Of a stretch of DNA of 64,000 nucleotides, positions 1 through 64,000 are shown piece after piece. The translations under genes were made by a program, and so were the position numbers. The DNA lies in assembly GCA_001643675.2 (NCBI GenBank), contig LSRY02000008.1, positions 1,674,001 to 1,738,000 on the forward strand. Reading direction: 5' to 3'. A model generated the notes under the pieces. That model saw only the letters and a list, made by a program, of their open reading frames with translations. It was not told the origin of the DNA and did not search any database. Numbering within the stretch: position 1 is the first letter of the stretch; each line of letters opens with the position of its first letter. The DNA comes from Monocercomonoides exilis PA203 (Eukaryota; Protista; Preaxostyla).

Positions 1-3
1 CCA

Positions 4-459
4 TTGTTCTCTGAGCCGGATCCATCTTCTCCTTCTCCTTCTTCTTCTTCTTCATTGCCGTCATCTGCACTGTATCTGACAGCCACAGCATCAGGAGAGA
101 GCGTGCTGGCGAATGTGAAGGTGACGAATGTGAAGTTGACTGAAGGAGATGGGGTGGTTGTGGCAAAGAGTGTGAAGGCTGGAGAGACATTTGGGATGAT
201 GAGCACGAGAACAGAAGGGGGGCAGAGTGGTTGTATGTTTGGGAAGGGCGATTCTGAGATGAATTTTTGGTCACATGCGAATTTGGAGGGAGGAATAAAA
301 AATCATAGGTGCGTTGTGAATTTGTTTCTGTTTTGCTGCAACTCGTGCAACCCACATAAAATAAGCATCATAACTGCTGCAAAACTCGAAATCTCCTGTT
401 TTATCAAGGAGCAGAAAATCGGGTTTATTTGTGAAAAGGAAAGGAAGCAAGGTGAGTAA
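4..459 (+). CDS. 3' end of a beta-helix family gene, mirror copy of 3821..6283; 5' part lies outside the window
   Basis: Identical to the C-terminus of the 820-aa ORF except CVVNL versus CVAIL. Confidence 0.75.
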   Translation: MFSEPDPSSPSPSSSSSLPSSALYLTATASGESVLANVKVTNVKLTEGDGVVVAKSVKAGETFGMMSTRTEGGQSGCMFGKGDSEMNFWSHANLEGGIKNHRCVVNLFLFCCNSCNPHKISIITAAKLEISCFIKEQKIGFICEKERKQGE

Positions 460-674
460 TTTGATGGAACATGAACGATTTATTTTTTCTTTGAAAAAAA
501 GAGTATTCGAATTATTTTTCCATTTTCGATGTTTTGCAGAAACAAAAAGTGGACAAGTTTCTTTATTGAATCCTTCTTTTTTTCTATGAAACAATTCATA
601 TGATTTTTATTTTTTCATTCATTGGCCAACTGCTTTTGAATGATTTTTTAGACTACAATAGTTATTAAAAATAT

Positions 675-937
675 ATATGGGTGATTATTTTTGAAATCAT
701 ATTTTTTCTTACAAAAATTTCGGTGCAAAAATTTTTCTTGAAAATCAATAAAAAAAATTGAAAAGTGAAAAGGCTTATTGAATGCATTTTTATCTTTGAT
801 TCGGATCAACCATTTGTTTTGAAAAACAATTATCATGCTTTTTCTCTTTTGAATTTAAATTTCTTTCGAAAAACTAACAATCTTTGAAAAATTAACACCC
901 CGAAAAAAGATATGATTTCAAAAATAACCACCCATAT
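675..937. repeat. About 260-bp unit bounded by an inverted pair of the ATGATTTCAAAAATAATCACCCA motif; possible MITE; mirrored at 3343..3605
   Basis: atatgggtgattatttttgaaatcatat (675-702) versus atatgatttcaaaaataaccacccatat (910-937), 1 mismatch. Can be read as TA|TGGG...CCCA|TA. Confidence 0.55.
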
Positions 938-3820
938 CGATCTTTTCTTTTTCATGCTTTTTTTTTTTCAAATGTGATTTTCACAACAACATTTTTTTAT
1001 TACAAAATGAAAAAATCAAACAGTTCCCTTGTTTGAAAAGAAATATGAAATTTCGGAACAAACTGTTGAAGAACTTCAAAAATGATTTGTTGATGAACAA
1101 ACAAACAAATGGATAAATGAATGGATGAAAAACATCAAACAATAGTATTTTCACAACAACTGATGAATGGAAAAAAAAAAAATTATTCGATTTTTTTTTG
1201 TATTTTTGTCAAATAATATCAAACTCTTCTGATTTGTCAATCATTCATTTTCATTTTGACAGGGGAAAATAAAAATGAAAACAATTATTCATTGAGAAAT
1301 CAGAGGAATTAGAAAATGGGTTCAATCTTAATTATTTAATGAAATATTTATCAAAATGAAAAATTAAAATTAAAAAATAGATCTCTTTTATAATGAAAAT
1401 AATTTTTCTTCGTTAATGGTTTATTTTTTTGTCTTTATTTTCCAATTTCAACCAAAAGGCACTCAATGGCTTTCAAAGTTATGATTTCAAAATTAATCAC
1501 TCATATTGATTTTTTCGAATTGAATGTTTGTTTTTTATTTATTTTGTTTTCTTCTTTTTTTTTATCAAAACAAATAATTCTTTCACAAAACGATGAAAAA
1601 GAAGTTTTTGAAATGCATCAACACTGATTTATTTGTTCCTTTTTTATTTTTGTTTTCCAGTCACACTTTTAACAGTTTATTTTGATGAGGGTGATTGCTT
1701 ATCTTATCCCACAAGTTTTCTGTCAAAAACGTCGATTTGAAATTGAGATTGGGACACTTGGAAATGGACACTTGAAATTGATAACTACATAGTGACAGTT
1801 CATTATTTGACTTTTTTTGTCTCAAATATAAGGTTTGTTTGGTTATTGAAAATCCTATTACACTTCAACTGAATATTCACAAGTCAATCTCGAAAAGCTG
1901 TATGATCATCCATTCTCCAATTTATTTTCTGATCTCATAACTCATTTTCCATATTCATCTCGATTATTTCTTTTCATTTGATTCAATGATTATGGAATTG
2001 ATTTATTGTCTCAATTATATCATTATTCTTTATGAAAAGTTGCAAAAGCAATATTTTAATGTTTATTTGAATATTTCTAATTTTTTGATGATTATCATAT
2101 TTCAACATTTAATTAAATCGAAAATAAAAAGTTTAAAAATACATTAAATATTCCATTGAAATCAACATGAGGTGTTTTATGAGTTTGATCAAAAATTTTT
2201 GAAATAATACAAATATCCTTTTCATTAATGACATTTGCTACATTTCAAAAATGAATTATTATTTAATGAGATAGAAAACCTAATCCACATTTATTTAACC
2301 AAATGAAAAGAAATAATCGAGATGAATATGGAAAATGAGTTATGAGATCAGAAAATAAATTGGAGAATGGATGATCATACAGCTTTTCGAGATTGACTTG
2401 TGAATATTCAGTTGAAGTGAAATAGGATTTTCAATAACCAAACAAACCTTATATTTGAGACAAAAAAAGTCAAATAATGAACTGTCACTATGTAGTTATC
2501 AATTTCAAGTGTCCATTTCCAAGTGTCCCAATCTCAATTTCAAATCGACGTTTTTGACAGAAAACTTGTGGGATAAGATAAGCAATCACCCTCATCAAAA
2601 TAAACTGTTAAAAGTGTGACTGGAAAACAAAAATAAAAAAGGAACAAATAAATCAGTGTTGATGCATTTCAAAAACTTCTTTTTCATCGTTTTGTGAAAG
2701 AATTATTTGTTTTGATAAAAAAAAAGAAGAAAACAAAATAAATAAAAAACAAACATTCAATTCGAAAAAATCAATATGAGTGATTAATTTTGAAATCATA
2801 ACTTTGAAAGCCATTGAGTGCCTTTTGGTTGAAATTGGAAAATAAAGACAAAAAAATAAACCATTAACGAAGAAAAATTATTTTCATTATAAAAGAGATC
2901 TATTTTTTAATTTTAATTTTTCATTTTGATAAATATTTCATTAAATAATTAAGATTGAACCCATTTTCTAATTCCTCTGATTTCTCAATGAATAATTGTT
3001 TTCATTTTTATTTTCCCCTGTCAAAATGAAAATGAATGATTGACAAATCAGAAGAGTTTGATATTATTTGACAAAAATACAAAAAAAAATCGAATAATTT
3101 TTTTTTTTTCCATTCATCAGTTGTTGTGAAAATACTATTGTTTGATGTTTTTCATCCATTCATTTATCCATTTGTTTGTTTGTTCATCAACAAATCATTT
3201 TTGAAGTTCTTCAACAGTTTGTTCCGAAATTTCATATTTCTTTTCAAACAAGGGAACTGTTTGATTTTTTCATTTTGTAATAAAAAAATGTTGTTGTGAA
3301 AATCACATTTGAAAAAAAAAAAGCATGAAAAAGAAAAGATCGATATGGGTGGTTATTTTTGAAATCATATCTTTTTTCGGGGTGTTAATTTTTCAAAGAT
3401 TGTTAGTTTTTCGAAAGAAATTTAAATTCAAAAGAGAAAAAGCATGATAATTGTTTTTCAAAACAAATGGTTGATCCGAATCAAAGATAAAAATGCATTC
3501 AATAAGCCTTTTCACTTTTCAATTTTTTTTATTGATTTTCAAGAAAAATTTTTGCACCGAAATTTTTGTAAGAAAAAATATGATTTCAAAAATAATCACC
3601 CATATATATTTTTAATAACTATTGTAGTCTAAAAAATCATTCAAAAGCAGTTGGCCAATGAATGAAAAAATAAAAATCATATGAATTGTTTCATAGAAAA
3701 AAAGAAGGATTCAATAAAGAAACTTGTCCACTTTTTGTTTCTGCAAAACATCGAAAATGGAAAAATAATTCGAATACTCTTTTTTTCAAAGAAAAAATAA
3801 ATCGTTCATGTTCCATCAAA

Positions 3821-6283
3821 TTACTCACCTTGCTTCCTTTCCTTTTCACAAATAAACCCGATTTTCTGCTCCTTGATAAAACAGGAGATTTCGAGTTTTG
3901 CAGCAGTTATGATGCTTATTTTATGTGGGTTGCACGAGTTGCAGCAAAACAGAAACAAAATCGCAACGCACCTATGATTTTTTATTCCTCCCTCCAAATT
4001 CGCATGTGACCAAAAATTCATCTCAGAATCGCCCTTCCCAAACATACAACCACTCTGCCCCCCTTCTGTTCTCGTGCTCATCATCCCAAATGTCTCTCCA
4101 GCCTTCACACTCTTTGCCACAACCACCCCATCTCCTTCAGTCAACTTCACATTCGTCACCTTCACATTCGCCAGCACGCTCTCTCCTGATGCTGTGGCTG
4201 TCAGATACAGTGCAGATGACGGCAATGAAGAAGAAGAAGAAGGAGAAGGAGAAGATGGATCCGGCTCAGAGAACAATGGCTTTGAGACATTCATATTTAT
4301 GATCTCCACACCAACCATCGACAGCTGCGACAGCGGCACCACAAACACTGACGAAGACATCACATAGTTTCCTGAAGAAATACTTGTGGTGATCACAACA
4401 TCCTCCAATGAGAGTGACCCACCTCCATCAGACACCACAACCACACTCGGCGAAGGATTTATATTTGAGTTACAATCAACCTTCATGTGCAATAAACCAA
4501 GGTGACCTGTCGTCACACTGAACAGCGTTCCTACAGATGAAAGTGCTCCTGTTCCAATCGAACTCTCCGTCCTCCCTTTCCCAATGACTGAAATCTTCTT
4601 TTCTCCAATCTCAACTGTTGTTGCCTCGCTTGTGTGATTCCCTTCCATCAGCGTGATTGTCAAACTAATCTGCACCTCACACATCTCAAACGCCTTCTTC
4701 ACCGTCAGACACGGATTTGTTTCATTTGCCCCACAAAGCGGAGATGTATCATTTCCATTCACCGAGACATAGATCGTCTTGTCCTTCAGCCAATCCTTCT
4801 TTTCTGTGTGCTGAAAATACCAGGTGTTTGCATTCGAGTAGTTGTATGCATAACACATTCTCTGTTCATTCGTGTTTGTTGTGTAACATTCCTTGAACGG
4901 ATTTCCTGTGCTCAAAAAAACATTGTAATAATCAACATATTCAACGTCATGCCCACGTGGATTGGCTGCATCCCTGCAGCTGCATTCATGGAAGAACAAA
5001 AAATAACAATAAATCACATCATTTTGTGATGCTTGTCTGTATGGATATAACTCCAATCCTCCTCCCTCTTGCCGTGCTGTACATGAAATAAATTGAATGC
5101 TCCTCATTTTGAATTGCGTGATTGGAATGTTCGCACAACACATGCCTCCACCTCCATTGTTTGTCAATGAGCATGAAGTGAAACTGCAGTCAAACACACA
5201 CGCACTCTCCCCTCCTCCATTTTCTGTTCCAATGCAATCAGTTCCTGAAACATTAAAATAATCAAGATAAAGTCCTCCTCCACATTCTCTTCCATTGCAA
5301 TTCTGGTATTCACATCCGCTGATCCGAACACACAATTTTATAGTATGAATGAACATCCCGCCACCACGATAACTTTGTGCAGTACAAGAATCAAAGGTGT
5401 TGTTCACAATCTCAACAGATTTGATATTGTAACAATAAATACCGCCTCCTGCATAATAAGCATAACAGTTGTTGAAAGAGCAATGAGAAACAGACACAGA
5501 GGCAGATGATTGACTGTACATGCAGATGGCCCCTCCGCTAGATATTCCATCAGCATACGAGTCAGCTTCTCCTGTTGTCTTCGATCCATTCCATTCGCAC
5601 CAAGTGAATGTATTAGCTCCATTGAATGTTTCATTTTGTCTTCCTGGAGCCAGCTTATTAGTTTTAGTTCCTTCGCAAACAACATTTCTTGTCCTGCAAC
5701 ACCCAACAAATGAGGTGTTTGAGGCAGTCAGAGAGGCATAGGGGTTGTTGAGGGAAGGAACAATTCCTCCATCATATGCATCATTAACAGATGAGAATGA
5801 ACAACTGCTCATCAAACATGAGGCTTGGGTTGACGTAGTTGTTGAAGGTGAACATGCATCATTTGCTGTCGAGATGTTGAAAAAAGTGAGTTTGGAGAGG
5901 GATATTAGGGGTATTGAAGGGGACGAAAGGAATGGGGCTGACGAGACACAAAAAGAAGAGAAATGTGATTCACTCACCGAAATACTCCCTTCAATGCCTT
6001 CTCCATCTCCATCTCCTTCTCTTCCTCTTCCTCTTTCTCCTCCTTCTCCTTCACTCGCTTTTTCTTCACCTCCACCCTTCTCCCCTCCATATCCCTTCCC
6101 TCCAAACAGCCTGCCTGAATAGATCTCTCCCCCTCTTCTCCACCCTTTCAATGTGATGTTCCTCAACACCCCAATGCTCCCACTCACATCAAATGCCCCT
6201 GCCTCAACATCCTTCCCCATCCCCACAGCACACCCCCTCACCACAACCACACTCCCCTTCCTTCCACACTCCCCCAACCACAA
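3821..6283 (-). CDS. Cys/Gly-rich right-handed beta-helix (pectin-lyase-like) putative surface protein, copy 1; probably 3'-truncated, true start uncertain
   Basis: 820-aa ORF with repeated (S/D/G)CxFxxC...GGG(I/L/M) coils. Departs from copy 4 abruptly after AKSVKAGETF. Confidence 0.8.
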   Translation of the reverse strand: MWLGECGRKGSVVVVRGCAVGMGKDVEAGAFDVSGSIGVLRNITLKGWRRGGEIYSGRLFGGKGYGGEKGGGEEKASEGEGGERGRGREGDGDGEGIEGSISVSESHFSSFCVSSAPFLSSPSIPLISLSKLTFFNISTANDACSPSTTTSTQASCLMSSCSFSSVNDAYDGGIVPSLNNPYASLTASNTSFVGCCRTRNVVCEGTKTNKLAPGRQNETFNGANTFTWCEWNGSKTTGEADSYADGISSGGAICMYSQSSASVSVSHCSFNNCYAYYAGGGIYCYNIKSVEIVNNTFDSCTAQSYRGGGMFIHTIKLCVRISGCEYQNCNGRECGGGLYLDYFNVSGTDCIGTENGGGESACVFDCSFTSCSLTNNGGGGMCCANIPITQFKMRSIQFISCTARQEGGGLELYPYRQASQNDVIYCYFLFFHECSCRDAANPRGHDVEYVDYYNVFLSTGNPFKECYTTNTNEQRMCYAYNYSNANTWYFQHTEKKDWLKDKTIYVSVNGNDTSPLCGANETNPCLTVKKAFEMCEVQISLTITLMEGNHTSEATTVEIGEKKISVIGKGRTESSIGTGALSSVGTLFSVTTGHLGLLHMKVDCNSNINPSPSVVVVSDGGGSLSLEDVVITTSISSGNYVMSSSVFVVPLSQLSMVGVEIINMNVSKPLFSEPDPSSPSPSSSSSLPSSALYLTATASGESVLANVKVTNVKLTEGDGVVVAKSVKAGETFGMMSTRTEGGQSGCMFGKGDSEMNFWSHANLEGGIKNHRCVAILFLFCCNSCNPHKISIITAAKLEISCFIKEQKIGFICEKERKQGE

Positions 6284-8639
6284 GCCCTGTCCTCTTCATC
6301 TCAACTGATGAGTTCCACAACTCTCTCATATAAATATTTCTTCCACTTCTTCTTTCTTTCTATTTTTCTTCAAGCATCCCTCAAAAAATCATATAATCCA
6401 TCTTCTCTTTCCCTTCTTTCTTCGCCTTCATTTAATATTCTCTTTTATTCTATTTTTTGTTAATATCTTCTTCGTCTTCATCATTCTTCTTCGTCTTCTC
6501 TAATTCTTGCCAGAATCTTTCTTTTATCAAATCATCAATTTTCCGCTCTCTCCTTTGCTTCTTCCCTTCCCCCTTTTCAAAATTTTGTATTAATCTTCAA
6601 GTCTTTCCTCTTCCATTCATTTCATATATTTTCTTTAATTAATTCCTCCATTCGCTCTCAATTCGTTTCAACTGTATTTTCAAAAAGTGCTCAAAAATCA
6701 TCTTTTCACGTTCCATGTTTATGAACTGGCGTTGGACATAACATCAAATTTTTAAACACGAACAATAAATTAATTGTCATTTGAAAAAATCAGATTTGAT
6801 TTAAAAAAGGAAGGAGTTGCACACATTGATAATAAACCTGAAAGATTGAAGCATCCTTTTCGATGCTCCAATTCAATATTCTTCTAATTCTTCTTTTGTC
6901 AAAAATTCGTCTTATCGAAATTGTTCGGAAAAACATTTGCCATCAAAAATCATAAGTGTTGATTAATAAGTCCAACAAGTTCAAAGTCCCTCATTCTCTT
7001 GCCTTAACCTTGCCTCAAATCGAAGCATATGCCAGAATTGAAAACCTGCTCTGTGGCTATATTTCTCCGTTCCATTCATTTCCAATCGGATATTCTATAA
7101 TGTTCGCCGTTCATGCTTTCTTTTTTCTTTTTTCTTTTTTCTTTTTTCTATTTTCTTTTTTTATTCTTTCCCACAAAAAGAATTTCAAATGCATTTGCCC
7201 ATCAAAACAAAACTCCCTCTTCCAACTCTTCCCCTTTCTCTTCCCCTTCTTCCTCCCCTTTCTCGTCAAATCCACTCATCTCAACGCCTCTTCCTATTCT
7301 TTTGGCACATCTCTCCCAAATCTTCGGTCTCTCACAACAACACTTTCTCATTCTCTCTCCTCCAACATTCTGCTCATCAAAAACTCCCACACCAGCTGGC
7401 ACTCCAGATGCGTCAGATTGTGGTGCAGCTCATTGTATTTCCTCCTCTCCCCAATCTCCTTCAAATGCAATTTCTTGTCCACTTTCCAATTTATTTATTT
7501 ATCTATTTATTTATTATTTTTTTTTTTTTTTGAGTTCATGCAAACTCAAAAATTTCATCAAACATCAAACACCCAAGCAATGCCACTCCATCTCACAAGC
7601 TCAAGTGGCTCAGAGCCAGGAGACCTTCTTCTTCTTCTTCTTCTTCTTCTTTCTGTACTTCTTCTGTTTCGTCTCTGCTTGAGGCAACTTCCTCAGCACA
7701 TCAAGCACAGATCGCTTTCATTTCTTTGTTTTTGCAGCCATCATTGTGCATCAGAAAGTTCTCACAAAGACATAACTTCAAATAATCATTCATTTCGTCT
7801 GCCTGCCTTCCTTTCTTCCTTTTTTCATAAATCAATTTCTCAAACCTTATGCTCGACAAATAGATCAGATTGAACTGAAAATGAATCATTTTTTTTTCTC
7901 AAGCCCAAACACCCAGTGTGCTTCTCCAACAACATCGTGTTGTCCAATGACATCTTATTATCCCCTGCCATTTTGCCCATTCCATTCAACAGTTCCTCTG
8001 AAAATGTTGAATTGCATCTCTCTTTCTCTCGTGTCTTCCCCCTTTTTCACCCTGTGTCTCAGCATCGCCCCAGTTTCCCGAATAATCCTGTCATATCAGC
8101 TGAAAAATCTGAAATGCTCATCAAATATCGAATTAGCCTCATGGCACACAAACTCAAATGCATCTGCCTCTTTTGCATCTCCATGCTTCCCCTGACTCAA
8201 CATCACCCGATAATTTAGCTTGCAGGGATTTTGTAGTGGCAACTGCCAAGCAGCAGACAGAAAGCAATTGCAAGCTCAAACAACAACAGTCATTCAAACT
8301 CCGTTGCCTCTGCTGCTCAACTTGCTTCAAAAACGAAAGGCCAACAAAAAAAGATAGAAAGTGGTTGTTAATGAATGGCAAAAATAAAATGAAATACACA
8401 CGCATTGCATTTTTCAAAAAAAAATATTTATTCGTGCACAATTCATTTTGAAAAAGATTTTCAATTATGTTTCAATTTCTATCTTTGATTTCAGATTTCA
8501 CAAAATACATCAATTATATGAAAATACTCGGATGTTCTGAAATCTGTCAGCCACAGACTTGGTTTCACTCCAAATTGCATCGGTTTCATGAAATATCAAT
8601 AATCATGGCTTGTTGATGTGCGGAGAGTCTGTTCATCGA

Positions 8640-9200
8640 AAAACTTGTTTTATCAATAGTTTTGAAGGATTTAAGTATGTATTATGATCAAGACATTCGG
8701 AATATTTTGATGGCCGCAACGCTGTTTGCAGTGTGAAGCGGGATGTGATGGGGTGAAATGTGTTTGTGTGTGTTTGTTGTTTTCATGGCTGTTGCTCATT
8801 CTGTGCATGCTTTTGGAAATGGCATCGTATTTTTATGTTGTTTGAAGAACAGCAGAACGAGGACATATTTGCGGGGGATGTGCTTTATTTCGATGGGCGC
8901 AGCAACTGACCAGGGACAACGAAAAGCAAGGAAAGCCGTGACGGGGTTGGAGGACGATCTATTTGATGCTTGTTGGTTTGAAAGGAGAAAAGATAAATCA
9001 TTATTATTATTTTGGCTGAGAGCTGAGATATCCCAAAGCAGGGTGCGAGGAAGCCATTTGCTCGCGATCTGTGGAGACATGAGCACCAATGATTTTCTGC
9101 AGTTCGTGGTGTTGACAGATGCCTCTGCTCACTGTCTGATTTTGTGGAAAATACAACAATATTCTATCAAAAACACAGATTATTATGTTTGTTCACAATG
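8640..9200 (+). pseudogene. Possible decayed DDE (IS4/IS1634-like) transposase remnant
   Basis: Hand translation across stops and frameshifts gives AGDVLYFDG (8871), TIYLMLVGLKGEKINHYYYFG (8954) and VRGVDRCLCS (about 9102). Order and spacing resemble DDE D1/D2 motifs. Not searched. Confidence 0.25.
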
Positions 9201-10705
9201 AGAAAATTATCAATTGGCTGGTTGGGTGAAAATAGAAGTGGGGTGCTTAGCGACTGCGAGCGTCAGGCGGCAGGCCACAGTGTTTTGGATGCCTTGCAAT
9301 TGGCTACGAAACTCGATTAATGGATGACAGTTGCAGAATAATCTGACGGGATGACAACAGCATCGCAAAGGCAGAGGGAACAACACATTTTTAGAGGGAA
9401 AGGGAATGCATCTGTGAGAGAAATGTGCAAGAATGCCATTTGCTATGAGAAGAAAAGGGGGATGGAAATTGAGAGCCATGAAGTGGAGGCTGATTTCGTA
9501 TTGGAACAGAAAAGGACAAGCAATGTTTCCTCTGAACAAGTTCTGAATTTGTTTGAGGAGGGAGGAGGAAGGGAAACGGGGATTGAGGGAGCAAAACACA
9601 AATTTGGGGAGAAATTCTGATGAGAGGTGTGTTTAGAGTGAGTTATATATATATTGAGAGAGAGAAAGAAAAAGAAAAATAGAAATCGAAAATTTGAGGG
9701 GTTGAATGACCTGTGAGCGATGGCGTGTGGAAAGAGGGGAGGGAGAAAGAGTGTTATCACTGGAAAAGGAAAGGGATGAGTGGAAGAGAGAGAAAGAGAG
9801 GAAATAAAAGATGGTTTAAAAAAGGAGGATGTTTGATTGAGATGGAAGAGCAATATTTGTTTGGAGGAAGAGAATGATGGAAATGTCTCTCTTTTTTTGG
9901 GGAGTTCATATTTTGTCAATCACATCACAAAAAATGAGAAGAGATGAGACACAGAAGATTGTGTGTGAAGGGCAGCTTGGGAGATTGGCAAACAAGAGAA
10001 ATCAAAGAGAAAGGAGGGAAGGAAAAGGGAAGATTTTATCAAATTTCTAACTTCTTCTTCTTCTTCTTTTTCACCTTATTCAAATATCACACAAATCTTC
10101 TTGTTTTTCATTTCTTCACCAAAAATGCTTCTTTCACACATTTCTCCTCATTCAATTCTATTTTTTTTTGAATTGCATGAAAGGAAATATAAATATCTCT
10201 CTTTCAATTTTTTTATTTTTTATCCAATCTATATTTGATGATTTCTCATTATTTTCAACAGGTTCACAAAACAGGCACTTATTTTTCAACACTTTTCTTT
10301 CAAATAGTATTATTTATTTATTAAAAAATTCAAATGCTATCTTTCAGAAAAAATGGGAAATATCGAGAAGGAAAATATAAATGAAAATAATCATTATTAA
10401 AGAATCTTTTCTCCAAATGACATTGGAGTTCAAATGCTCAAAATGAGTGAAAGATACAATTGGAGTTGATTTCTTTTTAAAATGTTTGAATGAATATGAT
10501 CGGAAAACAAAGAGAAAGAAAGAGCCAAAAGACAAACTCTGATACCAAGAATCAACAATTATAAAAATCATTCCAAATTATTTTGGAACAGATGAAAAAC
10601 TGAACAATTCAAAGAAAGTTGGTTTTGTTCAGAGAATTGTCAATTTCTTTTGATGAAAAAGACGAAGTGACAAAACAAAATGAATATTCTCTTCACAAAT
10701 CTTTT

Positions 10706-10965
10706 GGGTGATTATTGTTGAAATCATAAGTTTTTTCTCCATAGCGAAGACAGCTGGACAGTTTCAAATAAAAAAATGTCTTTATTAAAAAAGAAATGTT
10801 CAACACATTGATGTTTATTAATGAAAACAATATGAGAGACAAATGAAAGACACTGAATCGAAACGGTGATATCATCTCTTTTTTTATTCTTTTCTTTCAC
10901 AGAATGAAGAATTTGCAAACCGAAAGATTGTTCAATAAAAAAAATGATTTCAAAAAGAATCACCC
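10706..10965. repeat. Second ~260-bp unit bounded by an inverted pair of the TGATT-N8-AATCACCC motif
   Basis: gggtgattattgttgaaatcat at 10706 and atgatttcaaaaagaatcaccc ending 10965. Spacing matches 679..933. Confidence 0.5.
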
Positions 10966-12429
10966 ATTATTTGGTTGTGGAAAATGAAAATATTCATTTT
11001 TCTCAACATCAACATTATTTTTAATTTATCGAACGTTGAAAATGTTCAAAACATTTTATCGATTTTTTCATTCATATAATCGAAACTTTGAGAATAAAAA
11101 AGAGACACTTTTTATTTAAAAAGAGAAAAAGTAAAATTCAATATGCAAATATTAAACCAACGAGAATTGAGACCGCATTTTGTTCAGTGATTGCTTTGTT
11201 GTTTCTCAAAAATTTTGACATTTTTGCAGAATATCAAATAACCATCAAATCCTTCATTTTTAATAAAATAAATTTGATTGAAAATCCTTTCATAATAACC
11301 TTTGAGTTTTTGTTCATTTTCTTTTTCTGCAATATCGATCTTTCAATAATGACACTTTATTGATATTAATGAAAAAATTGAAAAAAAATTGGTTCGGAAA
11401 AAAAATTTTAACCAGAAAAGAAATAATGAGAAATGATGTTTGATTTAATTTTGAATGAAAGATATCTTCAAATTAATCAAAAATAAAAATTTGTCAAAAT
11501 TATTGATAGCTTAACATATTTTTTAAATTTAAGAATTGAGGAACATTTTTGTTTTTTTCAAAAATCACTTTCCACATATTGAGCCCTCTGAGAAAAAATG
11601 AACTAATTTTTGAACTGAGAAAAATCAAAACAAGATTATAACAAATTTGTGTTTTGAAACAAATTCACAGAAATTCAACTGAAATGAGTTAACGTCATTG
11701 AAAACAATGTTATCATTCAATATTATTTTCATCAAAAACCAATTTATATCGTTTTTGACTTTTCAAAATAAAAGGACTGCTCAATGATAAAAATAATTGA
11801 AATGAGTTAGAGCTGCAATATGAATTTTCAATGCAAATAACTATTCCATAATTAACAAAACTATTAAGAAACTTTTTGGGATTTGAAAAAGTCATCAACA
11901 AAACGACACTATTTTATTTCTTTTTCAAAGAAATTTGTGTTATTTCGTTGAGATTCAATAATCTCGATAATGAACTTTCTTATTGAAATCAATTTCTCAG
12001 AAAAAGAAATTTAATTCAGCTTTTTCTCTCATTACTTGTTAATTTGTAATATTAAGCAAATAATTTTGATTGTCTCATTTTCAAGGATTAAGATTTGATT
12101 GAAAAAAAAGAGTTCCTTAATCTCAACTCATTTGTTTCATTTCTTTTTCAAAATATTTCAAACTTTCAAATATGGAAAATTTTTCAATTCAATAATATGT
12201 TTCATATTTTTATTTGAAAATTTCATTTCATGATGAAAAATGTTTGCATTTTTGTAAAATTATTTTGATATTTCACAAAAAATCAAATAATTATCGTGAA
12301 ATGATGAAAACATGTATTTGAACACAAAACCCAACAAAACATAAAAATATCAAAAAAAAAAGATTTCAACAAATAATACATAACTTTTGAGATATATTTT
12401 TTCTCCATTTCTCATTTGACAAAATTACT

Positions 12430-13977
12430 TTAAAATTCAAGAGAAAATATTCCACTTCTATAAGACACAACAACCACACTCGGTGAAGAAGGATTTGCAT
12501 TTGAGTTACAATCAATCTTCAGCTTTCTCATTCCCAGATGACCTGTTGATACATTGAACAGCGCTCCAGTTGATGAAAGTGCTCCTGTTTCGATCGAACC
12601 TGCTTCCCTTCCCTTCCCAATGACTGAAATCTTCTTTGATCCAATCTCAATTGTTGTTGCCTCACTTTGATGATTTCCATCCAGCAGCGTGATTGCCAAG
12701 TTTATCTGCACCTCACTCATTTCAAATGCCTTCTTCACTGTCAGACAAGGAAATGTTTCATTTGCCCCACACAACTCAAAATTATCATTTCCATTCACCG
12801 AAACATATATCGTCTTGTCCTTCAGCCAATCCTTTTTTGATGTTTGATCATATGTCCAGGTACCTGAAGGATAATATGCTAAACACACCCTCTTATCATC
12901 TGTGTTTGTGGTGTAACATTCATAAAATGGATTTCCTGATTCCAAATACAGATTGTATGTATCTGCAAATTCGGCATCATGTCCTCGTGGATTATTTGCA
13001 TCCCTGCAGCTGCATTCGTGAAAAAACAAGAAGAAGCAATATAGTTTATTGTCAGGTGCTGTTGCTCGATTTGGCTGCAAAAATAATCCTCCTCCCTCTT
13101 GCCGTGCTGAACATGAAATAAACTGAATGCTCCTCATTTTGAATTGTGTCGCAGGAACAGTAGCACAACACATGCCTCCACCATATATATTTGTAACTGA
13201 GCATGAAGTGAAGCTGCAGTCAAACACACACGCACTCTCCCCTTCTCCATTTTCTGTTCCAATGCATCCTGTTTCTGAAACCTGAAAATTTTCTAATTTC
13301 AACCCTCCTCCATATCCAATTGCTTGACAGTTTTTGAACTCACATCCACTCACCCGAGCACAAAATGAAGCAGATAGGATATAAACACCTCCCCCATATC
13401 GATTTGTGGAGACACAACAATTCAAAGTGCTGCTTTCAATAGTCACTGCTCTGATGGTATTGCACATTATCCCTCCACCACACCAATATGAAGAACACTC
13501 GTTGAATGCGCAGTGAGAAATGGAAAGTGTTCCAGATGTTAAGGTGTGCATGAATATTGCTCCTCCATTCGAGGCTTGATTTGAATAATCTTCACTCTTC
13601 TCAGTAGCCTTCGATCCACTCCATTCGCACCAAATAAATGAATTTACTCCATTATCCGTTGCGTTTTGTCTCCCTGGAGTCAACTTATCGTTTTTTTCTC
13701 CAATGCATTCAATATTTCTTGTCCGACAACACCCAACGAATGAGGTGTTTGAAGCTGTCAGAGATGCAAAGGGGTTGTTCAGAGAAGGAACAATCCCGCC
13801 ATCATATGCATTGCAGACTGATGAAAAGGAGCAACTGCTCATAAAACATGAGGCTTGGGTTGACGTAGTTGTTGAAGGTGAATAATCTGAAGATGCTGTT
13901 GAAAAGTTGAAAAATGATAATTTGGAGAGAGAAGCAAATGGCATCGAGGGAGTTGAGAGGAATGGGGCTTGACTCAC
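12430..13977 (-). CDS. Beta-helix family copy 2; 5' frame disrupted, 3'-truncated (cassette or pseudogene)
   Basis: 515-aa ORF. Upstream ORF 13978..14190 ends in TGA and the family ISVSES motif is out of frame. Ends at a decayed SDGGGSLSLE (SYRSGIFSLEF*). Confidence 0.75.
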   Translation of the reverse strand: MSQAPFLSTPSMPFASLSKLSFFNFSTASSDYSPSTTTSTQASCFMSSCSFSSVCNAYDGGIVPSLNNPFASLTASNTSFVGCCRTRNIECIGEKNDKLTPGRQNATDNGVNSFIWCEWSGSKATEKSEDYSNQASNGGAIFMHTLTSGTLSISHCAFNECSSYWCGGGIMCNTIRAVTIESSTLNCCVSTNRYGGGVYILSASFCARVSGCEFKNCQAIGYGGGLKLENFQVSETGCIGTENGEGESACVFDCSFTSCSVTNIYGGGMCCATVPATQFKMRSIQFISCSARQEGGGLFLQPNRATAPDNKLYCFFLFFHECSCRDANNPRGHDAEFADTYNLYLESGNPFYECYTTNTDDKRVCLAYYPSGTWTYDQTSKKDWLKDKTIYVSVNGNDNFELCGANETFPCLTVKKAFEMSEVQINLAITLLDGNHQSEATTIEIGSKKISVIGKGREAGSIETGALSSTGALFNVSTGHLGMRKLKIDCNSNANPSSPSVVVVSYRSGIFSLEF

Positions 13978-14196
13978 TCACAGAAATATTCCATTCAATA
14001 ACTCCTTCTCTTCCTTTCCCCTCTTAGAAAAATATCGCAAAATAACCCAATATGGCTGTGCCCATTTTTCTATCTCTTCTGCCTCTTCTGAAATGAATCT
14101 TTTTCCCACATCTCTGTTTTTCCTTTTGTTTCCATCTTTCGCTCCTAACCTTATTCCATTCACATTCTTCGTTTGTGAATATTCACGCAAAAGTCC

Positions 14197-14321
14197 CTGT
14201 TATCAATTAAAAAACATATTTAATAATACAAAAAAATCAAAAAACATAATATATAAAAAATAAAAAAAATAAGAAATAAAAATCAAAATAACTTCAATAA
14301 TAAATATGAAAACCCCTGCAC
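14197..14321 (-). other. Probable spliceosomal intron upstream of copy 2
   Basis: Minus strand reads AAAATG|GTGCAG...T-rich...TTGATAACAG|GGACTTTTGCGTGAATATTC. Equivalent segments at 37711..37835, 46347..46414 and 49455..49561. Confidence 0.5.
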
Positions 14322-17300
14322 CATTTTATTTTCACAAACTTCCGCTCCAACTTCCGCTTCTTCATTTTCTTCTCATCCTCTTTCTCTTCCTCTCCTTTCT
14401 CTTCCGCTCCTCCACTGCCCCATCCACCTCTTCCCACAAAACAATCTCTCATCCGCATTCCCTTCTCTTTCCCCATCCCTTCAATGAAATATTCCTCATC
14501 ATCCCAATAACCCAGCTAACACTAATAACCCTAATGACCCTAATAACCCTAATAACCCTTTCCTTCCCCTTCTGCTGCTCACAAAACAGAAACTTCTCAC
14601 AAATATCAAAAAGCCCTCTTCTCTGCCAATGCCTTGTGATAGCAAAGATTCCTTCAAGTCATTCTTCCGCTGAATCCATTAACTGCCCTTCAGTTGTCTT
14701 CTTCTGTTAATCTTCCTCATTCCTTGTTCTCTCATTGATTTCTGAAGAAGCCTTCAAAAAAAAAAGAATGGATAATGAATGTGAAAATAAAAATATGTAA
14801 TAAATCATTGAAAATATCGGTCAAATAATATGACAAAAAATTATAAATAATTATAAATGATAATAAATAGAAACACCTTGATAATCCTTCAATCTCTATT
14901 ATTTTTTTTCTTTTGTCAAAGCATTGCCACTTTCATTGCCAATTCATCGCTTTCATCGCTTTCATCCTCTCCAAATAAAATAAAGCCAGCTGAATTCATT
15001 CCATTTTGCAGCTTTTCCTTTCCAAAATGCCTCTTTTAATTAATAGAATGGAGCATACACAAATAATCTTCAAAACACTTTCTCCTCACTTTTGAATCTT
15101 TTCATCAAAAATATTTCTCTTCTCTCTCTTTCTTTTCCCTTTCTCTCAACCCACCTTCTCATTCCACTCCCTCCAATCAATCCCTCCTTTTTGCTCCAAT
15201 TCACATTTCCTCTCTCCAAATTCAAAAATCACAGTCTCTTCTTCAACTCATTGAAAATCATCAGCACACCTTCTTTTTCACCCCCCTTCTCCTCAAATAC
15301 CATCATCCAATGTTAAGTCCTTTCATTCCATTTGATTTGTAATTCTGTTCATCGAATTTCTTTGGACAAATAAAACATTTTGTATTTACTGTAAATGAAG
15401 AAGAAGAAGAAGAAGATGATGATGATGAATTAATTTGGCTGAAAACCAATTGCAGTTGTGTGGAAATGAATGTTATTTTCCGGTGAGAATAAAACAAACA
15501 ACGAGCTCACTTCTATGCTTTCCTGTTCCTAATTAGGAAGTGTTGAATAATCATCCTTTTCTTCTTTTCTGATCTTTCGTGTTGCTTCAACAAATCAATG
15601 ACTGTTCAGCGTCTGCCCAAACAGAATCCTCAGAAACAGCTGAATAACAACAAAATGACAATAATAAATAAGTGAAAAAATAAATAAAATAAAATAAAAT
15701 AAAATAAAATAAAGCATTTGCACAAACTTGGAAATTCCATCGTAGATCCTTCATCATCTCAACTGCCTTTCGAATCATTTCCATTCTTTCTCTCTCTCTC
15801 TCTTTCTCTCTTCCTCTCTTCCTCTTCCTCATCTCCTTCGCTTCACAAAATAATTAACCCTCAAACACTCAAAGGCCAAACAACTCAACAAAAAGAATAA
15901 ATAAATAAAAATTAAATAAAAATAAAATATATTTTATATTTTATATTAAATTTTTATTTATTTTTATGTTCTTGTTCTCCTTCTGTCGATATTTGCACCG
16001 CCCACTCACTCACACATACTCTTTTAGCCCTTTTCTACTGCCACTCCACCAGAAAAGCACCTCGACACATCGCGCTGCCCTCCCCTTCGCCTTCTTCTTC
16101 TCCTTCTCATTCTCCTTCTTCTTCTTCTCCTCCTTTCTCTGCACCTTTCTCTGTGCAATTAGACATCTGTGTGCTTCCGCTGAAGAAAAAGAAAAAAAAG
16201 AAATAAAAAATTAAAATTAAAAAAGATAAAACAAACCCGGCAAATACGCTTGTTGTAGCAAATGCCTGCCAGGCACTCTGACGCATCAAGAAAGACATCC
16301 CTCCTCTCTCTCTTTCTCTCTCTTTCTCTCTTCTATCTCTTTCTCTCTTCTCTGCTGCCGCAGAGCTGCCATAGGGAATGTTTGTGCATGTTCCAAACTC
16401 CCATTCCAATGCCATCTGCTCACAAAACACATCAAATGGACTGCATAAATTCAGTTTTCGTGGCTTTCTGCAGAAGGGCTATAATTCAGCTGAGCGGCTG
16501 ATAAAATTGCAGCACACAGCCTCTGTAAGCAGCCGCTCTTAGACAGACCCCAAAATGAGTGCTGCAACTCCAACATGCAAAGGGCTCATGCCAAAATGGG
16601 TATCCGACCCGAAACCAGATAATTCTGAAGGCAATCGTCTTGTGTCCTTATCACAAATGCTCATCCATGCCAAACAAATCGGCACATAACGCGCATGCGA
16701 CTTGGAAGGCCATAAGACTCTGGAAGAAATTAGCACAAAGCCATGCGCTCATATTATTCCATGCCTCGTGCAAAATTTGAGCGCAACGAAGCAAAAACAA
16801 AAATCGAACGAAAACATGCAAAAGACATGCGCAATTCGTAAAAATGAGCAAATTGATGCGGGGTTAAAGTTGTGTGCAATTTGTGGAATTCAACACAATT
16901 TGCAGAAAATGACGATGCTGCGTATCAAAAGAAGGCAAAGCAATCAGATGCTTCAATGCTGAAGGCAACAAAAAAAAAAAAAAATAACATACAAGGCACG
17001 CAACATTGCAATGAACGATTACAGCTTATGCTCTTTGCTAGGCTGCAGCGCTCCAACCTTTTGCACTCGTTCCCAGATTAAAAAATTTGTTTCTGCTGAA
17101 AGAGGGAAAAATAAAATGCTTGAGAAGCATAAGATAATAAACAAAAAGCAACTTCATACCACCTGCTTTTCAGTCGCCGAGCGTATGCCCAGAGATATTA
17201 AATTATTTGTAAAAAATTTTTTATTGATTTTGTTTCATTTCGTGCATACGCGCTCCTAACATAGAAATATCTGTTAAAAAGTCTTGACTGTCTCGCAGAA

Positions 17301-20198
17301 TTAAAAGTGAAAACATTCAAGCATTCTTCATTGCGCATTGGCATTCTAGCAGCCTTGTACTTGAAAAAGGAATGTTTTCCAAATTCAAATAATTTATTAA
17401 TGGTTGCATTTATCCATCATTTTCGCAAAATATAATTAACATGCACGAAAAGAGGGACCGCCAAATAAAATTTACCGCCAATTTGGATGCATTATTATGT
17501 GAGAGGATATATGAAACATGAAAAGTAATGCTGCTGGCCTTGGAACTGCGATTAATTCGATTGTTTTTTAATATTCGGAAAGCATTGGGCTGTGCAGCCA
17601 CAAAAGGCTCGAAACTGCGATACAACGTATATTCTTATTTCTATTTTGGTTTTATTCAGTCAGAGGATATTTTATGTTTTTCTAGCCTTTTCGGAGCCAA
17701 AGCATCGAATGAAATGAATAAGATGGCGATTACGTCTTTGAAAACCTGAGCAACGAAGAAGACTCGAGAGGGATAATTGCATGCTCATAGAGGGCTAATG
17801 ATGAAGAAGTTTTATGACCAGCTCAATTTGAGCAAAAACAAGAGAGAAGGGCAAAAATAGTAAGAGAAGAAACACGACAAAGTCAAAAGGAAGAATAAGA
17901 GTAATTTTTTTAGCCAGAATCGAAAAGCAAATTAAGGAACAGGGGCGAGGATCCTTTGCATAAAAAAAAGAGAGAGATTTTTTGGAAATGAGGGGTGGAT
18001 TATTTGTATGCAGAGATATTTGCGATTTTCAGGAAAGATCGAGCTGATGTGAGCGAAGATATTGTTCGAAGCTGAACATCAAAGGTCTGTTGATTCAAAA
18101 TTTAAGTTATTTTCTTTTTTTCCTCATCGACATTTGTTCATTTTTGCTGTTCTTCAAGGCGATTTCTCCTTCAATTTTGTTCTCATTGTTGAATTCACTT
18201 ATATTTTCAGAGAATAATGATGAAACAAAGACTTATTTTAATTTTCTTAAGGGGAGGCACAAGCCGCACATGCGCATGCAACGATGTCCAAAAGGCCAAA
18301 CAATGCAAATAGCCAACGGGAGCGAAGAGGGATTGCGGTGCATGTGTTTATGCAGCAAGACCAAAGGAAGCGATATGGATCAGAACTCCACGAAGAGAAG
18401 GAAGTTTTTGCCATTGCCCTTTCCTTTCCTTCTTTTTTCTCCTTCTTCTACCATTTCAGTAATTTCGAGTAATTTTGCGGATGATGCACGCAACAAGGTT
18501 GATACGTTCCTGCTGTTGAAGTACTTTGACTGGGATTGTTGACTGCATTTCAGAGCAAAAAGTCCAAGGAGCAGTTTCATATAAATGTCGGGTTCGATGA
18601 AGATAGTTTTCTTCGCGCTTTCGAAAATATGTTTTTTATTGATATTTTCCTTCTGACGCAGGAACGCCTGCTTGCAGCTATGCGATTTTTTCCACCAAAA
18701 CAGCCAGCAATAATGAGGAGCCATTGAAGCGAATGTAATGATTTTGCCTTTTGTGTCTTTTATGCGATTCAATGAAATAATGTCCTATTTCTGGTGCAAC
18801 ATGGAAACTGCCTTTGACGTCTAACAATGGAACTGAAGCATTTTCAGAGCTGGCAGAATTACTGAGGATTGAGCAAAGGCAAAAGAAAATACAGGCGAAG
18901 ACTCAAAGTTAGTTTTCGGGGAAATCGAAATGACGGTGGCATGTTTGCTTACGAAAAGTGCTTCTGTCTGCGAAGTTTGATGAGTGCGTAAGACAAAGAT
19001 TAGCGATGGAAAGATTACCATGATGAATAAAAATGAAAAAATAGAGGAAGAGGAGCAAATGAAATTGCTTGTAGAATAAAATTTCGGCTGGGAAATGGAG
19101 TCAAAGGCATATTTTGACTCTGAGAAGACGCATATATTATTCATAGAGGCAAAACCTTCAAAATTGCATATAATTCTAGATTCGTGCTTGACAATTCCTT
19201 CGTCAAGTTCTTCATTTGCCATGAAATCCAGTAATTATAAAATCGATATGAACTGTTACATGCATTTTCTGAATTAGGAATTTGCTACGAAAAAAGAAAG
19301 AGAGCAAGAAAATCATTAAAATTTCAGCAACATCTTTCATTGGGCGATTTGTTACAAAACAGCAAAATTTGCATGCGTGCCACAGAAGCAAAGTGTGCAA
19401 AAGAAATGGAAACTCAAAATCTTTCGGATAAAGACGAAACGATGAAAACCGAAGGCAAATAATCGATGTAAACAGATGGCGCTCATCAAAGTTCCTGCTT
19501 TATTTGTTTTGAATTACGAGATTGAGAAGGATAAATACATCCGTGTATCTTTCATCAGGATCAGATGAGAATTTGAATTTCGTCACAGAAATCTAGTGTT
19601 ATTCAGATTTAGCGTTGCTTTCATGTTGGATTTGCCAGGAAAACAAAAGATATGAAGAAGGAAATAAATTAGAAAAAAATGTTGACACGGTCCAAACTGG
19701 AAAGATAAGAATTTCATACGACACCAACAAAAGAAACAGGGAAATAGTGGAAGAAGAAGAAAAAACCAACGCAAATGAATTAACACAGCAATTTTTATGA
19801 AAGGCTCATTAGATGGACTTTTTTGATGCATTCAAAAATATGAAAAAGAGAAATGCTTTCTAACTGGGATTTGAGCGCATGAGGAATTGTTTGCAAAGTT
19901 CGCGCTTAGCTGATAGAGCTTGTAAAGGCAAAGACTTTGCACACAAACTAATCTTCCAAAAAGTTGAATTTTTTGGTAAATGAGATAATTGACAATGACT
20001 CGACCAGAAAAGAAGAGAAAGAAAAAGAAGAAAATAACGATAATGTGGAACGTGAAGTTGGAATCAACGGAGATAACTAGCATTGCGTAATTTAAAGGCT
20101 TATCTTTTGTTTCTCTTTTTCATCTGACATTTTTCAATATTTCAACATCAAATGAGGCATGTTCGCCTTCAACAATTACGTCAACCCAAACCTCGTGT

Positions 20199-21498
20199 TT
20201 GATGAGCAGTTGCTCATTCACTTCTGTTTGTGATGCATATGATGGAGGAATTGTTCATTCCCTCAACAACCCCTATGCCTCTTTGACTGCCTCAAACACC
20301 TCATTTATCGGTTGTTGTCGGACAAGAAACGTGAAATGTGAAGGAAATGCAGATAATAAGAAACAGCCAGGGAGGCAAAACGAAACAGAAAATGGAGAAA
20401 ATTCATTTATTTGGTGCGAGTGGAATGGATCGAAGGCTACTGAAATGAGCGAAGATTATACAAAACAAGCCTCGAATGGAGGAGCAATATTTATGTATGG
20501 CTTAACGTCTGGTTCACTTACAGTTTCTCACTGCGCATTCAACGAGTGTTCTTCATATTGGTGTGGTGGAGGGATAATGTGCAATACCATCAGAGCAGTG
20601 ACTATTGAAAGCAGCACTTTCAATTGTTGTGTCTCCACAAATCGATATGGAGGAGGTGTTTATATCCTATCTGCTTCATTTTGTGCTCGGGTGAGTGGAT
20701 GCGAGTTCAAAAACTGTCAAGCGATTGATTATGGAGGAGGGTTGAAATTAGAAAATTTTCAGGTTTCAGAAACAGGATGCATTGGAACAGAAAATGGAGA
20801 AGGGGAGAGTGCGTGTGTGTTTGACTGCATTTTCACTTCATGCTCGGTTACTGGATCAAATGGAGGAGGCATGTATTGTGTCACTGTTCCTAATCAATTC
20901 AAAATGAGGAGCGTTCAGTTTATTTCGTGCTCAGCATCTACACATGGAGGAGGAATGAGATTATATCCTAATGCTCCAACAACACCTGATGATGGAATCT
21001 ATTGTTATTTCCTTTTTTACCACGAGTGCAAATGTTCTAACAACCCATCTTACGGCCATGATGTTCATTTTAGCGATCGCTATAATCTGTATTTTGATTC
21101 GGGAAATCCGTTCTATGAATGTTACACAACAAACGCAGATGATCAGAGGGTATGTTATGGATATAATTATACGGATTCTAAGGGTTGGACATATGGTCAA
21201 ACATCAAAAAAAAAATTGGCTGAAGGATAAGGCAATTTATGTGTCAGCGAATGGAAATGATACATCTCCACTTTGTGGGTCAAATGAATCAAATCCATGT
21301 CTGACAGTGAAGAAAGCGCTTGAGATGTGCGAGGTGCAGATAAGCTTGACAGTCACGCTGATGGAAGGGGATCACACAAGCGAGGCAACAACGATTGCGA
21401 TTGGAACAAAGAAGATTTCGGTCATTGGGAGAGGCAAAGATAAGAGTTCGATTGGAATAGGGACGCTTTCTTTTTCTTCTTTTCCATCTTTGCTATAA
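20199..21498 (+). CDS. Beta-helix family copy 3, truncated at both ends; frameshift in A-run 21206-21215 is probably a sequence error
   Basis: ORFs 20199..21230 and 20971..21498 together equal the intact mirror ORF 30408..31706 (A10 here versus T9 there). Confidence 0.75.
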
Positions 21499-21753
21499 CT
21501 TTTTTTTTCCATTTTTCCTTTTTCATTTTGACTGGGCGATTTGTTTACGATGAAGCGGAAGAAGAGGAAGAGTCTGAGGAAGAGTGTGATGAAAAAGAAG
21601 ATTAAAAAGAAGGGACTTTTGCGCCTGCTTTCATCCATTTCGTGATGCAAGAGATCTTCTATTGAAAGGAGCTTTTCACTGTTTCTTTATCAGAGAAATC
21701 GAATTCCTGATCCAGCTCTATGTTCTTTTTTGCTGAATAATAATGTTCACAGA

Positions 21754-24213
21754 TTATATAAATGATGGTATTACTCCGATAATAATCAAATGCACAATGA
21801 CACGAGTTGCATCTTCACAGGCAATTTTCTTCTTCCACGCATATACTGCACTCGGAAATGCGTCTAGAAATGCATTAAGCGGGAATTGTCCAATGATTGT
21901 ATCGTTCCGATCGTATCCTACCAGCTCGTTGAATTTCATATTATCCCGCTGGATATTCAGTGTTGGGGTGCTTCTTGCCCAGCTTGCCGAATTGCTCCCA
22001 TTGGCAAACACATAATTTCCACCAGACATTGCAGTGCAGCCTGAAATGTCCACATGCACGATCGAGAAGTCGTGCGAGCCATCTTCCAGATGCAGCATTA
22101 TCCCGCCACCATTTCCACTGCAATTGCATCCGTTGAATTTTGTTGCTTCATTTGCCGGGGTTGATGAAGTCCCAACCTGCAACTTGCTTGATGATTTCAA
22201 CTCGACCTTGATCCCACCACCACTTCCAGCCTTGCACTCGCATTCTTCGATTGTCACATTCTTGACCACAAACGTCTCTCCTGCCTTCACACTCTTTGCC
22301 ACAACCACCCCATCTCCTTCAGTCAACTTCACATTCGTCACCTTCACATTCGCCAGCACGCTGTCTCCTGATGCTGTGGCTGTCAGATACAGTGCAGATG
22401 ATAACAATGGCAACAATGAAGAAGAAGAAGAAGAAGGAGAAGAGAGATTCGGCTCAGAGAACAATGGTTTTGAGACATTCATATTTATGATCTCCACACC
22501 AACCATCGACAGCTGTGACAGCGGCACCACAAACACTGACGAAGACATCACATAGCCTCCAGTTTTACTCGTGGTGATCACAACATCCTCCAATGAGAGT
22601 GACCCACCTCCGTCAGACACCACAACCACACTCGGAGAAGAAGGACTTGAATTTGAATTGCAGTCAACCTTCATGTGCAATAAACCAAGGTGTCCTGTTG
22701 TCACACTGAACAACGTTCCTACTGCTGATGATGATGAAAGGGCTCCTGTTCCAATCGAACTCTTATCTTTGCCTGTCCCAATGACTGAAATCTTCTTCGA
22801 TCCAATCTCAATTGTTGTTGTCTCGCTCGTGTGATTCCCTTCCATCAGCGTGACTGACAGGCTCACTTGAATCACGCTCCTTTCAACTGCAACACCAATG
22901 GTTCGGCATGCACTTCGCTCATCCAATCCACATAACTCTTCTGTGCTTCCTCCACTCACAGCCACAAATCGATTGAGAATCCCTCTTTTCAGCCAATCCT
23001 TCTTATCTGTGTGCTGATATGACCAAGCACTTGCAATTGCATAATTGTATGCATAGCACACTCTCTGGTCATCTGTGTTTGTGGTGTAGCATTCATAGAA
23101 CGGATTGCCTGAATTCAAAAAAACATTATAATAATCAACATAATAAATATCGTGACCATATGGCGTATTTACAGAACATTTGCATTCATGGAAGAAAAGG
23201 AAATAACAATAAATCGTTTCATTTGGCGCTGCTGCTCGATTTGGATATAATTCCAAACCTCCTCCATATCCCAGTGCCGAACATGAAATAAACTGAATGC
23301 TCCTCATTTTGAATTGATTAGGAACAGTGACGCAATACATGCCTCCTCCATAATTGTTTGTCAATGAGCATGAAGTGAAGCTGCAGTCAAACACACACGC
23401 ACTCTCCCCTTCTCCACTTTCTGTTGGAATGCATCCTGTTTCTGAAACCTGAAAATTTTCAAGAAGAAGTCCTCCTCCGTAATTAACTGCTTTACAATTC
23501 TGGAATTCACATCCGCTGATTCGGGTACATGATGAAATGATTTTCACATACAATCCTCCTCCGGCATTGTTTTGAACAGAACATGAATTAAAAACATTAT
23601 TTTCGATTTGAACAGATTTGATTGTATGGCACATAATACCACCTCCACGACTGAATGCAAAGCAATTATTAAACAGACAATGCGAAACTGAAAGTTCTCC
23701 AGAATTGAGATTGTACATGCAGATAGCCCCGCCACCCGATATTCCATCTGAAACAGAATCGCTTGTTCCTGTTGTCTTCGATCCATTCCACTCGCACCAA
23801 ATAAATGTATTCGCTCCATTATCTGTTGTGTTTTGTCTCCCTGGAGTCAACTTGACATCTGCATTTCCTTCACATACAACGTTTCTTGTACGACAACACT
23901 CAGCGAATGAAGTGTTTGAAGCAGACAAGGAGACCAAGGGATTGTTGAGGGAAGAGACAATCCCTCCATCATACGCATCGCAGAGTGATGAGAATGAGCA
24001 GCTATTCATAAAACATGTGGTTTGGGAAAAGAAATTGGCCAATGACGAGCATGCCCCATTTGCTGTTGAGATGTCGAAAAAAGTCAGATGGGAGAGGGAT
24101 ACAAAAGGGATGGAAGGTGAAGAGAAAAATTGGAAAAAAGATAAGAAATGCGATTCACTCACTGAAACACTCCTTTTTCCTTCGCTCATTTTCCTATGCT
24201 CGTCTCCTCTCAA
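21754..24213 (-). CDS. Beta-helix family copy 4, longest 3' extent
   Basis: 819-aa ORF. Carries the KRGILNRFVAVSGG module and extra C-terminal GGG coils. Confidence 0.8.
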   Translation of the reverse strand: MRGDEHRKMSEGKRSVSVSESHFLSFFQFFSSPSIPFVSLSHLTFFDISTANGACSSLANFFSQTTCFMNSCSFSSLCDAYDGGIVSSLNNPLVSLSASNTSFAECCRTRNVVCEGNADVKLTPGRQNTTDNGANTFIWCEWNGSKTTGTSDSVSDGISGGGAICMYNLNSGELSVSHCLFNNCFAFSRGGGIMCHTIKSVQIENNVFNSCSVQNNAGGGLYVKIISSCTRISGCEFQNCKAVNYGGGLLLENFQVSETGCIPTESGEGESACVFDCSFTSCSLTNNYGGGMYCVTVPNQFKMRSIQFISCSALGYGGGLELYPNRAAAPNETIYCYFLFFHECKCSVNTPYGHDIYYVDYYNVFLNSGNPFYECYTTNTDDQRVCYAYNYAIASAWSYQHTDKKDWLKRGILNRFVAVSGGSTEELCGLDERSACRTIGVAVERSVIQVSLSVTLMEGNHTSETTTIEIGSKKISVIGTGKDKSSIGTGALSSSSAVGTLFSVTTGHLGLLHMKVDCNSNSSPSSPSVVVVSDGGGSLSLEDVVITTSKTGGYVMSSSVFVVPLSQLSMVGVEIINMNVSKPLFSEPNLSSPSSSSSSLLPLLSSALYLTATASGDSVLANVKVTNVKLTEGDGVVVAKSVKAGETFVVKNVTIEECECKAGSGGGIKVELKSSSKLQVGTSSTPANEATKFNGCNCSGNGGGIMLHLEDGSHDFSIVHVDISGCTAMSGGNYVFANGSNSASWARSTPTLNIQRDNMKFNELVGYDRNDTIIGQFPLNAFLDAFPSAVYAWKKKIACEDATRVIVHLIIIGVIPSFI

Positions 24214-25242
24214 AACTGCCTGCCATTACTCTTCTTCTATTTCAAAAATACTCTATTTTAGTGCATTCAATCTACATTTCTTTTCTATTTCCCTTCTCAT
24301 TTCACATCCATCTCATCTCTTTTATTCTTTGCTTATCTTTAAGCAATATTGGCATGTATTTTATTTCAATGGGATATAATATGGGTCGGAATTTTGTGCT
24401 TTATGAATTTTGTTCCACACAATATTTACAAATATTTTTCTAAATTTTAATAGTTTTCCATATTTCTTTTTGCATTTAAATTAAATACTTATTATGATAT
24501 AACAGCAGAAAAAGTTTAGAATAAAACGTCGATTTTTTCATGAATGCAAAAATTGTGTCCCATATTGTAAAGAAAAAATAAATATACGAACAATATTTAT
24601 TAGTTAAGCACATTGTTTACTTATTTATTTGCACTTTGGCAAGTGGAACAGATTATTTCATAAGTTATAATTGTGTTGGGAAATGAAAATTTTTGAGAGT
24701 ATTTTCATTTTCATGTAGCCAACATTTATTTGGAACAAACTCTAAATCAAAAAATATTATCCAAATTTTTTTCTTAACTTAATCTTATGAATCATATATT
24801 TTTATTCGAAAAAGCAAGAATTTCTTTGTTGTTTAGAGTTTATTCCAAGATCTGCATTATTACTAATAGAAATGATTTTACAAAATTTTGACAGAAGTTT
24901 TCGGTTATCAAAAATTCCATAGATAATAATAAATAATAGTGGCACACTTCGGGAAATGAGCCAGTTTTTGAACGTTCGTGCCATGAAAATAAGAAGGGTC
25001 AACTTTTTAATGGGACTTTTTAACTTATTGGCACATTTTTTTGTTTTGTTTGCCAACTGATAAAAAGCACGTAATTGCTTTCAGGACTTTAAAAAAACAT
25101 TTTTGACAAGTTTTGTACTATTTATTATTGATTTGTATAATTATTACTATTTTCTATTAATTGAAAAATTGAGAATATTTGCTTTTATTTTTTAATTTTT
25201 GCTTTTTCAAGCTAACCAAACTTTTCTCAAATTTTTCAAATA

Positions 25243-25692
25243 CAGTCTTAATTGGATATAATCACATCGAATACAATCACATTCGTTTATAGTCACATTT
25301 TTCCATGCACCGACATTTTTGGCCTATTTTTCATTCATTTTCTATCGCATATTATCACAAGGCTGAATATATATAATAACATTTTGTTTTATAATGTGTT
25401 CATTTTCATTGAAAAATCGATTTTTTTGATCATAAATTTCGATTTTTTGATTTTTCAGAAATATGTTTGAATTAGTCAAAATAATGTGTATTTATGATAA
25501 AAATTGTTCAATCAAGTAAAAAATGTGTATTTGTGAAAAATTTCCGAAAATGAAAAAATTGACTCAAAATAAAAATATTAATTCATTTATCTTTATTTTT
25601 TTCTGAGTAAAGCATCATCGTGCATAATCACAACCAGATATAGTCACAAAAAGTTGAGCAAAATCCGATGTGATTATATCCCGTTTTGACTG
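25243..25692. mobile_element. 450-bp non-autonomous Tc1/mariner (pogo-like) MITE with TA target-site duplication
   Basis: TA|CAGTCttaattGGATATAATCACATCG ... CGATGTGATTATATCCcgttttGACTG|TA. Subterminal ATAATCACA/ATAGTCACA repeats; no transposase ORF. Confidence 0.8.
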
Positions 25693-26215
25693 TAGTGTTT
25701 CAAAAACAATGAATATTCACCTTTTCACATTTCAAATCTTCAATAAAACCATTTCATTTTTCACAAAAACTTTTCATTTTAAGTTGTTTATAAAATGCAC
25801 GCATAAAATTCTTTTTAATCTTTCTAATTAATTGGCAACATTTTTTTTGAATAATCACTTTTATTTTATTTTCTTGTTTTAAGAAAAATTGAATTATTTC
25901 ATTGAATATCATTCTAACTTGTGAATTCTAGCAAGATTGGAAATATTTCCTTTGAAACACTATTTCTACAAATTGTGCGGTAGTTTGTTGTTAGAATGAA
26001 ATTCAATGAAATAATTCAATTTTTCTTAAAACAAGAAAATAAAATAAAAGTGATTATTCAAAAAAAATGTTGCCAATTAATTAGAAAGATTAAAAAGAAT
26101 TTTATGCGTGCATTTTATAAACAACTTAAAATGAAAAGTTTTTGTGAAAAATGAAATGGTTTTATTGAAGATTTGAAATGTGAAAAGGTGAATATTCATT
26201 GTTTTTGAAACACTA

Positions 26216-26665
26216 CAGTCAAAACGGGATATAATCACATCGGATTTTGCTCAACTTTTTGTGACTATATCTGGTTGTGATTATGCACGATGATGCTTTA
26301 CTCAGAAAAAAATAAAGATAAATGAATTAATATTTTTATTTTGAGTCAATTTTTTCATTTTCGGAAATTTTTCACAAATACACATTTTTTACTTGATTGA
26401 ACAATTTTTATCATAAATACACATTATTTTGACTAATTCAAACATATTTCTGAAAAATCAAAAAATCGAAATTTATGATCAAAAAAATCGATTTTTCAAT
26501 GAAAATGAACACATTATAAAACAAAATGTTATTATATATATTCAGCCTTGTGATAATATGCGATAGAAAATGAATGAAAAATAGGCCAAAAATGTCGGTG
26601 CATGGAAAAATGTGACTATAAACGAATGTGATTGTATTCGATGTGATTATATCCAATTAAGACTG
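26216..26665. mobile_element. Mirror copy of the 450-bp pogo-like MITE
   Basis: ta|cagtcaaaacgggatataatcacatcg at 26216 and gactg|ta ending 26665. Confidence 0.8.
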
Positions 26666-27692
26666 TATTTGAAAAATTTGAGAAAAGTTTGGTTAGCTTG
26701 AAAAAGCAAAAATTAAAAAATAAAAGCAAATATTCTCAATTTTTCAATTAATAGAAAATAGTAATAATTATACAAATCAATAATAAATAGTACAAAACTT
26801 GTCAAAAATGTTTTTTTAAAGTCCTGAAAGCAATTACGTGCTTTTTATCAGTTGGCAAACAAAACAAAAAAATGTGCCAATAAGTTAAAAAGTCCCATTA
26901 AAAAGTTGACCCTTCTTATTTTCATGGCACGAACGTTCAAAAACTGGCTCATTTCCCGAAGTGTGCCACTATTATTTATTATTATCTATGGAATTTTTGA
27001 TAACCGAAAACTTCTGTCAAAATTTTGTAAAATCATTTCTATTAGTAATAATGCAGATCTTGGAATAAACTCTAAACAACAAAGAAATTCTTGCTTTTTC
27101 GAATAAAAATATATGATTCATAAGATTAAGTTAAGAAAAAATTTGGATAATATTTTTGATTTAGAGTTTGTTCCAAATAAATGTTGGCTACATGAAAATG
27201 AAAATACTCTCAAAAATTTTCATTTCCCAACACAATTATAACTTATGAAATAATCTGTTCCACTTGCCAAAGTGCAAATAAATAAGTAAACAATGTGCTT
27301 AACTAATAAATATTGTTCGTATATTTATTTTTTCTTTACAATATGGGACACAATTTTTGCATTCATGAAAAAATCGACGTTTTATTCTAAACTTTTTCTG
27401 CTGTTATATCATAATAAGTATTTAATTTAAATGCAAAAAGAAATATGGAAAACTATTAAAATTTAGAAAAATATTTGTAAATATTGTGTGGAACAAAATT
27501 CATAAAGCACAAAATTCCGACCCATATTATATCCCATTGAAATAAAATACATGCCAATATTGCTTAAAGATAAGCAAAGAATAAAAGAGATGAGATGGAT
27601 GTGAAATGAGAAGGGAAATAGAAAAGAAATGTAGATTGAATGCACTAAAATAGAGTATTTTTGAAATAGAAGAAGAGTAATGGCAGGCAGTT

Positions 27693-30152
27693 TTGAGAGG
27701 AGACGAGCATAGGAAAATGAGCGAAGGAAAAAGGAGTGTTTCAGTGAGTGAATCGCATTTCTTATCTTTTTTCCAATTTTTCTCTTCACCTTCCATCCCT
27801 TTTGTATCCCTCTCCCATCTGACTTTTTTCGACATCTCAACAGCAAATGGGGCATGCTCGTCATTGGCCAATTTCTTTTCCCAAACCACATGTTTTATGA
27901 ATAGCTGCTCATTCTCATCACTCTGCGATGCGTATGATGGAGGGATTGTCTCTTCCCTCAACAATCCCTTGGTCTCCTTGTCTGCTTCAAACACTTCATT
28001 CGCTGAGTGTTGTCGTACAAGAAACGTTGTATGTGAAGGAAATGCAGATGTCAAGTTGACTCCAGGGAGACAAAACACAACAGATAATGGAGCGAATACA
28101 TTTATTTGGTGCGAGTGGAATGGATCGAAGACAACAGGAACAAGCGATTCTGTTTCAGATGGAATATCGGGTGGCGGGGCTATCTGCATGTACAATCTCA
28201 ATTCTGGAGAACTTTCAGTTTCGCATTGTCTGTTTAATAATTGCTTTGCATTCAGTCGTGGAGGTGGTATTATGTGCCATACAATCAAATCTGTTCAAAT
28301 CGAAAATAATGTTTTTAATTCATGTTCTGTTCAAAACAATGCCGGAGGAGGATTGTATGTGAAAATCATTTCATCATGTACCCGAATCAGCGGATGTGAA
28401 TTCCAGAATTGTAAAGCAGTTAATTACGGAGGAGGACTTCTTCTTGAAAATTTTCAGGTTTCAGAAACAGGATGCATTCCAACAGAAAGTGGAGAAGGGG
28501 AGAGTGCGTGTGTGTTTGACTGCAGCTTCACTTCATGCTCATTGACAAACAATTATGGAGGAGGCATGTATTGCGTCACTGTTCCTAATCAATTCAAAAT
28601 GAGGAGCATTCAGTTTATTTCATGTTCGGCACTGGGATATGGAGGAGGTTTGGAATTATATCCAAATCGAGCAGCAGCGCCAAATGAAACGATTTATTGT
28701 TATTTCCTTTTCTTCCATGAATGCAAATGTTCTGTAAATACGCCATATGGTCACGATATTTATTATGTTGATTATTATAATGTTTTTTTGAATTCAGGCA
28801 ATCCGTTCTATGAATGCTACACCACAAACACAGATGACCAGAGAGTGTGCTATGCATACAATTATGCAATTGCAAGTGCTTGGTCATATCAGCACACAGA
28901 TAAGAAGGATTGGCTGAAAAGAGGGATTCTCAATCGATTTGTGGCTGTGAGTGGAGGAAGCACAGAAGAGTTATGTGGATTGGATGAGCGAAGTGCATGC
29001 CGAACCATTGGTGTTGCAGTTGAAAGGAGCGTGATTCAAGTGAGCCTGTCAGTCACGCTGATGGAAGGGAATCACACGAGCGAGACAGCAACAATTGAGA
29101 TTGGATCGAAGAAGATTTCAGTCATTGGGACAGGCAAAGATAAGAGTTCGATTGGAACAGGAGCCCTTTCATCATCATCAGCAGTAGGAACGTTGTTCAG
29201 TGTGACAACAGGACACCTTGGTTTATTGCACATGAAGGTTGACTGCAATTCAAATTCAAGTCCTTCTTCTCCGAGTGTGGTTGTGGTGTCTGACGGAGGT
29301 GGGTCACTCTCATTGGAGGATGTTGTGATCACCACGAGTAAAACTGGAGGCTATGTGATGTCTTCGTCAGTGTTTGTGGTGCCGCTGTCACAGCTGTCGA
29401 TGGTTGGTGTGGAGATCATAAATATGAATGTCTCAAAACCATTGTTCTCTGAGCCGAATCTCTCTTCTCCTTCTTCTTCTTCTTCTTCATTGTTGCCATT
29501 GTTATCATCTGCACTGTATCTGACAGCCACAGCATCAGGAGACAGCGTGCTGGCGAATGTGAAGGTGACGAATGTGAAGTTGACTGAAGGAGATGGGGTG
29601 GTTGTGGCAAAGAGTGTGAAGGCAGGAGAGACGTTTGTGGTCAAGAATGTGACAATCGAAGAATGCGAGTGCAAGGCTGGAAGTGGTGGTGGGATCAAGG
29701 TCGAGTTGAAATCATCAAGCAAGTTGCAGGTTGGGACTTCATCAACCCCGGCAAATGAAGCAACAAAATTCAACGGATGCAATTGCAGTGGAAATGGTGG
29801 CGGGATAATGCTGCATCTGGAAGATGGCTCGCACGACTTCTCGATCGTGCATGTGGACATTTCAGGCTGCACTGCAATGTCTGGTGGAAATTATGTGTTT
29901 GCCAATGGGAGCAATTCGGCAAGCTGGGCAAGAAGCACCCCAACACTGAATATCCAGCGGGATAATATGAAATTCAACGAGCTGGTAGGATACGATCGGA
30001 ACGATACAATCATTGGACAATTCCCGCTTAATGCATTTCTAGACGCATTTCCGAGTGCAGTATATGCGTGGAAGAAGAAAATTGCCTGTGAAGATGCAAC
30101 TCGTGTCATTGTGCATTTGATTATTATCGGAGTAATACCATCATTTATATAA
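27693..30152 (+). CDS. Beta-helix family copy 5 (mirror of copy 4)
   Basis: 819 aa, identical to copy 4 except SETATIE versus SETTTIE. Confidence 0.8.
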   Translation: MRGDEHRKMSEGKRSVSVSESHFLSFFQFFSSPSIPFVSLSHLTFFDISTANGACSSLANFFSQTTCFMNSCSFSSLCDAYDGGIVSSLNNPLVSLSASNTSFAECCRTRNVVCEGNADVKLTPGRQNTTDNGANTFIWCEWNGSKTTGTSDSVSDGISGGGAICMYNLNSGELSVSHCLFNNCFAFSRGGGIMCHTIKSVQIENNVFNSCSVQNNAGGGLYVKIISSCTRISGCEFQNCKAVNYGGGLLLENFQVSETGCIPTESGEGESACVFDCSFTSCSLTNNYGGGMYCVTVPNQFKMRSIQFISCSALGYGGGLELYPNRAAAPNETIYCYFLFFHECKCSVNTPYGHDIYYVDYYNVFLNSGNPFYECYTTNTDDQRVCYAYNYAIASAWSYQHTDKKDWLKRGILNRFVAVSGGSTEELCGLDERSACRTIGVAVERSVIQVSLSVTLMEGNHTSETATIEIGSKKISVIGTGKDKSSIGTGALSSSSAVGTLFSVTTGHLGLLHMKVDCNSNSSPSSPSVVVVSDGGGSLSLEDVVITTSKTGGYVMSSSVFVVPLSQLSMVGVEIINMNVSKPLFSEPNLSSPSSSSSSLLPLLSSALYLTATASGDSVLANVKVTNVKLTEGDGVVVAKSVKAGETFVVKNVTIEECECKAGSGGGIKVELKSSSKLQVGTSSTPANEATKFNGCNCSGNGGGIMLHLEDGSHDFSIVHVDISGCTAMSGGNYVFANGSNSASWARSTPTLNIQRDNMKFNELVGYDRNDTIIGQFPLNAFLDAFPSAVYAWKKKIACEDATRVIVHLIIIGVIPSFI

Positions 30153-30407
30153 TCTGTGAACATTATTATTCAGCAAAAAAGAACATAGAGCTGGATCAGG
30201 AATTCGATTTCTCTGATAAAGAAACAGTGAAAAGCTCCTTTCAATAGAAGATCTCTTGCATCACGAAATGGATGAAAGCAGGCGCAAAAGTCCCTTCTTT
30301 TTAATCTTCTTTTTCATCACACTCTTCCTCAGACTCTTCCTCTTCTTCCGCTTCATCGTAAACAAATCGCCCAGTCAAAATGAAAAAGGAAAAATGGAAA
30401 AAAAAAG

Positions 30408-31706
30408 TTATAGCAAAGATGGAAAAGAAGAAAAAGAAAGCGTCCCTATTCCAATCGAACTCTTATCTTTGCCTCTCCCAATGACCGAAATCTTCTTTGT
30501 TCCAATCGCAATCGTTGTTGCCTCGCTTGTGTGATCCCCTTCCATCAGCGTGACTGTCAAGCTTATCTGCACCTCGCACATCTCAAGCGCTTTCTTCACT
30601 GTCAGACATGGATTTGATTCATTTGACCCACAAAGTGGAGATGTATCATTTCCATTCGCTGACACATAAATTGCCTTATCCTTCAGCCAATTTTTTTTTG
30701 ATGTTTGACCATATGTCCAACCCTTAGAATCCGTATAATTATATCCATAACATACCCTCTGATCATCTGCGTTTGTTGTGTAACATTCATAGAACGGATT
30801 TCCCGAATCAAAATACAGATTATAGCGATCGCTAAAATGAACATCATGGCCGTAAGATGGGTTGTTAGAACATTTGCACTCGTGGTAAAAAAGGAAATAA
30901 CAATAGATTCCATCATCAGGTGTTGTTGGAGCATTAGGATATAATCTCATTCCTCCTCCATGTGTAGATGCTGAGCACGAAATAAACTGAACGCTCCTCA
31001 TTTTGAATTGATTAGGAACAGTGACACAATACATGCCTCCTCCATTTGATCCAGTAACCGAGCATGAAGTGAAAATGCAGTCAAACACACACGCACTCTC
31101 CCCTTCTCCATTTTCTGTTCCAATGCATCCTGTTTCTGAAACCTGAAAATTTTCTAATTTCAACCCTCCTCCATAATCAATCGCTTGACAGTTTTTGAAC
31201 TCGCATCCACTCACCCGAGCACAAAATGAAGCAGATAGGATATAAACACCTCCTCCATATCGATTTGTGGAGACACAACAATTGAAAGTGCTGCTTTCAA
31301 TAGTCACTGCTCTGATGGTATTGCACATTATCCCTCCACCACACCAATATGAAGAACACTCGTTGAATGCGCAGTGAGAAACTGTAAGTGAACCAGACGT
31401 TAAGCCATACATAAATATTGCTCCTCCATTCGAGGCTTGTTTTGTATAATCTTCGCTCATTTCAGTAGCCTTCGATCCATTCCACTCGCACCAAATAAAT
31501 GAATTTTCTCCATTTTCTGTTTCGTTTTGCCTCCCTGGCTGTTTCTTATTATCTGCATTTCCTTCACATTTCACGTTTCTTGTCCGACAACAACCGATAA
31601 ATGAGGTGTTTGAGGCAGTCAAAGAGGCATAGGGGTTGTTGAGGGAATGAACAATTCCTCCATCATATGCATCACAAACAGAAGTGAATGAGCAACTGCT
31701 CATCAA
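30408..31706 (-). CDS. Beta-helix family copy 6 (mirror of copy 3), truncated at both ends
   Basis: 432-aa ORF that begins inside the family core and ends after SSIGIGTLS. Confidence 0.75.
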   Translation of the reverse strand: MMSSCSFTSVCDAYDGGIVHSLNNPYASLTASNTSFIGCCRTRNVKCEGNADNKKQPGRQNETENGENSFIWCEWNGSKATEMSEDYTKQASNGGAIFMYGLTSGSLTVSHCAFNECSSYWCGGGIMCNTIRAVTIESSTFNCCVSTNRYGGGVYILSASFCARVSGCEFKNCQAIDYGGGLKLENFQVSETGCIGTENGEGESACVFDCIFTSCSVTGSNGGGMYCVTVPNQFKMRSVQFISCSASTHGGGMRLYPNAPTTPDDGIYCYFLFYHECKCSNNPSYGHDVHFSDRYNLYFDSGNPFYECYTTNADDQRVCYGYNYTDSKGWTYGQTSKKNWLKDKAIYVSANGNDTSPLCGSNESNPCLTVKKALEMCEVQISLTVTLMEGDHTSEATTIAIGTKKISVIGRGKDKSSIGIGTLSFSSFPSLL

Positions 31707-34700
31707 ACACGAGGTTTGGGTTGACGTAATTGTTGAAGGCGAACATGCCTCATTTGATGTTGAAATATTGAAAAATGTCAGATGAAAAAGAGAAACAAAA
31801 GATAAGCCTTTAAATTACGCAATGCTAGTTATCTCCGTTGATTCCAACTTCACGTTCCACATTATCGTTATTTTCTTCTTTTTCTTTCTCTTCTTTTCTG
31901 GTCGAGTCATTGTCAATTATCTCATTTACCAAAAAATTCAACTTTTTGGAAGATTAGTTTGTGTGCAAAGTCTTTGCCTTTACAAGCTCTATCAGCTAAG
32001 CGCGAACTTTGCAAACAATTCCTCATGCGCTCAAATCCCAGTTAGAAAGCATTTCTCTTTTTCATATTTTTGAATGCATCAAAAAAGTCCATCTAATGAG
32101 CCTTTCATAAAAATTGCTGTGTTAATTCATTTGCGTTGGTTTTTTCTTCTTCTTCCACTATTTCCCTGTTTCTTTTGTTGGTGTCGTATGAAATTCTTAT
32201 CTTTCCAGTTTGGACCGTGTCAACATTTTTTTCTAATTTATTTCCTTCTTCATATCTTTTGTTTTCCTGGCAAATCCAACATGAAAGCAACGCTAAATCT
32301 GAATAACACTAGATTTCTGTGACGAAATTCAAATTCTCATCTGATCCTGATGAAAGATACACGGATGTATTTATCCTTCTCAATCTCGTAATTCAAAACA
32401 AATAAAGCAGGAACTTTGATGAGCGCCATCTGTTTACATCGATTATTTGCCTTCGGTTTTCATCGTTTCGTCTTTATCCGAAAGATTTTGAGTTTCCATT
32501 TCTTTTGCACACTTTGCTTCTGTGGCACGCATGCAAATTTTGCTGTTTTGTAACAAATCGCCCAATGAAAGATGTTGCTGAAATTTTAATGATTTTCTTG
32601 CTCTCTTTCTTTTTTCGTAGCAAATTCCTAATTCAGAAAATGCATGTAACAGTTCATATCGATTTTATAATTACTGGATTTCATGGCAAATGAAGAACTT
32701 GACGAAGGAATTGTCAAGCACGAATCTAGAATTATATGCAATTTTGAAGGTTTTGCCTCTATGAATAATATATGCGTCTTCTCAGAGTCAAAATATGCCT
32801 TTGACTCCATTTCCCAGCCGAAATTTTATTCTACAAGCAATTTCATTTGCTCCTCTTCCTCTATTTTTTCATTTTTATTCATCATGGTAATCTTTCCATC
32901 GCTAATCTTTGTCTTACGCACTCATCAAACTTCGCAGACAGAAGCACTTTTCGTAAGCAAACATGCCACCGTCATTTCGATTTCCCCGAAAACTAACTTT
33001 GAGTCTTCGCCTGTATTTTCTTTTGCCTTTGCTCAATCCTCAGTAATTCTGCCAGCTCTGAAAATGCTTCAGTTCCATTGTTAGACGTCAAAGGCAGTTT
33101 CCATGTTGCACCAGAAATAGGACATTATTTCATTGAATCGCATAAAAGACACAAAAGGCAAAATCATTACATTCGCTTCAATGGCTCCTCATTATTGCTG
33201 GCTGTTTTGGTGGAAAAAATCGCATAGCTGCAAGCAGGCGTTCCTGCGTCAGAAGGAAAATATCAATAAAAAACATATTTTCGAAAGCGCGAAGAAAACT
33301 ATCTTCATCGAACCCGACATTTATATGAAACTGCTCCTTGGACTTTTTGCTCTGAAATGCAGTCAACAATCCCAGTCAAAGTACTTCAACAGCAGGAACG
33401 TATCAACCTTGTTGCGTGCATCATCCGCAAAATTACTCGAAATTACTGAAATGGTAGAAGAAGGAGAAAAAAGAAGGAAAGGAAAGGGCAATGGCAAAAA
33501 CTTCCTTCTCTTCGTGGAGTTCTGATCCATATCGCTTCCTTTGGTCTTGCTGCATAAACACATGCACCGCAATCCCTCTTCGCTCCCGTTGGCTATTTGC
33601 ATTGTTTGGCCTTTTGGACATCGTTGCATGCGCATGTGCGGCTTGTGCCTCCCCTTAAGAAAATTAAAATAAGTCTTTGTTTCATCATTATTCTCTGAAA
33701 ATATAAGTGAATTCAACAATGAGAACAAAATTGAAGGAGAAATCGCCTTGAAGAACAGCAAAAATGAACAAATGTCGATGAGGAAAAAAAGAAAATAACT
33801 TAAATTTTGAATCAACAGACCTTTGATGTTCAGCTTCGAACAATATCTTCGCTCACATCAGCTCGATCTTTCCTGAAAATCGCAAATATCTCTGCATACA
33901 AATAATCCACCCCTCATTTCCAAAAAAATCTCTCTCTTTTTTTTTATGCAAAGGATCCTCGCCCCTGTTCCTTAATTTGCTTTTCGATTCTGGCTAAAAA
34001 AATTACTCTTATTCTTCCTTTTGACTTTGTCGTGTTTCTTCTCTTACTATTTTTGCCCTTCTCTCTTGTTTTTGCTCAAATTGAGCTGGTCATAAAACTT
34101 CTTCATCATTAGCCCTCTATGAGCATGCAATTATCCCTCTCGAGTCTTCTTCGTTGCTCAGGTTTTCAAAGACGTAATCGCCATCTTATTCATTTCATTC
34201 GATGCTTTGGCTCCGAAAAGGCTAGAAAAACATAAAATATCCTCTGACTGAATAAAACCAAAATAGAAATAAGAATATACGTTGTATCGCAGTTTCGAGC
34301 CTTTTGTGGCTGCACAGCCCAATGCTTTCCGAATATTAAAAAACAATCGAATTAATCGCAGTTCCAAGGCCAGCAGCATTACTTTTCATGTTTCATATAT
34401 CCTCTCACATAATAATGCATCCAAATTGGCGGTAAATTTTATTTGGCGGTCCCTCTTTTCGTGCATGTTAATTATATTTTGCGAAAATGATGGATAAATG
34501 CAACCATTAATAAATTATTTGAATTTGGAAAACATTCCTTTTTCAAGTACAAGGCTGCTAGAATGCCAATGCGCAATGAAGAATGCTTGAATGTTTTCAC
34601 TTTTAATTCTGCGAGACAGTCAAGACTTTTTAACAGATATTTCTATGTTAGGAGCGCGTATGCACGAAATGAAACAAAATCAATAAAAAATTTTTTACAA

Positions 34701-35673
34701 ATAATTTAATATCTCTGGGCATACGCTCGGCGACTGAAAAGCAGGTGGTATGAAGTTGCTTTTTGTTTATTATCTTATGCTTCTCAAGCATTTTATTTTT
34801 CCCTCTTTCAGCAGAAACAAATTTTTTAATCTGGGAACGAGTGCAAAAGGTTGGAGCGCTGCAGCCTAGCAAAGAGCATAAGCTGTAATCGTTCATTGCA
34901 ATGTTGCGTGCCTTGTATGTTATTTTTTTTTTTTTTTTTTGTTGCCTTCAGCATTGAAGCATCTGATTGCTTTGCCTTCTTTTGATACGCAGCATCGTCA
35001 TTTTCTGCAAATTGTGTTGAATTCCACAAATTGCACACAACTTTAACCCCGCATCAATTTGCTCATTTTTACGAATTGCGCATGTCTTTTGCATGTTTTC
35101 GTTCGATTTTTGTTTTTGCTTCGTTGCGCTCAAATTTTGCACGAGGCATGGAATAATATGAGCGCATGGCTTTGTGCTAATTTCTTCCAGAGTCTTATGG
35201 CCTTCCAAGTCGCATGCGCGTTATGTGCCGATTTGTTTGGCATGGATGAGCATTTGTGATAAGGACACAAGACGATTGCCTTCAGAATTATCTGGTTTCG
35301 GGTCGGATACCCATTTTGGCATGAGCCCTTTGCATGTTGGAGTTGCAGCACTCATTTTGGGGTCTGTCTAAGAGCGGCTGCTTACAGAGGCTGTGTGCTG
35401 CAATTTTATCAGCCGCTCAGCTGAATTATAGCCCTTCTGCAGAAAGCCACGAAAACTGAATTTATGCAGTCCATTTGATGTGTTTTGTGAGCAGATGGCA
35501 TTGGAATGGGAGTTTGGAACATGCACAAACATTCCCTATGGCAGCTCTGCGGCAGCAGAGAAGAGAGAAAGAGATAGAAGAGAGAAAGAGAGAGAAAGAG
35601 AGAGAGGAGGGATGTCTTTCTTGATGCGTCAGAGTGCCTGGCAGGCATTTGCTACAACAAGCGTATTTGCCGG

Positions 35674-35730
35674 GTTTGTTTTATCTTTTTTAATTTTAAT
35701 TTTTTATTTCTTTTTTTTCTTTTTCTTCAG
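35674..35730 (+). other. Candidate intron in an unidentified spliced gene or pseudogene; second candidate at 36201..36276
   Basis: GTTTG...T-rich...TTCAG between GC-richer segments. Confidence 0.35.
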
Positions 35731-36502
35731 CGGAAGCACACAGATGTCTAATTGCACAGAGAAAGGTGCAGAGAAAGGAGGAGAAGAAGAAGAAGGAGAA
35801 TGAGAAGGAGAAGAAGAAGGCGAAGGGGAGGGCAGCGCGATGTGTCGAGGTGCTTTTCTGGTGGAGTGGCAGTAGAAAAGGGCTAAAAGAGTATGTGTGA
35901 GTGAGTGGGCGGTGCAAATATCGACAGAAGGAGAACAAGAACATAAAAATAAATTAAATTAAAATAAAATAAAATAAAATATACAATATATATTATTTTA
36001 ATTTATTTATTTTTTATATTTATTCTTTTTGTTGAGTTGTTTGGCCTTTGAGTGTTTGAGGGTTAATTATTTTGTGAAGCGAAGGAGATGAGGAAGAGGA
36101 AGAGAGAAAGAGAGAAAGAGAGAAAGAGAGAAAGAGAGAAAGAATGGAAATGATTCGAAAGGCAGTTGAGATGCTGACGGATCTACGATGGAATTTCCAA
36201 GTTTGTGCAAATATTTTTATTATTTTATTTTATTTATTTTTTCCTTATTTATTATTGTCATTTTGTTGTTATTCAGCTGTTTCTGAGAATTCTGTTTGGG
36301 CAGACGCTGAACAGCCATTGATTTGTTGAAGCGACACGAAAGATCAGAAAAGAAGAAAAGGATGATTATTCAGCACTTCCTAACTAGGAACAGGAAAGCA
36401 TAGAAGTGAGCTCGTTGTTTGTTTTATTCTCACCGGAAAATAATATTCATTTGCACACAACTGCAATTGGCATTCAGCCAAATTAATTCATCATCATCAT
36501 CA

Positions 36503-36503
<1 letters not shown>

Positions 36504-36533
<30 letters not shown>

Positions 36534-36582
36534 CTTCTTCTTCTTCTTCTTCTTCTTCTTCTTCTTCTTCTTCTTCTTCTTC
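36504..36582 (+). repeat. (TTC)n microsatellite, much longer than its mirror at about 15397..15416
   Basis: Uninterrupted TTC run. Confidence 0.95.
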
Positions 36583-37015
36583 ATGTACAGTAAATACAAA
36601 ATGTTTTATTTGTCCAAAGATATTCGATGAACAGAATTACAAATCAAATGGAATGAAAGGACTTAACATTGGATGATGGCATTTGAGGAGAAGGGGGGTG
36701 AAAAGGCGGAGCTTGATGATGATTTTCAATGGAATGAAGAAGAGACTGTGATTTTTGAATTTGGAGAGAGGAAATGTGAATTGGAGCAAAAAGGAGGGAT
36801 TGATTGGAGGGAGTGGAATGAGAAGGTGGGTTGAGAGAAAGGAAAAAGAAAGAGAGAGAAGAGAAATATTTTTGGTGAAAAGAGAAAAAAAAATGAAGAG
36901 AACGTGTTTTGAAGATTACTTGTGTATGCTTTATTCTATTAATCGAAAGAGGCATTTTGGAAAGGAAAAGCTGCAAAATGGAATGATTTCAGCTGACTTT
37001 ATTTTTGTTGGAGAG

Positions 37016-37066
37016 GACGAAAGCGATGAAAGCGATGAAAGCGATGAAAGCGATGAAAGCGATGAA
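37016..37066 (+). repeat. 9-bp tandem repeat (GATGAAAGC)n
   Basis: About 5.5 units here versus about 2.5 at the mirror site 14943..14966. Confidence 0.9.
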
Positions 37067-37649
37067 TTGGCAATGAAAGTGGCAATACTTTGACAAAAGA
37101 AAAAAAAGATAGAGATTGAAGGATTATCAAGGTGTTACTATTTATTATTATTTATAATTATTTATTATTTTTTGTCATATTATTTGACCGATATTTTCAA
37201 TGATTTATTACATATTTTTATTTTCACATTCATTATCCATTCTTTTTTTTTTGAAGGCTTCTTCAGAAATCAATGAGAGAACAAGGAATGAGGAAGATTA
37301 ACAGAAGAAGACAACAGAAGGGCAGTTAATGGATTCAGCGGAAGAATGACTTGAAGGAATCTTTGCTATCACAAGGCATTGGCAGAGAAGAGGGCTTTTT
37401 GATATTTGTGAGAAGTTTCTGTTTTGTGAGCAGCAGAAGGGGAAGGAAAGGGTTATTAGGGTTGTTAGGGTTATTAGGGTTATTTGTGTTAGCTGGGTTA
37501 TTGGGATGATGAGGAATATTTCATTGAAGGGATGGGGAAAGAGAAGGGAATGTGGATGAGAGATTGTTTTGTGGGAAGAGGTGGATGGGGCAGTGGAGGA
37601 GCGGAAGAGAAAGGAGAGGAAGAGAAAGAGGATGAGAAGAAAATGAAGA

Positions 37650-37695
37650 AGCGGAAGTTGGAGCGGAAGTTGGAGCGGAAGTTGGAGCGGAAGTT
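37650..37695 (+). repeat. 12-bp tandem repeat (GCGGAAGTTGGA)n
   Basis: About 4 units versus about 2 at the mirror site near 14337..14358. Confidence 0.9.
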
Positions 37696-37710
37696 TGTGA
37701 AAATAAAATG

Positions 37711-37835
37711 GTGCAGGGGTTTTCATATTTATTATTGAAGTCTTTTTGATTTTTATTTCTTATTTTTTTTATTTTTTATATATTATGTTTTTTGATTTTT
37801 TTGGATTATTAAATATGTTTTTTAATTGATAACAG
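37711..37835 (+). other. Probable intron upstream of copy 7
   Basis: AAAATG|GTGCAG...TTGATAACAG|GGAC. Confidence 0.5.
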
Positions 37836-37992
37836 GGACTTTTGCGTGAATATTCACAAACGAAGAATGTGAATGGAATATAGAAAGAAGGAAGAAAATT
37901 GAAACAAAAGGTGAAAAAGAGATGTGGGGAAGCCATGATGATCAGAAGGGGAAGAAGAAGCAGAAAAAATGATACAATCATATTGAGATATT

Positions 37993-39621
37993 TTGCTTCA
38001 TTGCTACAAGAAGCAAGGGGAAGAAAGGGAAATGTTGAAGGAAGCGTTTCAGTTTGCGAATCACACTTTTCTTCTTTTTTTCAATTTTATCTCATCACAT
38101 TCCATATCTCTTGTTTCACTCTCCAAATTAACATCTTTTAACATCACAACAGCATCTACAGATTGTCCATCTCTAGCAACTATGTCAACCCTAACCACAT
38201 GTTTTATGAATAGCTGCTCATTCTCATCACTCTGCGATGCGTATGATGGAGGGATTGTCTCTTCCCTCAACAATCCCTTGGTCTCCTTGTCTGTTTCAAA
38301 CACTTCATTCACTGAGTGTTGTCGTACAAGAAACGTTGTATGTGAAGGAAATGCAGATGTCAAGTTGACTCCAGAGAGGCAAAATACAACAGACAATGGA
38401 GCAAATTCATTTATTTGGTGTGAATGGAACGGATCGAAGGCTAATGGAAGCAAAGATGATTATGCTGATGATGCTTCAAATGGTGGAGCAATTCGCATGT
38501 ACAATCTCAATTCTGGAGAACTTTTTGTTTCGCATTGTCTGTTTAATAATTGTTTAGCATACAGCCGTGGAGGTGGAATTATGTGTCATACAATCAAATC
38601 TGTGTATATCGAAAATAATGTGTTCAATGCTTGCACAGCACAAAACCATTACGGAGGAGGAATGTATGCTTATTCGATATTGGAATGTGTTCGGATTAGT
38701 GGGTGCGAATTTAAGAATTGCAAAGCATACAGCGAAGGTGGTGGTTTACGATTGTACAGTTTTAATGTTTCAGGAACAGGATGCATTCCAACAGAAAATG
38801 AAGGAGGAGAGAGTGCGTGTGTGTTTGATTGCAGTTTCACTTCATGCTCACTTTCTGGATCAAATGGTGGAGGCATGTGGATTTATAATTTTCCTGCTCA
38901 AGTCAAAATGAGGAGCGTTCAGTTTATCTCCTGTACAGCTTCGTCACAAGGTGGGGGAATGAGATTGGAGCCAAATCGAGCAACAGGGCCAGTTGATGGG
39001 TGCTATTGTTATTTCCTATTTTTTCATGAGTGCAAGTGCTCATCCAATCCTCCCAGTGGTCATGATATATTTTATGTTGATAAATACGATGTTTTCTTGA
39101 ATGAGGGGAATCCGTTTTGTGAAAGCTATTCCACCAACAGCGATGATAGAAGAGTGTGCTATGTGTATAACTACTCGAATGCAGGTGCCTGGACATATGA
39201 TCAAACATCAAAAAAGGATTGGCTGAAGGATAAGACGATCTATGTTTCTGTGAATGGAAATGATACATCTCCACTTTGCGGGGCAAATGAATCAAATCCG
39301 TGTCTAACAGTGAAGAAAGCGTTTGAGATGTGTGAGGTGCAGATTAGCTTGACAATCACACTGATGAAAGGGAATCACACAAGTGAGACAGCAACGATTG
39401 ATATTGGGGCAAAGAAGATTTCAGTCATTGGGAAAGGGAGGACGGAGAGTTCGATTGGAACAGGGGAACTTTCATCATCATCAGCAGTAGGAACGTTGTT
39501 CAGTGTGACGACAGGTCATCTGGGAATGAGTCATTTGAAAGTTGATTGTAACTCAAATGCAAATCCTTCTTCACCGAGTGTTATTGTTGTATTTTATGAA
39601 AGTGAAAATATTTGCACTTGA
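37993..39621 (+). CDS. Beta-helix family copy 7; 5' frameshifted, 3'-truncated
   Basis: 542-aa ORF. The SVSVCESHFSS motif lies in another frame (37899..38141). Ends PSVIVVFYESENICT*, the same position as copy 2. Confidence 0.75.
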   Translation: MLHCYKKQGEEREMLKEAFQFANHTFLLFFNFISSHSISLVSLSKLTSFNITTASTDCPSLATMSTLTTCFMNSCSFSSLCDAYDGGIVSSLNNPLVSLSVSNTSFTECCRTRNVVCEGNADVKLTPERQNTTDNGANSFIWCEWNGSKANGSKDDYADDASNGGAIRMYNLNSGELFVSHCLFNNCLAYSRGGGIMCHTIKSVYIENNVFNACTAQNHYGGGMYAYSILECVRISGCEFKNCKAYSEGGGLRLYSFNVSGTGCIPTENEGGESACVFDCSFTSCSLSGSNGGGMWIYNFPAQVKMRSVQFISCTASSQGGGMRLEPNRATGPVDGCYCYFLFFHECKCSSNPPSGHDIFYVDKYDVFLNEGNPFCESYSTNSDDRRVCYVYNYSNAGAWTYDQTSKKDWLKDKTIYVSVNGNDTSPLCGANESNPCLTVKKAFEMCEVQISLTITLMKGNHTSETATIDIGAKKISVIGKGRTESSIGTGELSSSSAVGTLFSVTTGHLGMSHLKVDCNSNANPSSPSVIVVFYESENICT

Positions 39622-41989
39622 GTTTTGAATCAAGTTAGTCAAATGAGAAATAGAGTAAAATATTAAATTAAAAAATTAACATATTAATTACAAAAAAGAT
39701 TTGATTTGCAAAATACTTTCATTTTAAAAATTTAGAGTTTTGTTTTCAAATGCATATTGTTTTCATTTCATTATAATTTTTATGGATTTTTCTGTTTGAT
39801 AGAAAAAAGAAATAATTTTTCAAAAATTCAAATATTTATTATTTTTAAGAATAAATGAAAAAGGAAGGAAAGAAGAAAAACCTCTTCAGTGCCATTTTTT
39901 TGAGTTCGAGAAAAGAGAAAAGATTGTTGAAAAAGAAATATCCCAAGTTATTCTTTTTCATGAAATGTTTGTTATCTTGTGAATATTACACATAGGCATG
40001 TGATTGGAATTCTTTGTCAAATAATCTTTTTCACCTTCAACAGAATAATCTCATTTCTTGTGTTTTTGTTTAAATCGTTATCTTTTTAACTCATTTGTTT
40101 GTTTGTTTTATTGAATTTTCAAATATGATCTTTCATTTCTTTTTTCATCAAAGAAGAGATATTTGAAAAAAATTATTCCTGTTTTCAATGGGAAAAAATA
40201 AAGTTATAAAATTGTTTCTTGTTTCTTAAATTTTTTTTAACATGTGAATTCAAAGAAGGACGAAAAAAAATAACGGATGAATTTAAAGACAGAACGAAAA
40301 TTTTCAATATTATCAGAATTTTGATTAATATTTCAGACTTTATGACATATTATTGTTTTGTTCAAAAAAAACATGCACATTCCGAGTTTTCTTTTTCTTT
40401 TCTTTTTATTCAAACATCAATTGAATTGTGTTCATGAAAAAATAACTTTTTCTAAAAACAATCAAAAAATAGTAATGATGCGGATTCATTTGAATGAAGC
40501 TGTTTTTGTTGAATAACAATCCAGCATGAGAATTGTGGTTTCAAAAATAATCACCCAAAAAATCTGGCTGAATCTTTCATTGAGTTGAAAATGTTTTCTG
40601 TGATTTGTTTGTGATTATTTGAAGGGATTGAGTGTTTTTGCTTTTTCACTTCTTTTCGAACACTCAACTGAAACGCAAGGGCTCAATCAAAATAAAACGA
40701 TTAAATTGGGGAAAGCATTCAAATGAGAATATTTATAATTGTTTTTTAAATCAAAACATTTTTCGGAGAATGTGTCATTTTCTGATTCGCAGTTATTTGC
40801 AAAAGAATTTTAACAAAAGTGTCACATGTTTTCAAATTATTGTTTTCCAAACACACATTGTCATTGAAAGACAGAAAAGATCATTCAAGATTTTTATTGA
40901 AATAATGGATTGATTTCAAAGAATTTGTGACAAATTGTTGATTCCAAAATATTGATAGGAAAAATGTGAAATCAAAAAGAATCACCCACACTCCAATAAA
41001 AAAGAAAAATCGATCTGATTGGTATGACTTTTTCTTTTGAATAACAAATGTGTGAATGTGTGTTGAGTCCTTCAAAGGAAATCTTCATTTTCTGTGAAAC
41101 AATCATTTTTGTGAAACCACAAATATTTCCAGACATCAATTCAGGTGCAAAACAAATATCCGACTTCATTTAGAATGTTGATTTTCAAGCATTTTTTTTC
41201 ACAATTCATCATAACTTCTCTTCTCCAAATAAACTCAACATTCTGGCTGGAAATCATGAATAAATTTCTTTTTCATGTTTGTTATGAAATACAAGAATTT
41301 TGATGAAATATTGTTTGGAAACAAGGAATATGTGTTTTTCAAACAATTTTTATTTTAAGTGTTTTTTTTAAAAACTATAAATTTTATTCACTATTCGTAT
41401 TTTTTATAAAAAGTGATTGAAGTTCCATCCTTTATCTCATATTTCTTTCTGTCATTCATTCTCCATGTCATTGACCGAACTGAAATAATGTTTCAACCTT
41501 GAAGAGATAATACTACTGAACTCGACGGAGTACAAAATTTCAATTTCTTTTGGATATTAAAAAGGAAATGTGTTCTCAGTTCAATAAATCACTAAAATCA
41601 TATTAAGTATTTTTGTAAAATAAAATTCAGTTTATTAAATTTTTTGTTCTTATTAAAGAATTTTTTTTCTGAATCACTGTTATTCTTTCAAATCAAAAAA
41701 TGAAAAATATGATTTTTTTTGTTCAAATCAACAAGATATTTAGACAAAGAGTTTTTGATATCACGGTTTGCGGATTCACTGTCATTTTTTCCAAATTCCT
41801 TGAGATGAAATTTATTTCGTATTTTTCAATTTTTTTCTCCCAAAAAAGAAACCAATCAAAACTCGCCTTTTGCAACCGAACAACAGTCAACAATAATTTA
41901 TTATCTTTATTATTTTGTTGAATTCAAGTGTATAGATTTATTTTTGTTTAATTGATCGAAATATAAGTTGGAATGTGATTTTGTGAGAA

Positions 41990-42980
41990 CAAAACTTATT
42001 TTTTTTCTCCAGAAACACCGAATACTTCTTGAGCAACGATGTGACATCGCGAGCAGAATGGAGAGGCTTGCCAGGTGCTTCATTACCGAAAATGACATGT
42101 CTTTTTTGGAACGAACAATGAACAGTTTTGCATCGAAATCACTAACTTTCCTCATTCTGTTTGTTCCAGCAGTTGTTCCACAGAAAGACACTCGCAGTTA
42201 CTGGGCACCCACCAACAGAGTCTGGCGCACGAGCAGCTTCACGGAATCTTTCCAATTTGTATTTTGGATGAAAGGAGGGGAAACGACAAGAAACGAGATG
42301 TTATCACGAACATTCAAGATTGAGTGCGATTGTTCGAAATACTGGTTGCATATCTCTAAATATGAATTCTGCCACATGGATTTCATGCACTTTTTTTTTG
42401 GACAACAACCGATGCTGTATTTGAATTTATTTTTTTTTTTACAAAACAATGCAGAACCGAATCTCTCACAAATCATGTGGAGTGAGAATACTCGGAGCAT
42501 TGCTACATGATCAAGCGTATATCCGATATTTTCTCTTCGATGTCTTTGCCGACTTGAGCCGATGACGATTTTTTGGTTGCTTGTCGCAATTTCTCCGTTG
42601 ATTTGAACAGAGCAATTTGTTTGCCCTCACATATGAGCGAAATGCAATAATTCGTATCATGGATTGAGCTGATGAAGCTTTTCGCAAGCATTTTTGCAGA
42701 TTGAGTCTTGATGATTTTTCACTGATCCTTTTGAGTAATTCTCCGTTCCCTCCAAAGAAGCGTTGTTGGAGCCTCAGAACATGATTTTCGGCCAAGCATA
42801 TTATTGTTGTACCACAAATAAATTCTGCATATTTCTTCACCACATTCATTGCTCAACCACCTATTTCAGCCTCAGTGGAGAAACTCTACCAAAGAAACGA
42901 TATGAAAAGACAACGAGACTGCCATTTGCCATTCAATCAATGATGAACATCCTTCCCCTGCCATCATTGGTTCTATTTGA
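41990..42980 (-). pseudogene. Fragmented coding-like region, possibly a decayed DDE transposase
   Basis: Broken ORFs with segments FSTEAEI..NVVKKYAEFICG, KSMWQ..RDNISFLV and LSVEQLLEQ, loosely like the C-terminal half of IS1634-type transposases. Unverified. Confidence 0.2.
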
Positions 42981-44518
42981 TTGCAGCATTTGTTGGAATA
43001 CGAAGCCATCTTCAACAACAACATCATCATTCTTCACTGATTCACACAAAAAAGTTCTTATAACGAAAATGAAATTATTTCTTCGTTGTTTGTTTCAATC
43101 ACATTTCAATGACAGATCAGAAGAAGGCGATTGAGGCAGAGAGATGAATGAAGAGCGTTATTCGCTAATTGCTTTCTTTATTGAGGAGGAAGCAGCCAAG
43201 CAATTTGGATGAAGAAATGAAGATGGGATGAAATATTCATTTGATATTTGCAATGGAAAAGGGAAAATGGGTGAAGAGACATTCAAATTGATGATGTTTG
43301 AAGGTTTGTTTGCTTGTTTTATTGATTAATCGATTTATTTATCTTTTTTTGATCAATTGATTTTTCATCAGAAAAGAGGGAAAAGAAGAAGAAAAGCACA
43401 ATTTTCACGATATTTCTTTTCAACATGGGTATCTTTTTTTTCAAAGGCAAGAAATGAATTCTTGATGAGGAATTGAGCGCCGATTTGTTGCATTGGGAAA
43501 GGAAGAGGTGCTTGTGTGTTTGTGTGTGTGTGTGTGTGGGTGTGTGTGGCCATCTGAGACAGCAAGGGGGATGAGCGGAGCAGAAGAAGGCTGTGTGCTT
43601 TGTCAGATAGAAGATGCGAATGATTTGAGATGCAACTGCGAAACAGGAGAAACATAAAGAGAGAAAGAGAGAAAGAGAGAAAAAGAGAGAAAAAGAAAGA
43701 AATTTGTCATTTTGAGAAGTGGCCAATTGGAAGAGATGAGGCTCAGCTGTTGTGCTGTCTGTTGGTGTTGGCATTGGAGTTGGTGTTGGTGTGGAAGAAG
43801 CACTTGCGAAATAATGACGAATTTATCTTCTGAGTGTGAGGATATCATCATTTGCTTCATCAATTTCGATGGTATTTAAATATTCTTATAATTTTTATTC
43901 TTTTTTTCTTTGATTATTTTCGAATTAGATTTTTTCTTTTTTCATTTTTGTCAAACAGATTTTTGTTTTTGGCTTTCGCCAACATTATTTGATCAACAGA
44001 TTGAATTTTATTATCACGCATGTTTATATTTTCAGCCAGCCGATGCATCGAATAGCCATTTGGAGCTGAAAAGCTTTCCTTGAAAATGGACAATCCTATT
44101 TCTCCATGACATTCAACATTATTTTCTTTTGTTTTCTCCTTTGTTTTGATTTTTTGTTTTTTCTCACACAGTATGTCGTTCAATCGACACGTGTTGTCCC
44201 AATCAATTTTCATCCAATAAAGAAAAAGTTAAAAAAAAAATATCATTGTTATTCACTTTAATTTGATAAAAGAACAATAATAAAAGATAACACAAGGAAA
44301 CAAAATGAAAGAAAAGGAAAAGAAAGAATAAAAAAATTGAGATGAGGATGAAGAAGAAGATGAGGAATAAAAAGAGGGATAAAAAGCTTTTTTTGAACAA
44401 ATAAAAATTATTGATGAAAAAGTTGGAAAGAACAAATGAATATTAAGCATATCCTTCGCAATTAGCAGTATCAACAAATGCTCTGAATCTGTCTTTCTGC
44501 TCCGAGTTCTTTGTTGTC

Positions 44519-46129
44519 TCAAATATCTGCTCGGAAAAAATAACAGGAGAAGGGATGTTGAAAATAAGATTTTTGTAGATTAATAGTTGACATGAAATGA
44601 GCTGAAGCTGTTGAATCACTTTTTCTCGAGGATAGTTGATAAATAGGGAGAAGAAAGAATGAGCAGAAAAAGATAAAGAAGAGAATGATGAAATATAAAA
44701 AATTTGTTTCTGTTCCAATCGAACGTGTTTCTCTTCTTTTCCCAATGACTGAAATCTTCTTTTCTCCAATCTCAATTGTTGTCACCTCGCTTGTGTGATC
44801 CCCTCCCATCAGCGTGACTGACAGGCTCACCTGGATCACGCTCTTTTCAACTGCAACACCAATGGTTCGGCATGCACTTGACTCATCCAGTCCACACAAC
44901 TCTTCTTCACCGCCACCACTCACAGCCACAAATCGGTTGAGAATCCCTCTCTTCAGCCAATCCCACTTTTCTGTGTGCTGATATGTCCAACCCTTGGAAT
45001 CCGTATAATCATGTCCATAGCACACCCTCTGGTCATCTGTGTTTGTGGTGTAACATTCATAGAACGGATTATTCGAAGATAAGAAAACATTATATCGATC
45101 ATAATATACCATATCATGACCATATGGCGTATCTGCAGAGCATTTGCATTCATGAAAGAACAAAAAATAACAATAAATCACGTCATTTTGTGATGCTTGT
45201 CTGTATGGATACAGCTCCAATCCACCTCCATGTGCCGATGCTGAACATGAAATAAACTGAATGCTCCTCATTTTGAATTGCGTGATTGGAATATTTGCAC
45301 AATACATGCCTCCACCGTAGTAATTTGTCACCGAGCATGAAGTGAAACTGCAGTCAAACACACATGCACTCTCCCCTCCTTCATTCTCATCTCCAATGCA
45401 TCTTGTTCCTGAAACATTAAAATTATCAAGATCAATACCTCCTCCATTATAATTTGCTTTACAACTTTGAAATTCACATCCGCTGATTCGTACACATGTT
45501 GAAATCCCATTCACATATAATCCTCCTCCGTAATGGTTTTGTGCTGTGCAAGCATTGAACATGTTATTTTCGATACGCACAGTCTTGATTGTGTTGCACA
45601 TAATTCCACCTCCACGGCTGTATGCAAAGCAATTATTAAACAGACAATGTGAAACAGAGAGCTCTCCAGAATTGAGATTGTACATGCAGATAGCCCCGCC
45701 ACTCGATATTCCATCTGAAACAGAATCGCTTTCTCCTGTTGTCTTCGATCCACTCCACTCACACCACGTGAATGTATTCGGTCCATTGGCTGTTATGTTC
45801 TGTCTTTCTGGTTGTTTCTTATTAGTTTCAGTTCCATTGCATTCAACATTTCTTGTTCTGCAACACCCAACAAACGAGGTGTTTGAGGCTGTCAAAGAGG
45901 CATAGGGGTTGTTGAGGGAAGGAACAATCCCGCCATCATATGTGTCGCTAACTGATGAAAATGAACAACTATTCATTAGATATGAGGTTTGGGATGATGT
46001 AGTCGTTGAAGGTGAGCATGCTTCATTTGCTGTTGAAATATTGAAAAATGTGAGTTTGGAGAGTGAAACAAGAGGGATTGAAGGTGATGAGAGGAATGGG
46101 GTTGAAGATTGGACAAGAAATTCTCTCAC
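44519..46129 (-). CDS. Beta-helix family copy 8; 3'-truncated after SIGT
   Basis: 536-aa ORF with the KRGILNRFVAVSGG module. Tail after RSIGTET is low-complexity, non-family sequence. Confidence 0.75.
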   Translation of the reverse strand: MREFLVQSSTPFLSSPSIPLVSLSKLTFFNISTANEACSPSTTTSSQTSYLMNSCSFSSVSDTYDGGIVPSLNNPYASLTASNTSFVGCCRTRNVECNGTETNKKQPERQNITANGPNTFTWCEWSGSKTTGESDSVSDGISSGGAICMYNLNSGELSVSHCLFNNCFAYSRGGGIMCNTIKTVRIENNMFNACTAQNHYGGGLYVNGISTCVRISGCEFQSCKANYNGGGIDLDNFNVSGTRCIGDENEGGESACVFDCSFTSCSVTNYYGGGMYCANIPITQFKMRSIQFISCSASAHGGGLELYPYRQASQNDVIYCYFLFFHECKCSADTPYGHDMVYYDRYNVFLSSNNPFYECYTTNTDDQRVCYGHDYTDSKGWTYQHTEKWDWLKRGILNRFVAVSGGGEEELCGLDESSACRTIGVAVEKSVIQVSLSVTLMGGDHTSEVTTIEIGEKKISVIGKRRETRSIGTETNFLYFIILFFIFFCSFFLLPIYQLSSRKSDSTASAHFMSTINLQKSYFQHPFSCYFFRADI

Positions 46130-49100
46130 AGAAATTTCTTTCCTTCAACGTTTCCTTCTCTTCCCCTTCATTCAGAAAAATTTTGCAAAATATCCCAATA
46201 AGTTTCAGTATCTTTTTTTGTCTTCGCTCGCCTCTTCTGATAGGAATGTTTTCGCCTAAATCTTTTTTTTCCTTCTGTTTTCGTCTCCTGCCTTCTTTCT
46301 GTATTCCATTCACATTCATCCCTTTTGAATATTCATGCAAAAGTCCCTATTATCAATTAAAAAAAAAAGAAAAAAAATATTTAAAATGTAATACAAAATA
46401 TCACAAACCAGTACTATTTTCCTTTCGCAATCTGCTTCCTTTTCTTCATCTTCATATCCTTCTTGACTTCCTGTCACATTTCTTCTTCAGCCATTTCCTC
46501 AATTTTCCGATTATTCTTTTCTGTTGCTTCCCCTCCTTCTTTTTCAAATCGCTGCACAAATCTTCAAAGCCCTCCTCTTCCATTCATTTCATTGATTTCC
46601 TCCAGCTCATTCTTCGATATTCTCAAAAAAATTGTCATTGCCTGCTTTCTGAAAAGCATCAAATATGCTCTTTTCCCCATGTTCATTCGTTGCCTGAAAA
46701 TGTCCTTCCATAAATCTTAATCCCTCAAAAAAAAAAAATAAAATGTTTGAAAAATTGGAGGAAAAAAATAATACAAAACACACTCTAAAAATATATTTAT
46801 TGCCAATCTTCACACACTTTCTTCTTCTTCTTCGAATGCCTCTCAAAATATTGTTCTTTTCTGCCAACAAAACTCGCCTTTTTTGCTTCCCTTGTATGTT
46901 TCATTGCCAATGAAAGTGATTCTGTTCTGCTTCCAAAAACTTGCTTCATTTCCAATTCTCGGCACTGATTCCGCTCGAATAACACACAAATAATAAAAAT
47001 GCTTCAATATAATTTTAATGAAGATGAAGAAGATAATGACAGCGGTGATGGCGATGATAGAGATGAAGATGATAAAGTTGGTGAATGCGATGTTATTGTC
47101 AAGTTTGAATACTATGTGTCTTCTGTCAGAAGATATTCTCAGCATCGCAACCTCGTTCTCTGCTCTTGTGGATAACCCTTCGATAACACAATGCAAAAGG
47201 CGACAGCAAAATGATTCAAAGTCCATTTTTCCTGTAATTTGCCTCCAGCTGCCTGTATTACGCCAAACTGTCTGTTTTTCTCGTTTTTTCGCCTCTCAAG
47301 CCAAGCAATGAATTCCAGTTCCATCGCTCCCCCCAGTGCGTAAAATCAATGTCTTGTCCTTCTTCTCCAAAGAAAGGCTCCTTGTTCTGTCCAAACTGAT
47401 TTCAATCTCCTGTTTCAGTTATTTGCCCCAATCTTTCCAACAAACTTAAAAATGAAAATGTCCTCTTCCTCTTTTTAAAAAAACGCTCCCTTTTCATAGA
47501 GATTGGTTGTTCTTCCTTTTTGCCTTGGACATCTTTCGACCCCGTTGATTTCTGCTCCATTAAATTTCATTTTTCATCGCATTTCTATCCATCGCGCATG
47601 TTGAGTCCAAAATAAGTCACATAAACATTTATGATAAAATACATTCAGGCTCTAGTAATATATTTGTAACATAATGTTTGTCTCGCTTCCTCGCTGTTCT
47701 CCTCTGCATGGAATAAATCGTCCATTTTATATAATTTGTCTGAATCACGACTTTGGAGAGGATACGGATGGAAATATCTTCACAACAAATAGAACAATAA
47801 AAATTACATACATCAAAAATTCTTCATTTCCATCGAAAATATTGTTGTTACACAGCCATCCAGCAATCAATATGAACAATTTCATCTTCCATTAAACAGA
47901 TATCGCTTTTGTAATACTCAACCTTTTCACTGGAAATATATCATTTAGTCAATCTGTCTTTGTTTTAGCTTCGGAATCTGACCCCGTTGACAGTTTCTGA
48001 GCATTAAGCATTTCTTGATCATTTTCCATAACGAATAAGAGTCTCAAAAGAAAAGGAGCACAACTCGATGTGTCGTGGCTGAATGGGCATATGAAGACAA
48101 TGCGATAACAAAAGGATGGATTTGTGGTATGGGGTGAAGGAGTTGAGTTCTTGGAGGAAACAGGGTTTTGAGAGGGAAAGGAGCGACAAAAGGATGTTTT
48201 TTGTGGAAAAGAGGTGTTTTTGCGAGATTTCAGATGCAAAACGGATGTGCGGGAGATGGATTTGGATGGGATTTTGAGGGGTTGTTTTTTCGATTTTTAT
48301 CATTGGGAAGGTGTTGAGGCAGTGTTTATTATTTGAGAAAAGGAATTTGTTGTTGAGGAGGTGGGATAAGAGGGAAAACAAGAAAGGTGGAGTGAATGGA
48401 ATATATTTATTGGAGAGGAGGATAAGAGATGGAGAGATATGGAAAAGGGATATTTTTTTTTTTCAAATGCAGGGAGAGAGAGGAGGGAGGCATATGAGGC
48501 GGAACAAAGAGAAGAGATTTTGTGGGCTTATGTTTGATAAGAAGGAAAAGTGGGATTGAAGAAAAAAAAGTGAAGAAAAATATTCTTCAAATTTTTATAT
48601 TATTTATTTTGTGAACCGTTTGGCCGCGCCTCTCATTTGCAGGGCAAGTGTTGGAGGCAGAGGTGGAGAAAGACAGGAAGAAGGAACATCAGCGCTGGCA
48701 CTTTGCATTGGAGGTGTGGAGACAGAGGAAGATGAAGGGCTGACAATGAGAGAGTATTTTGCAATGGAAAGAGACAGAAAAAGGATGGAGGTATTTTTTT
48801 TTTTTTTTTTTTTTTTGGTTGGAAGAAGGGCATGGGAGATGAGGAGACAGGGATTGTGATATTTGGCGTGGTGGTATTATTGTTGTTTTGGGGGGAAATG
48901 GAGAGAAGAAGAAGAAGATTTGGGCAAGGGATGGGAAGAGATTCTTTGGATAGAATCTTCTTCTTTGCCAGTTTTTTTAAAAGAATGGAATTTGTGGAGG
49001 TAATTTGAGAGGAAGCAGAACAGAAGATTGAGCTTTTGTTAATATTTTAAAAAGAAGAAGAAAGAAAAAGCCAGCGAAAGGCGGTCATTGTGAAAGATAT

Positions 49101-49716
49101 AGGTTTGGATATTTTTAATTATAATTTTTCATATATTATTTTTTTATGAAACTAGGATTTTTGCAAGAATGTTCAACGAAAACGAATGAACAAGGAGTAT
49201 GGAAAGAGGGGATATTGGATGCATATAAAGAAATCTGGAGATAATAATTGGAAGGCGTTTGGTGGAGTGAGCTGGCGCAAAATATAAATGAAAGGAAAAG
49301 AGAAGAAGATATATTTTTATTTGAAGGTTTTGGAAGACATATATAATGAATCTTAACGAAAGCGAAAAATGAGATCAAGGAATTGATGATATGACAGAAG
49401 AAGAAATTTGAGAAAATTTGAGAAGAAGAAGCGGAAGATGGTGAAAAGAAAATGGTACGGGGCTTTTCATATCTATTATTGGAATTTTTTTTTAACAATT
49501 TTATATTTTTGTATATTTTTAAATTTTTGTTTTATTAAATATATTTTTTAAATGATAGCAGGAGCTTTTGCGTGAATATTCAAAATGAATGGATGCGAAT
49601 GGAACAAGGTTAGGAGCGAAAGATGGAAACAAAAGGAAAAGGAATACCGGGAAAGCAGACGATGAAGAAGGGGCAGAAGAGATAGGAAAAGGGATACGGC
49701 CACATTAGGATATTTT

Positions 49717-52244
49717 GTGAAATTTCACCAAGAGGCAAGGGGGAGAGGAAGAGAAGGAGGCAAAAAAAGAAGCGTTTCAGTGAGTGAGTCAAACTCCATT
49801 CCTCTCAACTCCCTCGATGCCATTTGCTTCTCTCTTCCAACTGATTTTTTTTCAATATTTCAACAGCAAATGAAGCATGCTCGCCTTCAACCACCTCCTC
49901 ATGCCAAGCTACATGTTTTATAAGTAGTTGCTCATTTTCGTCAGTCTGTGACGTTTATGATGGAGGTATTGTTCCTTCACTCAACAACCCCTTAGTCTTT
50001 TTGACAGCCTCAAACACCTCGTTTGTTGGGTGTTGCAGAACAAGGAATGTTGAATGTGAAGGAACTGCAGACAGAAAGTTGATTCCAGACAGACAGAACA
50101 CAACAGCCAATGGAGCAAACTCATTCACTTGGTGTGAATGGAATGGATCGAAGACAACAGGAGAAAGCGATTCTGTTTCAGATGGAATATCGAGTGGCGG
50201 GGCAATCTGCATGTTCAGTCAATCAAATGCCTCTGTGTCTGTTTCTCATTGCACTTTCAGCAGCTGCTATGCTCATTATGCAGGGGGCGGTATAAATTGC
50301 TACAATATCAAATCGATTGAGATTGAAAACAACACATTTGATTCTTGTACTGCACAGAATTATCGTGGGGGTGGAATATTCATTTATTTGATTTTGAAAT
50401 GTGTTCGGATCAGCGGGTGCGAATTCCAGAATTGTAAAGCATATAGCCATGGAGGAGGACTTTATTTGGATAATTTTCAGGTTTCAGAGGCAAACTGTAT
50501 TGGAGCTGAAAATGGAGAAGGGGAGAGTGCGTGTGTGTTTGACTGCAGTTTCACTTCATGCTCATTGACAAACAATTATGGAGGAGGTATGTTTTGCTAT
50601 AATGTTCCTGGCACACAATTCAAAATGAGGAGCATTCAGTTTATTTCATGTTCTGCGTTGGCAAGGGGAGGAGGATTTTATTTTGATCCAAACAAGCTAC
50701 ACCAAAAATAATTCAAAGTCGAAAAACTTTCAATCAAAATCGAAAAACTTTCAACCAAAGTCGAAAAACTTTCAAACGAAATCGAAAATTATTATTCAAA
50801 GTTGGAAAACTTTCATTCAAAGTCGAAAGTTTTCATTCGAAGTCGAAAAAGTTTCATTCAAAGTCGAAAATTATTATTCAAAGTCGAAAAAGTTGCAAAC
50901 GAAATCGAAAAACTTTCAATCGAAATCGAAAGACTTTCAAACAAAGTCGAAAATTTCACAAAAAAAATAAATGTAAAATAAAAAGTATTCCACAAAAGAT
51001 GAAAATATTCTTTTGTTTTTGGATATATTATCAGCAATGTTTGCGTTGTCGATTTCTGCAAATTTTAAAGATTGCGAACCAAAATTAATTCAAAAATCAA
51101 CTCAAAACACATCTCAGAACATTTGTTTCCTTCAATAAGAAATGAGTCGTTTGTGATGAAAAAACTTTAAATAAGAGAGTCAATAATGTGTTCTTTATTC
51201 TTCATTAAATAGGAAAAAAAAATAACAATTTTCTGAAGTAAATTTTCTGTGAAGAAGAGTGCTTTCAACTGAAATGAGATAAAAATATGTCAGAATTTCT
51301 CTCATAATTTTAAATTTGTAATTGGTCTTAAGAAAGCTAAGAAAAACACCGGAAAAAAGATAAAAAAACATTTTTATTACAAATGTGATTGATATTTCAA
51401 CAAAAACAATGTTTTTTGACTTGTATTAATTTTTGTCATCTTTTTGAAAATTTAAAGTTTTTCGAACTTTCGACTTTGTTTGAAAGTTTTTCGACTTTGT
51501 TTGAAAGTTTTTCGATTTCGATTGAAAGTTTTTCGATTTCGTTTGCAACTTTTTCGACTTTGAATTATAATTTTCGACTTTGAATGAAACTTTTTCGACT
51601 TCGAATGAAAACTTTCGACTTTGAATGAAAGTTTTCCGACTTTGAATAATAATTTTCGATTTCGTTTGAAAGTTTTTCGACTTTGGTTGAAAGTTTTTCG
51701 ATTTTGAATAATTTTTGGTGTAACAGCACAAAATGAAACAATTTATTGCTATTTCCTCTTCTTCCATGAATGCAACTGTTTGGCCAATATTCCATATGGT
51801 AATGATATGATGTATGTTGATTATTACAATGTTTTTTTGAGCACAGGAAATCCGTTCTATGAATGCTACACCACAAACACAGATGAGAAGAGAATGTGCT
51901 ATGCGTATAATTACTCGAATGCAGGTGCCTGGACATTTGATCAATCAATGAAAAAGGATTGGCTGAAGGACAAGACAATTTATGTTTCGGTGAATGGAAA
52001 TGACTTGAATGAGCTGTGTGGGGCAAATGAATTAAATCCGTGTCTGACGGTGAAGAAAGCGTTTGAGATGTGTGAGGTGCAGATTAGCTTGGCAATCACG
52101 CTGCTGGATGGGAATCACAAAAGCGAGGTGACAACAATTGAGGCTGGATCAAAGAAGATTTCAGTCATTGGGAAGGGAAGGGAAGCAAGTTCGATTGGAA
52201 CAAGAGCTGTTTTGCTTTTATTCTCTGCTCAGCAGTTTTTTTAA
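49717..52244 (+). pseudogene. Beta-helix family copy 9, interrupted by a transposon and 5' frameshifted
   Basis: Fragments 49717..49923, 50001..50711 and 51780..52244. Removing the element plus one TA restores FDPNKLTAQNETIYCYFLFFHEC. Confidence 0.85.
50700..51720. mobile_element. 1021-bp foldback-type non-autonomous DNA transposon with ~250-bp modular TIRs and TA target duplication
   Basis: TA|CACCAAAAAT...ATTTTTGGTG|TA. TIRs are built from ~21-bp units (A(A/G)TCGAAAAACTTTCAAxCxAA); AT-rich non-coding interior. Confidence 0.9.
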
Positions 52245-53097
52245 TCATCCGTTTTTTTTATTTTCCTCCTTCTCATCGTTGCCCTATGAAAAAGCGTATC
52301 TCAGTCACTTTAGCTGTCTTCATAACAACAAAAGAATTCTAGCGGCTTCTAATCAATTTTTCTGCTTTTATTGGTTTTTACTGGGTAAACTTTCATGAGC
52401 AGAAAGAAGGAGGAGCAGAAAGATAGAGGCTGAGTCTTTGTTGGCTATGATAATTGTGTAGGTTGTGCCAAATGTACATTTATCATCACCAACTTTTTCA
52501 TCAATAATTTTAAAAAAAAAAAATAAACCTTCATCCTCCTCTTTTTCATTTTCTTCCTACTCTTCTTCTTTATCATCGTAATCTTTTTCTTCCTCTTCTT
52601 CATTTTTCTAGTCTATGCATTAGATTCTGGTTGTAGGAGTTAATTGAGTGGAAGCAGAACTGAGGGTTTTAAAGGGGTGGTTTTTGAGGTCAAAGGGAAG
52701 CGATGCAATCGGAAATGGGATCGGCAGCAGAGATGGGGCAAGCGGGTGTGCCAGCAGAAAGGACGATATTTAGAGGAGGAGGAGGAAGAGGAGGAAAAGA
52801 AAAAGAAGAAGAAACGACGAGTTGGAAAAAGTCAGCGAAAAAAAAATCGAATAAAAAGGTTTCTTGTATGTTTTGTTTTGTTTTTTTCTTGCACAAAGGT
52901 TATGCCTTGATGCTTATTTTTCTGATTTTCATATATTTCATAAATGATTTTATTTCGATCATTTTTCTTGTATATTTGTATTGTTGTGTACTTAGAATTT
53001 TTTTACGAATGCCAATTAAAGCGATGAAAGAAAATGGATTTTTGAAAAAAAGCAGAAGATTGCAACAAAAGAAAAAGGGATATGAGGAAAGCAGACG

Positions 53098-54807
53098 ATG
53101 AAGAAGGGGCAGAAAAGATGGAAAAAGGGATGCGACCATGTTGAGGTATTTTGTGAAATTTCACCAAGAAGCATTGAGAAGAGAAGGAGGCAAAGAAAGA
53201 AGTGCTTCAGTGAGCGAACTGCATTTCTCTTTTTTCTGTATTTTTCTCTTCCAACATATTTTTTTTTCAATATTTCAACAGCAAATGAAGCATGCTCACC
53301 TTCAACGACTACATCATCCCAAACCTCATATCTAATGAATAGTTGTTCATTTTCATCAGTTAGCGACACATATGATGGCGGGATTGTTCCTTCCCTCAAT
53401 AACCCCTATGCCTCTTTGACTGCCTCAAATACCTCATTCATAGAATGTTGCCGGACAAGAAATGTTGAATGCATTGGAACTTCAGGTAATAAGAAACAAC
53501 CAGGAAGACAGAATATAACAGACAATGGACCGAATACATTCACGTGGTGTGAGTGGAGTGGATCGAAGACGACTGGAAACAAAGATGATTATACTGATGA
53601 TGCTTCAAATGGTGGAGCAATTCGCATGTACAATCTGGGAAATGGAGAACTTTCTGTATCTCATTGCACGTTCAACGACTGTTATGCCTATTATAGAGGC
53701 GGTGGGATTATGTGCCTAACAATTAAGTCTATACAAATCGAAAATAATGTGTTTAATGCTTGTACTGCACAAAATCAGCATGGAGGAGGAATGTATGCGT
53801 ATGGAATTTCATCATGTGCCCGAATTAGCGGATGTGAATTCCAGAATTGTAAAGCAAATTATTACGGAGGAGGACTTCTTTTTGAATCTTTTCAGGTTTC
53901 AGGAACAGGATGCATTCCAACAGAAAATGGGGAAGGGGAGAGTGCGTGTGTATTTGACTGCAATTTCACTTCATGCTCACTTACGAATAGTTGCGGCGGA
54001 GGTATGTTTTGTAGAAGTGCACCTGAACAATTCAAAATGAGGAGCATTCAGTTCATTTCATGTTCAGCACGGCAAGAGGGAGGAGGATTATTTTTGCAGC
54101 CAAATCGAGCAACAGCACCAAATGATAAAATTTATTGTTTCTTCTTGTTTTTTCACGAATGCAGCTGCAGGGATGCAAATAATCCACGAGGACATGACGT
54201 TGAATATGTTGATTATTACAATCTGTATTTGGAATCAGGAAATCCATTTTATGAATGTTACACCACAAACACAAACGATAAGAGGATCTGCTTTGCATAC
54301 AATTATGCAAATGCAAGTGCCTGGACATATGATCAAACATCAAAAAAGGATTGGCTGAAGGATAAGACGATTTATGTTTCTGTGAGTGGGAATGATGAAT
54401 ATGAGTTGTGCGGGGCAAATGAATCAAATCCGTGTCTGACAGTGAAGAAGGCGTTTGAGATGTGTGAGATGCAGATTAGTTTGACAATAACGCTGATGAA
54501 AGGGAATCACACAAGCGAGGTGACAACAATTGAGGTTGGATCAAAGAAGATTTCAGTCATTGGGAAGGGAAGGGAAGCAAGTTCGATTGGAACAGGAACA
54601 CTTTCAGCAGCAGAAGCGCTGTTCAGTGTGACGAGTGGCCATTTGGGAACGAGCCATTTGAAGGTTGATTGCAACTCAACAGCAGATTTTTCTTCACCAA
54701 GCGTGGTAGTGGCATCTGATGGAGCAGGCAGAACACTTTCCCTGAAAGAATGTTTCAGGAAGAGAGTTATTTGTATGCAGAAAACGATAGCCGAAGGATG
54801 CAAATAG
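53098..54807 (+). CDS. Beta-helix family copy 10; 5' disrupted, 3'-truncated
   Basis: 569-aa ORF. The SASVSELHFS motif is in another frame (53138..53335). Family similarity ends at SDGAGRTLSLKE. Confidence 0.75.
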   Translation: MKKGQKRWKKGCDHVEVFCEISPRSIEKRRRQRKKCFSERTAFLFFLYFSLPTYFFFNISTANEACSPSTTTSSQTSYLMNSCSFSSVSDTYDGGIVPSLNNPYASLTASNTSFIECCRTRNVECIGTSGNKKQPGRQNITDNGPNTFTWCEWSGSKTTGNKDDYTDDASNGGAIRMYNLGNGELSVSHCTFNDCYAYYRGGGIMCLTIKSIQIENNVFNACTAQNQHGGGMYAYGISSCARISGCEFQNCKANYYGGGLLFESFQVSGTGCIPTENGEGESACVFDCNFTSCSLTNSCGGGMFCRSAPEQFKMRSIQFISCSARQEGGGLFLQPNRATAPNDKIYCFFLFFHECSCRDANNPRGHDVEYVDYYNLYLESGNPFYECYTTNTNDKRICFAYNYANASAWTYDQTSKKDWLKDKTIYVSVSGNDEYELCGANESNPCLTVKKAFEMCEMQISLTITLMKGNHTSEVTTIEVGSKKISVIGKGREASSIGTGTLSAAEALFSVTSGHLGTSHLKVDCNSTADFSSPSVVVASDGAGRTLSLKECFRKRVICMQKTIAEGCK

Positions 54808-57350
54808 ACATGGCTTGCCATGGCAGTGATATTTTCATCGTGCCCTGAATCAGTTCTTGTGTGTGCATTATTTCTTTCAAAAATTGTTCGAAGATATGAT
54901 GCATCAGTTGATATGTGTTTCTTCTTTTTTTCTTTTCTTTTGGAGGGAGGGGAATAAAAATAAAATAAAATATTAAAAACAAAAAAAATCTAAGCTTATT
55001 GATGAATTATTTATTTTTAAAGAGGAACTGAAAAAGAAAAAAATAAAAACAGTTGTTGTTTGATCTTTCTCTGAAACATTTAACTCATCAATCCCTTTTT
55101 GTCAATGATAATATTTTTATTTTTTGATTTTTATTTTTTGATTTTTGCAGAGGCTTGGAGATGCCTGAGATCCAAAAAATAATATTTTTATAATATTGTT
55201 ATTTTTGAATTTTGTGTTTGTTTTGTGAAACATTTTATGAGCATTATGTTTTGGAAGTTTGTTTTTGTTTACAGATGTGTGATCATTGGCTGAGAGTTTT
55301 TTCAGAGAAAGTTATTTCTGATTTTTAAAATTCTTTTGAGGTTGATCCGTCACGGGCATTTGCTTGTTTTCTATAACACGCACACAACACACTCAAGCAA
55401 ATAGAAATCAAAAAATACAGGCATTTAATAAAATGCTCATGTTTTGTGTTTTTTCTTTCCATGTTTTTTTTTAACAAAAATCTTTAATTTTTCAATAAAT
55501 AGTGTTTTTTTCTGTGCAACTTTGTTTTATAGAAAAATTAAAAATTTTTGGAGGAAAACAAGGAATTGCAATTATTTTTCGTTTTTCAGATGAAAGAGAA
55601 GAAAAGAGAAGATGAAAGTGGTTTGTTTCTTTTTTTCCCCCAACAATGAAATGTTTGTTCGAGAGATATGTGAAAAAAAGAAAATAAATATAATCAATGA
55701 TATTGGTCAGATTGAATTTGTTTTTATATTCAATGGAGTATGAACCACTCAGATTTATTCTTTTCTGTTGAATCCCTATGATATGATAAAGCAATGAAAA
55801 TATTGATTTCAAAAAGAATCACCCATCCATTTCCTTGAGATAACAAGGATCAGATATTGAAATGGAACTCTTCTTTTGATCAAATATCATTCACCAAAAT
55901 TATTCTTGAACAACCTTTTTGAAATAGATTGAATGAGAACATGATTACAAAAATCAACCATTTGTTCCATTTTGTTTCCAATTTGTCAATAATTCCGTTT
56001 TCAATTACCAAAGTGATTTGGGAACATTTCCAATTTTTTGTGAGAAAAAATACCAATCTTTCTTTTTTGATAAGTGATATTATTTGCAAAAACATTCATG
56101 TTAATTTATTTGAATTTAATTGGCTTTTTTGACAATTTTTTATTGATATGTTTCTTTGGTAATTGAAAACGGAATTATTGACAAATTGGAAACAAATTGG
56201 AACAAATGGTTGATTTTTGTAATCATGTTCTCATTCAATCTATTTCAAAAAGGTTGTTCAAGAATAATTTTGGTGAATGATATTTGATCAAAAGAAGAGT
56301 TCCATTTCAATATCTGATCCTTGTTATCTCAAGGAAATGGATGGGTGATTCTTTTTGAAATCAATATTTTCATTGCTTTATCATATCATAGGGATTCAAC
56401 AGAAAAGAATAAATCTGAGTGGTTCATACTCCATTGAATATAAAAACAAATTCAATCTGACCAATATCATTGATTATATTTATTTTCTTTTTTTCACATA
56501 TCTCTCGAACAAACATTTCATTGTTGGGGGAAAAAAAGAAACAAACCACTTTCATCTTCTCTTTTCTTCTCTTTCAACTGAAAAATGAAAAAGCATCACA
56601 ATTCCTTGTTTTCCTCCAAAAATTTTTAATTTTTCTATAAAACAAAGTTGCACAGAAAAAAACACTATTTATTGAAAAATTAAAGATTTTTGTTAAAAAA
56701 AAACATGGAAAGAAAAAACACAAAACATGAGCATTTTATTAAATGCCTGTATTTTTTGATTTCTATTTGCTTGAGTGTGTTGTGTGCGTGTTATAGAAAA
56801 CAAGCAAATGCCCGTGACGGATCAACCTCAAAAGAATTTTAAAAATCAGAAATAACTTTCTCTGAAAAAACTCTCAGCCAATGATCACACATCTGTAAAC
56901 AAAAACAAACTTCCAAAACATAATGCTCATAAAATGTTTCACAAAACAAACACAAAATTCAAAAATAACAATATTATAAAAATATTATTTTTTGGATCTC
57001 AGGCATCTCCAAGCCTCTGCAAAAATCAAAAAATAAAAATCAAAAAATAAAAATATTATCATTGACAAAAAGGGATTGATGAGTTAAATGTTTCAGAGAA
57101 AGATCAAACAACAACTGTTTTTATTTTTTCTTTTCAGTTCCTCTTTAAAAATAAATAATTCATCAATAAGCTTAGATTTTTTTGTTTTTAATATTTTATT
57201 TTATTTTTATTCCCCTCCAAAAGAAAAGAAAAAAGAAGAAACACATATCAACTGATGCATCATATCTTCGAACAATTTTTGAAAGAAATAATGCACACAC
57301 AAGAACGATTCAGGGCACGATGAAAATATCACTGCCATGGCAAGCCATGT

Positions 57351-58935
57351 CTATTTGCATCCTTCGGCTATCGCGTTCTGCATACAAATAACTCTCTTCC
57401 TGAAACATTCTTTCAGGGAAAGTGTTCTGCCTGCTCCATCAGATGCCACTACCACGCTTGGTGAAGAAAAATCTGCTGTTGAGTTGCAATCAACCTTCAA
57501 ATGGCTCGTTCCCAAATGGCCACTCGTCACACTGAACAGCGCTTCTGCTGCTGAAAGTGTTCCTGTTCCAATCGCTTGCTTCCCTTCCCTTCCCAATGAC
57601 TGAAATCTTCTTTGATCCAACCTCAATTGTTGTCACCTCGCTTGTGTGATTCCCTTTCATCAGCGTTATTGTCAAACTAATCTGCATCTCACACATCTCA
57701 AACGCCTTCTTCACTGTCAGACACGGATTTGATTCATTTGCCCCGCACAACTCATATTCATCATTCCCACTCACAGAAACATAAATCGTCTTATCCTTCA
57801 GCCAATCCTTTTTGATGTTTGATCATATGTCCAGGCACTTGCATTTGCATAATTGTATGCAAAGCAGATCCTCTTATCGTTTGTGTTTGTGGTGTAACAT
57901 TCATAAAATGGATTTCCTGATTCCAAATACAGATTGTAATAATCAACATATTCAACGTCATGTCCTCGTGGATTATTTGCATCCCTGCAGCTGCATTCGT
58001 GAAAAACAAGAAGAAACAATAAATTTTATCATTTGGTGCTGTTGCTCGATTTGGCTGCAAAAATAATCCTCCTCCCTCTTGCCGTGCTGAACATGAAATG
58101 AACTGAATTCACCACTTCTACAAAACATACCTCCGCCGCAACTATTCGTAAGTGAGCATGAAGTGAAATTGCAGTCAAATACACACGCACTCTCCCCTTC
58201 CCCATTTTCTGTTGGAATGCATCCTGTTCCTGAAACCTGAAAAGATTCAAAAGAAGTCCTCCTCCGTAATAATTTGCTTTACAATTCTGGAATTCACATC
58301 CGCTAATTCGGGCACATGATGAAATTCCATACGCATACATTCCTCCTCCATGCTGATTTTGTGCAGTACAAGCATTAAACACATTATTTTCGATTTGTAT
58401 AGACTTAATTGTTAGGCACATAATCCCACCGCCTCTATAATAGGCATAACAGTCGTTGTGAGATACAGAAAGTTCTCCATTTCCCAGATTGTACATGCGA
58501 ATTGCTCCACCATTTGAAGCATCATCAGTATAATCATCTTTGTTTCCAGTCGTCTTCGATCCACTCACACCACGTGAATGTATTCGGTCCATTGTCTGTT
58601 ATATTCTGTCTTCCTGGTTGTTTCTTATTGCCTGAAGTTCCAATGCATTCAACATTTCTTGTCCGGCAACATTCTATGAATGAGGTATTTGAGGCAGTCA
58701 AAGAGGCATAGGGGAAATTGAATCATACCGCATATATGTGTCAACTAATTAGATATGAGGTTTGGGATGATGTAGTCGTTGAAGGTGAGCATGCTTCATT
58801 TGCTGTTGAAATATTGAAAAAAATATGTTGGAAGAAATACAGAAAAAAGAAATGCAGTTCGCTCACTGAAGCACTTCTTTCTTTGCCTCCTTCTCTTCTC
58901 AATGCTTCTTGGTGAAATTTCATGCACCTCAACAT
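57351..58935 (-). CDS. Mirror of copy 10, fragmented by probable sequencing deletions
   Basis: ORF fragments match 53098..54807; differences are mostly deletions. Confidence 0.6.
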
Positions 58936-59644
58936 GGTCGCATCATCTCTGCTTATCTTCTGCTTTTTTTGTCTTTCAAAAATCCATTTTCTTTCATCGC
59001 TTTAATTCAAGTAAAACAAGTACAAATAATACAAGAAAAATGATCGAAATAAAATCATTTATGTGAAAATCAGAAAAATAAGCATCAAGGCATAACCTGT
59101 GCAAGCAGAAACAAACAAAACACAAGAAACCTTTTTATTCGATTTTTTTCGCTGACTTTTTCCAACTCGTCGTTTCTTCTTCTTTTCTTTTCCTCCTCTT
59201 CCTCCTCCTCTAAATATCGTCCTTTCTGCTGGCACACCCGCTTGCCCCATCTCTGCTGCCGATCCCATTTCCATCCTTCGACCTCAAAAACCACCCCTTT
59301 AAAACCCTCAGTTCTGCTTCCACTCCTTGGAATCTAATGCATAGACTAGAAAAATGAAGAAGAGAAGAAAAAAGATTACGATGATAAAGAAGAAGAGTAG
59401 GAAAATGAAAAAGAGGAGGATGAAGGTTTATTTTTTTTTAAAATTATTGATGAAAAGTTGGTGATGATAAATGTACATTTGGCACAACCTACACAATTAT
59501 AGCCAACAAAGACTCAGCCTCTATCTTTCTGCTCCTCCTTCTTTCTGCTCATGGCCCAGTAAAAACCAATAAAAGCAGAAAATTGATTAGAAGCCAATTC
59601 TTTTGTTGTTATGAAGACAGCTAAAGTGACTGAGATACGCTTTT

Positions 59645-61928
59645 TCATAGGGCAACGATGAGAAGGAGGAAAATAAAAAAACGGATGATTAAAAACTGCT
59701 GAGCAGAGAATAAAAGCAAAACAGCTCTTGTTCCAATCGAACTTGCTTCCCTTCCCTTCCCAATGACTGAAATCTTCTTTGATCCAGCCTCAATTGTTGT
59801 CACCTCGCTTTTGTGATTCCCATCCAGCAGCGTGATTGCCAAGCAATCTGCACCTCACACATCTCTAGCTCATTCAAGTCATTTCCATTCACCGAAACAT
59901 AAATTGTCTTGTCCTTCAGCCAATCCTTTTGTTGATTGATCAAATGTCCAGGCACCTGCATTCATTATAGCACATTCTCTTCTCATCTGTGTTTGTGGTG
60001 TAGCATTCATAGAACGGATTTCCTGTGCTCAAAAACATCAACATACATCATATCATTACCATATGGAATATTGGCCAAACAGTTGCATTCATGGAAGAAG
60101 AGGGCAATAAATTGTTTCATTTTGTGCTGTTACACCAAAATTATTCAAAATCGAAAAACTTTCAACCAAAGTCGAAAAACTTTCAAACGAAATCGAAAAT
60201 TATTATTCAAAGTCGGAAAACTTTCATTCAAAAGTTTTCATTCGAAGTCGAAAAAGTTTCATTCAAAGTCGAAAATTATAATTCAAAGTCGAAAAAGTTG
60301 CAAACGAAATCGAAAAACTTTCAATCGAAATCGAAAAACTTTCAAACAAAGTCGAAAAACTTTCAAACAAAGTCGAAAGTTCGAAAAACTTTAAATTTCA
60401 AAAGATGACAAAAATTAATACAAGTCAAAAAACATTGGTACACATCAATCACATTTGTAATAAAAATGTTTTTATCTTTCCGGTGTTTTTCTTAGCTTTC
60501 TTAAGACCAATTACAAATTTAAAATTATGAGAGAAATTCTGACATATTTTTATCTCATTTCAGTTGAAAGCACTCTTCTTCACAGAAAATTACCTATTTA
60601 ATGAAGAATAAAGAACACATTATTGACTCTCTTATTTAAAGTTTTTCATCACAAACGACTCATTTCTTATTGAAGGATGTGTTCTGAGATGTTTGAGTTG
60701 ATTTTGAATTAATTTTGGTTCGCAATCTTTAAAATTTGCAGAAATCGACAACGCAAACATTGCTGATAATATATCCAAAAACAAAAGAATATTTTCATCT
60801 TTTGTGGAATACTTTTATTTTATTTATTTTTTGTGAAATTTTCGACTTTGTTTGAAAGTCTTTCGATTTCGATTGAAAGTTTTTCGATTTCGTTTGCAAC
60901 TTTTTCGACTTTGAATAATAATTTTCGACTTTGAATGAAACTTTTCGACTTCGAATGAAAACTTTCGACTTTGAATGAAAGTTTTCCAACTTTGAATAAT
61001 AATTTTCGATTTCATGAAAGTTTTTCGACTTTGGTTGAAAGTTTTCGATTTTGATTGAAAGTTTTCGACTTTGAATTATTTTGGTGTAGCTTGTTTGGAT
61101 CAAAATAAAATCCTCCTCCCTTGCCAACGCAGAACATGAAATAAACTGAATGCTCCTCATTTTGAATTGTGTGCCAGGAACATTATAGCAAAACATACCT
61201 CCTCCATAATTGTTTGTCAATGAGCATGAAGTGAAACTGCAGTCAAACACACACGCACTCCCTTCTCCATTTTCAGCTCCAATACAGTTTGCCTCTGAAA
61301 CCTGAAAATTATCCAAATAAAGTCCTCCTCCATGGCTATATGCTTTACAATTCTGGAATTCGCACCGCTGATCCGAACACATTTCAAAATCAAATAAATG
61401 AACCAATCAAATGTGTTGTTTTCAATCTCAATCGATTTGATATTGCCCTGGAGCATAGCAGCTGCTGAAAGTGCAATGAGAAACAGACACAGAGGCATTT
61501 GATTGACTGAACATGCAGATTGCCCCGCCACTCGATATTCCATCTGAAACAGAATCGCTTTCTCCTGTTGTCTTCGATCCATTCCATTCACACCAAGTGA
61601 ATGAGTTTGCTCCATTGGCTGTTGTGTTCTGTCTGTCCAAATCAACTTTCTGTCAGTTCACATTCAACATGTTCTGCAACACCCAACAAACGAGGTGTTT
61701 GAGGCTGTCAAAAGACTAAGGGGTTGTTGAGTGAAGGAACAATACCTCCATCATAAACGTCACAGACTGACGAGCGCTACTTAAAACATGTAGCATGAGG
61801 AGGTGGCGAGCATGCTTCATTTGCTGTTGAAATATTGAAAAATCAGTTGGAAGAGAGCAAATGGCATCGAGGGAGTTGAGAGGAATGGAGTTTGACTCAC
61901 TCACTGAAACGCTTCTTTTTTGCCTCAA
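59645..61928 (-). pseudogene. Mirror of copy 9, transposon-interrupted and error-rich
   Basis: Fragments match 49717..52244. Confidence 0.65.
60133..61086. mobile_element. Mirror copy of the foldback transposon
   Basis: ta|cacc at 60133 and ggtg|ta ending 61086, at the same insertion site as in copy 9. Confidence 0.85.
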
Positions 61929-64000
61929 GCCAAAAATCCTCCCATCCTTTTCATCTCTTCTGCCCCTTCTTCATCGCTCGGTATTCCTTTTCCATCTTTC
62001 GCTCCTAACCTTGTTCCATTCGCATCCATTCATTTTGAATATTCACGCAAAAGCTCCTGCTATCATTTAAAAAATATTTAATAAAACAAAAATTTAAAAA
62101 TATACAAAAATATAAAATTGTTAAAAAAAAATTCCAATAATAGAAAGCCCGTACCACTACCATCTTCCGCTTCTTCTTCTCAAATTTCTCAAATTTCTTC
62201 TTCTGTCATATCATCAATTCCTTGATCTCATTTTTCGCTTTCGTTAAGATTCATTATATATGTCTTCCAAAACCTTCAAATAAAAATATATCTTCTTCTC
62301 TTTTCCTTTCATTTATATTTGCGCCAGCTCACTCCACCAAACGCCTTCCAATTATTATCTCCAGATTTCTTTATATGCATCCAATATCCCCTCTTTCCAT
62401 ACTCCTTGTTCATTCGTTTTCGTTGAACATTCTAGTTTCATAAAAAATAATATATGAAAAATTATAATTAAAAATATCCAAACCTATATCTTTCACAATG
62501 ACCGCCTTTCGCTGGCTTTTCTTTCTTCTTCTTTTTAAAATATTAACAAAAGCTCAATCTTCTGTTCTGCTTCCTCTCAAATTACCTCCACAAATTCCAT
62601 TCTTTTAAAAAACTGGCAAAAGAAGAAGATTCAAATCTCTTCCATCCCTTCTCTTCTTCTTCTCCATTTCCCCAAAACAACAATAATACCACCACGCCAA
62701 ATATCACAATCCCTGTCTCCTCATCTCCCATGCCCTTCTTCCAACCAAAAAAAAAAAAAAACGTCTCTTTCCATTGCAAAATACTCTCTCATTGTCAGCC
62801 CTTCATCTTCCTCTGTCTCCACACCTCCAATGCAAAGTGTGATCCTTCTTCCTGTCTTTCTCCACCTCTGCCTCCAACACTTGCCCTGCAAATGAGAGGC
62901 GCGGCCAAACGGTTCACAAAATAAATAATATAAATTTGAAGAATATTTTTCTTCACTTTTTTTCTTCAATCCACTTTTCCTTCTTATCAAACATAAGCCC
63001 ACAAAATCTCTTCTCTTTGTTCCGCCTCATATGCCTCCCTCCTCTCTCTCCCTGCATTTGAAAAAAAAATATCCCTTTCCATATCTCTCCATCTCTTATC
63101 CTCCTCTCCAATAAATATATTCCATTCACTCCACCTTTCTTGTTTTCCTTATCCCACCTCCTCAACAACAAATTCCTTTTCTCAAATAATAAACACTGCC
63201 TCAACACCTTCCCAATGATAAAAATCGAAAAAAACCCTCAAAATCCCATCCAAATCCGCACATCCGTTTTGCATCTGAAATCTCAAAAACACACAAAAAC
63301 ATCCTTTTGTCAAAACCCTGTTTCCTCCAAGAACTCAACTCCTTCACCCCATACCATCCTTTTGTTATCGCATTGTCTTCATATGCCCATTCAGCCACGA
63401 CACATCGAGTTGTGCTCCTTTTCTTTGAGACTCTTATTCGTTATGGAAAATGATCAAGCAATATCAAATGCTCAGAAACTGCCAACGGAGTGAGACTCCG
63501 AAGCTAAAACAAAGGCAGATTGACCAAGTGAAATATTTCCAGCGAATGGGTTGAGTATTGCAAAAGAATATTTGTTTAATGGAAGATGAAATTGTTCATA
63601 TTGATTGCTGGATGGCTGTGTAACAACAATATTTTCGATGGAAATGAAGAATTTTTGATGTATGTAATTTTTATTGTTCTATTTGTTGTGAAGATATTTC
63701 CATCCGTATCCTCTCCAAAGTCGTGATTCAGACAAATTATTTAAAATGGACAATTTATTCTTTGCAGAGGAGAACAGCAATGAAGTGAGACAAACATTAT
63801 TTTACAAATATATTACTAGAGCCTGAATATTTTGTCATAAACTGGCAATTATTTTGGACTCAACATGCGCGATGGATAGAAATGCGACGAAAAATGAGTT
63901 TTGATGGAGCAGAAGTCAACGGGATTGGAAGACTTCCAAGGCAAAAATGGAAGAATGCTCAATATCTATGAAAAGGGAGAGTTTTTAAAAAGAGGAAGAG

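Follow-up and report, generated by a model that had tools for sequence, protein, structure and literature searches.

The genome of the gut protist Monocercomonoides exilis, which lacks a mitochondrion, contains a 64-kb stretch (LSRY02000008.1:1,674,001-1,738,000; hereafter the window, whose positions are used below) of which ~77% is covered by three palindromes combined. The window is part of a large array of shortened copies of a receptor head domain carried by a 1.96-Mb contig. The original prediction, made from the sequence alone, had placed palindrome centres at ~2140, 25954, and 56083 and had assigned the DNA to a protist; all three palindromes were found at these centres and the host is indeed a protist. 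Palindrome P1 (1-4279), which is truncated by the window start, comprises two arms (1-2013 and 2267-4279; 99-100% identical) and a 253-nt centre, and its right arm terminates within cassette A. The P1 centre is itself a decayed palindrome (86 of 126 positions identical, 68%; z=4.5 versus shuffles), and its decay beside arms of 99-100% identity is an indirect hint that the arms may have diverged less than expected for their age.

Palindrome P2 (12238-39837; centre 25954) has arms of ~13.7 kb each, in which the inner arms (15956-25918 and 25990-~35950) are enclosed by diverged outer arms (12238-15955 and ~35951-39837). The inner arms are distinguished by 2 substitutions over ~9.96 kb (99.98% identical) and ~7 one-base indels, every one of which lies in an A/T homopolymer. 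Outward from them, identity steps down to ~95%, then to 92-85%, and then to 67-74% (at cassettes B and B') until the palindrome ends at 12238 and 39837. This gradient likewise hints, indirectly, at arms more alike than their age predicts, and the combination of near-identical inner arms and diverged outer parts would fit arm-to-arm homogenisation or recent re-copying; the P2 data, from one strain, appear compatible with both arm-to-arm conversion and very recent duplication. The 71-nt P2 spacer (25919-25989) is not palindromic (z=1.1). This spacer and at least 35 nt of both arms are bridged by short-read DNA contigs from two runs, which share their source sample with the assembly and provide a read check of the P2 centre only; contig depth is 49 at the centre versus 126-195 in the P2 arms. 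Since its centre is bridged in this manner, P2 is not an assembly artefact.

Palindrome P3 (46613-64000; centre ~56083) runs past the window end; its arms measure 9.4 kb or more (46613-56013 and 56154-64000, the right arm continuing to 64807 outside the window) and are separated by a 140-nt spacer. In terms of substitutions, the arms are 92-99.8% identical; ~110 one-sided deletions of technical appearance are found in the right arm, and the error profile of this arm is that of raw or under-polished consensus. The seemingly decayed cassettes G' and F' in this arm are probably unpolished Nanopore consensus and, because this decay is most likely a polishing artefact, P3 provides no evidence for or against homogenisation. 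The spacers of P1, P2, and P3 are all AT-rich and non-adapter, the flanks differ between the two sides of P2 and likewise of P3, and no hairpin-forming element was evident at the P2 and P3 centres. Palindromes of at least 99% identity occur in two of three other cassette arrays versus none of the four full-length receptor loci examined.

Thirteen family copies were mapped (A, the A' fragment, B, C, D, D', C', B', E, F, G, G', and F'), all of them truncated. Cassette A (3821-6283, minus strand) has an 820-codon open reading frame (ORF) comprising an N-terminal-region relic, the head, and ~160 further residues; it is devoid of a signal peptide and of anything past residue ~845 of protein P0004, and matches the full-length gene in locus L002 at 82-90% identity. 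The A' fragment (67-249, plus strand) mirrors the 3' end of cassette A in the left arm of P1. Cassette B (12433-13977, minus strand) corresponds to the annotated model P0062 (504 aa), and its positional mirror B' (37993-39621, plus strand) to model P0032 (479 aa). Cassette C (20106-21471, plus strand) is the same as C' (30408-31799, minus strand; 432-codon ORF, 431-aa model) apart from one additional A in an A10 run at 21206, by which its frame is broken. The longest copy, D (21611-24213, minus strand), has an 819-codon ORF and extends to residue ~1040 of P0004, and its mirror D' (27693-30295, plus strand; 701-aa model) is arranged head-to-head with it across the P2 centre. Cassette E (44519-46135, minus strand) is an unannotated ORF of 536 codons. 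Cassette F (49800-52211, plus strand) has one stop and is split at 50690/51723 by a foldback-type transposon-like insert of ~1,025 bp (50698-51722), the terminal inverted repeats of which (233-270 nt) are made of 21-nt subrepeats; its mirror F' (59717-61884, minus strand) carries a mirror copy of the insert at ~60143-61076. Cassette G (53098-54807, plus strand) corresponds to model P0042 (490 aa) and is mirrored by G' (57408-58866, minus strand); the frames of both G' and F' are disrupted by many small deletions. The cores of A, B, D, D', C', B', E, and G are open, and seven of the eight distinct copies retain 430-820 open codons. Approximately 13 mostly truncated copies with open cores had been anticipated, and this description stands, except that the decay of G' and F' looks technical.

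The gene-model annotation of the cassettes is patchy, and no signal peptide was found in frame with any copy in the window. Translation from the first in-frame ATG of D (nt 24192; ORF 24213-21754) yields a protein without a signal peptide, and the DNA upstream of most copies is a decayed N-terminal coding relic containing stops. A mini-ORF resembling a signal peptide (47693-47871, minus strand) is located 1.7 kb upstream of E, has the 5' splice-site motif GTATGT at its end, and is mirrored at 63600-63780 (plus strand); this is the only such pair in the window.

Full-length relatives of the cassettes (e.g., MONOS_9600 and MONOS_9722) have the head at residues ~60-740, as located by profile search in proteins of 1.5-3.5 thousand residues. 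The giant proteins (2-3.5 thousand residues) have a signal peptide, a single membrane span, and a C-terminal match to PF07714 (kinase-like tail). The window copies share 51-64% protein identity over ~450-760 residues with P0121, P0125, and P0119, and the window DNA has no match past residue ~885 of P0121 (2892 residues) or past residue ~872 of P0125. The distal outer domain, the membrane span, and the PF07714 kinase-like tail are thus absent from all window copies, and neither a full-length gene nor an expression site was found in the 64-kb window. The AlphaFold model of the D core (pLDDT 71.6, pTM 0.73) was searched with VIA-align, and the top 50 matches were all parallel beta-helices (Z 17.8-12.9); Foldseek by itself gave no significant match to the head model, and a Pfam search of eight window copies at E<=0.01 detected no family (e.g., PF05048, PF13229, or PF02415), PF05048 being carried only by a distant Blattamonas relative. 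The head is accordingly modelled as a right-handed parallel beta-helix, in agreement with the fold that had been proposed; consistent with the surface domain proposed with it, the head forms the outer, N-terminal portion of receptor-like proteins anchored in the membrane.

Mismatch-free RNA contigs map to the 5' part of D/D' at 23914-24129 and, via the mirror copy, at 24102-24305, whereas RNA depth falls to ~1 at 24379-24575, and eleven bins from the interval 24576-27530 have none. D/D' is transcribed, and the idea of a silent archive does not apply to this pair. Among the copies, dN/dS is 0.24-0.34 at dS of 0.5-1.07, so that the cassettes do not evolve neutrally, as had been suspected; a ratio below 1 would be compatible with selection on the cassettes or with import by conversion. 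Nineteen of the 40 most variable columns fall in the 10% of columns around GGG turns, where dN/dS is 0.39 and not >1.

The copies are also mosaic, as originally suggested. The nearest neighbour changes along the gene, the PHI statistic is 0.352 versus 0.519±0.004 in permutations (p<0.001), and identical runs of 134 nt (E-G), 99 nt (D-B'), and 94 nt (B-C') are shared within the window; furthermore, D shares a 205-nt identical run with a cassette on contig LSRY02000071. The patches are 94-99% rather than 100% identical, which indicates that most are old. The non-coding flanks of B and B' are 83-92% alike whereas their cores are 67-74% identical (dS=0.86), from which it is evident at the sequence level that both copies were overwritten once P2 had formed, and that cassettes thus also serve as acceptors. 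Identical runs among cassettes reach 63-205 nt versus a longest run of 35 nt to three full-length heads, and comparison of the window with L001 and with L002 revealed no stretch within the head that reaches 92% identity over 60 nt or more; these comparisons cover a handful of full-length genes and therefore show exchange only inside the cassette pool. Of the predicted palindrome-based archive that reshuffles a variable domain, exchange among cassettes is borne out, whereas transfer into the three full-length heads and an expression site in the window are not. In the tree, cassettes are interspersed with full-length heads, most of which have longer terminal branches than the cassettes do, which suggests a cassette pool cohesive by itself; a full-length head that groups closely with the cassettes of another array in the protein tree has only 86.5-92.7% DNA identity to them.

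Taken together, we favour, with a probability of roughly 0.55, an array of cut-down receptor heads in nested palindromes, in which fold-back duplication and ectopic gene conversion generate a slowly reshuffled pool of readable heads. The nested architecture points to fold-back (hairpin-primed) inverted duplication following chromosome breaks as the most likely origin of the palindromes, and suggests that their inner parts may be held or re-made identical through inter-arm recombination. Because the heads are 70-80% identical, ectopic recombination occurs as well; patches of tens to ~200 nt have been copied from cassette to cassette, in the array and across contigs, so that every copy is mosaic. 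Either selection acting on the cassettes or recurrent import of selected sequence would keep the frames open. The probable role of such a pool would be that of an evolutionary reservoir of receptor-head diversity, not of a programmed switch system.

The leading rival, which we nevertheless regard as unlikely, is a neutral by-product: dead fragments would be multiplied by palindrome-prone repair and ectopic conversion, their frames open only by overwriting from functional genes or by youth. The missing signal peptide and anchor, the transposon in F, and the patchy annotation are as expected for such fragments. Against this explanation stand the 430-820 open codons in seven of eight distinct copies despite dS of 0.5-1.07, the lack of recent tracts from the sampled full-length genes through which overwriting could have occurred, and the short terminal branches and self-cohesion of the cassette pool. 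A more ambitious reading, which is tentative and also rather unlikely, regards the arrays as a selected, germline-type diversification device, in which heads would be kept open as donors for full-length receptor-kinase genes and palindromes would promote the breaks and strand invasion by which patches move. If true, M. exilis would possess an equivalent, in a protist, of the avian pseudo-V arrays, one that works across generations and not in somatic cells.

Quite doubtful is the proposal that the cassettes are working genes, which might, for example, encode head-only proteins that are soluble or secreted and act as decoys or lectin-like binders; some would have a signal-peptide exon upstream. 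The open frames with dN/dS of 0.24-0.34, the transcription of D/D', the gene models on several copies, and the candidate signal-peptide mini-ORF with its GTATGT end upstream of E would all be expected for working genes, but that mini-ORF pair is single in the window, the protein from the first in-frame ATG of D has no signal peptide, and a stop-bearing N-terminal relic occupies the upstream DNA of most copies.

Programmed variation, in which segments of dedicated donors are copied, within the life of a clone, into one expressed full-length receptor gene or a small number of them, as in Borrelia vls, trypanosome VSG, or chicken pseudo-V genes, is very unlikely here. What defines the Borrelia vls and Trypanosoma brucei VSG systems is an expression site together with segmental conversion that proceeds one way during infection. 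The M. exilis window resembles them in its mosaic genes and in its clustered array, in which the variable part of a surface protein is present as partial copies poor in promoters. Cassettes that are open though truncated at both ends and that lie in both orientations, as well as the clustering of variable residues around GGG turns, also speak for programmed variation. By contrast, the window has no full-length gene or expression site, one-way conversion was not seen in the comparison with three full-length heads, which hold no cassette-derived run >35 nt, the patches are mostly old, cassettes such as B/B' also act as acceptors, and at least one cassette pair (D/D') is transcribed, so that transcriptional silence fails there. 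M. exilis is a commensal that is grown in culture and, to our knowledge, antigenic variation is not known in it, which counts against programmed variation. The chicken pseudo-V arrays similarly consist of variable domains without the 5' leader and 3' downstream parts, in both orientations, with short conversion tracts, although they serve a single functional acceptor beside the array through somatic AID-driven conversion (PMC11427246; 10.64898/2026.09.05.749481), whereas the M. exilis window has no acceptor gene and no flow into the sampled full-length genes was found.

An assembly artefact, i.e., palindromes from fold-back chimeric Nanopore reads or Canu mis-joins, could be prompted by the Nanopore-based assembly with uncorrected reads retained (corMinCoverage 0; PMC8767320) and by the under-polished look of the P3 right arm, but is highly improbable given the P2 centre and its depth in short-read contigs, the AT-rich non-adapter spacers, the diverged outer arms of P2, the different flanks of P2 and P3, and similar palindromes on further contigs.

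Several known systems share parts of this organisation. The DGF-1 proteins of Trypanosoma cruzi contain beta-helix parts and have many partial copies; they are unrelated in sequence to the M. exilis proteins, the tail of which is kinase-like. As the available part of one source describes it, DGF-1 is a very large, repetitive surface-protein family with fragmented annotation, as is the M. exilis family, whereas the palindromic cassette layout of M. exilis is not apparent for DGF-1 in that part (10.64898/2026.07.27.741050). Primate sex-chromosome palindromes likewise have multi-kb gene-bearing arms of at least 99.9% identity, as in the P2 inner arms, around a short unique spacer, and their arms are kept alike through arm-to-arm gene conversion (PMC8327919; 10.1101/800185). 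P2 combines ~99.9% or more identity with a unique, non-palindromic 71-nt spacer; unlike in primates, conversion in M. exilis is putative (one strain), identity drops stepwise outwards, and the genes are receptor-family fragments for which copies beyond the palindrome are ectopic recombination partners as well. In Giardia lamblia, also a metamonad protist with an arrayed surface-protein family and a statistical signal of recombination between members, cysteine-rich vsp genes occur in linear arrays and in identical head-to-head or tail-to-tail pairs a few kb apart (PMC2996952). The Giardia genes are complete and anchored, with one per arm (PMC2996952), whereas the M. exilis arms extend over at least 10 kb, are nested, and carry several head-only copies each.

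The cassettes of the window are the outer heads of receptor-like proteins, i.e., N-terminal beta-helix domains cut from giant membrane proteins. The window occupies 1,674,001–1,738,000 of contig LSRY02000008.1 (1,962,414 bp), as exact look-ups showed. A protein search with the longest ORF returned more than 115 entries of Monocercomonoides exilis named "uncharacterized protein MONOS_...", and tblastn located 13 copies (A, an A′ fragment, B, C, D, D′, C′, B′, E, F, G, G′, and F′, primes denoting mirror copies); no Pfam family was assigned to eight cassette copies or to ten non-cassette ORFs of the window. A profile search without length limit retrieved M. exilis proteins of 1.5–3.5 thousand residues with the head domain at approximately residues 60–740, and the giant relatives have a signal peptide, cross the membrane once near the C-terminal fifth, and partially match PK_Tyr_Ser-Thr. 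The structure of the core, the central open part of each cassette, was modeled from a 99-row alignment with a pLDDT of 71.6 and a pTM of 0.73 (an earlier 10-row alignment gave a pLDDT of only 44); the model matches right-handed parallel beta-helices only, with Z of 17.8–12.9 in VIA-align, and a Foldseek search of it against the PDB gave no significant match. Because the model aligns solely to beta-helices and the relatives are membrane-spanning with a signal peptide, the original prediction of a beta-helix surface protein was right in substance.

The truncation of these heads is evident at both ends. No DNA of the window matches the full-length relative P0121 (2892 residues) past residue ~885, and most cassettes stop at approximately residues 676–736 of another full-length relative, P0004, A extending to ~845 and D to ~1040. 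Upstream of each core, the N-terminal region and Gly/Glu/Arg-rich linker of the full-length genes survive as decayed, purine-rich DNA with stops; part of this remnant is in frame in cassette A only, which also has no signal peptide, and a search for N-terminal exons upstream of the cassettes yielded just relics of 12–34 residues. These relics weigh against the explanation that the cassettes are working genes for the head alone, on whose side stands the transcription of D/D′: contigs of an RNA run from a different study lie without mismatch on the 5′ part of D/D′ and reach approximately 110 nt upstream of the first ATG. Since RNA depth in the neighboring bins is nearly nil (zero in eleven bins of 24576–27530 and approximately 1 at 24379–24575), DNA carry-over does not explain the signal, and D/D′ is transcribed. 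Furthermore, a signal-peptide-like mini-ORF, MKLFILIAGWLCNNNIFDGNEEFL, at 63590–63669 on the forward strand, with its mirror at 47693–47871 on the reverse strand, 1.7 kb upstream of E, terminates at a GTATGT 5′ splice-site motif and, judged from sequence, could be a leader exon making E a secreted head-only protein. The idea that a 37-nt/GTATGT motif generally precedes cassettes and points at them was rejected, because the window contains one such motif and its mirror.

The cassettes are mosaics, as had been proposed, and sequence is exchanged among them both within and between contigs. The nearest relative of each cassette switches every 60–300 nt, patches of 94–99% identity stand against a background of 70–80%, and the PHI statistic is 0.352, whereas 1000 permutations give 0.519 ± 0.004. 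Stretches in which the polymorphic sites are identical extend over 134 nt between E and G, 99 nt between D and B′, and 94 nt between B and C′, and when the cassettes of three further contigs were added, D and a cassette of LSRY02000071 were found to share a run of 205 nt. B and B′ occupy mirror sites of the second palindrome, and their non-coding flanks are 83–92% alike, yet their dS is 0.86 and each is locally nearest to other cassettes; hence at least one of them was overwritten after this palindrome had formed, and cassettes receive sequence as well as donate it.

This exchange is the part of the predicted archive that stands; the part in which the archive feeds expressed genes is not supported by the handful of full-length genes compared. 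The longest identical run between any cassette and the heads of three full-length receptor loci (L001, L003, and L004) is 35 nt, and within the head, comparison of the window with L001 and with a fourth locus, L002, gave no patch of 60 nt or longer at 92% identity or higher. Outside the head, matches of the window to L001/L002 comprise a 196-nt stretch at 92.9% (window 1–193), which lies past the head, and an 85-nt simple CTT repeat. The cassettes of L009, an array elsewhere in the genome, are the closest on a protein tree to a full-length head (MONOS_14295), and the DNA is only 86.5–92.7% identical; recent tracts common to cassettes and full-length genes were thus not found in those compared. 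A programmed system of the vls/VSG type is an unlikely rival explanation, and the array does not pass the tests by which such silent-cassette variation systems are defined, D/D′ being transcribed and the window holding no full-length gene. A quick tree intermingles the cassettes with full-length heads; well-supported branches force five or more label changes. The terminal branches of the cassettes are shorter than those of most full-length heads. This pattern fits a cohesive, internally exchanging pool of several origins.

Neutral debris, the explanation in which the cassettes are dead gene fragments, has the constraint on the cores against it. Among seven distinct intact cores, dN/dS is 0.24–0.34 at dS of 0.5–1.07; the cores have therefore not evolved neutrally. 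Variation is concentrated round the GGG turns, where 19 of the 40 most variable columns fall within 10% of columns; dN/dS is 0.39 there versus 0.24 elsewhere, a value that gives no evidence of positive selection on the loops round these turns.

All three palindromes that had been proposed are present in a self-comparison of the window DNA (P1, P2, and P3, centered at ~2140, 25954, and ~56083), and approximately 77% of the window is palindromic. The arms of P1 (1–2013 and 2267–4279) are 99–100% identical and give a lower size bound only, because the window start cuts P1; its 253-nt center is itself a decayed palindrome (86 of 126 positions identical, z = 4.5). P2 has a non-palindromic spacer of 71 nt (25919–25989), and its inner arms (15956–25918 and the mirror) differ by 2 substitutions and approximately 7 one-base indels, every one inside a run of A6–A12 or T6–T7 (21206, 16969, 17961, 17977, 24749, and 24766; A/T runs of 6–12 bases). 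Outward, identity steps down to ~95%, to 92–85%, and to 67–74% within cassettes B/B′, the homology ending at 12238 and 39837. The drop from 100% to ~95% falls at an AT-rich self-complementary mini-palindrome (15900–15960 and its mirror), where conversion tracts or re-copying may have ended, and inside the ~95% zone a (CTT)26/(GAA)n repeat (15414 and 36504–36582), present in the right arm and nearly missing from the left, forms a length difference. The spacer of P3 is at 56014–56153, and of its arms, the left spans at least 46613–56013 and the right at least 56154–64807, past the window end; a decayed palindrome in this spacer was rejected (z = −0.5). A search for a repeat common to the three centers, or to a center and the rest of the window, gave only 30–44-nt matches, and a hairpin transposon at the centers was rejected in view of the absence of a shared repeat and the non-palindromic spacers of P2 and P3.

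That the palindromes are an assembly artefact is a further, very unlikely explanation. Two DNA runs made from the sample that was assembled gave contigs across the P2 center (25884–26024 and 25885–26023), with the entire spacer and at least 35 nt of either arm, at a depth of 49 versus 126–195 in the arms; a de Bruijn graph yields this for a true palindrome, so that a Nanopore-only artefact is excluded for P2 and its center is real. Furthermore, palindromes of at least 99% identity are found in two of three other cassette arrays (with 10-kb flanks) versus none of four full-length receptor loci, although these numbers are small. L009 (contig LSRY02000045) contains a palindrome at 7935–18862, spanning 10.9 kb with arms of ~5.5 kb at 99.25% and family HSPs on either arm (10385–11848 and 16418–14956), and a second at 1–3810; a further array, L010 (LSRY02000071), has one at 1–2369, the array palindromes being 99.25–99.3% identical.

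Errors of consensus are a separate matter. The arms of P3 are 92–99.8% identical at aligned bases, and the right arm (56154–64000 and 807 nt beyond, L006:20667–21473) carries approximately 110 deletions of 1–48 nt versus 4 in the left. Microhomology at these deletions is not in excess (1.06 versus 0.96 ± 0.20), the small ones are mostly homopolymer-borne (31 of 56), density is alike in cassette DNA (33 in 2.9 kb) and elsewhere (74 in 5.6 kb), those in cassettes are not in-frame (7 of 33), and approximately half of the arm substitutions are no more than 5 columns away from a gap. The assembly was made by Canu on Nanopore reads and polished by Nanopolish and Pilon, and its authors state that multi-copy DNA was polished unevenly and less well (PMC8767320). 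Biological decay of the right arm was rejected on the one-sidedness of the deletions, the lack of microhomology excess, and the equal coding and non-coding density; together with the authors' account of uneven polishing (PMC8767320), the pattern favors a technical cause, and the arm is probably an under-polished Nanopore consensus. Consequently, G′ and F′ are not countable as pseudogenes as the sequence stands and could in fact be intact copies; equal care is called for with the "frameshift" of cassette C, whose difference from C′ is a single A at 21206 in an A10 run. The public annotation of the head family is likewise inconsistent: D (21754–22674) and the identical D′ (28182–30152) have models of 306 and 701 aa, the 536-codon ORF of E (44519–46129) has no model, and full-length receptors are broken into two or three adjacent models (L002:8564–17486 and L004:10001–19099). 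With ~110 probable consensus errors in one arm and differing models on identical copies, counting family members, calling pseudogenes, and testing for selection in M. exilis all require a re-polished sequence.

The nested palindromes that hold the truncated heads probably arose by fold-back inverted duplication, and their inner arms would have been maintained or re-copied through inter-arm recombination, for which the decayed P1 center and the outward gradient of P2 are indirect support; the probable role of the arrays is to hold head diversity in reserve over evolutionary time. The closest described case, also in a metamonad, is that of Giardia, in which 14 identical vsp pairs lie head-to-head or tail-to-tail, 2–4 kb apart, along with arrays and recombination (PMC2996952). 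By contrast, the arms in M. exilis are 10-kb or larger, nested, and hold several copies apiece, and each unit is a fragment of a receptor-kinase-like gene. The arrays are somewhat similar in working to avian pseudo-V arrays, and the palindromes to those of sex chromosomes. M. exilis has been studied chiefly for mitochondrion loss. Should the full-length receptors indeed draw on the pool, a protist that is not a parasite would provide a new instance in which a recognition domain is diversified from templates; it would further offer a tractable system for studying fold-back duplication in nature and the maintenance of palindromes. In the assembly, ~35% is "unclassified repeat", overlapping the kinase families, of which the tyrosine kinases are very large; the authors' account contains neither the palindromes nor the head family (PMC8767320). 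Part of this fraction is nested palindromes full of readable, sequence-exchanging fragments of receptor heads.

Self-complementary elements occur at a smaller scale as well. At L001:7332–7673, upstream of MONOS_9600, a full-length receptor, a 344-nt element (89.5%) adjoins a DDE_Tnp_IS1595-type gene. Cassette F is interrupted by a foldback-type mobile element of ~1,025 bp (50698–51722; mirror ~60143–61076), whose TIRs of 233–270 nt are made of 21-nt subrepeats (TCAAAGTCGAAAAACTTTCAA); as both arms of P3 contain the element, its insertion predates the duplication or it was copied along with it.

Follow-up and report, generated by a model that had tools for sequence, protein, structure and literature searches.

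The window, the whole 64,000-nucleotide stretch of DNA analysed here, lies on contig C80 of Monocercomonoides exilis, a commensal, mitochondrion-less gut protist (oxymonad). It contains 12 copies of a right-handed beta-helix "head" of about 500 aa, the N-terminal part of the receptor-like proteins of about 3000 aa of this organism. All ten copies counted in an earlier note on this DNA are present, and the total rises to 12 with two decayed copies that lie beyond the end given there. Copy 1 (c1; 3821..6283, minus strand) is an open frame of 820 aa in one arm of palindrome P1, with its twin just left of the window. Copy 2 (c2; 12430..13977, minus; open, 515 aa) sits in an older outer arm of palindrome P2, and its positional twin, at 81% identity, is copy 7 (c7; 37993..39621, plus; open, 542 aa). 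Between them, copy 3 (c3; 20100..21480, plus) is the twin of copy 6 (c6; 30408..31805, minus), and copy 4 (c4; 21754..24213, minus; 819 aa) that of copy 5 (c5; 27693..30152, plus; 819 aa). Since these two pairs are the arms of a single palindrome, P2, and 99.25% identical, the window holds about eight independent copies. An apparent frameshift in c3 at 21206 is an assembly error. Copy 8 (c8; 44519..46135, minus; open, 536 aa) lies in an outer arm of palindrome P3, and its twin is found right of the window, at about +65.3-66.6 kb. Copy 9 (c9; 49812..52226, plus) is split by a foldback element of about 1 kb (50699-51722), and the same insertion is carried by its decayed twin, copy 12 (59720..61952, minus). 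Copy 10 (c10; 53098..54807, plus; open, 569 aa) has a decayed, frameshifted twin in copy 11 (57408..58899, minus).

The three palindromes are built of inverted arms whose differences are substitution-only patches, with identity graded from 81% to 100%. P1 (1..4279) is centred at about 2140; aligned over 2013 nt, its inner arms show 14 substitutions and zero indels. P2 (15397..36519) has a spacer of 71 nt (25919-25989) between its arms, and its older outer arms (12394-15429 and 36550-39663) are 81% identical. P3 (47463..64000) is centred at about 56083, with arm identity rising from 90% outside to 97.6% inside and many small indels in one arm; a 37-nt motif occurs twice in the window, once per arm of P3. 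A search of the window against Rfam gave no match. The surrounding 264 kb contain 55 head-only copies arranged as nested palindromes, with 23-26 twin pairs that count as near-identical according to the threshold, most of them inverted. All 55 span only about residues 46/140 to 620-924 of relatives of about 2900 aa. The frame is open in 36 of the 55 for 95% or more of the homologous stretch (none of 2000 simulated copies stayed open after 12% random substitutions), and dN/dS among copies is about 0.29 at a dS of 0.5-1.1. Judged by coordinates, similar palindromic arrays of heads occur on contigs C53, C71 and C42. RNA-library contigs, uninformative on transcript ends or levels, cover c3 and c4 (20044-24310), and none map to the adjoining 24400-25995, which DNA runs do cover.

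Homologues of the heads are all MONOS_* proteins of M. exilis, save one Blattamonas protein carrying PF05048, the sole match in another named organism. The full-length relatives are open frames of about 3000 aa with a match to the Pfam family Beta_helix (PF13229). At their C-termini, PF07714 scored above its gathering cut-off in two of three (25.3 and 39.6 bits; the third had no match), covering only model positions 159-257, that is, the kinase C-lobe. The window copies lack this kinase-like region. Pfam found nothing on the heads at E <= 0.1 for c1 or c5 and a chance-level match only for c10; membership in the Chlamydial Pmp repeat family (PF02415) was rejected on the same grounds, having no Pfam support on c1 or c5 and a chance-level match on c10. 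In the AlphaFold2 model, the core (residues 50-340, pLDDT 84-95) is a right-handed beta-helix. VIA-align placed this core at Z 15-18 over about 230-260 aligned residues (rmsd 3-5 A); the best matches, at Z of about 18, were tailspikes and pectate-lyase-fold proteins, and the best 50 entries were all beta-helix proteins. Foldseek against the PDB gave no significant match for the head model. As modelled, the head shares the fold of right-handed parallel beta-helix proteins (PF13229 or NosD-type; tailspikes, pectate lyases, bacterial adhesins and autotransporter passengers), but its sequence identity to known ones is only 7-16% and, unlike them, it has a Cys-rich ladder per rung and a Gly-Gly-Gly corner. 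The Cys/Gly scaffold is strongly conserved among copies, and no catalytic role can be inferred for the head.

The copies are block mosaics whose nearest neighbours switch along the protein, as the earlier note had claimed from shared strings, all 11 of which occur exactly in the copies named. Sliding windows along the alignment place c2 next to c6 at 96-99% (next best about 60%) and then next to c10 at 91-94%, c5 next to c7 at 98%, c8 next to c10 at 99% and c1 next to c8 at 93%. A tract of 306 nt in c2 (13215..13520, minus) is 98.0% identical to c6 (31076-31381), for an overall identity of 80% between the two copies; its runner-up match genome-wide is at 84% at the protein level. Another 93 nt of c2 (13055..13147, minus) are 98.9% identical to c10 (54027-54119) and sit inside a longer block of 91-95% identity between these copies. 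Between c5 (27884..28065, plus) and c7 (38193-38374) 182 nt are 98.9% identical, for 75% overall, and between c8 (45891..46048, minus) and c10 (53263-53420) 158 nt are 99.4% identical, with other versions of the second half of this tract in both palindromic twins. Tracts of at least 95% identity, with several partners, make up 21%-62% of each window copy; those common to non-twin copies amount to 53% of the length of c7 and 62% of that of c10.

Formal tests agree with this picture. The PHI statistic was 0.394, whereas 2000 permutations gave 0.551 +/- 0.0037 and never a value that low (z = -42), and in a GENECONV-like test the longest runs shared by c2-c6, c2-c10, c5-c7, c8-c10 and c5-c8 lay far above all 2000 permutations. 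Maximum-likelihood trees of four segments contained conflicting clades with 98-100% bootstrap. That one tree might fit all windows, the outcome that the earlier note had set against its own reading, is ruled out by AU tests, in which no segment accepted a tree built from another segment (p between 7e-4 and 1e-80); the tree of the whole alignment was tolerated by segment s1 alone (p = 0.18). The four segments were picked after inspection of the data; PHI is independent of that choice.

Across the array, a scan of the multiple alignment found 42 tracts of 100-1000 nt and 96-100% identity among 33 non-twin copies, in pairs that are 71-85% identical overall (88-91% in three borderline pairs); megablast with a percent-identity filter is unsuitable here, since it discards tracts that lie within long HSPs of lower identity. 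With a looser cut of 80 nt, 61 tracts were observed and 5.5 expected under independent columns; the background identity in the tract columns is only 0.72. Tract length runs from about 80 to 1000 nt, with a median of about 150 nt, and many tracts show no nucleotide difference at all. Partners lie at a median separation of 46 kb versus 78 kb for random pairs (p = 6e-5). Genome-wide, three of four tested tracts had their best matches within about 130 kb on C80, with weaker ones on other contigs, and the fourth, from c7, had nearly equal matches on contigs C71 and C53; exchange between arrays on different contigs was judged from identity tables alone. Partners are inverted in 30 cases and direct in 12, which is uninformative because nearly every copy has an inverted twin. 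The earlier note had further placed the switches in five conserved anchors (WCEWxGSK, ESACVFDC, QFKMRS, FFHEC and GNPFYECYTTN), and here it does not hold: 11 of 76 tract ends fall within +/-10 nt of an anchor, with 15.4% expected (p = 0.64). The columns at tract ends are in general slightly more conserved (0.743 vs 0.72, p ~0.005), a result towards which the detection of ends is itself biased, and 13 of the 76 ends cluster where the helix core meets the downstream module.

The twins record individual events. Palindromic or triplicated twin copies are 99-100% identical save for discrete internal patches, several of which match a third copy at 97-100% (k09 matches k17/k18, k47 matches k43/k46, k20 matches k14 and c8 matches c10). 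Such third-copy patches are the footprint of conversion rather than crossover. In c1, 476 nt (4657..5132, minus) carry 130 differences from the twin, and elsewhere the two are identical across 4.4 kb, which we read as a further, probable conversion footprint. The best match to this patch is 86% in the 264-kb region and 91% genome-wide, so it is impossible to polarise the event in c1 and its twin; an old difference, with the arms around it homogenised, would give the same picture. In k47, 292-342 nt are 100% identical to the 3' end of k43/k46; this tract reaches the cassette end, and the event involves the adjacent copy. Where tract ends coincide with cassette ends, as in k47/k46, a duplication junction, a crossover and a conversion are indistinguishable.

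The reading that we hold to be highly probable is that the head-only fragments form a nested-palindrome array of at least 264 kb, whose mosaics arose from many short-tract ectopic gene conversions. It extends the segmental gene conversion proposed in the earlier note, which is supported by PHI, by the rejection of a single tree, by the synonymous sites and by the non-reciprocal patches in twins. We consider it improbable that most mosaics are instead chimeric junctions, left by palindrome-building duplications or by unequal crossing-over with arm ends inside cassettes. The k47 event, which runs to the cassette end and involves an adjacent copy, would fit such an origin, as would the 13 tract ends at the boundary of helix core and downstream module, but many tracts are internal with divergent sequence on either side, twins retain identical flanks on both sides of their patches, and the distance between partners can exceed 100 kb, with several unrelated copies in the interval.

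Very unlikely is an artefact of assembly or polishing, in which a chimeric repeat consensus would mimic mosaics and fold-back reads would create false palindromes. The assembly is a Nanopore one, with homopolymer errors (as in c3 at 21206) and small indels in one arm of P3; however, tracts of 150-340 nt at 100% identity within sequence that is 25-40% divergent are beyond what short-read polishing can produce, and the arms differ by in-frame, substitution-only patches at graded identities (81%, 90-97%, 99-100%). Furthermore, of the words sampled from the tested stretch, half recur in a DNA run of 2016, whose contigs match at 99% identity or more. The DNA run with the best coverage is probably the source of the assembly, and short-read contigs in this gene family measure 100-660 nt, too short for bridging mosaic junctions or palindrome centres. 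Least credible of all, to the point of being practically negligible, is a recombination-free origin by convergent or parallel selection on the protein. The strong conservation of the Cys/Gly scaffold could suggest it, but it is refuted at four-fold degenerate sites, of which 0-1 per 15-20 differ inside tracts (0/18, 0/18 and 1/15 for c5-c7) and 30-60% outside; the near-identity of these sites in shared blocks implies shared descent and not convergence at the protein level, and many tracts are identical in every nucleotide.

Under ectopic conversion, a break in one copy would be repaired by homologous recombination templated by another, which mostly lies tens of kb off on the same chromosome, and conversion between palindrome arms would additionally hold twins near-identical. 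Repair of this kind (SDSA-type) is inferred, and plausible, since M. exilis is reported to have the homologous-recombination pathway and to lack non-homologous end joining (PMC6759080). The shuffling of tracts might carry some selective value.

As to function, which is a separate question and one compatible with the conversion mechanism, the array could be a selected store of head variants, pieces of which are copied into expressed full-length receptor genes. We regard this as possible but doubtful. The 36 open copies of 55, set against none of 2000 simulated, and the dN/dS of about 0.29 are in its favour. So are 13 tracts (80-129 nt, at least 96% identity) common to cassettes and genes outside the array, with 0.1 expected, in a sample of 25 family genes, 23 of them with frames of about 3000 aa; most of these variants are found in 2-6 cassettes and in 0-1 other sampled full-length gene. 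Nevertheless, cassettes trade tracts with the dispersed full-length genes about 7 times less often per pair than with one another, and the tracts concerned are shorter. Given the unbalanced sampling, these tracts could have moved either way, and a flow from full-length genes to cassettes accounts equally well for the open frames and the low dN/dS. Moreover, the RNA-library contigs on c3 and c4 argue against silent cassettes, the family lacks a single expression site, and no case of switching has been seen. The wider claim, that the cassette arrays of C80, C53, C71 and C42 are a reservoir, maintained as a source of short tracts for about 100 or more full-length receptor genes, we consider more doubtful still.

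It is well known that clustered surface-gene paralogs undergo ectopic gene conversion, which shapes mosaic families such as Plasmodium var, the mosaic VSGs of Trypanosoma brucei, Babesia ves1 and Pneumocystis msg. The M. exilis family resembles these in being a large, lineage-specific extracellular family whose paralogs are patchworks of short tracts, in its clustered arrays with truncated copies and in a conserved scaffold bearing variable stretches. It differs from them in its beta-helix receptor-like proteins of about 3000 aa with a transmembrane region and a kinase-like tail, in its commensal oxymonad host and in its nested palindromes; we know of no mutually exclusive expression or switching of the M. 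exilis heads. Silent-cassette archives are another point of comparison (the vls cassettes and vlsE of Borrelia, Anaplasma msp2 pseudogenes, Neisseria pilS and the VSG pseudogene arrays of T. brucei). As in these, the truncated copies hold only the variable part, in frame and clustered, and exchange short segments, but in M. exilis there are about a hundred or more full-length genes in place of a single expression site, the cassettes appear to be transcribed, and exchange is mostly between cassettes. The palindromes of the primate Y and X, ampliconic and subject to arm-to-arm gene conversion, are likewise large inverted repeats with short spacers, multicopy genes and arms that are 99-100% identical and kept so by conversion. 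Unlike them, the M. exilis arms are only 2-11 kb long, are nested several deep, carry gene fragments and are also overwritten by third-party paralogs.

The mechanism is therefore not new, and what is undescribed is the M. exilis system. We found no description of the array in the literature on Monocercomonoides combined with gene conversion or kinase gene families, and the genome papers only mention tyrosine-kinase-like genes as the largest family, with unclassified repeats overlapping them (PMC6759080, PMC8767320). The system comprises hundreds of kb of nested palindromes whose truncated yet readable heads exchange tracts frequently, and the organism reportedly lacks end joining. As a natural data set it is clean, and can serve to study how long tracts are, how exchange depends on distance and how palindrome formation and conversion affect each other. 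Whether the cassettes are a store of receptor variants is a question that can be tested. If they were such a reservoir, recombination would diversify the ligand-binding tips across the whole receptor family, and the arrays would parallel the silent-cassette systems of pathogens, but with many recipients.

With the longest copy as query, tblastn recovered twelve stretches homologous to the receptor head in the window (G000:C80:1674001-1738000, in an assembly of 82.3 Mb and 101 contigs), so that the ten copies counted in the earlier note were an underestimate. These are c1 (4064-5986, minus strand), c2 (12436-14022, minus), c3 (20100-21480, plus), c4 (21757-24213, minus), c5 (27693-30149, plus), c6 (30426-31805, minus), c7 (38020-39591, plus), c8 (44711-46135, minus), c9 (49848-50696 plus 51726-52211, plus), c10 (53167-54786, plus) and the decayed c11 (57408-58899, minus) and c12 (59720-61919, minus), both of which carry many indels. 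Coding stretches have a G+C content of about 41% vs about 27% in the spacers between them, and an Rfam search of the window gave no match. Three palindromes, P1 (1-4279), P2 (15397-36519, arms 99.25% identical, with older outer arms at 12394-15429 and 36550-39663 that are 81% identical) and P3 (47463-64000), make c3/c6, c4/c5, c10/c11 and c9/c12 twin pairs on opposite arms and c2/c7 an old positional pair. The number of independent copies in the window is about eight.

The palindromes are real, since the inner arms of P1 differ by substitutions only (14 substitutions and no indels over 2013 nt) and the arms are of graded ages. In all three, arm identity climbs toward the centre: from 93.5% to 99.3% in P1 (1-4279), from 81% to 99.7% in P2 with its outer arms (12394-39663), and from 90% outside through 93% to 97.6% inside in P3 (44700-64000 and beyond). 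This looks like the outcome of nested re-duplication, or of conversion working best close to the hairpin centre. A one-base homopolymer difference from the twin c6 at position 21206 frameshifts c3, and is an assembly error, because no contig from a 2016 DNA run has the base. A foldback element roughly 1 kb long interrupts both c9 and c12 (50699-51722 in c9, its counterpart within 60145-61054 in c12). It looks like a Tc1/mariner-type MITE, with TA on each side and terminal inverted repeats (about 230 nt) built from tandem units of about 20 nt; being common to palindromic twins, the insertion is either older than P3 or was copied along with it. A 37-nt motif containing GTATGT occurs exactly twice in the window (47778-47814, minus; 63657-63693, plus), once per P3 arm. 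One occurrence lies upstream of c8 and the other upstream of its twin, each at a distance of about 1.6 kb and directed toward the copy; the motif may be a 5' splice site belonging to an exon farther upstream.

Across 264 kb around the window (C80:1574001-1838000) we found 55 copies. Each is a head-only fragment that corresponds to roughly residues 46/140 to 620-924 of the long proteins and to nothing beyond, and the annotation has these fragments as hypothetical proteins of 460-600 aa that start at an internal Met. Depending on the threshold, 23-26 near-identical twin pairs are present and most are inverted, which makes the array a series of nested palindromes; the same plus/minus pairing appears in genome-wide match coordinates on C80 at 1.17-1.94 Mb and also on three other contigs (C53, C71, C42). 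Elsewhere in the genome the head sequence is the start of open frames of about 2700-3100 aa, and a first-look search gives more than 2900 candidate head homologues in all. Homologues of the longest copy are all uncharacterized MONOS_ proteins of Monocercomonoides exilis, except for a metagenome protein (25% identical) and a Blattamonas beta-helix protein (30% identical). The head itself matches no Pfam family, and Foldseek alone returned no significant match for the AlphaFold2 model of the c7 product; the confident core of this model (residues 50-340, pLDDT 84-95) nevertheless superposes on right-handed parallel beta-helix proteins over about 250 residues with Z of 15-18, and the full-length relative L021 matches Beta_helix (PF13229). 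The module that follows the helix core exists in two alternative versions that share about 60% identity: c4/c5 (about 22750-22900 and 29000-29160) and c8 (about 44710-44900) have the first, the remaining copies the second. In a Pfam kinase search of three full-length C-termini (L021:1227-2576, minus; L023:7434-8783, plus; L022:1334-2683, minus), two matched PF07714 above the gathering cut-off, the match being to its C-lobe and preceded by a probable membrane span. The match is confined to this lobe (model positions 159-257) and the third C-terminus has no kinase match. A degenerate or split kinase is a possible reading of the tail. The full-length relatives are probably receptor-like members of the tyrosine-kinase-like expansion of M. 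exilis, where tyrosine-kinase-like genes have been named the largest family (PMC6759080; PMC8767320).

The window copies are mosaics. All the shared strings quoted in the earlier note are present in the copies it named, and the nearest neighbour switches along a copy, as it had claimed. In a MAFFT alignment the margins are wide: c2 is 96-99% identical to c6 where the next best copy reaches about 60%, and then 91-94% identical to c10. PHI, computed for the eight independent copies over 1356 ungapped columns with 516 informative sites, was 0.394 vs 0.551 +/- 0.0037 in 2000 permutations, and in a GENECONV-like run test the top pairs lay far outside every permutation. Maximum-likelihood trees of four segments contain incompatible clades, (c5,c7) at 100 with (c8,c10) at 98, (c2,c6) at 100, (c2,c10) at 100 and (c5,c8) at 100, and in AU tests every segment rejects the trees of the others (p from 7e-4 down to 1e-80), the sole tree tolerated being that of the whole alignment on segment s1 (p = 0.18). 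These segments were picked after inspection of the data, whereas PHI involves no such choice. Taken together, the conflicting trees, PHI and the run test mean that no single tree fits all parts of the alignment and that significant tracts are present.

The 264-kb region has 33 non-twin copies, which share 42 tracts that are 100 nt or longer and at least 96% identical (median 149 nt, longest about 1 kb, many 100% identical over 150-340 nt). Overall identity of the pairs involved is mostly 71-85%, with three borderline pairs at 88-91%; the columns in which the tracts lie have a background identity of 0.72. Under a null that preserves per-column conservation and per-pair identity, 5.5 tracts of at least 80 nt are expected and 61 were observed. 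From 21% to 62% of each window copy lies within tracts at least 95% identical, with several different partners per copy. Protein-level convergence is excluded, since four-fold degenerate sites are nearly identical inside tracts (differences at 0/18, 0/18 and 1/15 for c5-c7; 1/20, 2/19 and 1/15 for c2-c6), and 30-60% of them differ outside. As for the old pair c2/c7 (12000-15396 vs 36520-40000), its upstream non-coding flank of about 1.4 kb is far more alike than its coding part (0-11 vs 9-32 differences per 60 nt), the opposite of what purifying selection gives and what is expected if cassettes are overwritten by other paralogs.

The strongest evidence for conversion comes from twins. Apart from one 476-nt patch with 130 differences, c1 is identical to its twin across 4.4 kb. 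In the triplet k03/k06/k09 of the array only k09 deviates, over 83 nt in which it is 99% identical to k17/k18, and among k42/k47/k48 only k47 does, over 292 nt that are there 100% identical to k43/k46; likewise, the patch in which k20 deviates from k15 is k14 sequence, and that in which c8 deviates from its twin matches c10 at 97%. These are replacements of internal stretches with intact flanks on either side, the definition of gene conversion, and they support the segmental conversion proposed from the sequence. An assembly artefact is very unlikely as the source of the mosaics, because runs of 150-340 identical bases within sequence of 25-40% divergence are beyond what polishing can produce. 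The further claim that switches tend to fall at five conserved anchor motifs was not supported: 11 of 76 tract ends lie there vs 15.4% expected (p = 0.64), and the slightly higher column conservation at tract ends (0.743 vs 0.72 at random positions, p about 0.005) is expected from the way ends are detected. A hot spot, spotted post hoc, holds 13 of the 76 ends within 60 columns at the border of helix core and downstream module.

Tract partners are nearer to each other than random pairs are, at a median of 46 kb vs 78 kb (p = 6e-5). Genome-wide, three of four tracts searched found their best matches within about 130 kb on C80, with identity declining on other contigs; for the fourth, from c7, the best C80 match (89%) is followed closely by matches on C71 (87%) and C53 (82%), and a c5 tract has one 93% match on C71. 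Moreover, an alignment scan of 25 sampled genes outside the array (23 with open frames of about 3000 aa) against 33 cassette representatives found 13 shared tracts, 80-129 nt long and at least 96% identical, vs 0.1 expected; per pair this is about a seventh of the number between cassettes, and the tracts are shorter. For most of them the variant occurs in 2-6 cassettes and in 0-1 other sampled full-length gene, which, in an unbalanced sample, hints at flow from cassettes to full-length genes.

Most copies remain readable: in 36 of 55 the frame is open along 95% or more of the homologous region, simulated copies given 12% random substitutions all lose it (0 of 2000 open), and pairwise dN/dS is 0.23-0.34 at dS of 0.5-1.1. 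Contigs from 2024 RNA (metatranscriptome) libraries, labelled 'synthetic metagenome', cover c3/c4 with spacer and flanks (20044-24310) and suggest that head-only copies are transcribed, although contigs cannot show transcript ends or levels; the adjacent 1.6 kb around the P2 centre (24400-25995) has no RNA-library contigs, though DNA runs cover it. We consider it unlikely that selection maintains the array as a reservoir of variant receptors; it may instead be a by-product, readable thanks to conversion from functional genes.

The best-supported explanation for the mosaics is short-tract ectopic conversion together with arm-to-arm homogenisation. Homologous recombination among array members would repeatedly copy short tracts, and the arms of each palindrome would be homogenised alongside. 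M. exilis is reported to have a homologous-recombination pathway that is comparatively complete and to lack non-homologous end joining (PMC6759080), in which case a broken cassette would by default be repaired from a paralog. In the Monocercomonoides full-text literature on gene conversion and kinase gene families we did not find the heads, palindromic arrays or mosaicism described. Mosaic surface-gene families, archives of silent cassettes and palindromes homogenised by conversion are all well known, and the M. exilis array is a new instance of these phenomena, from an unusual organism and a family not described before.
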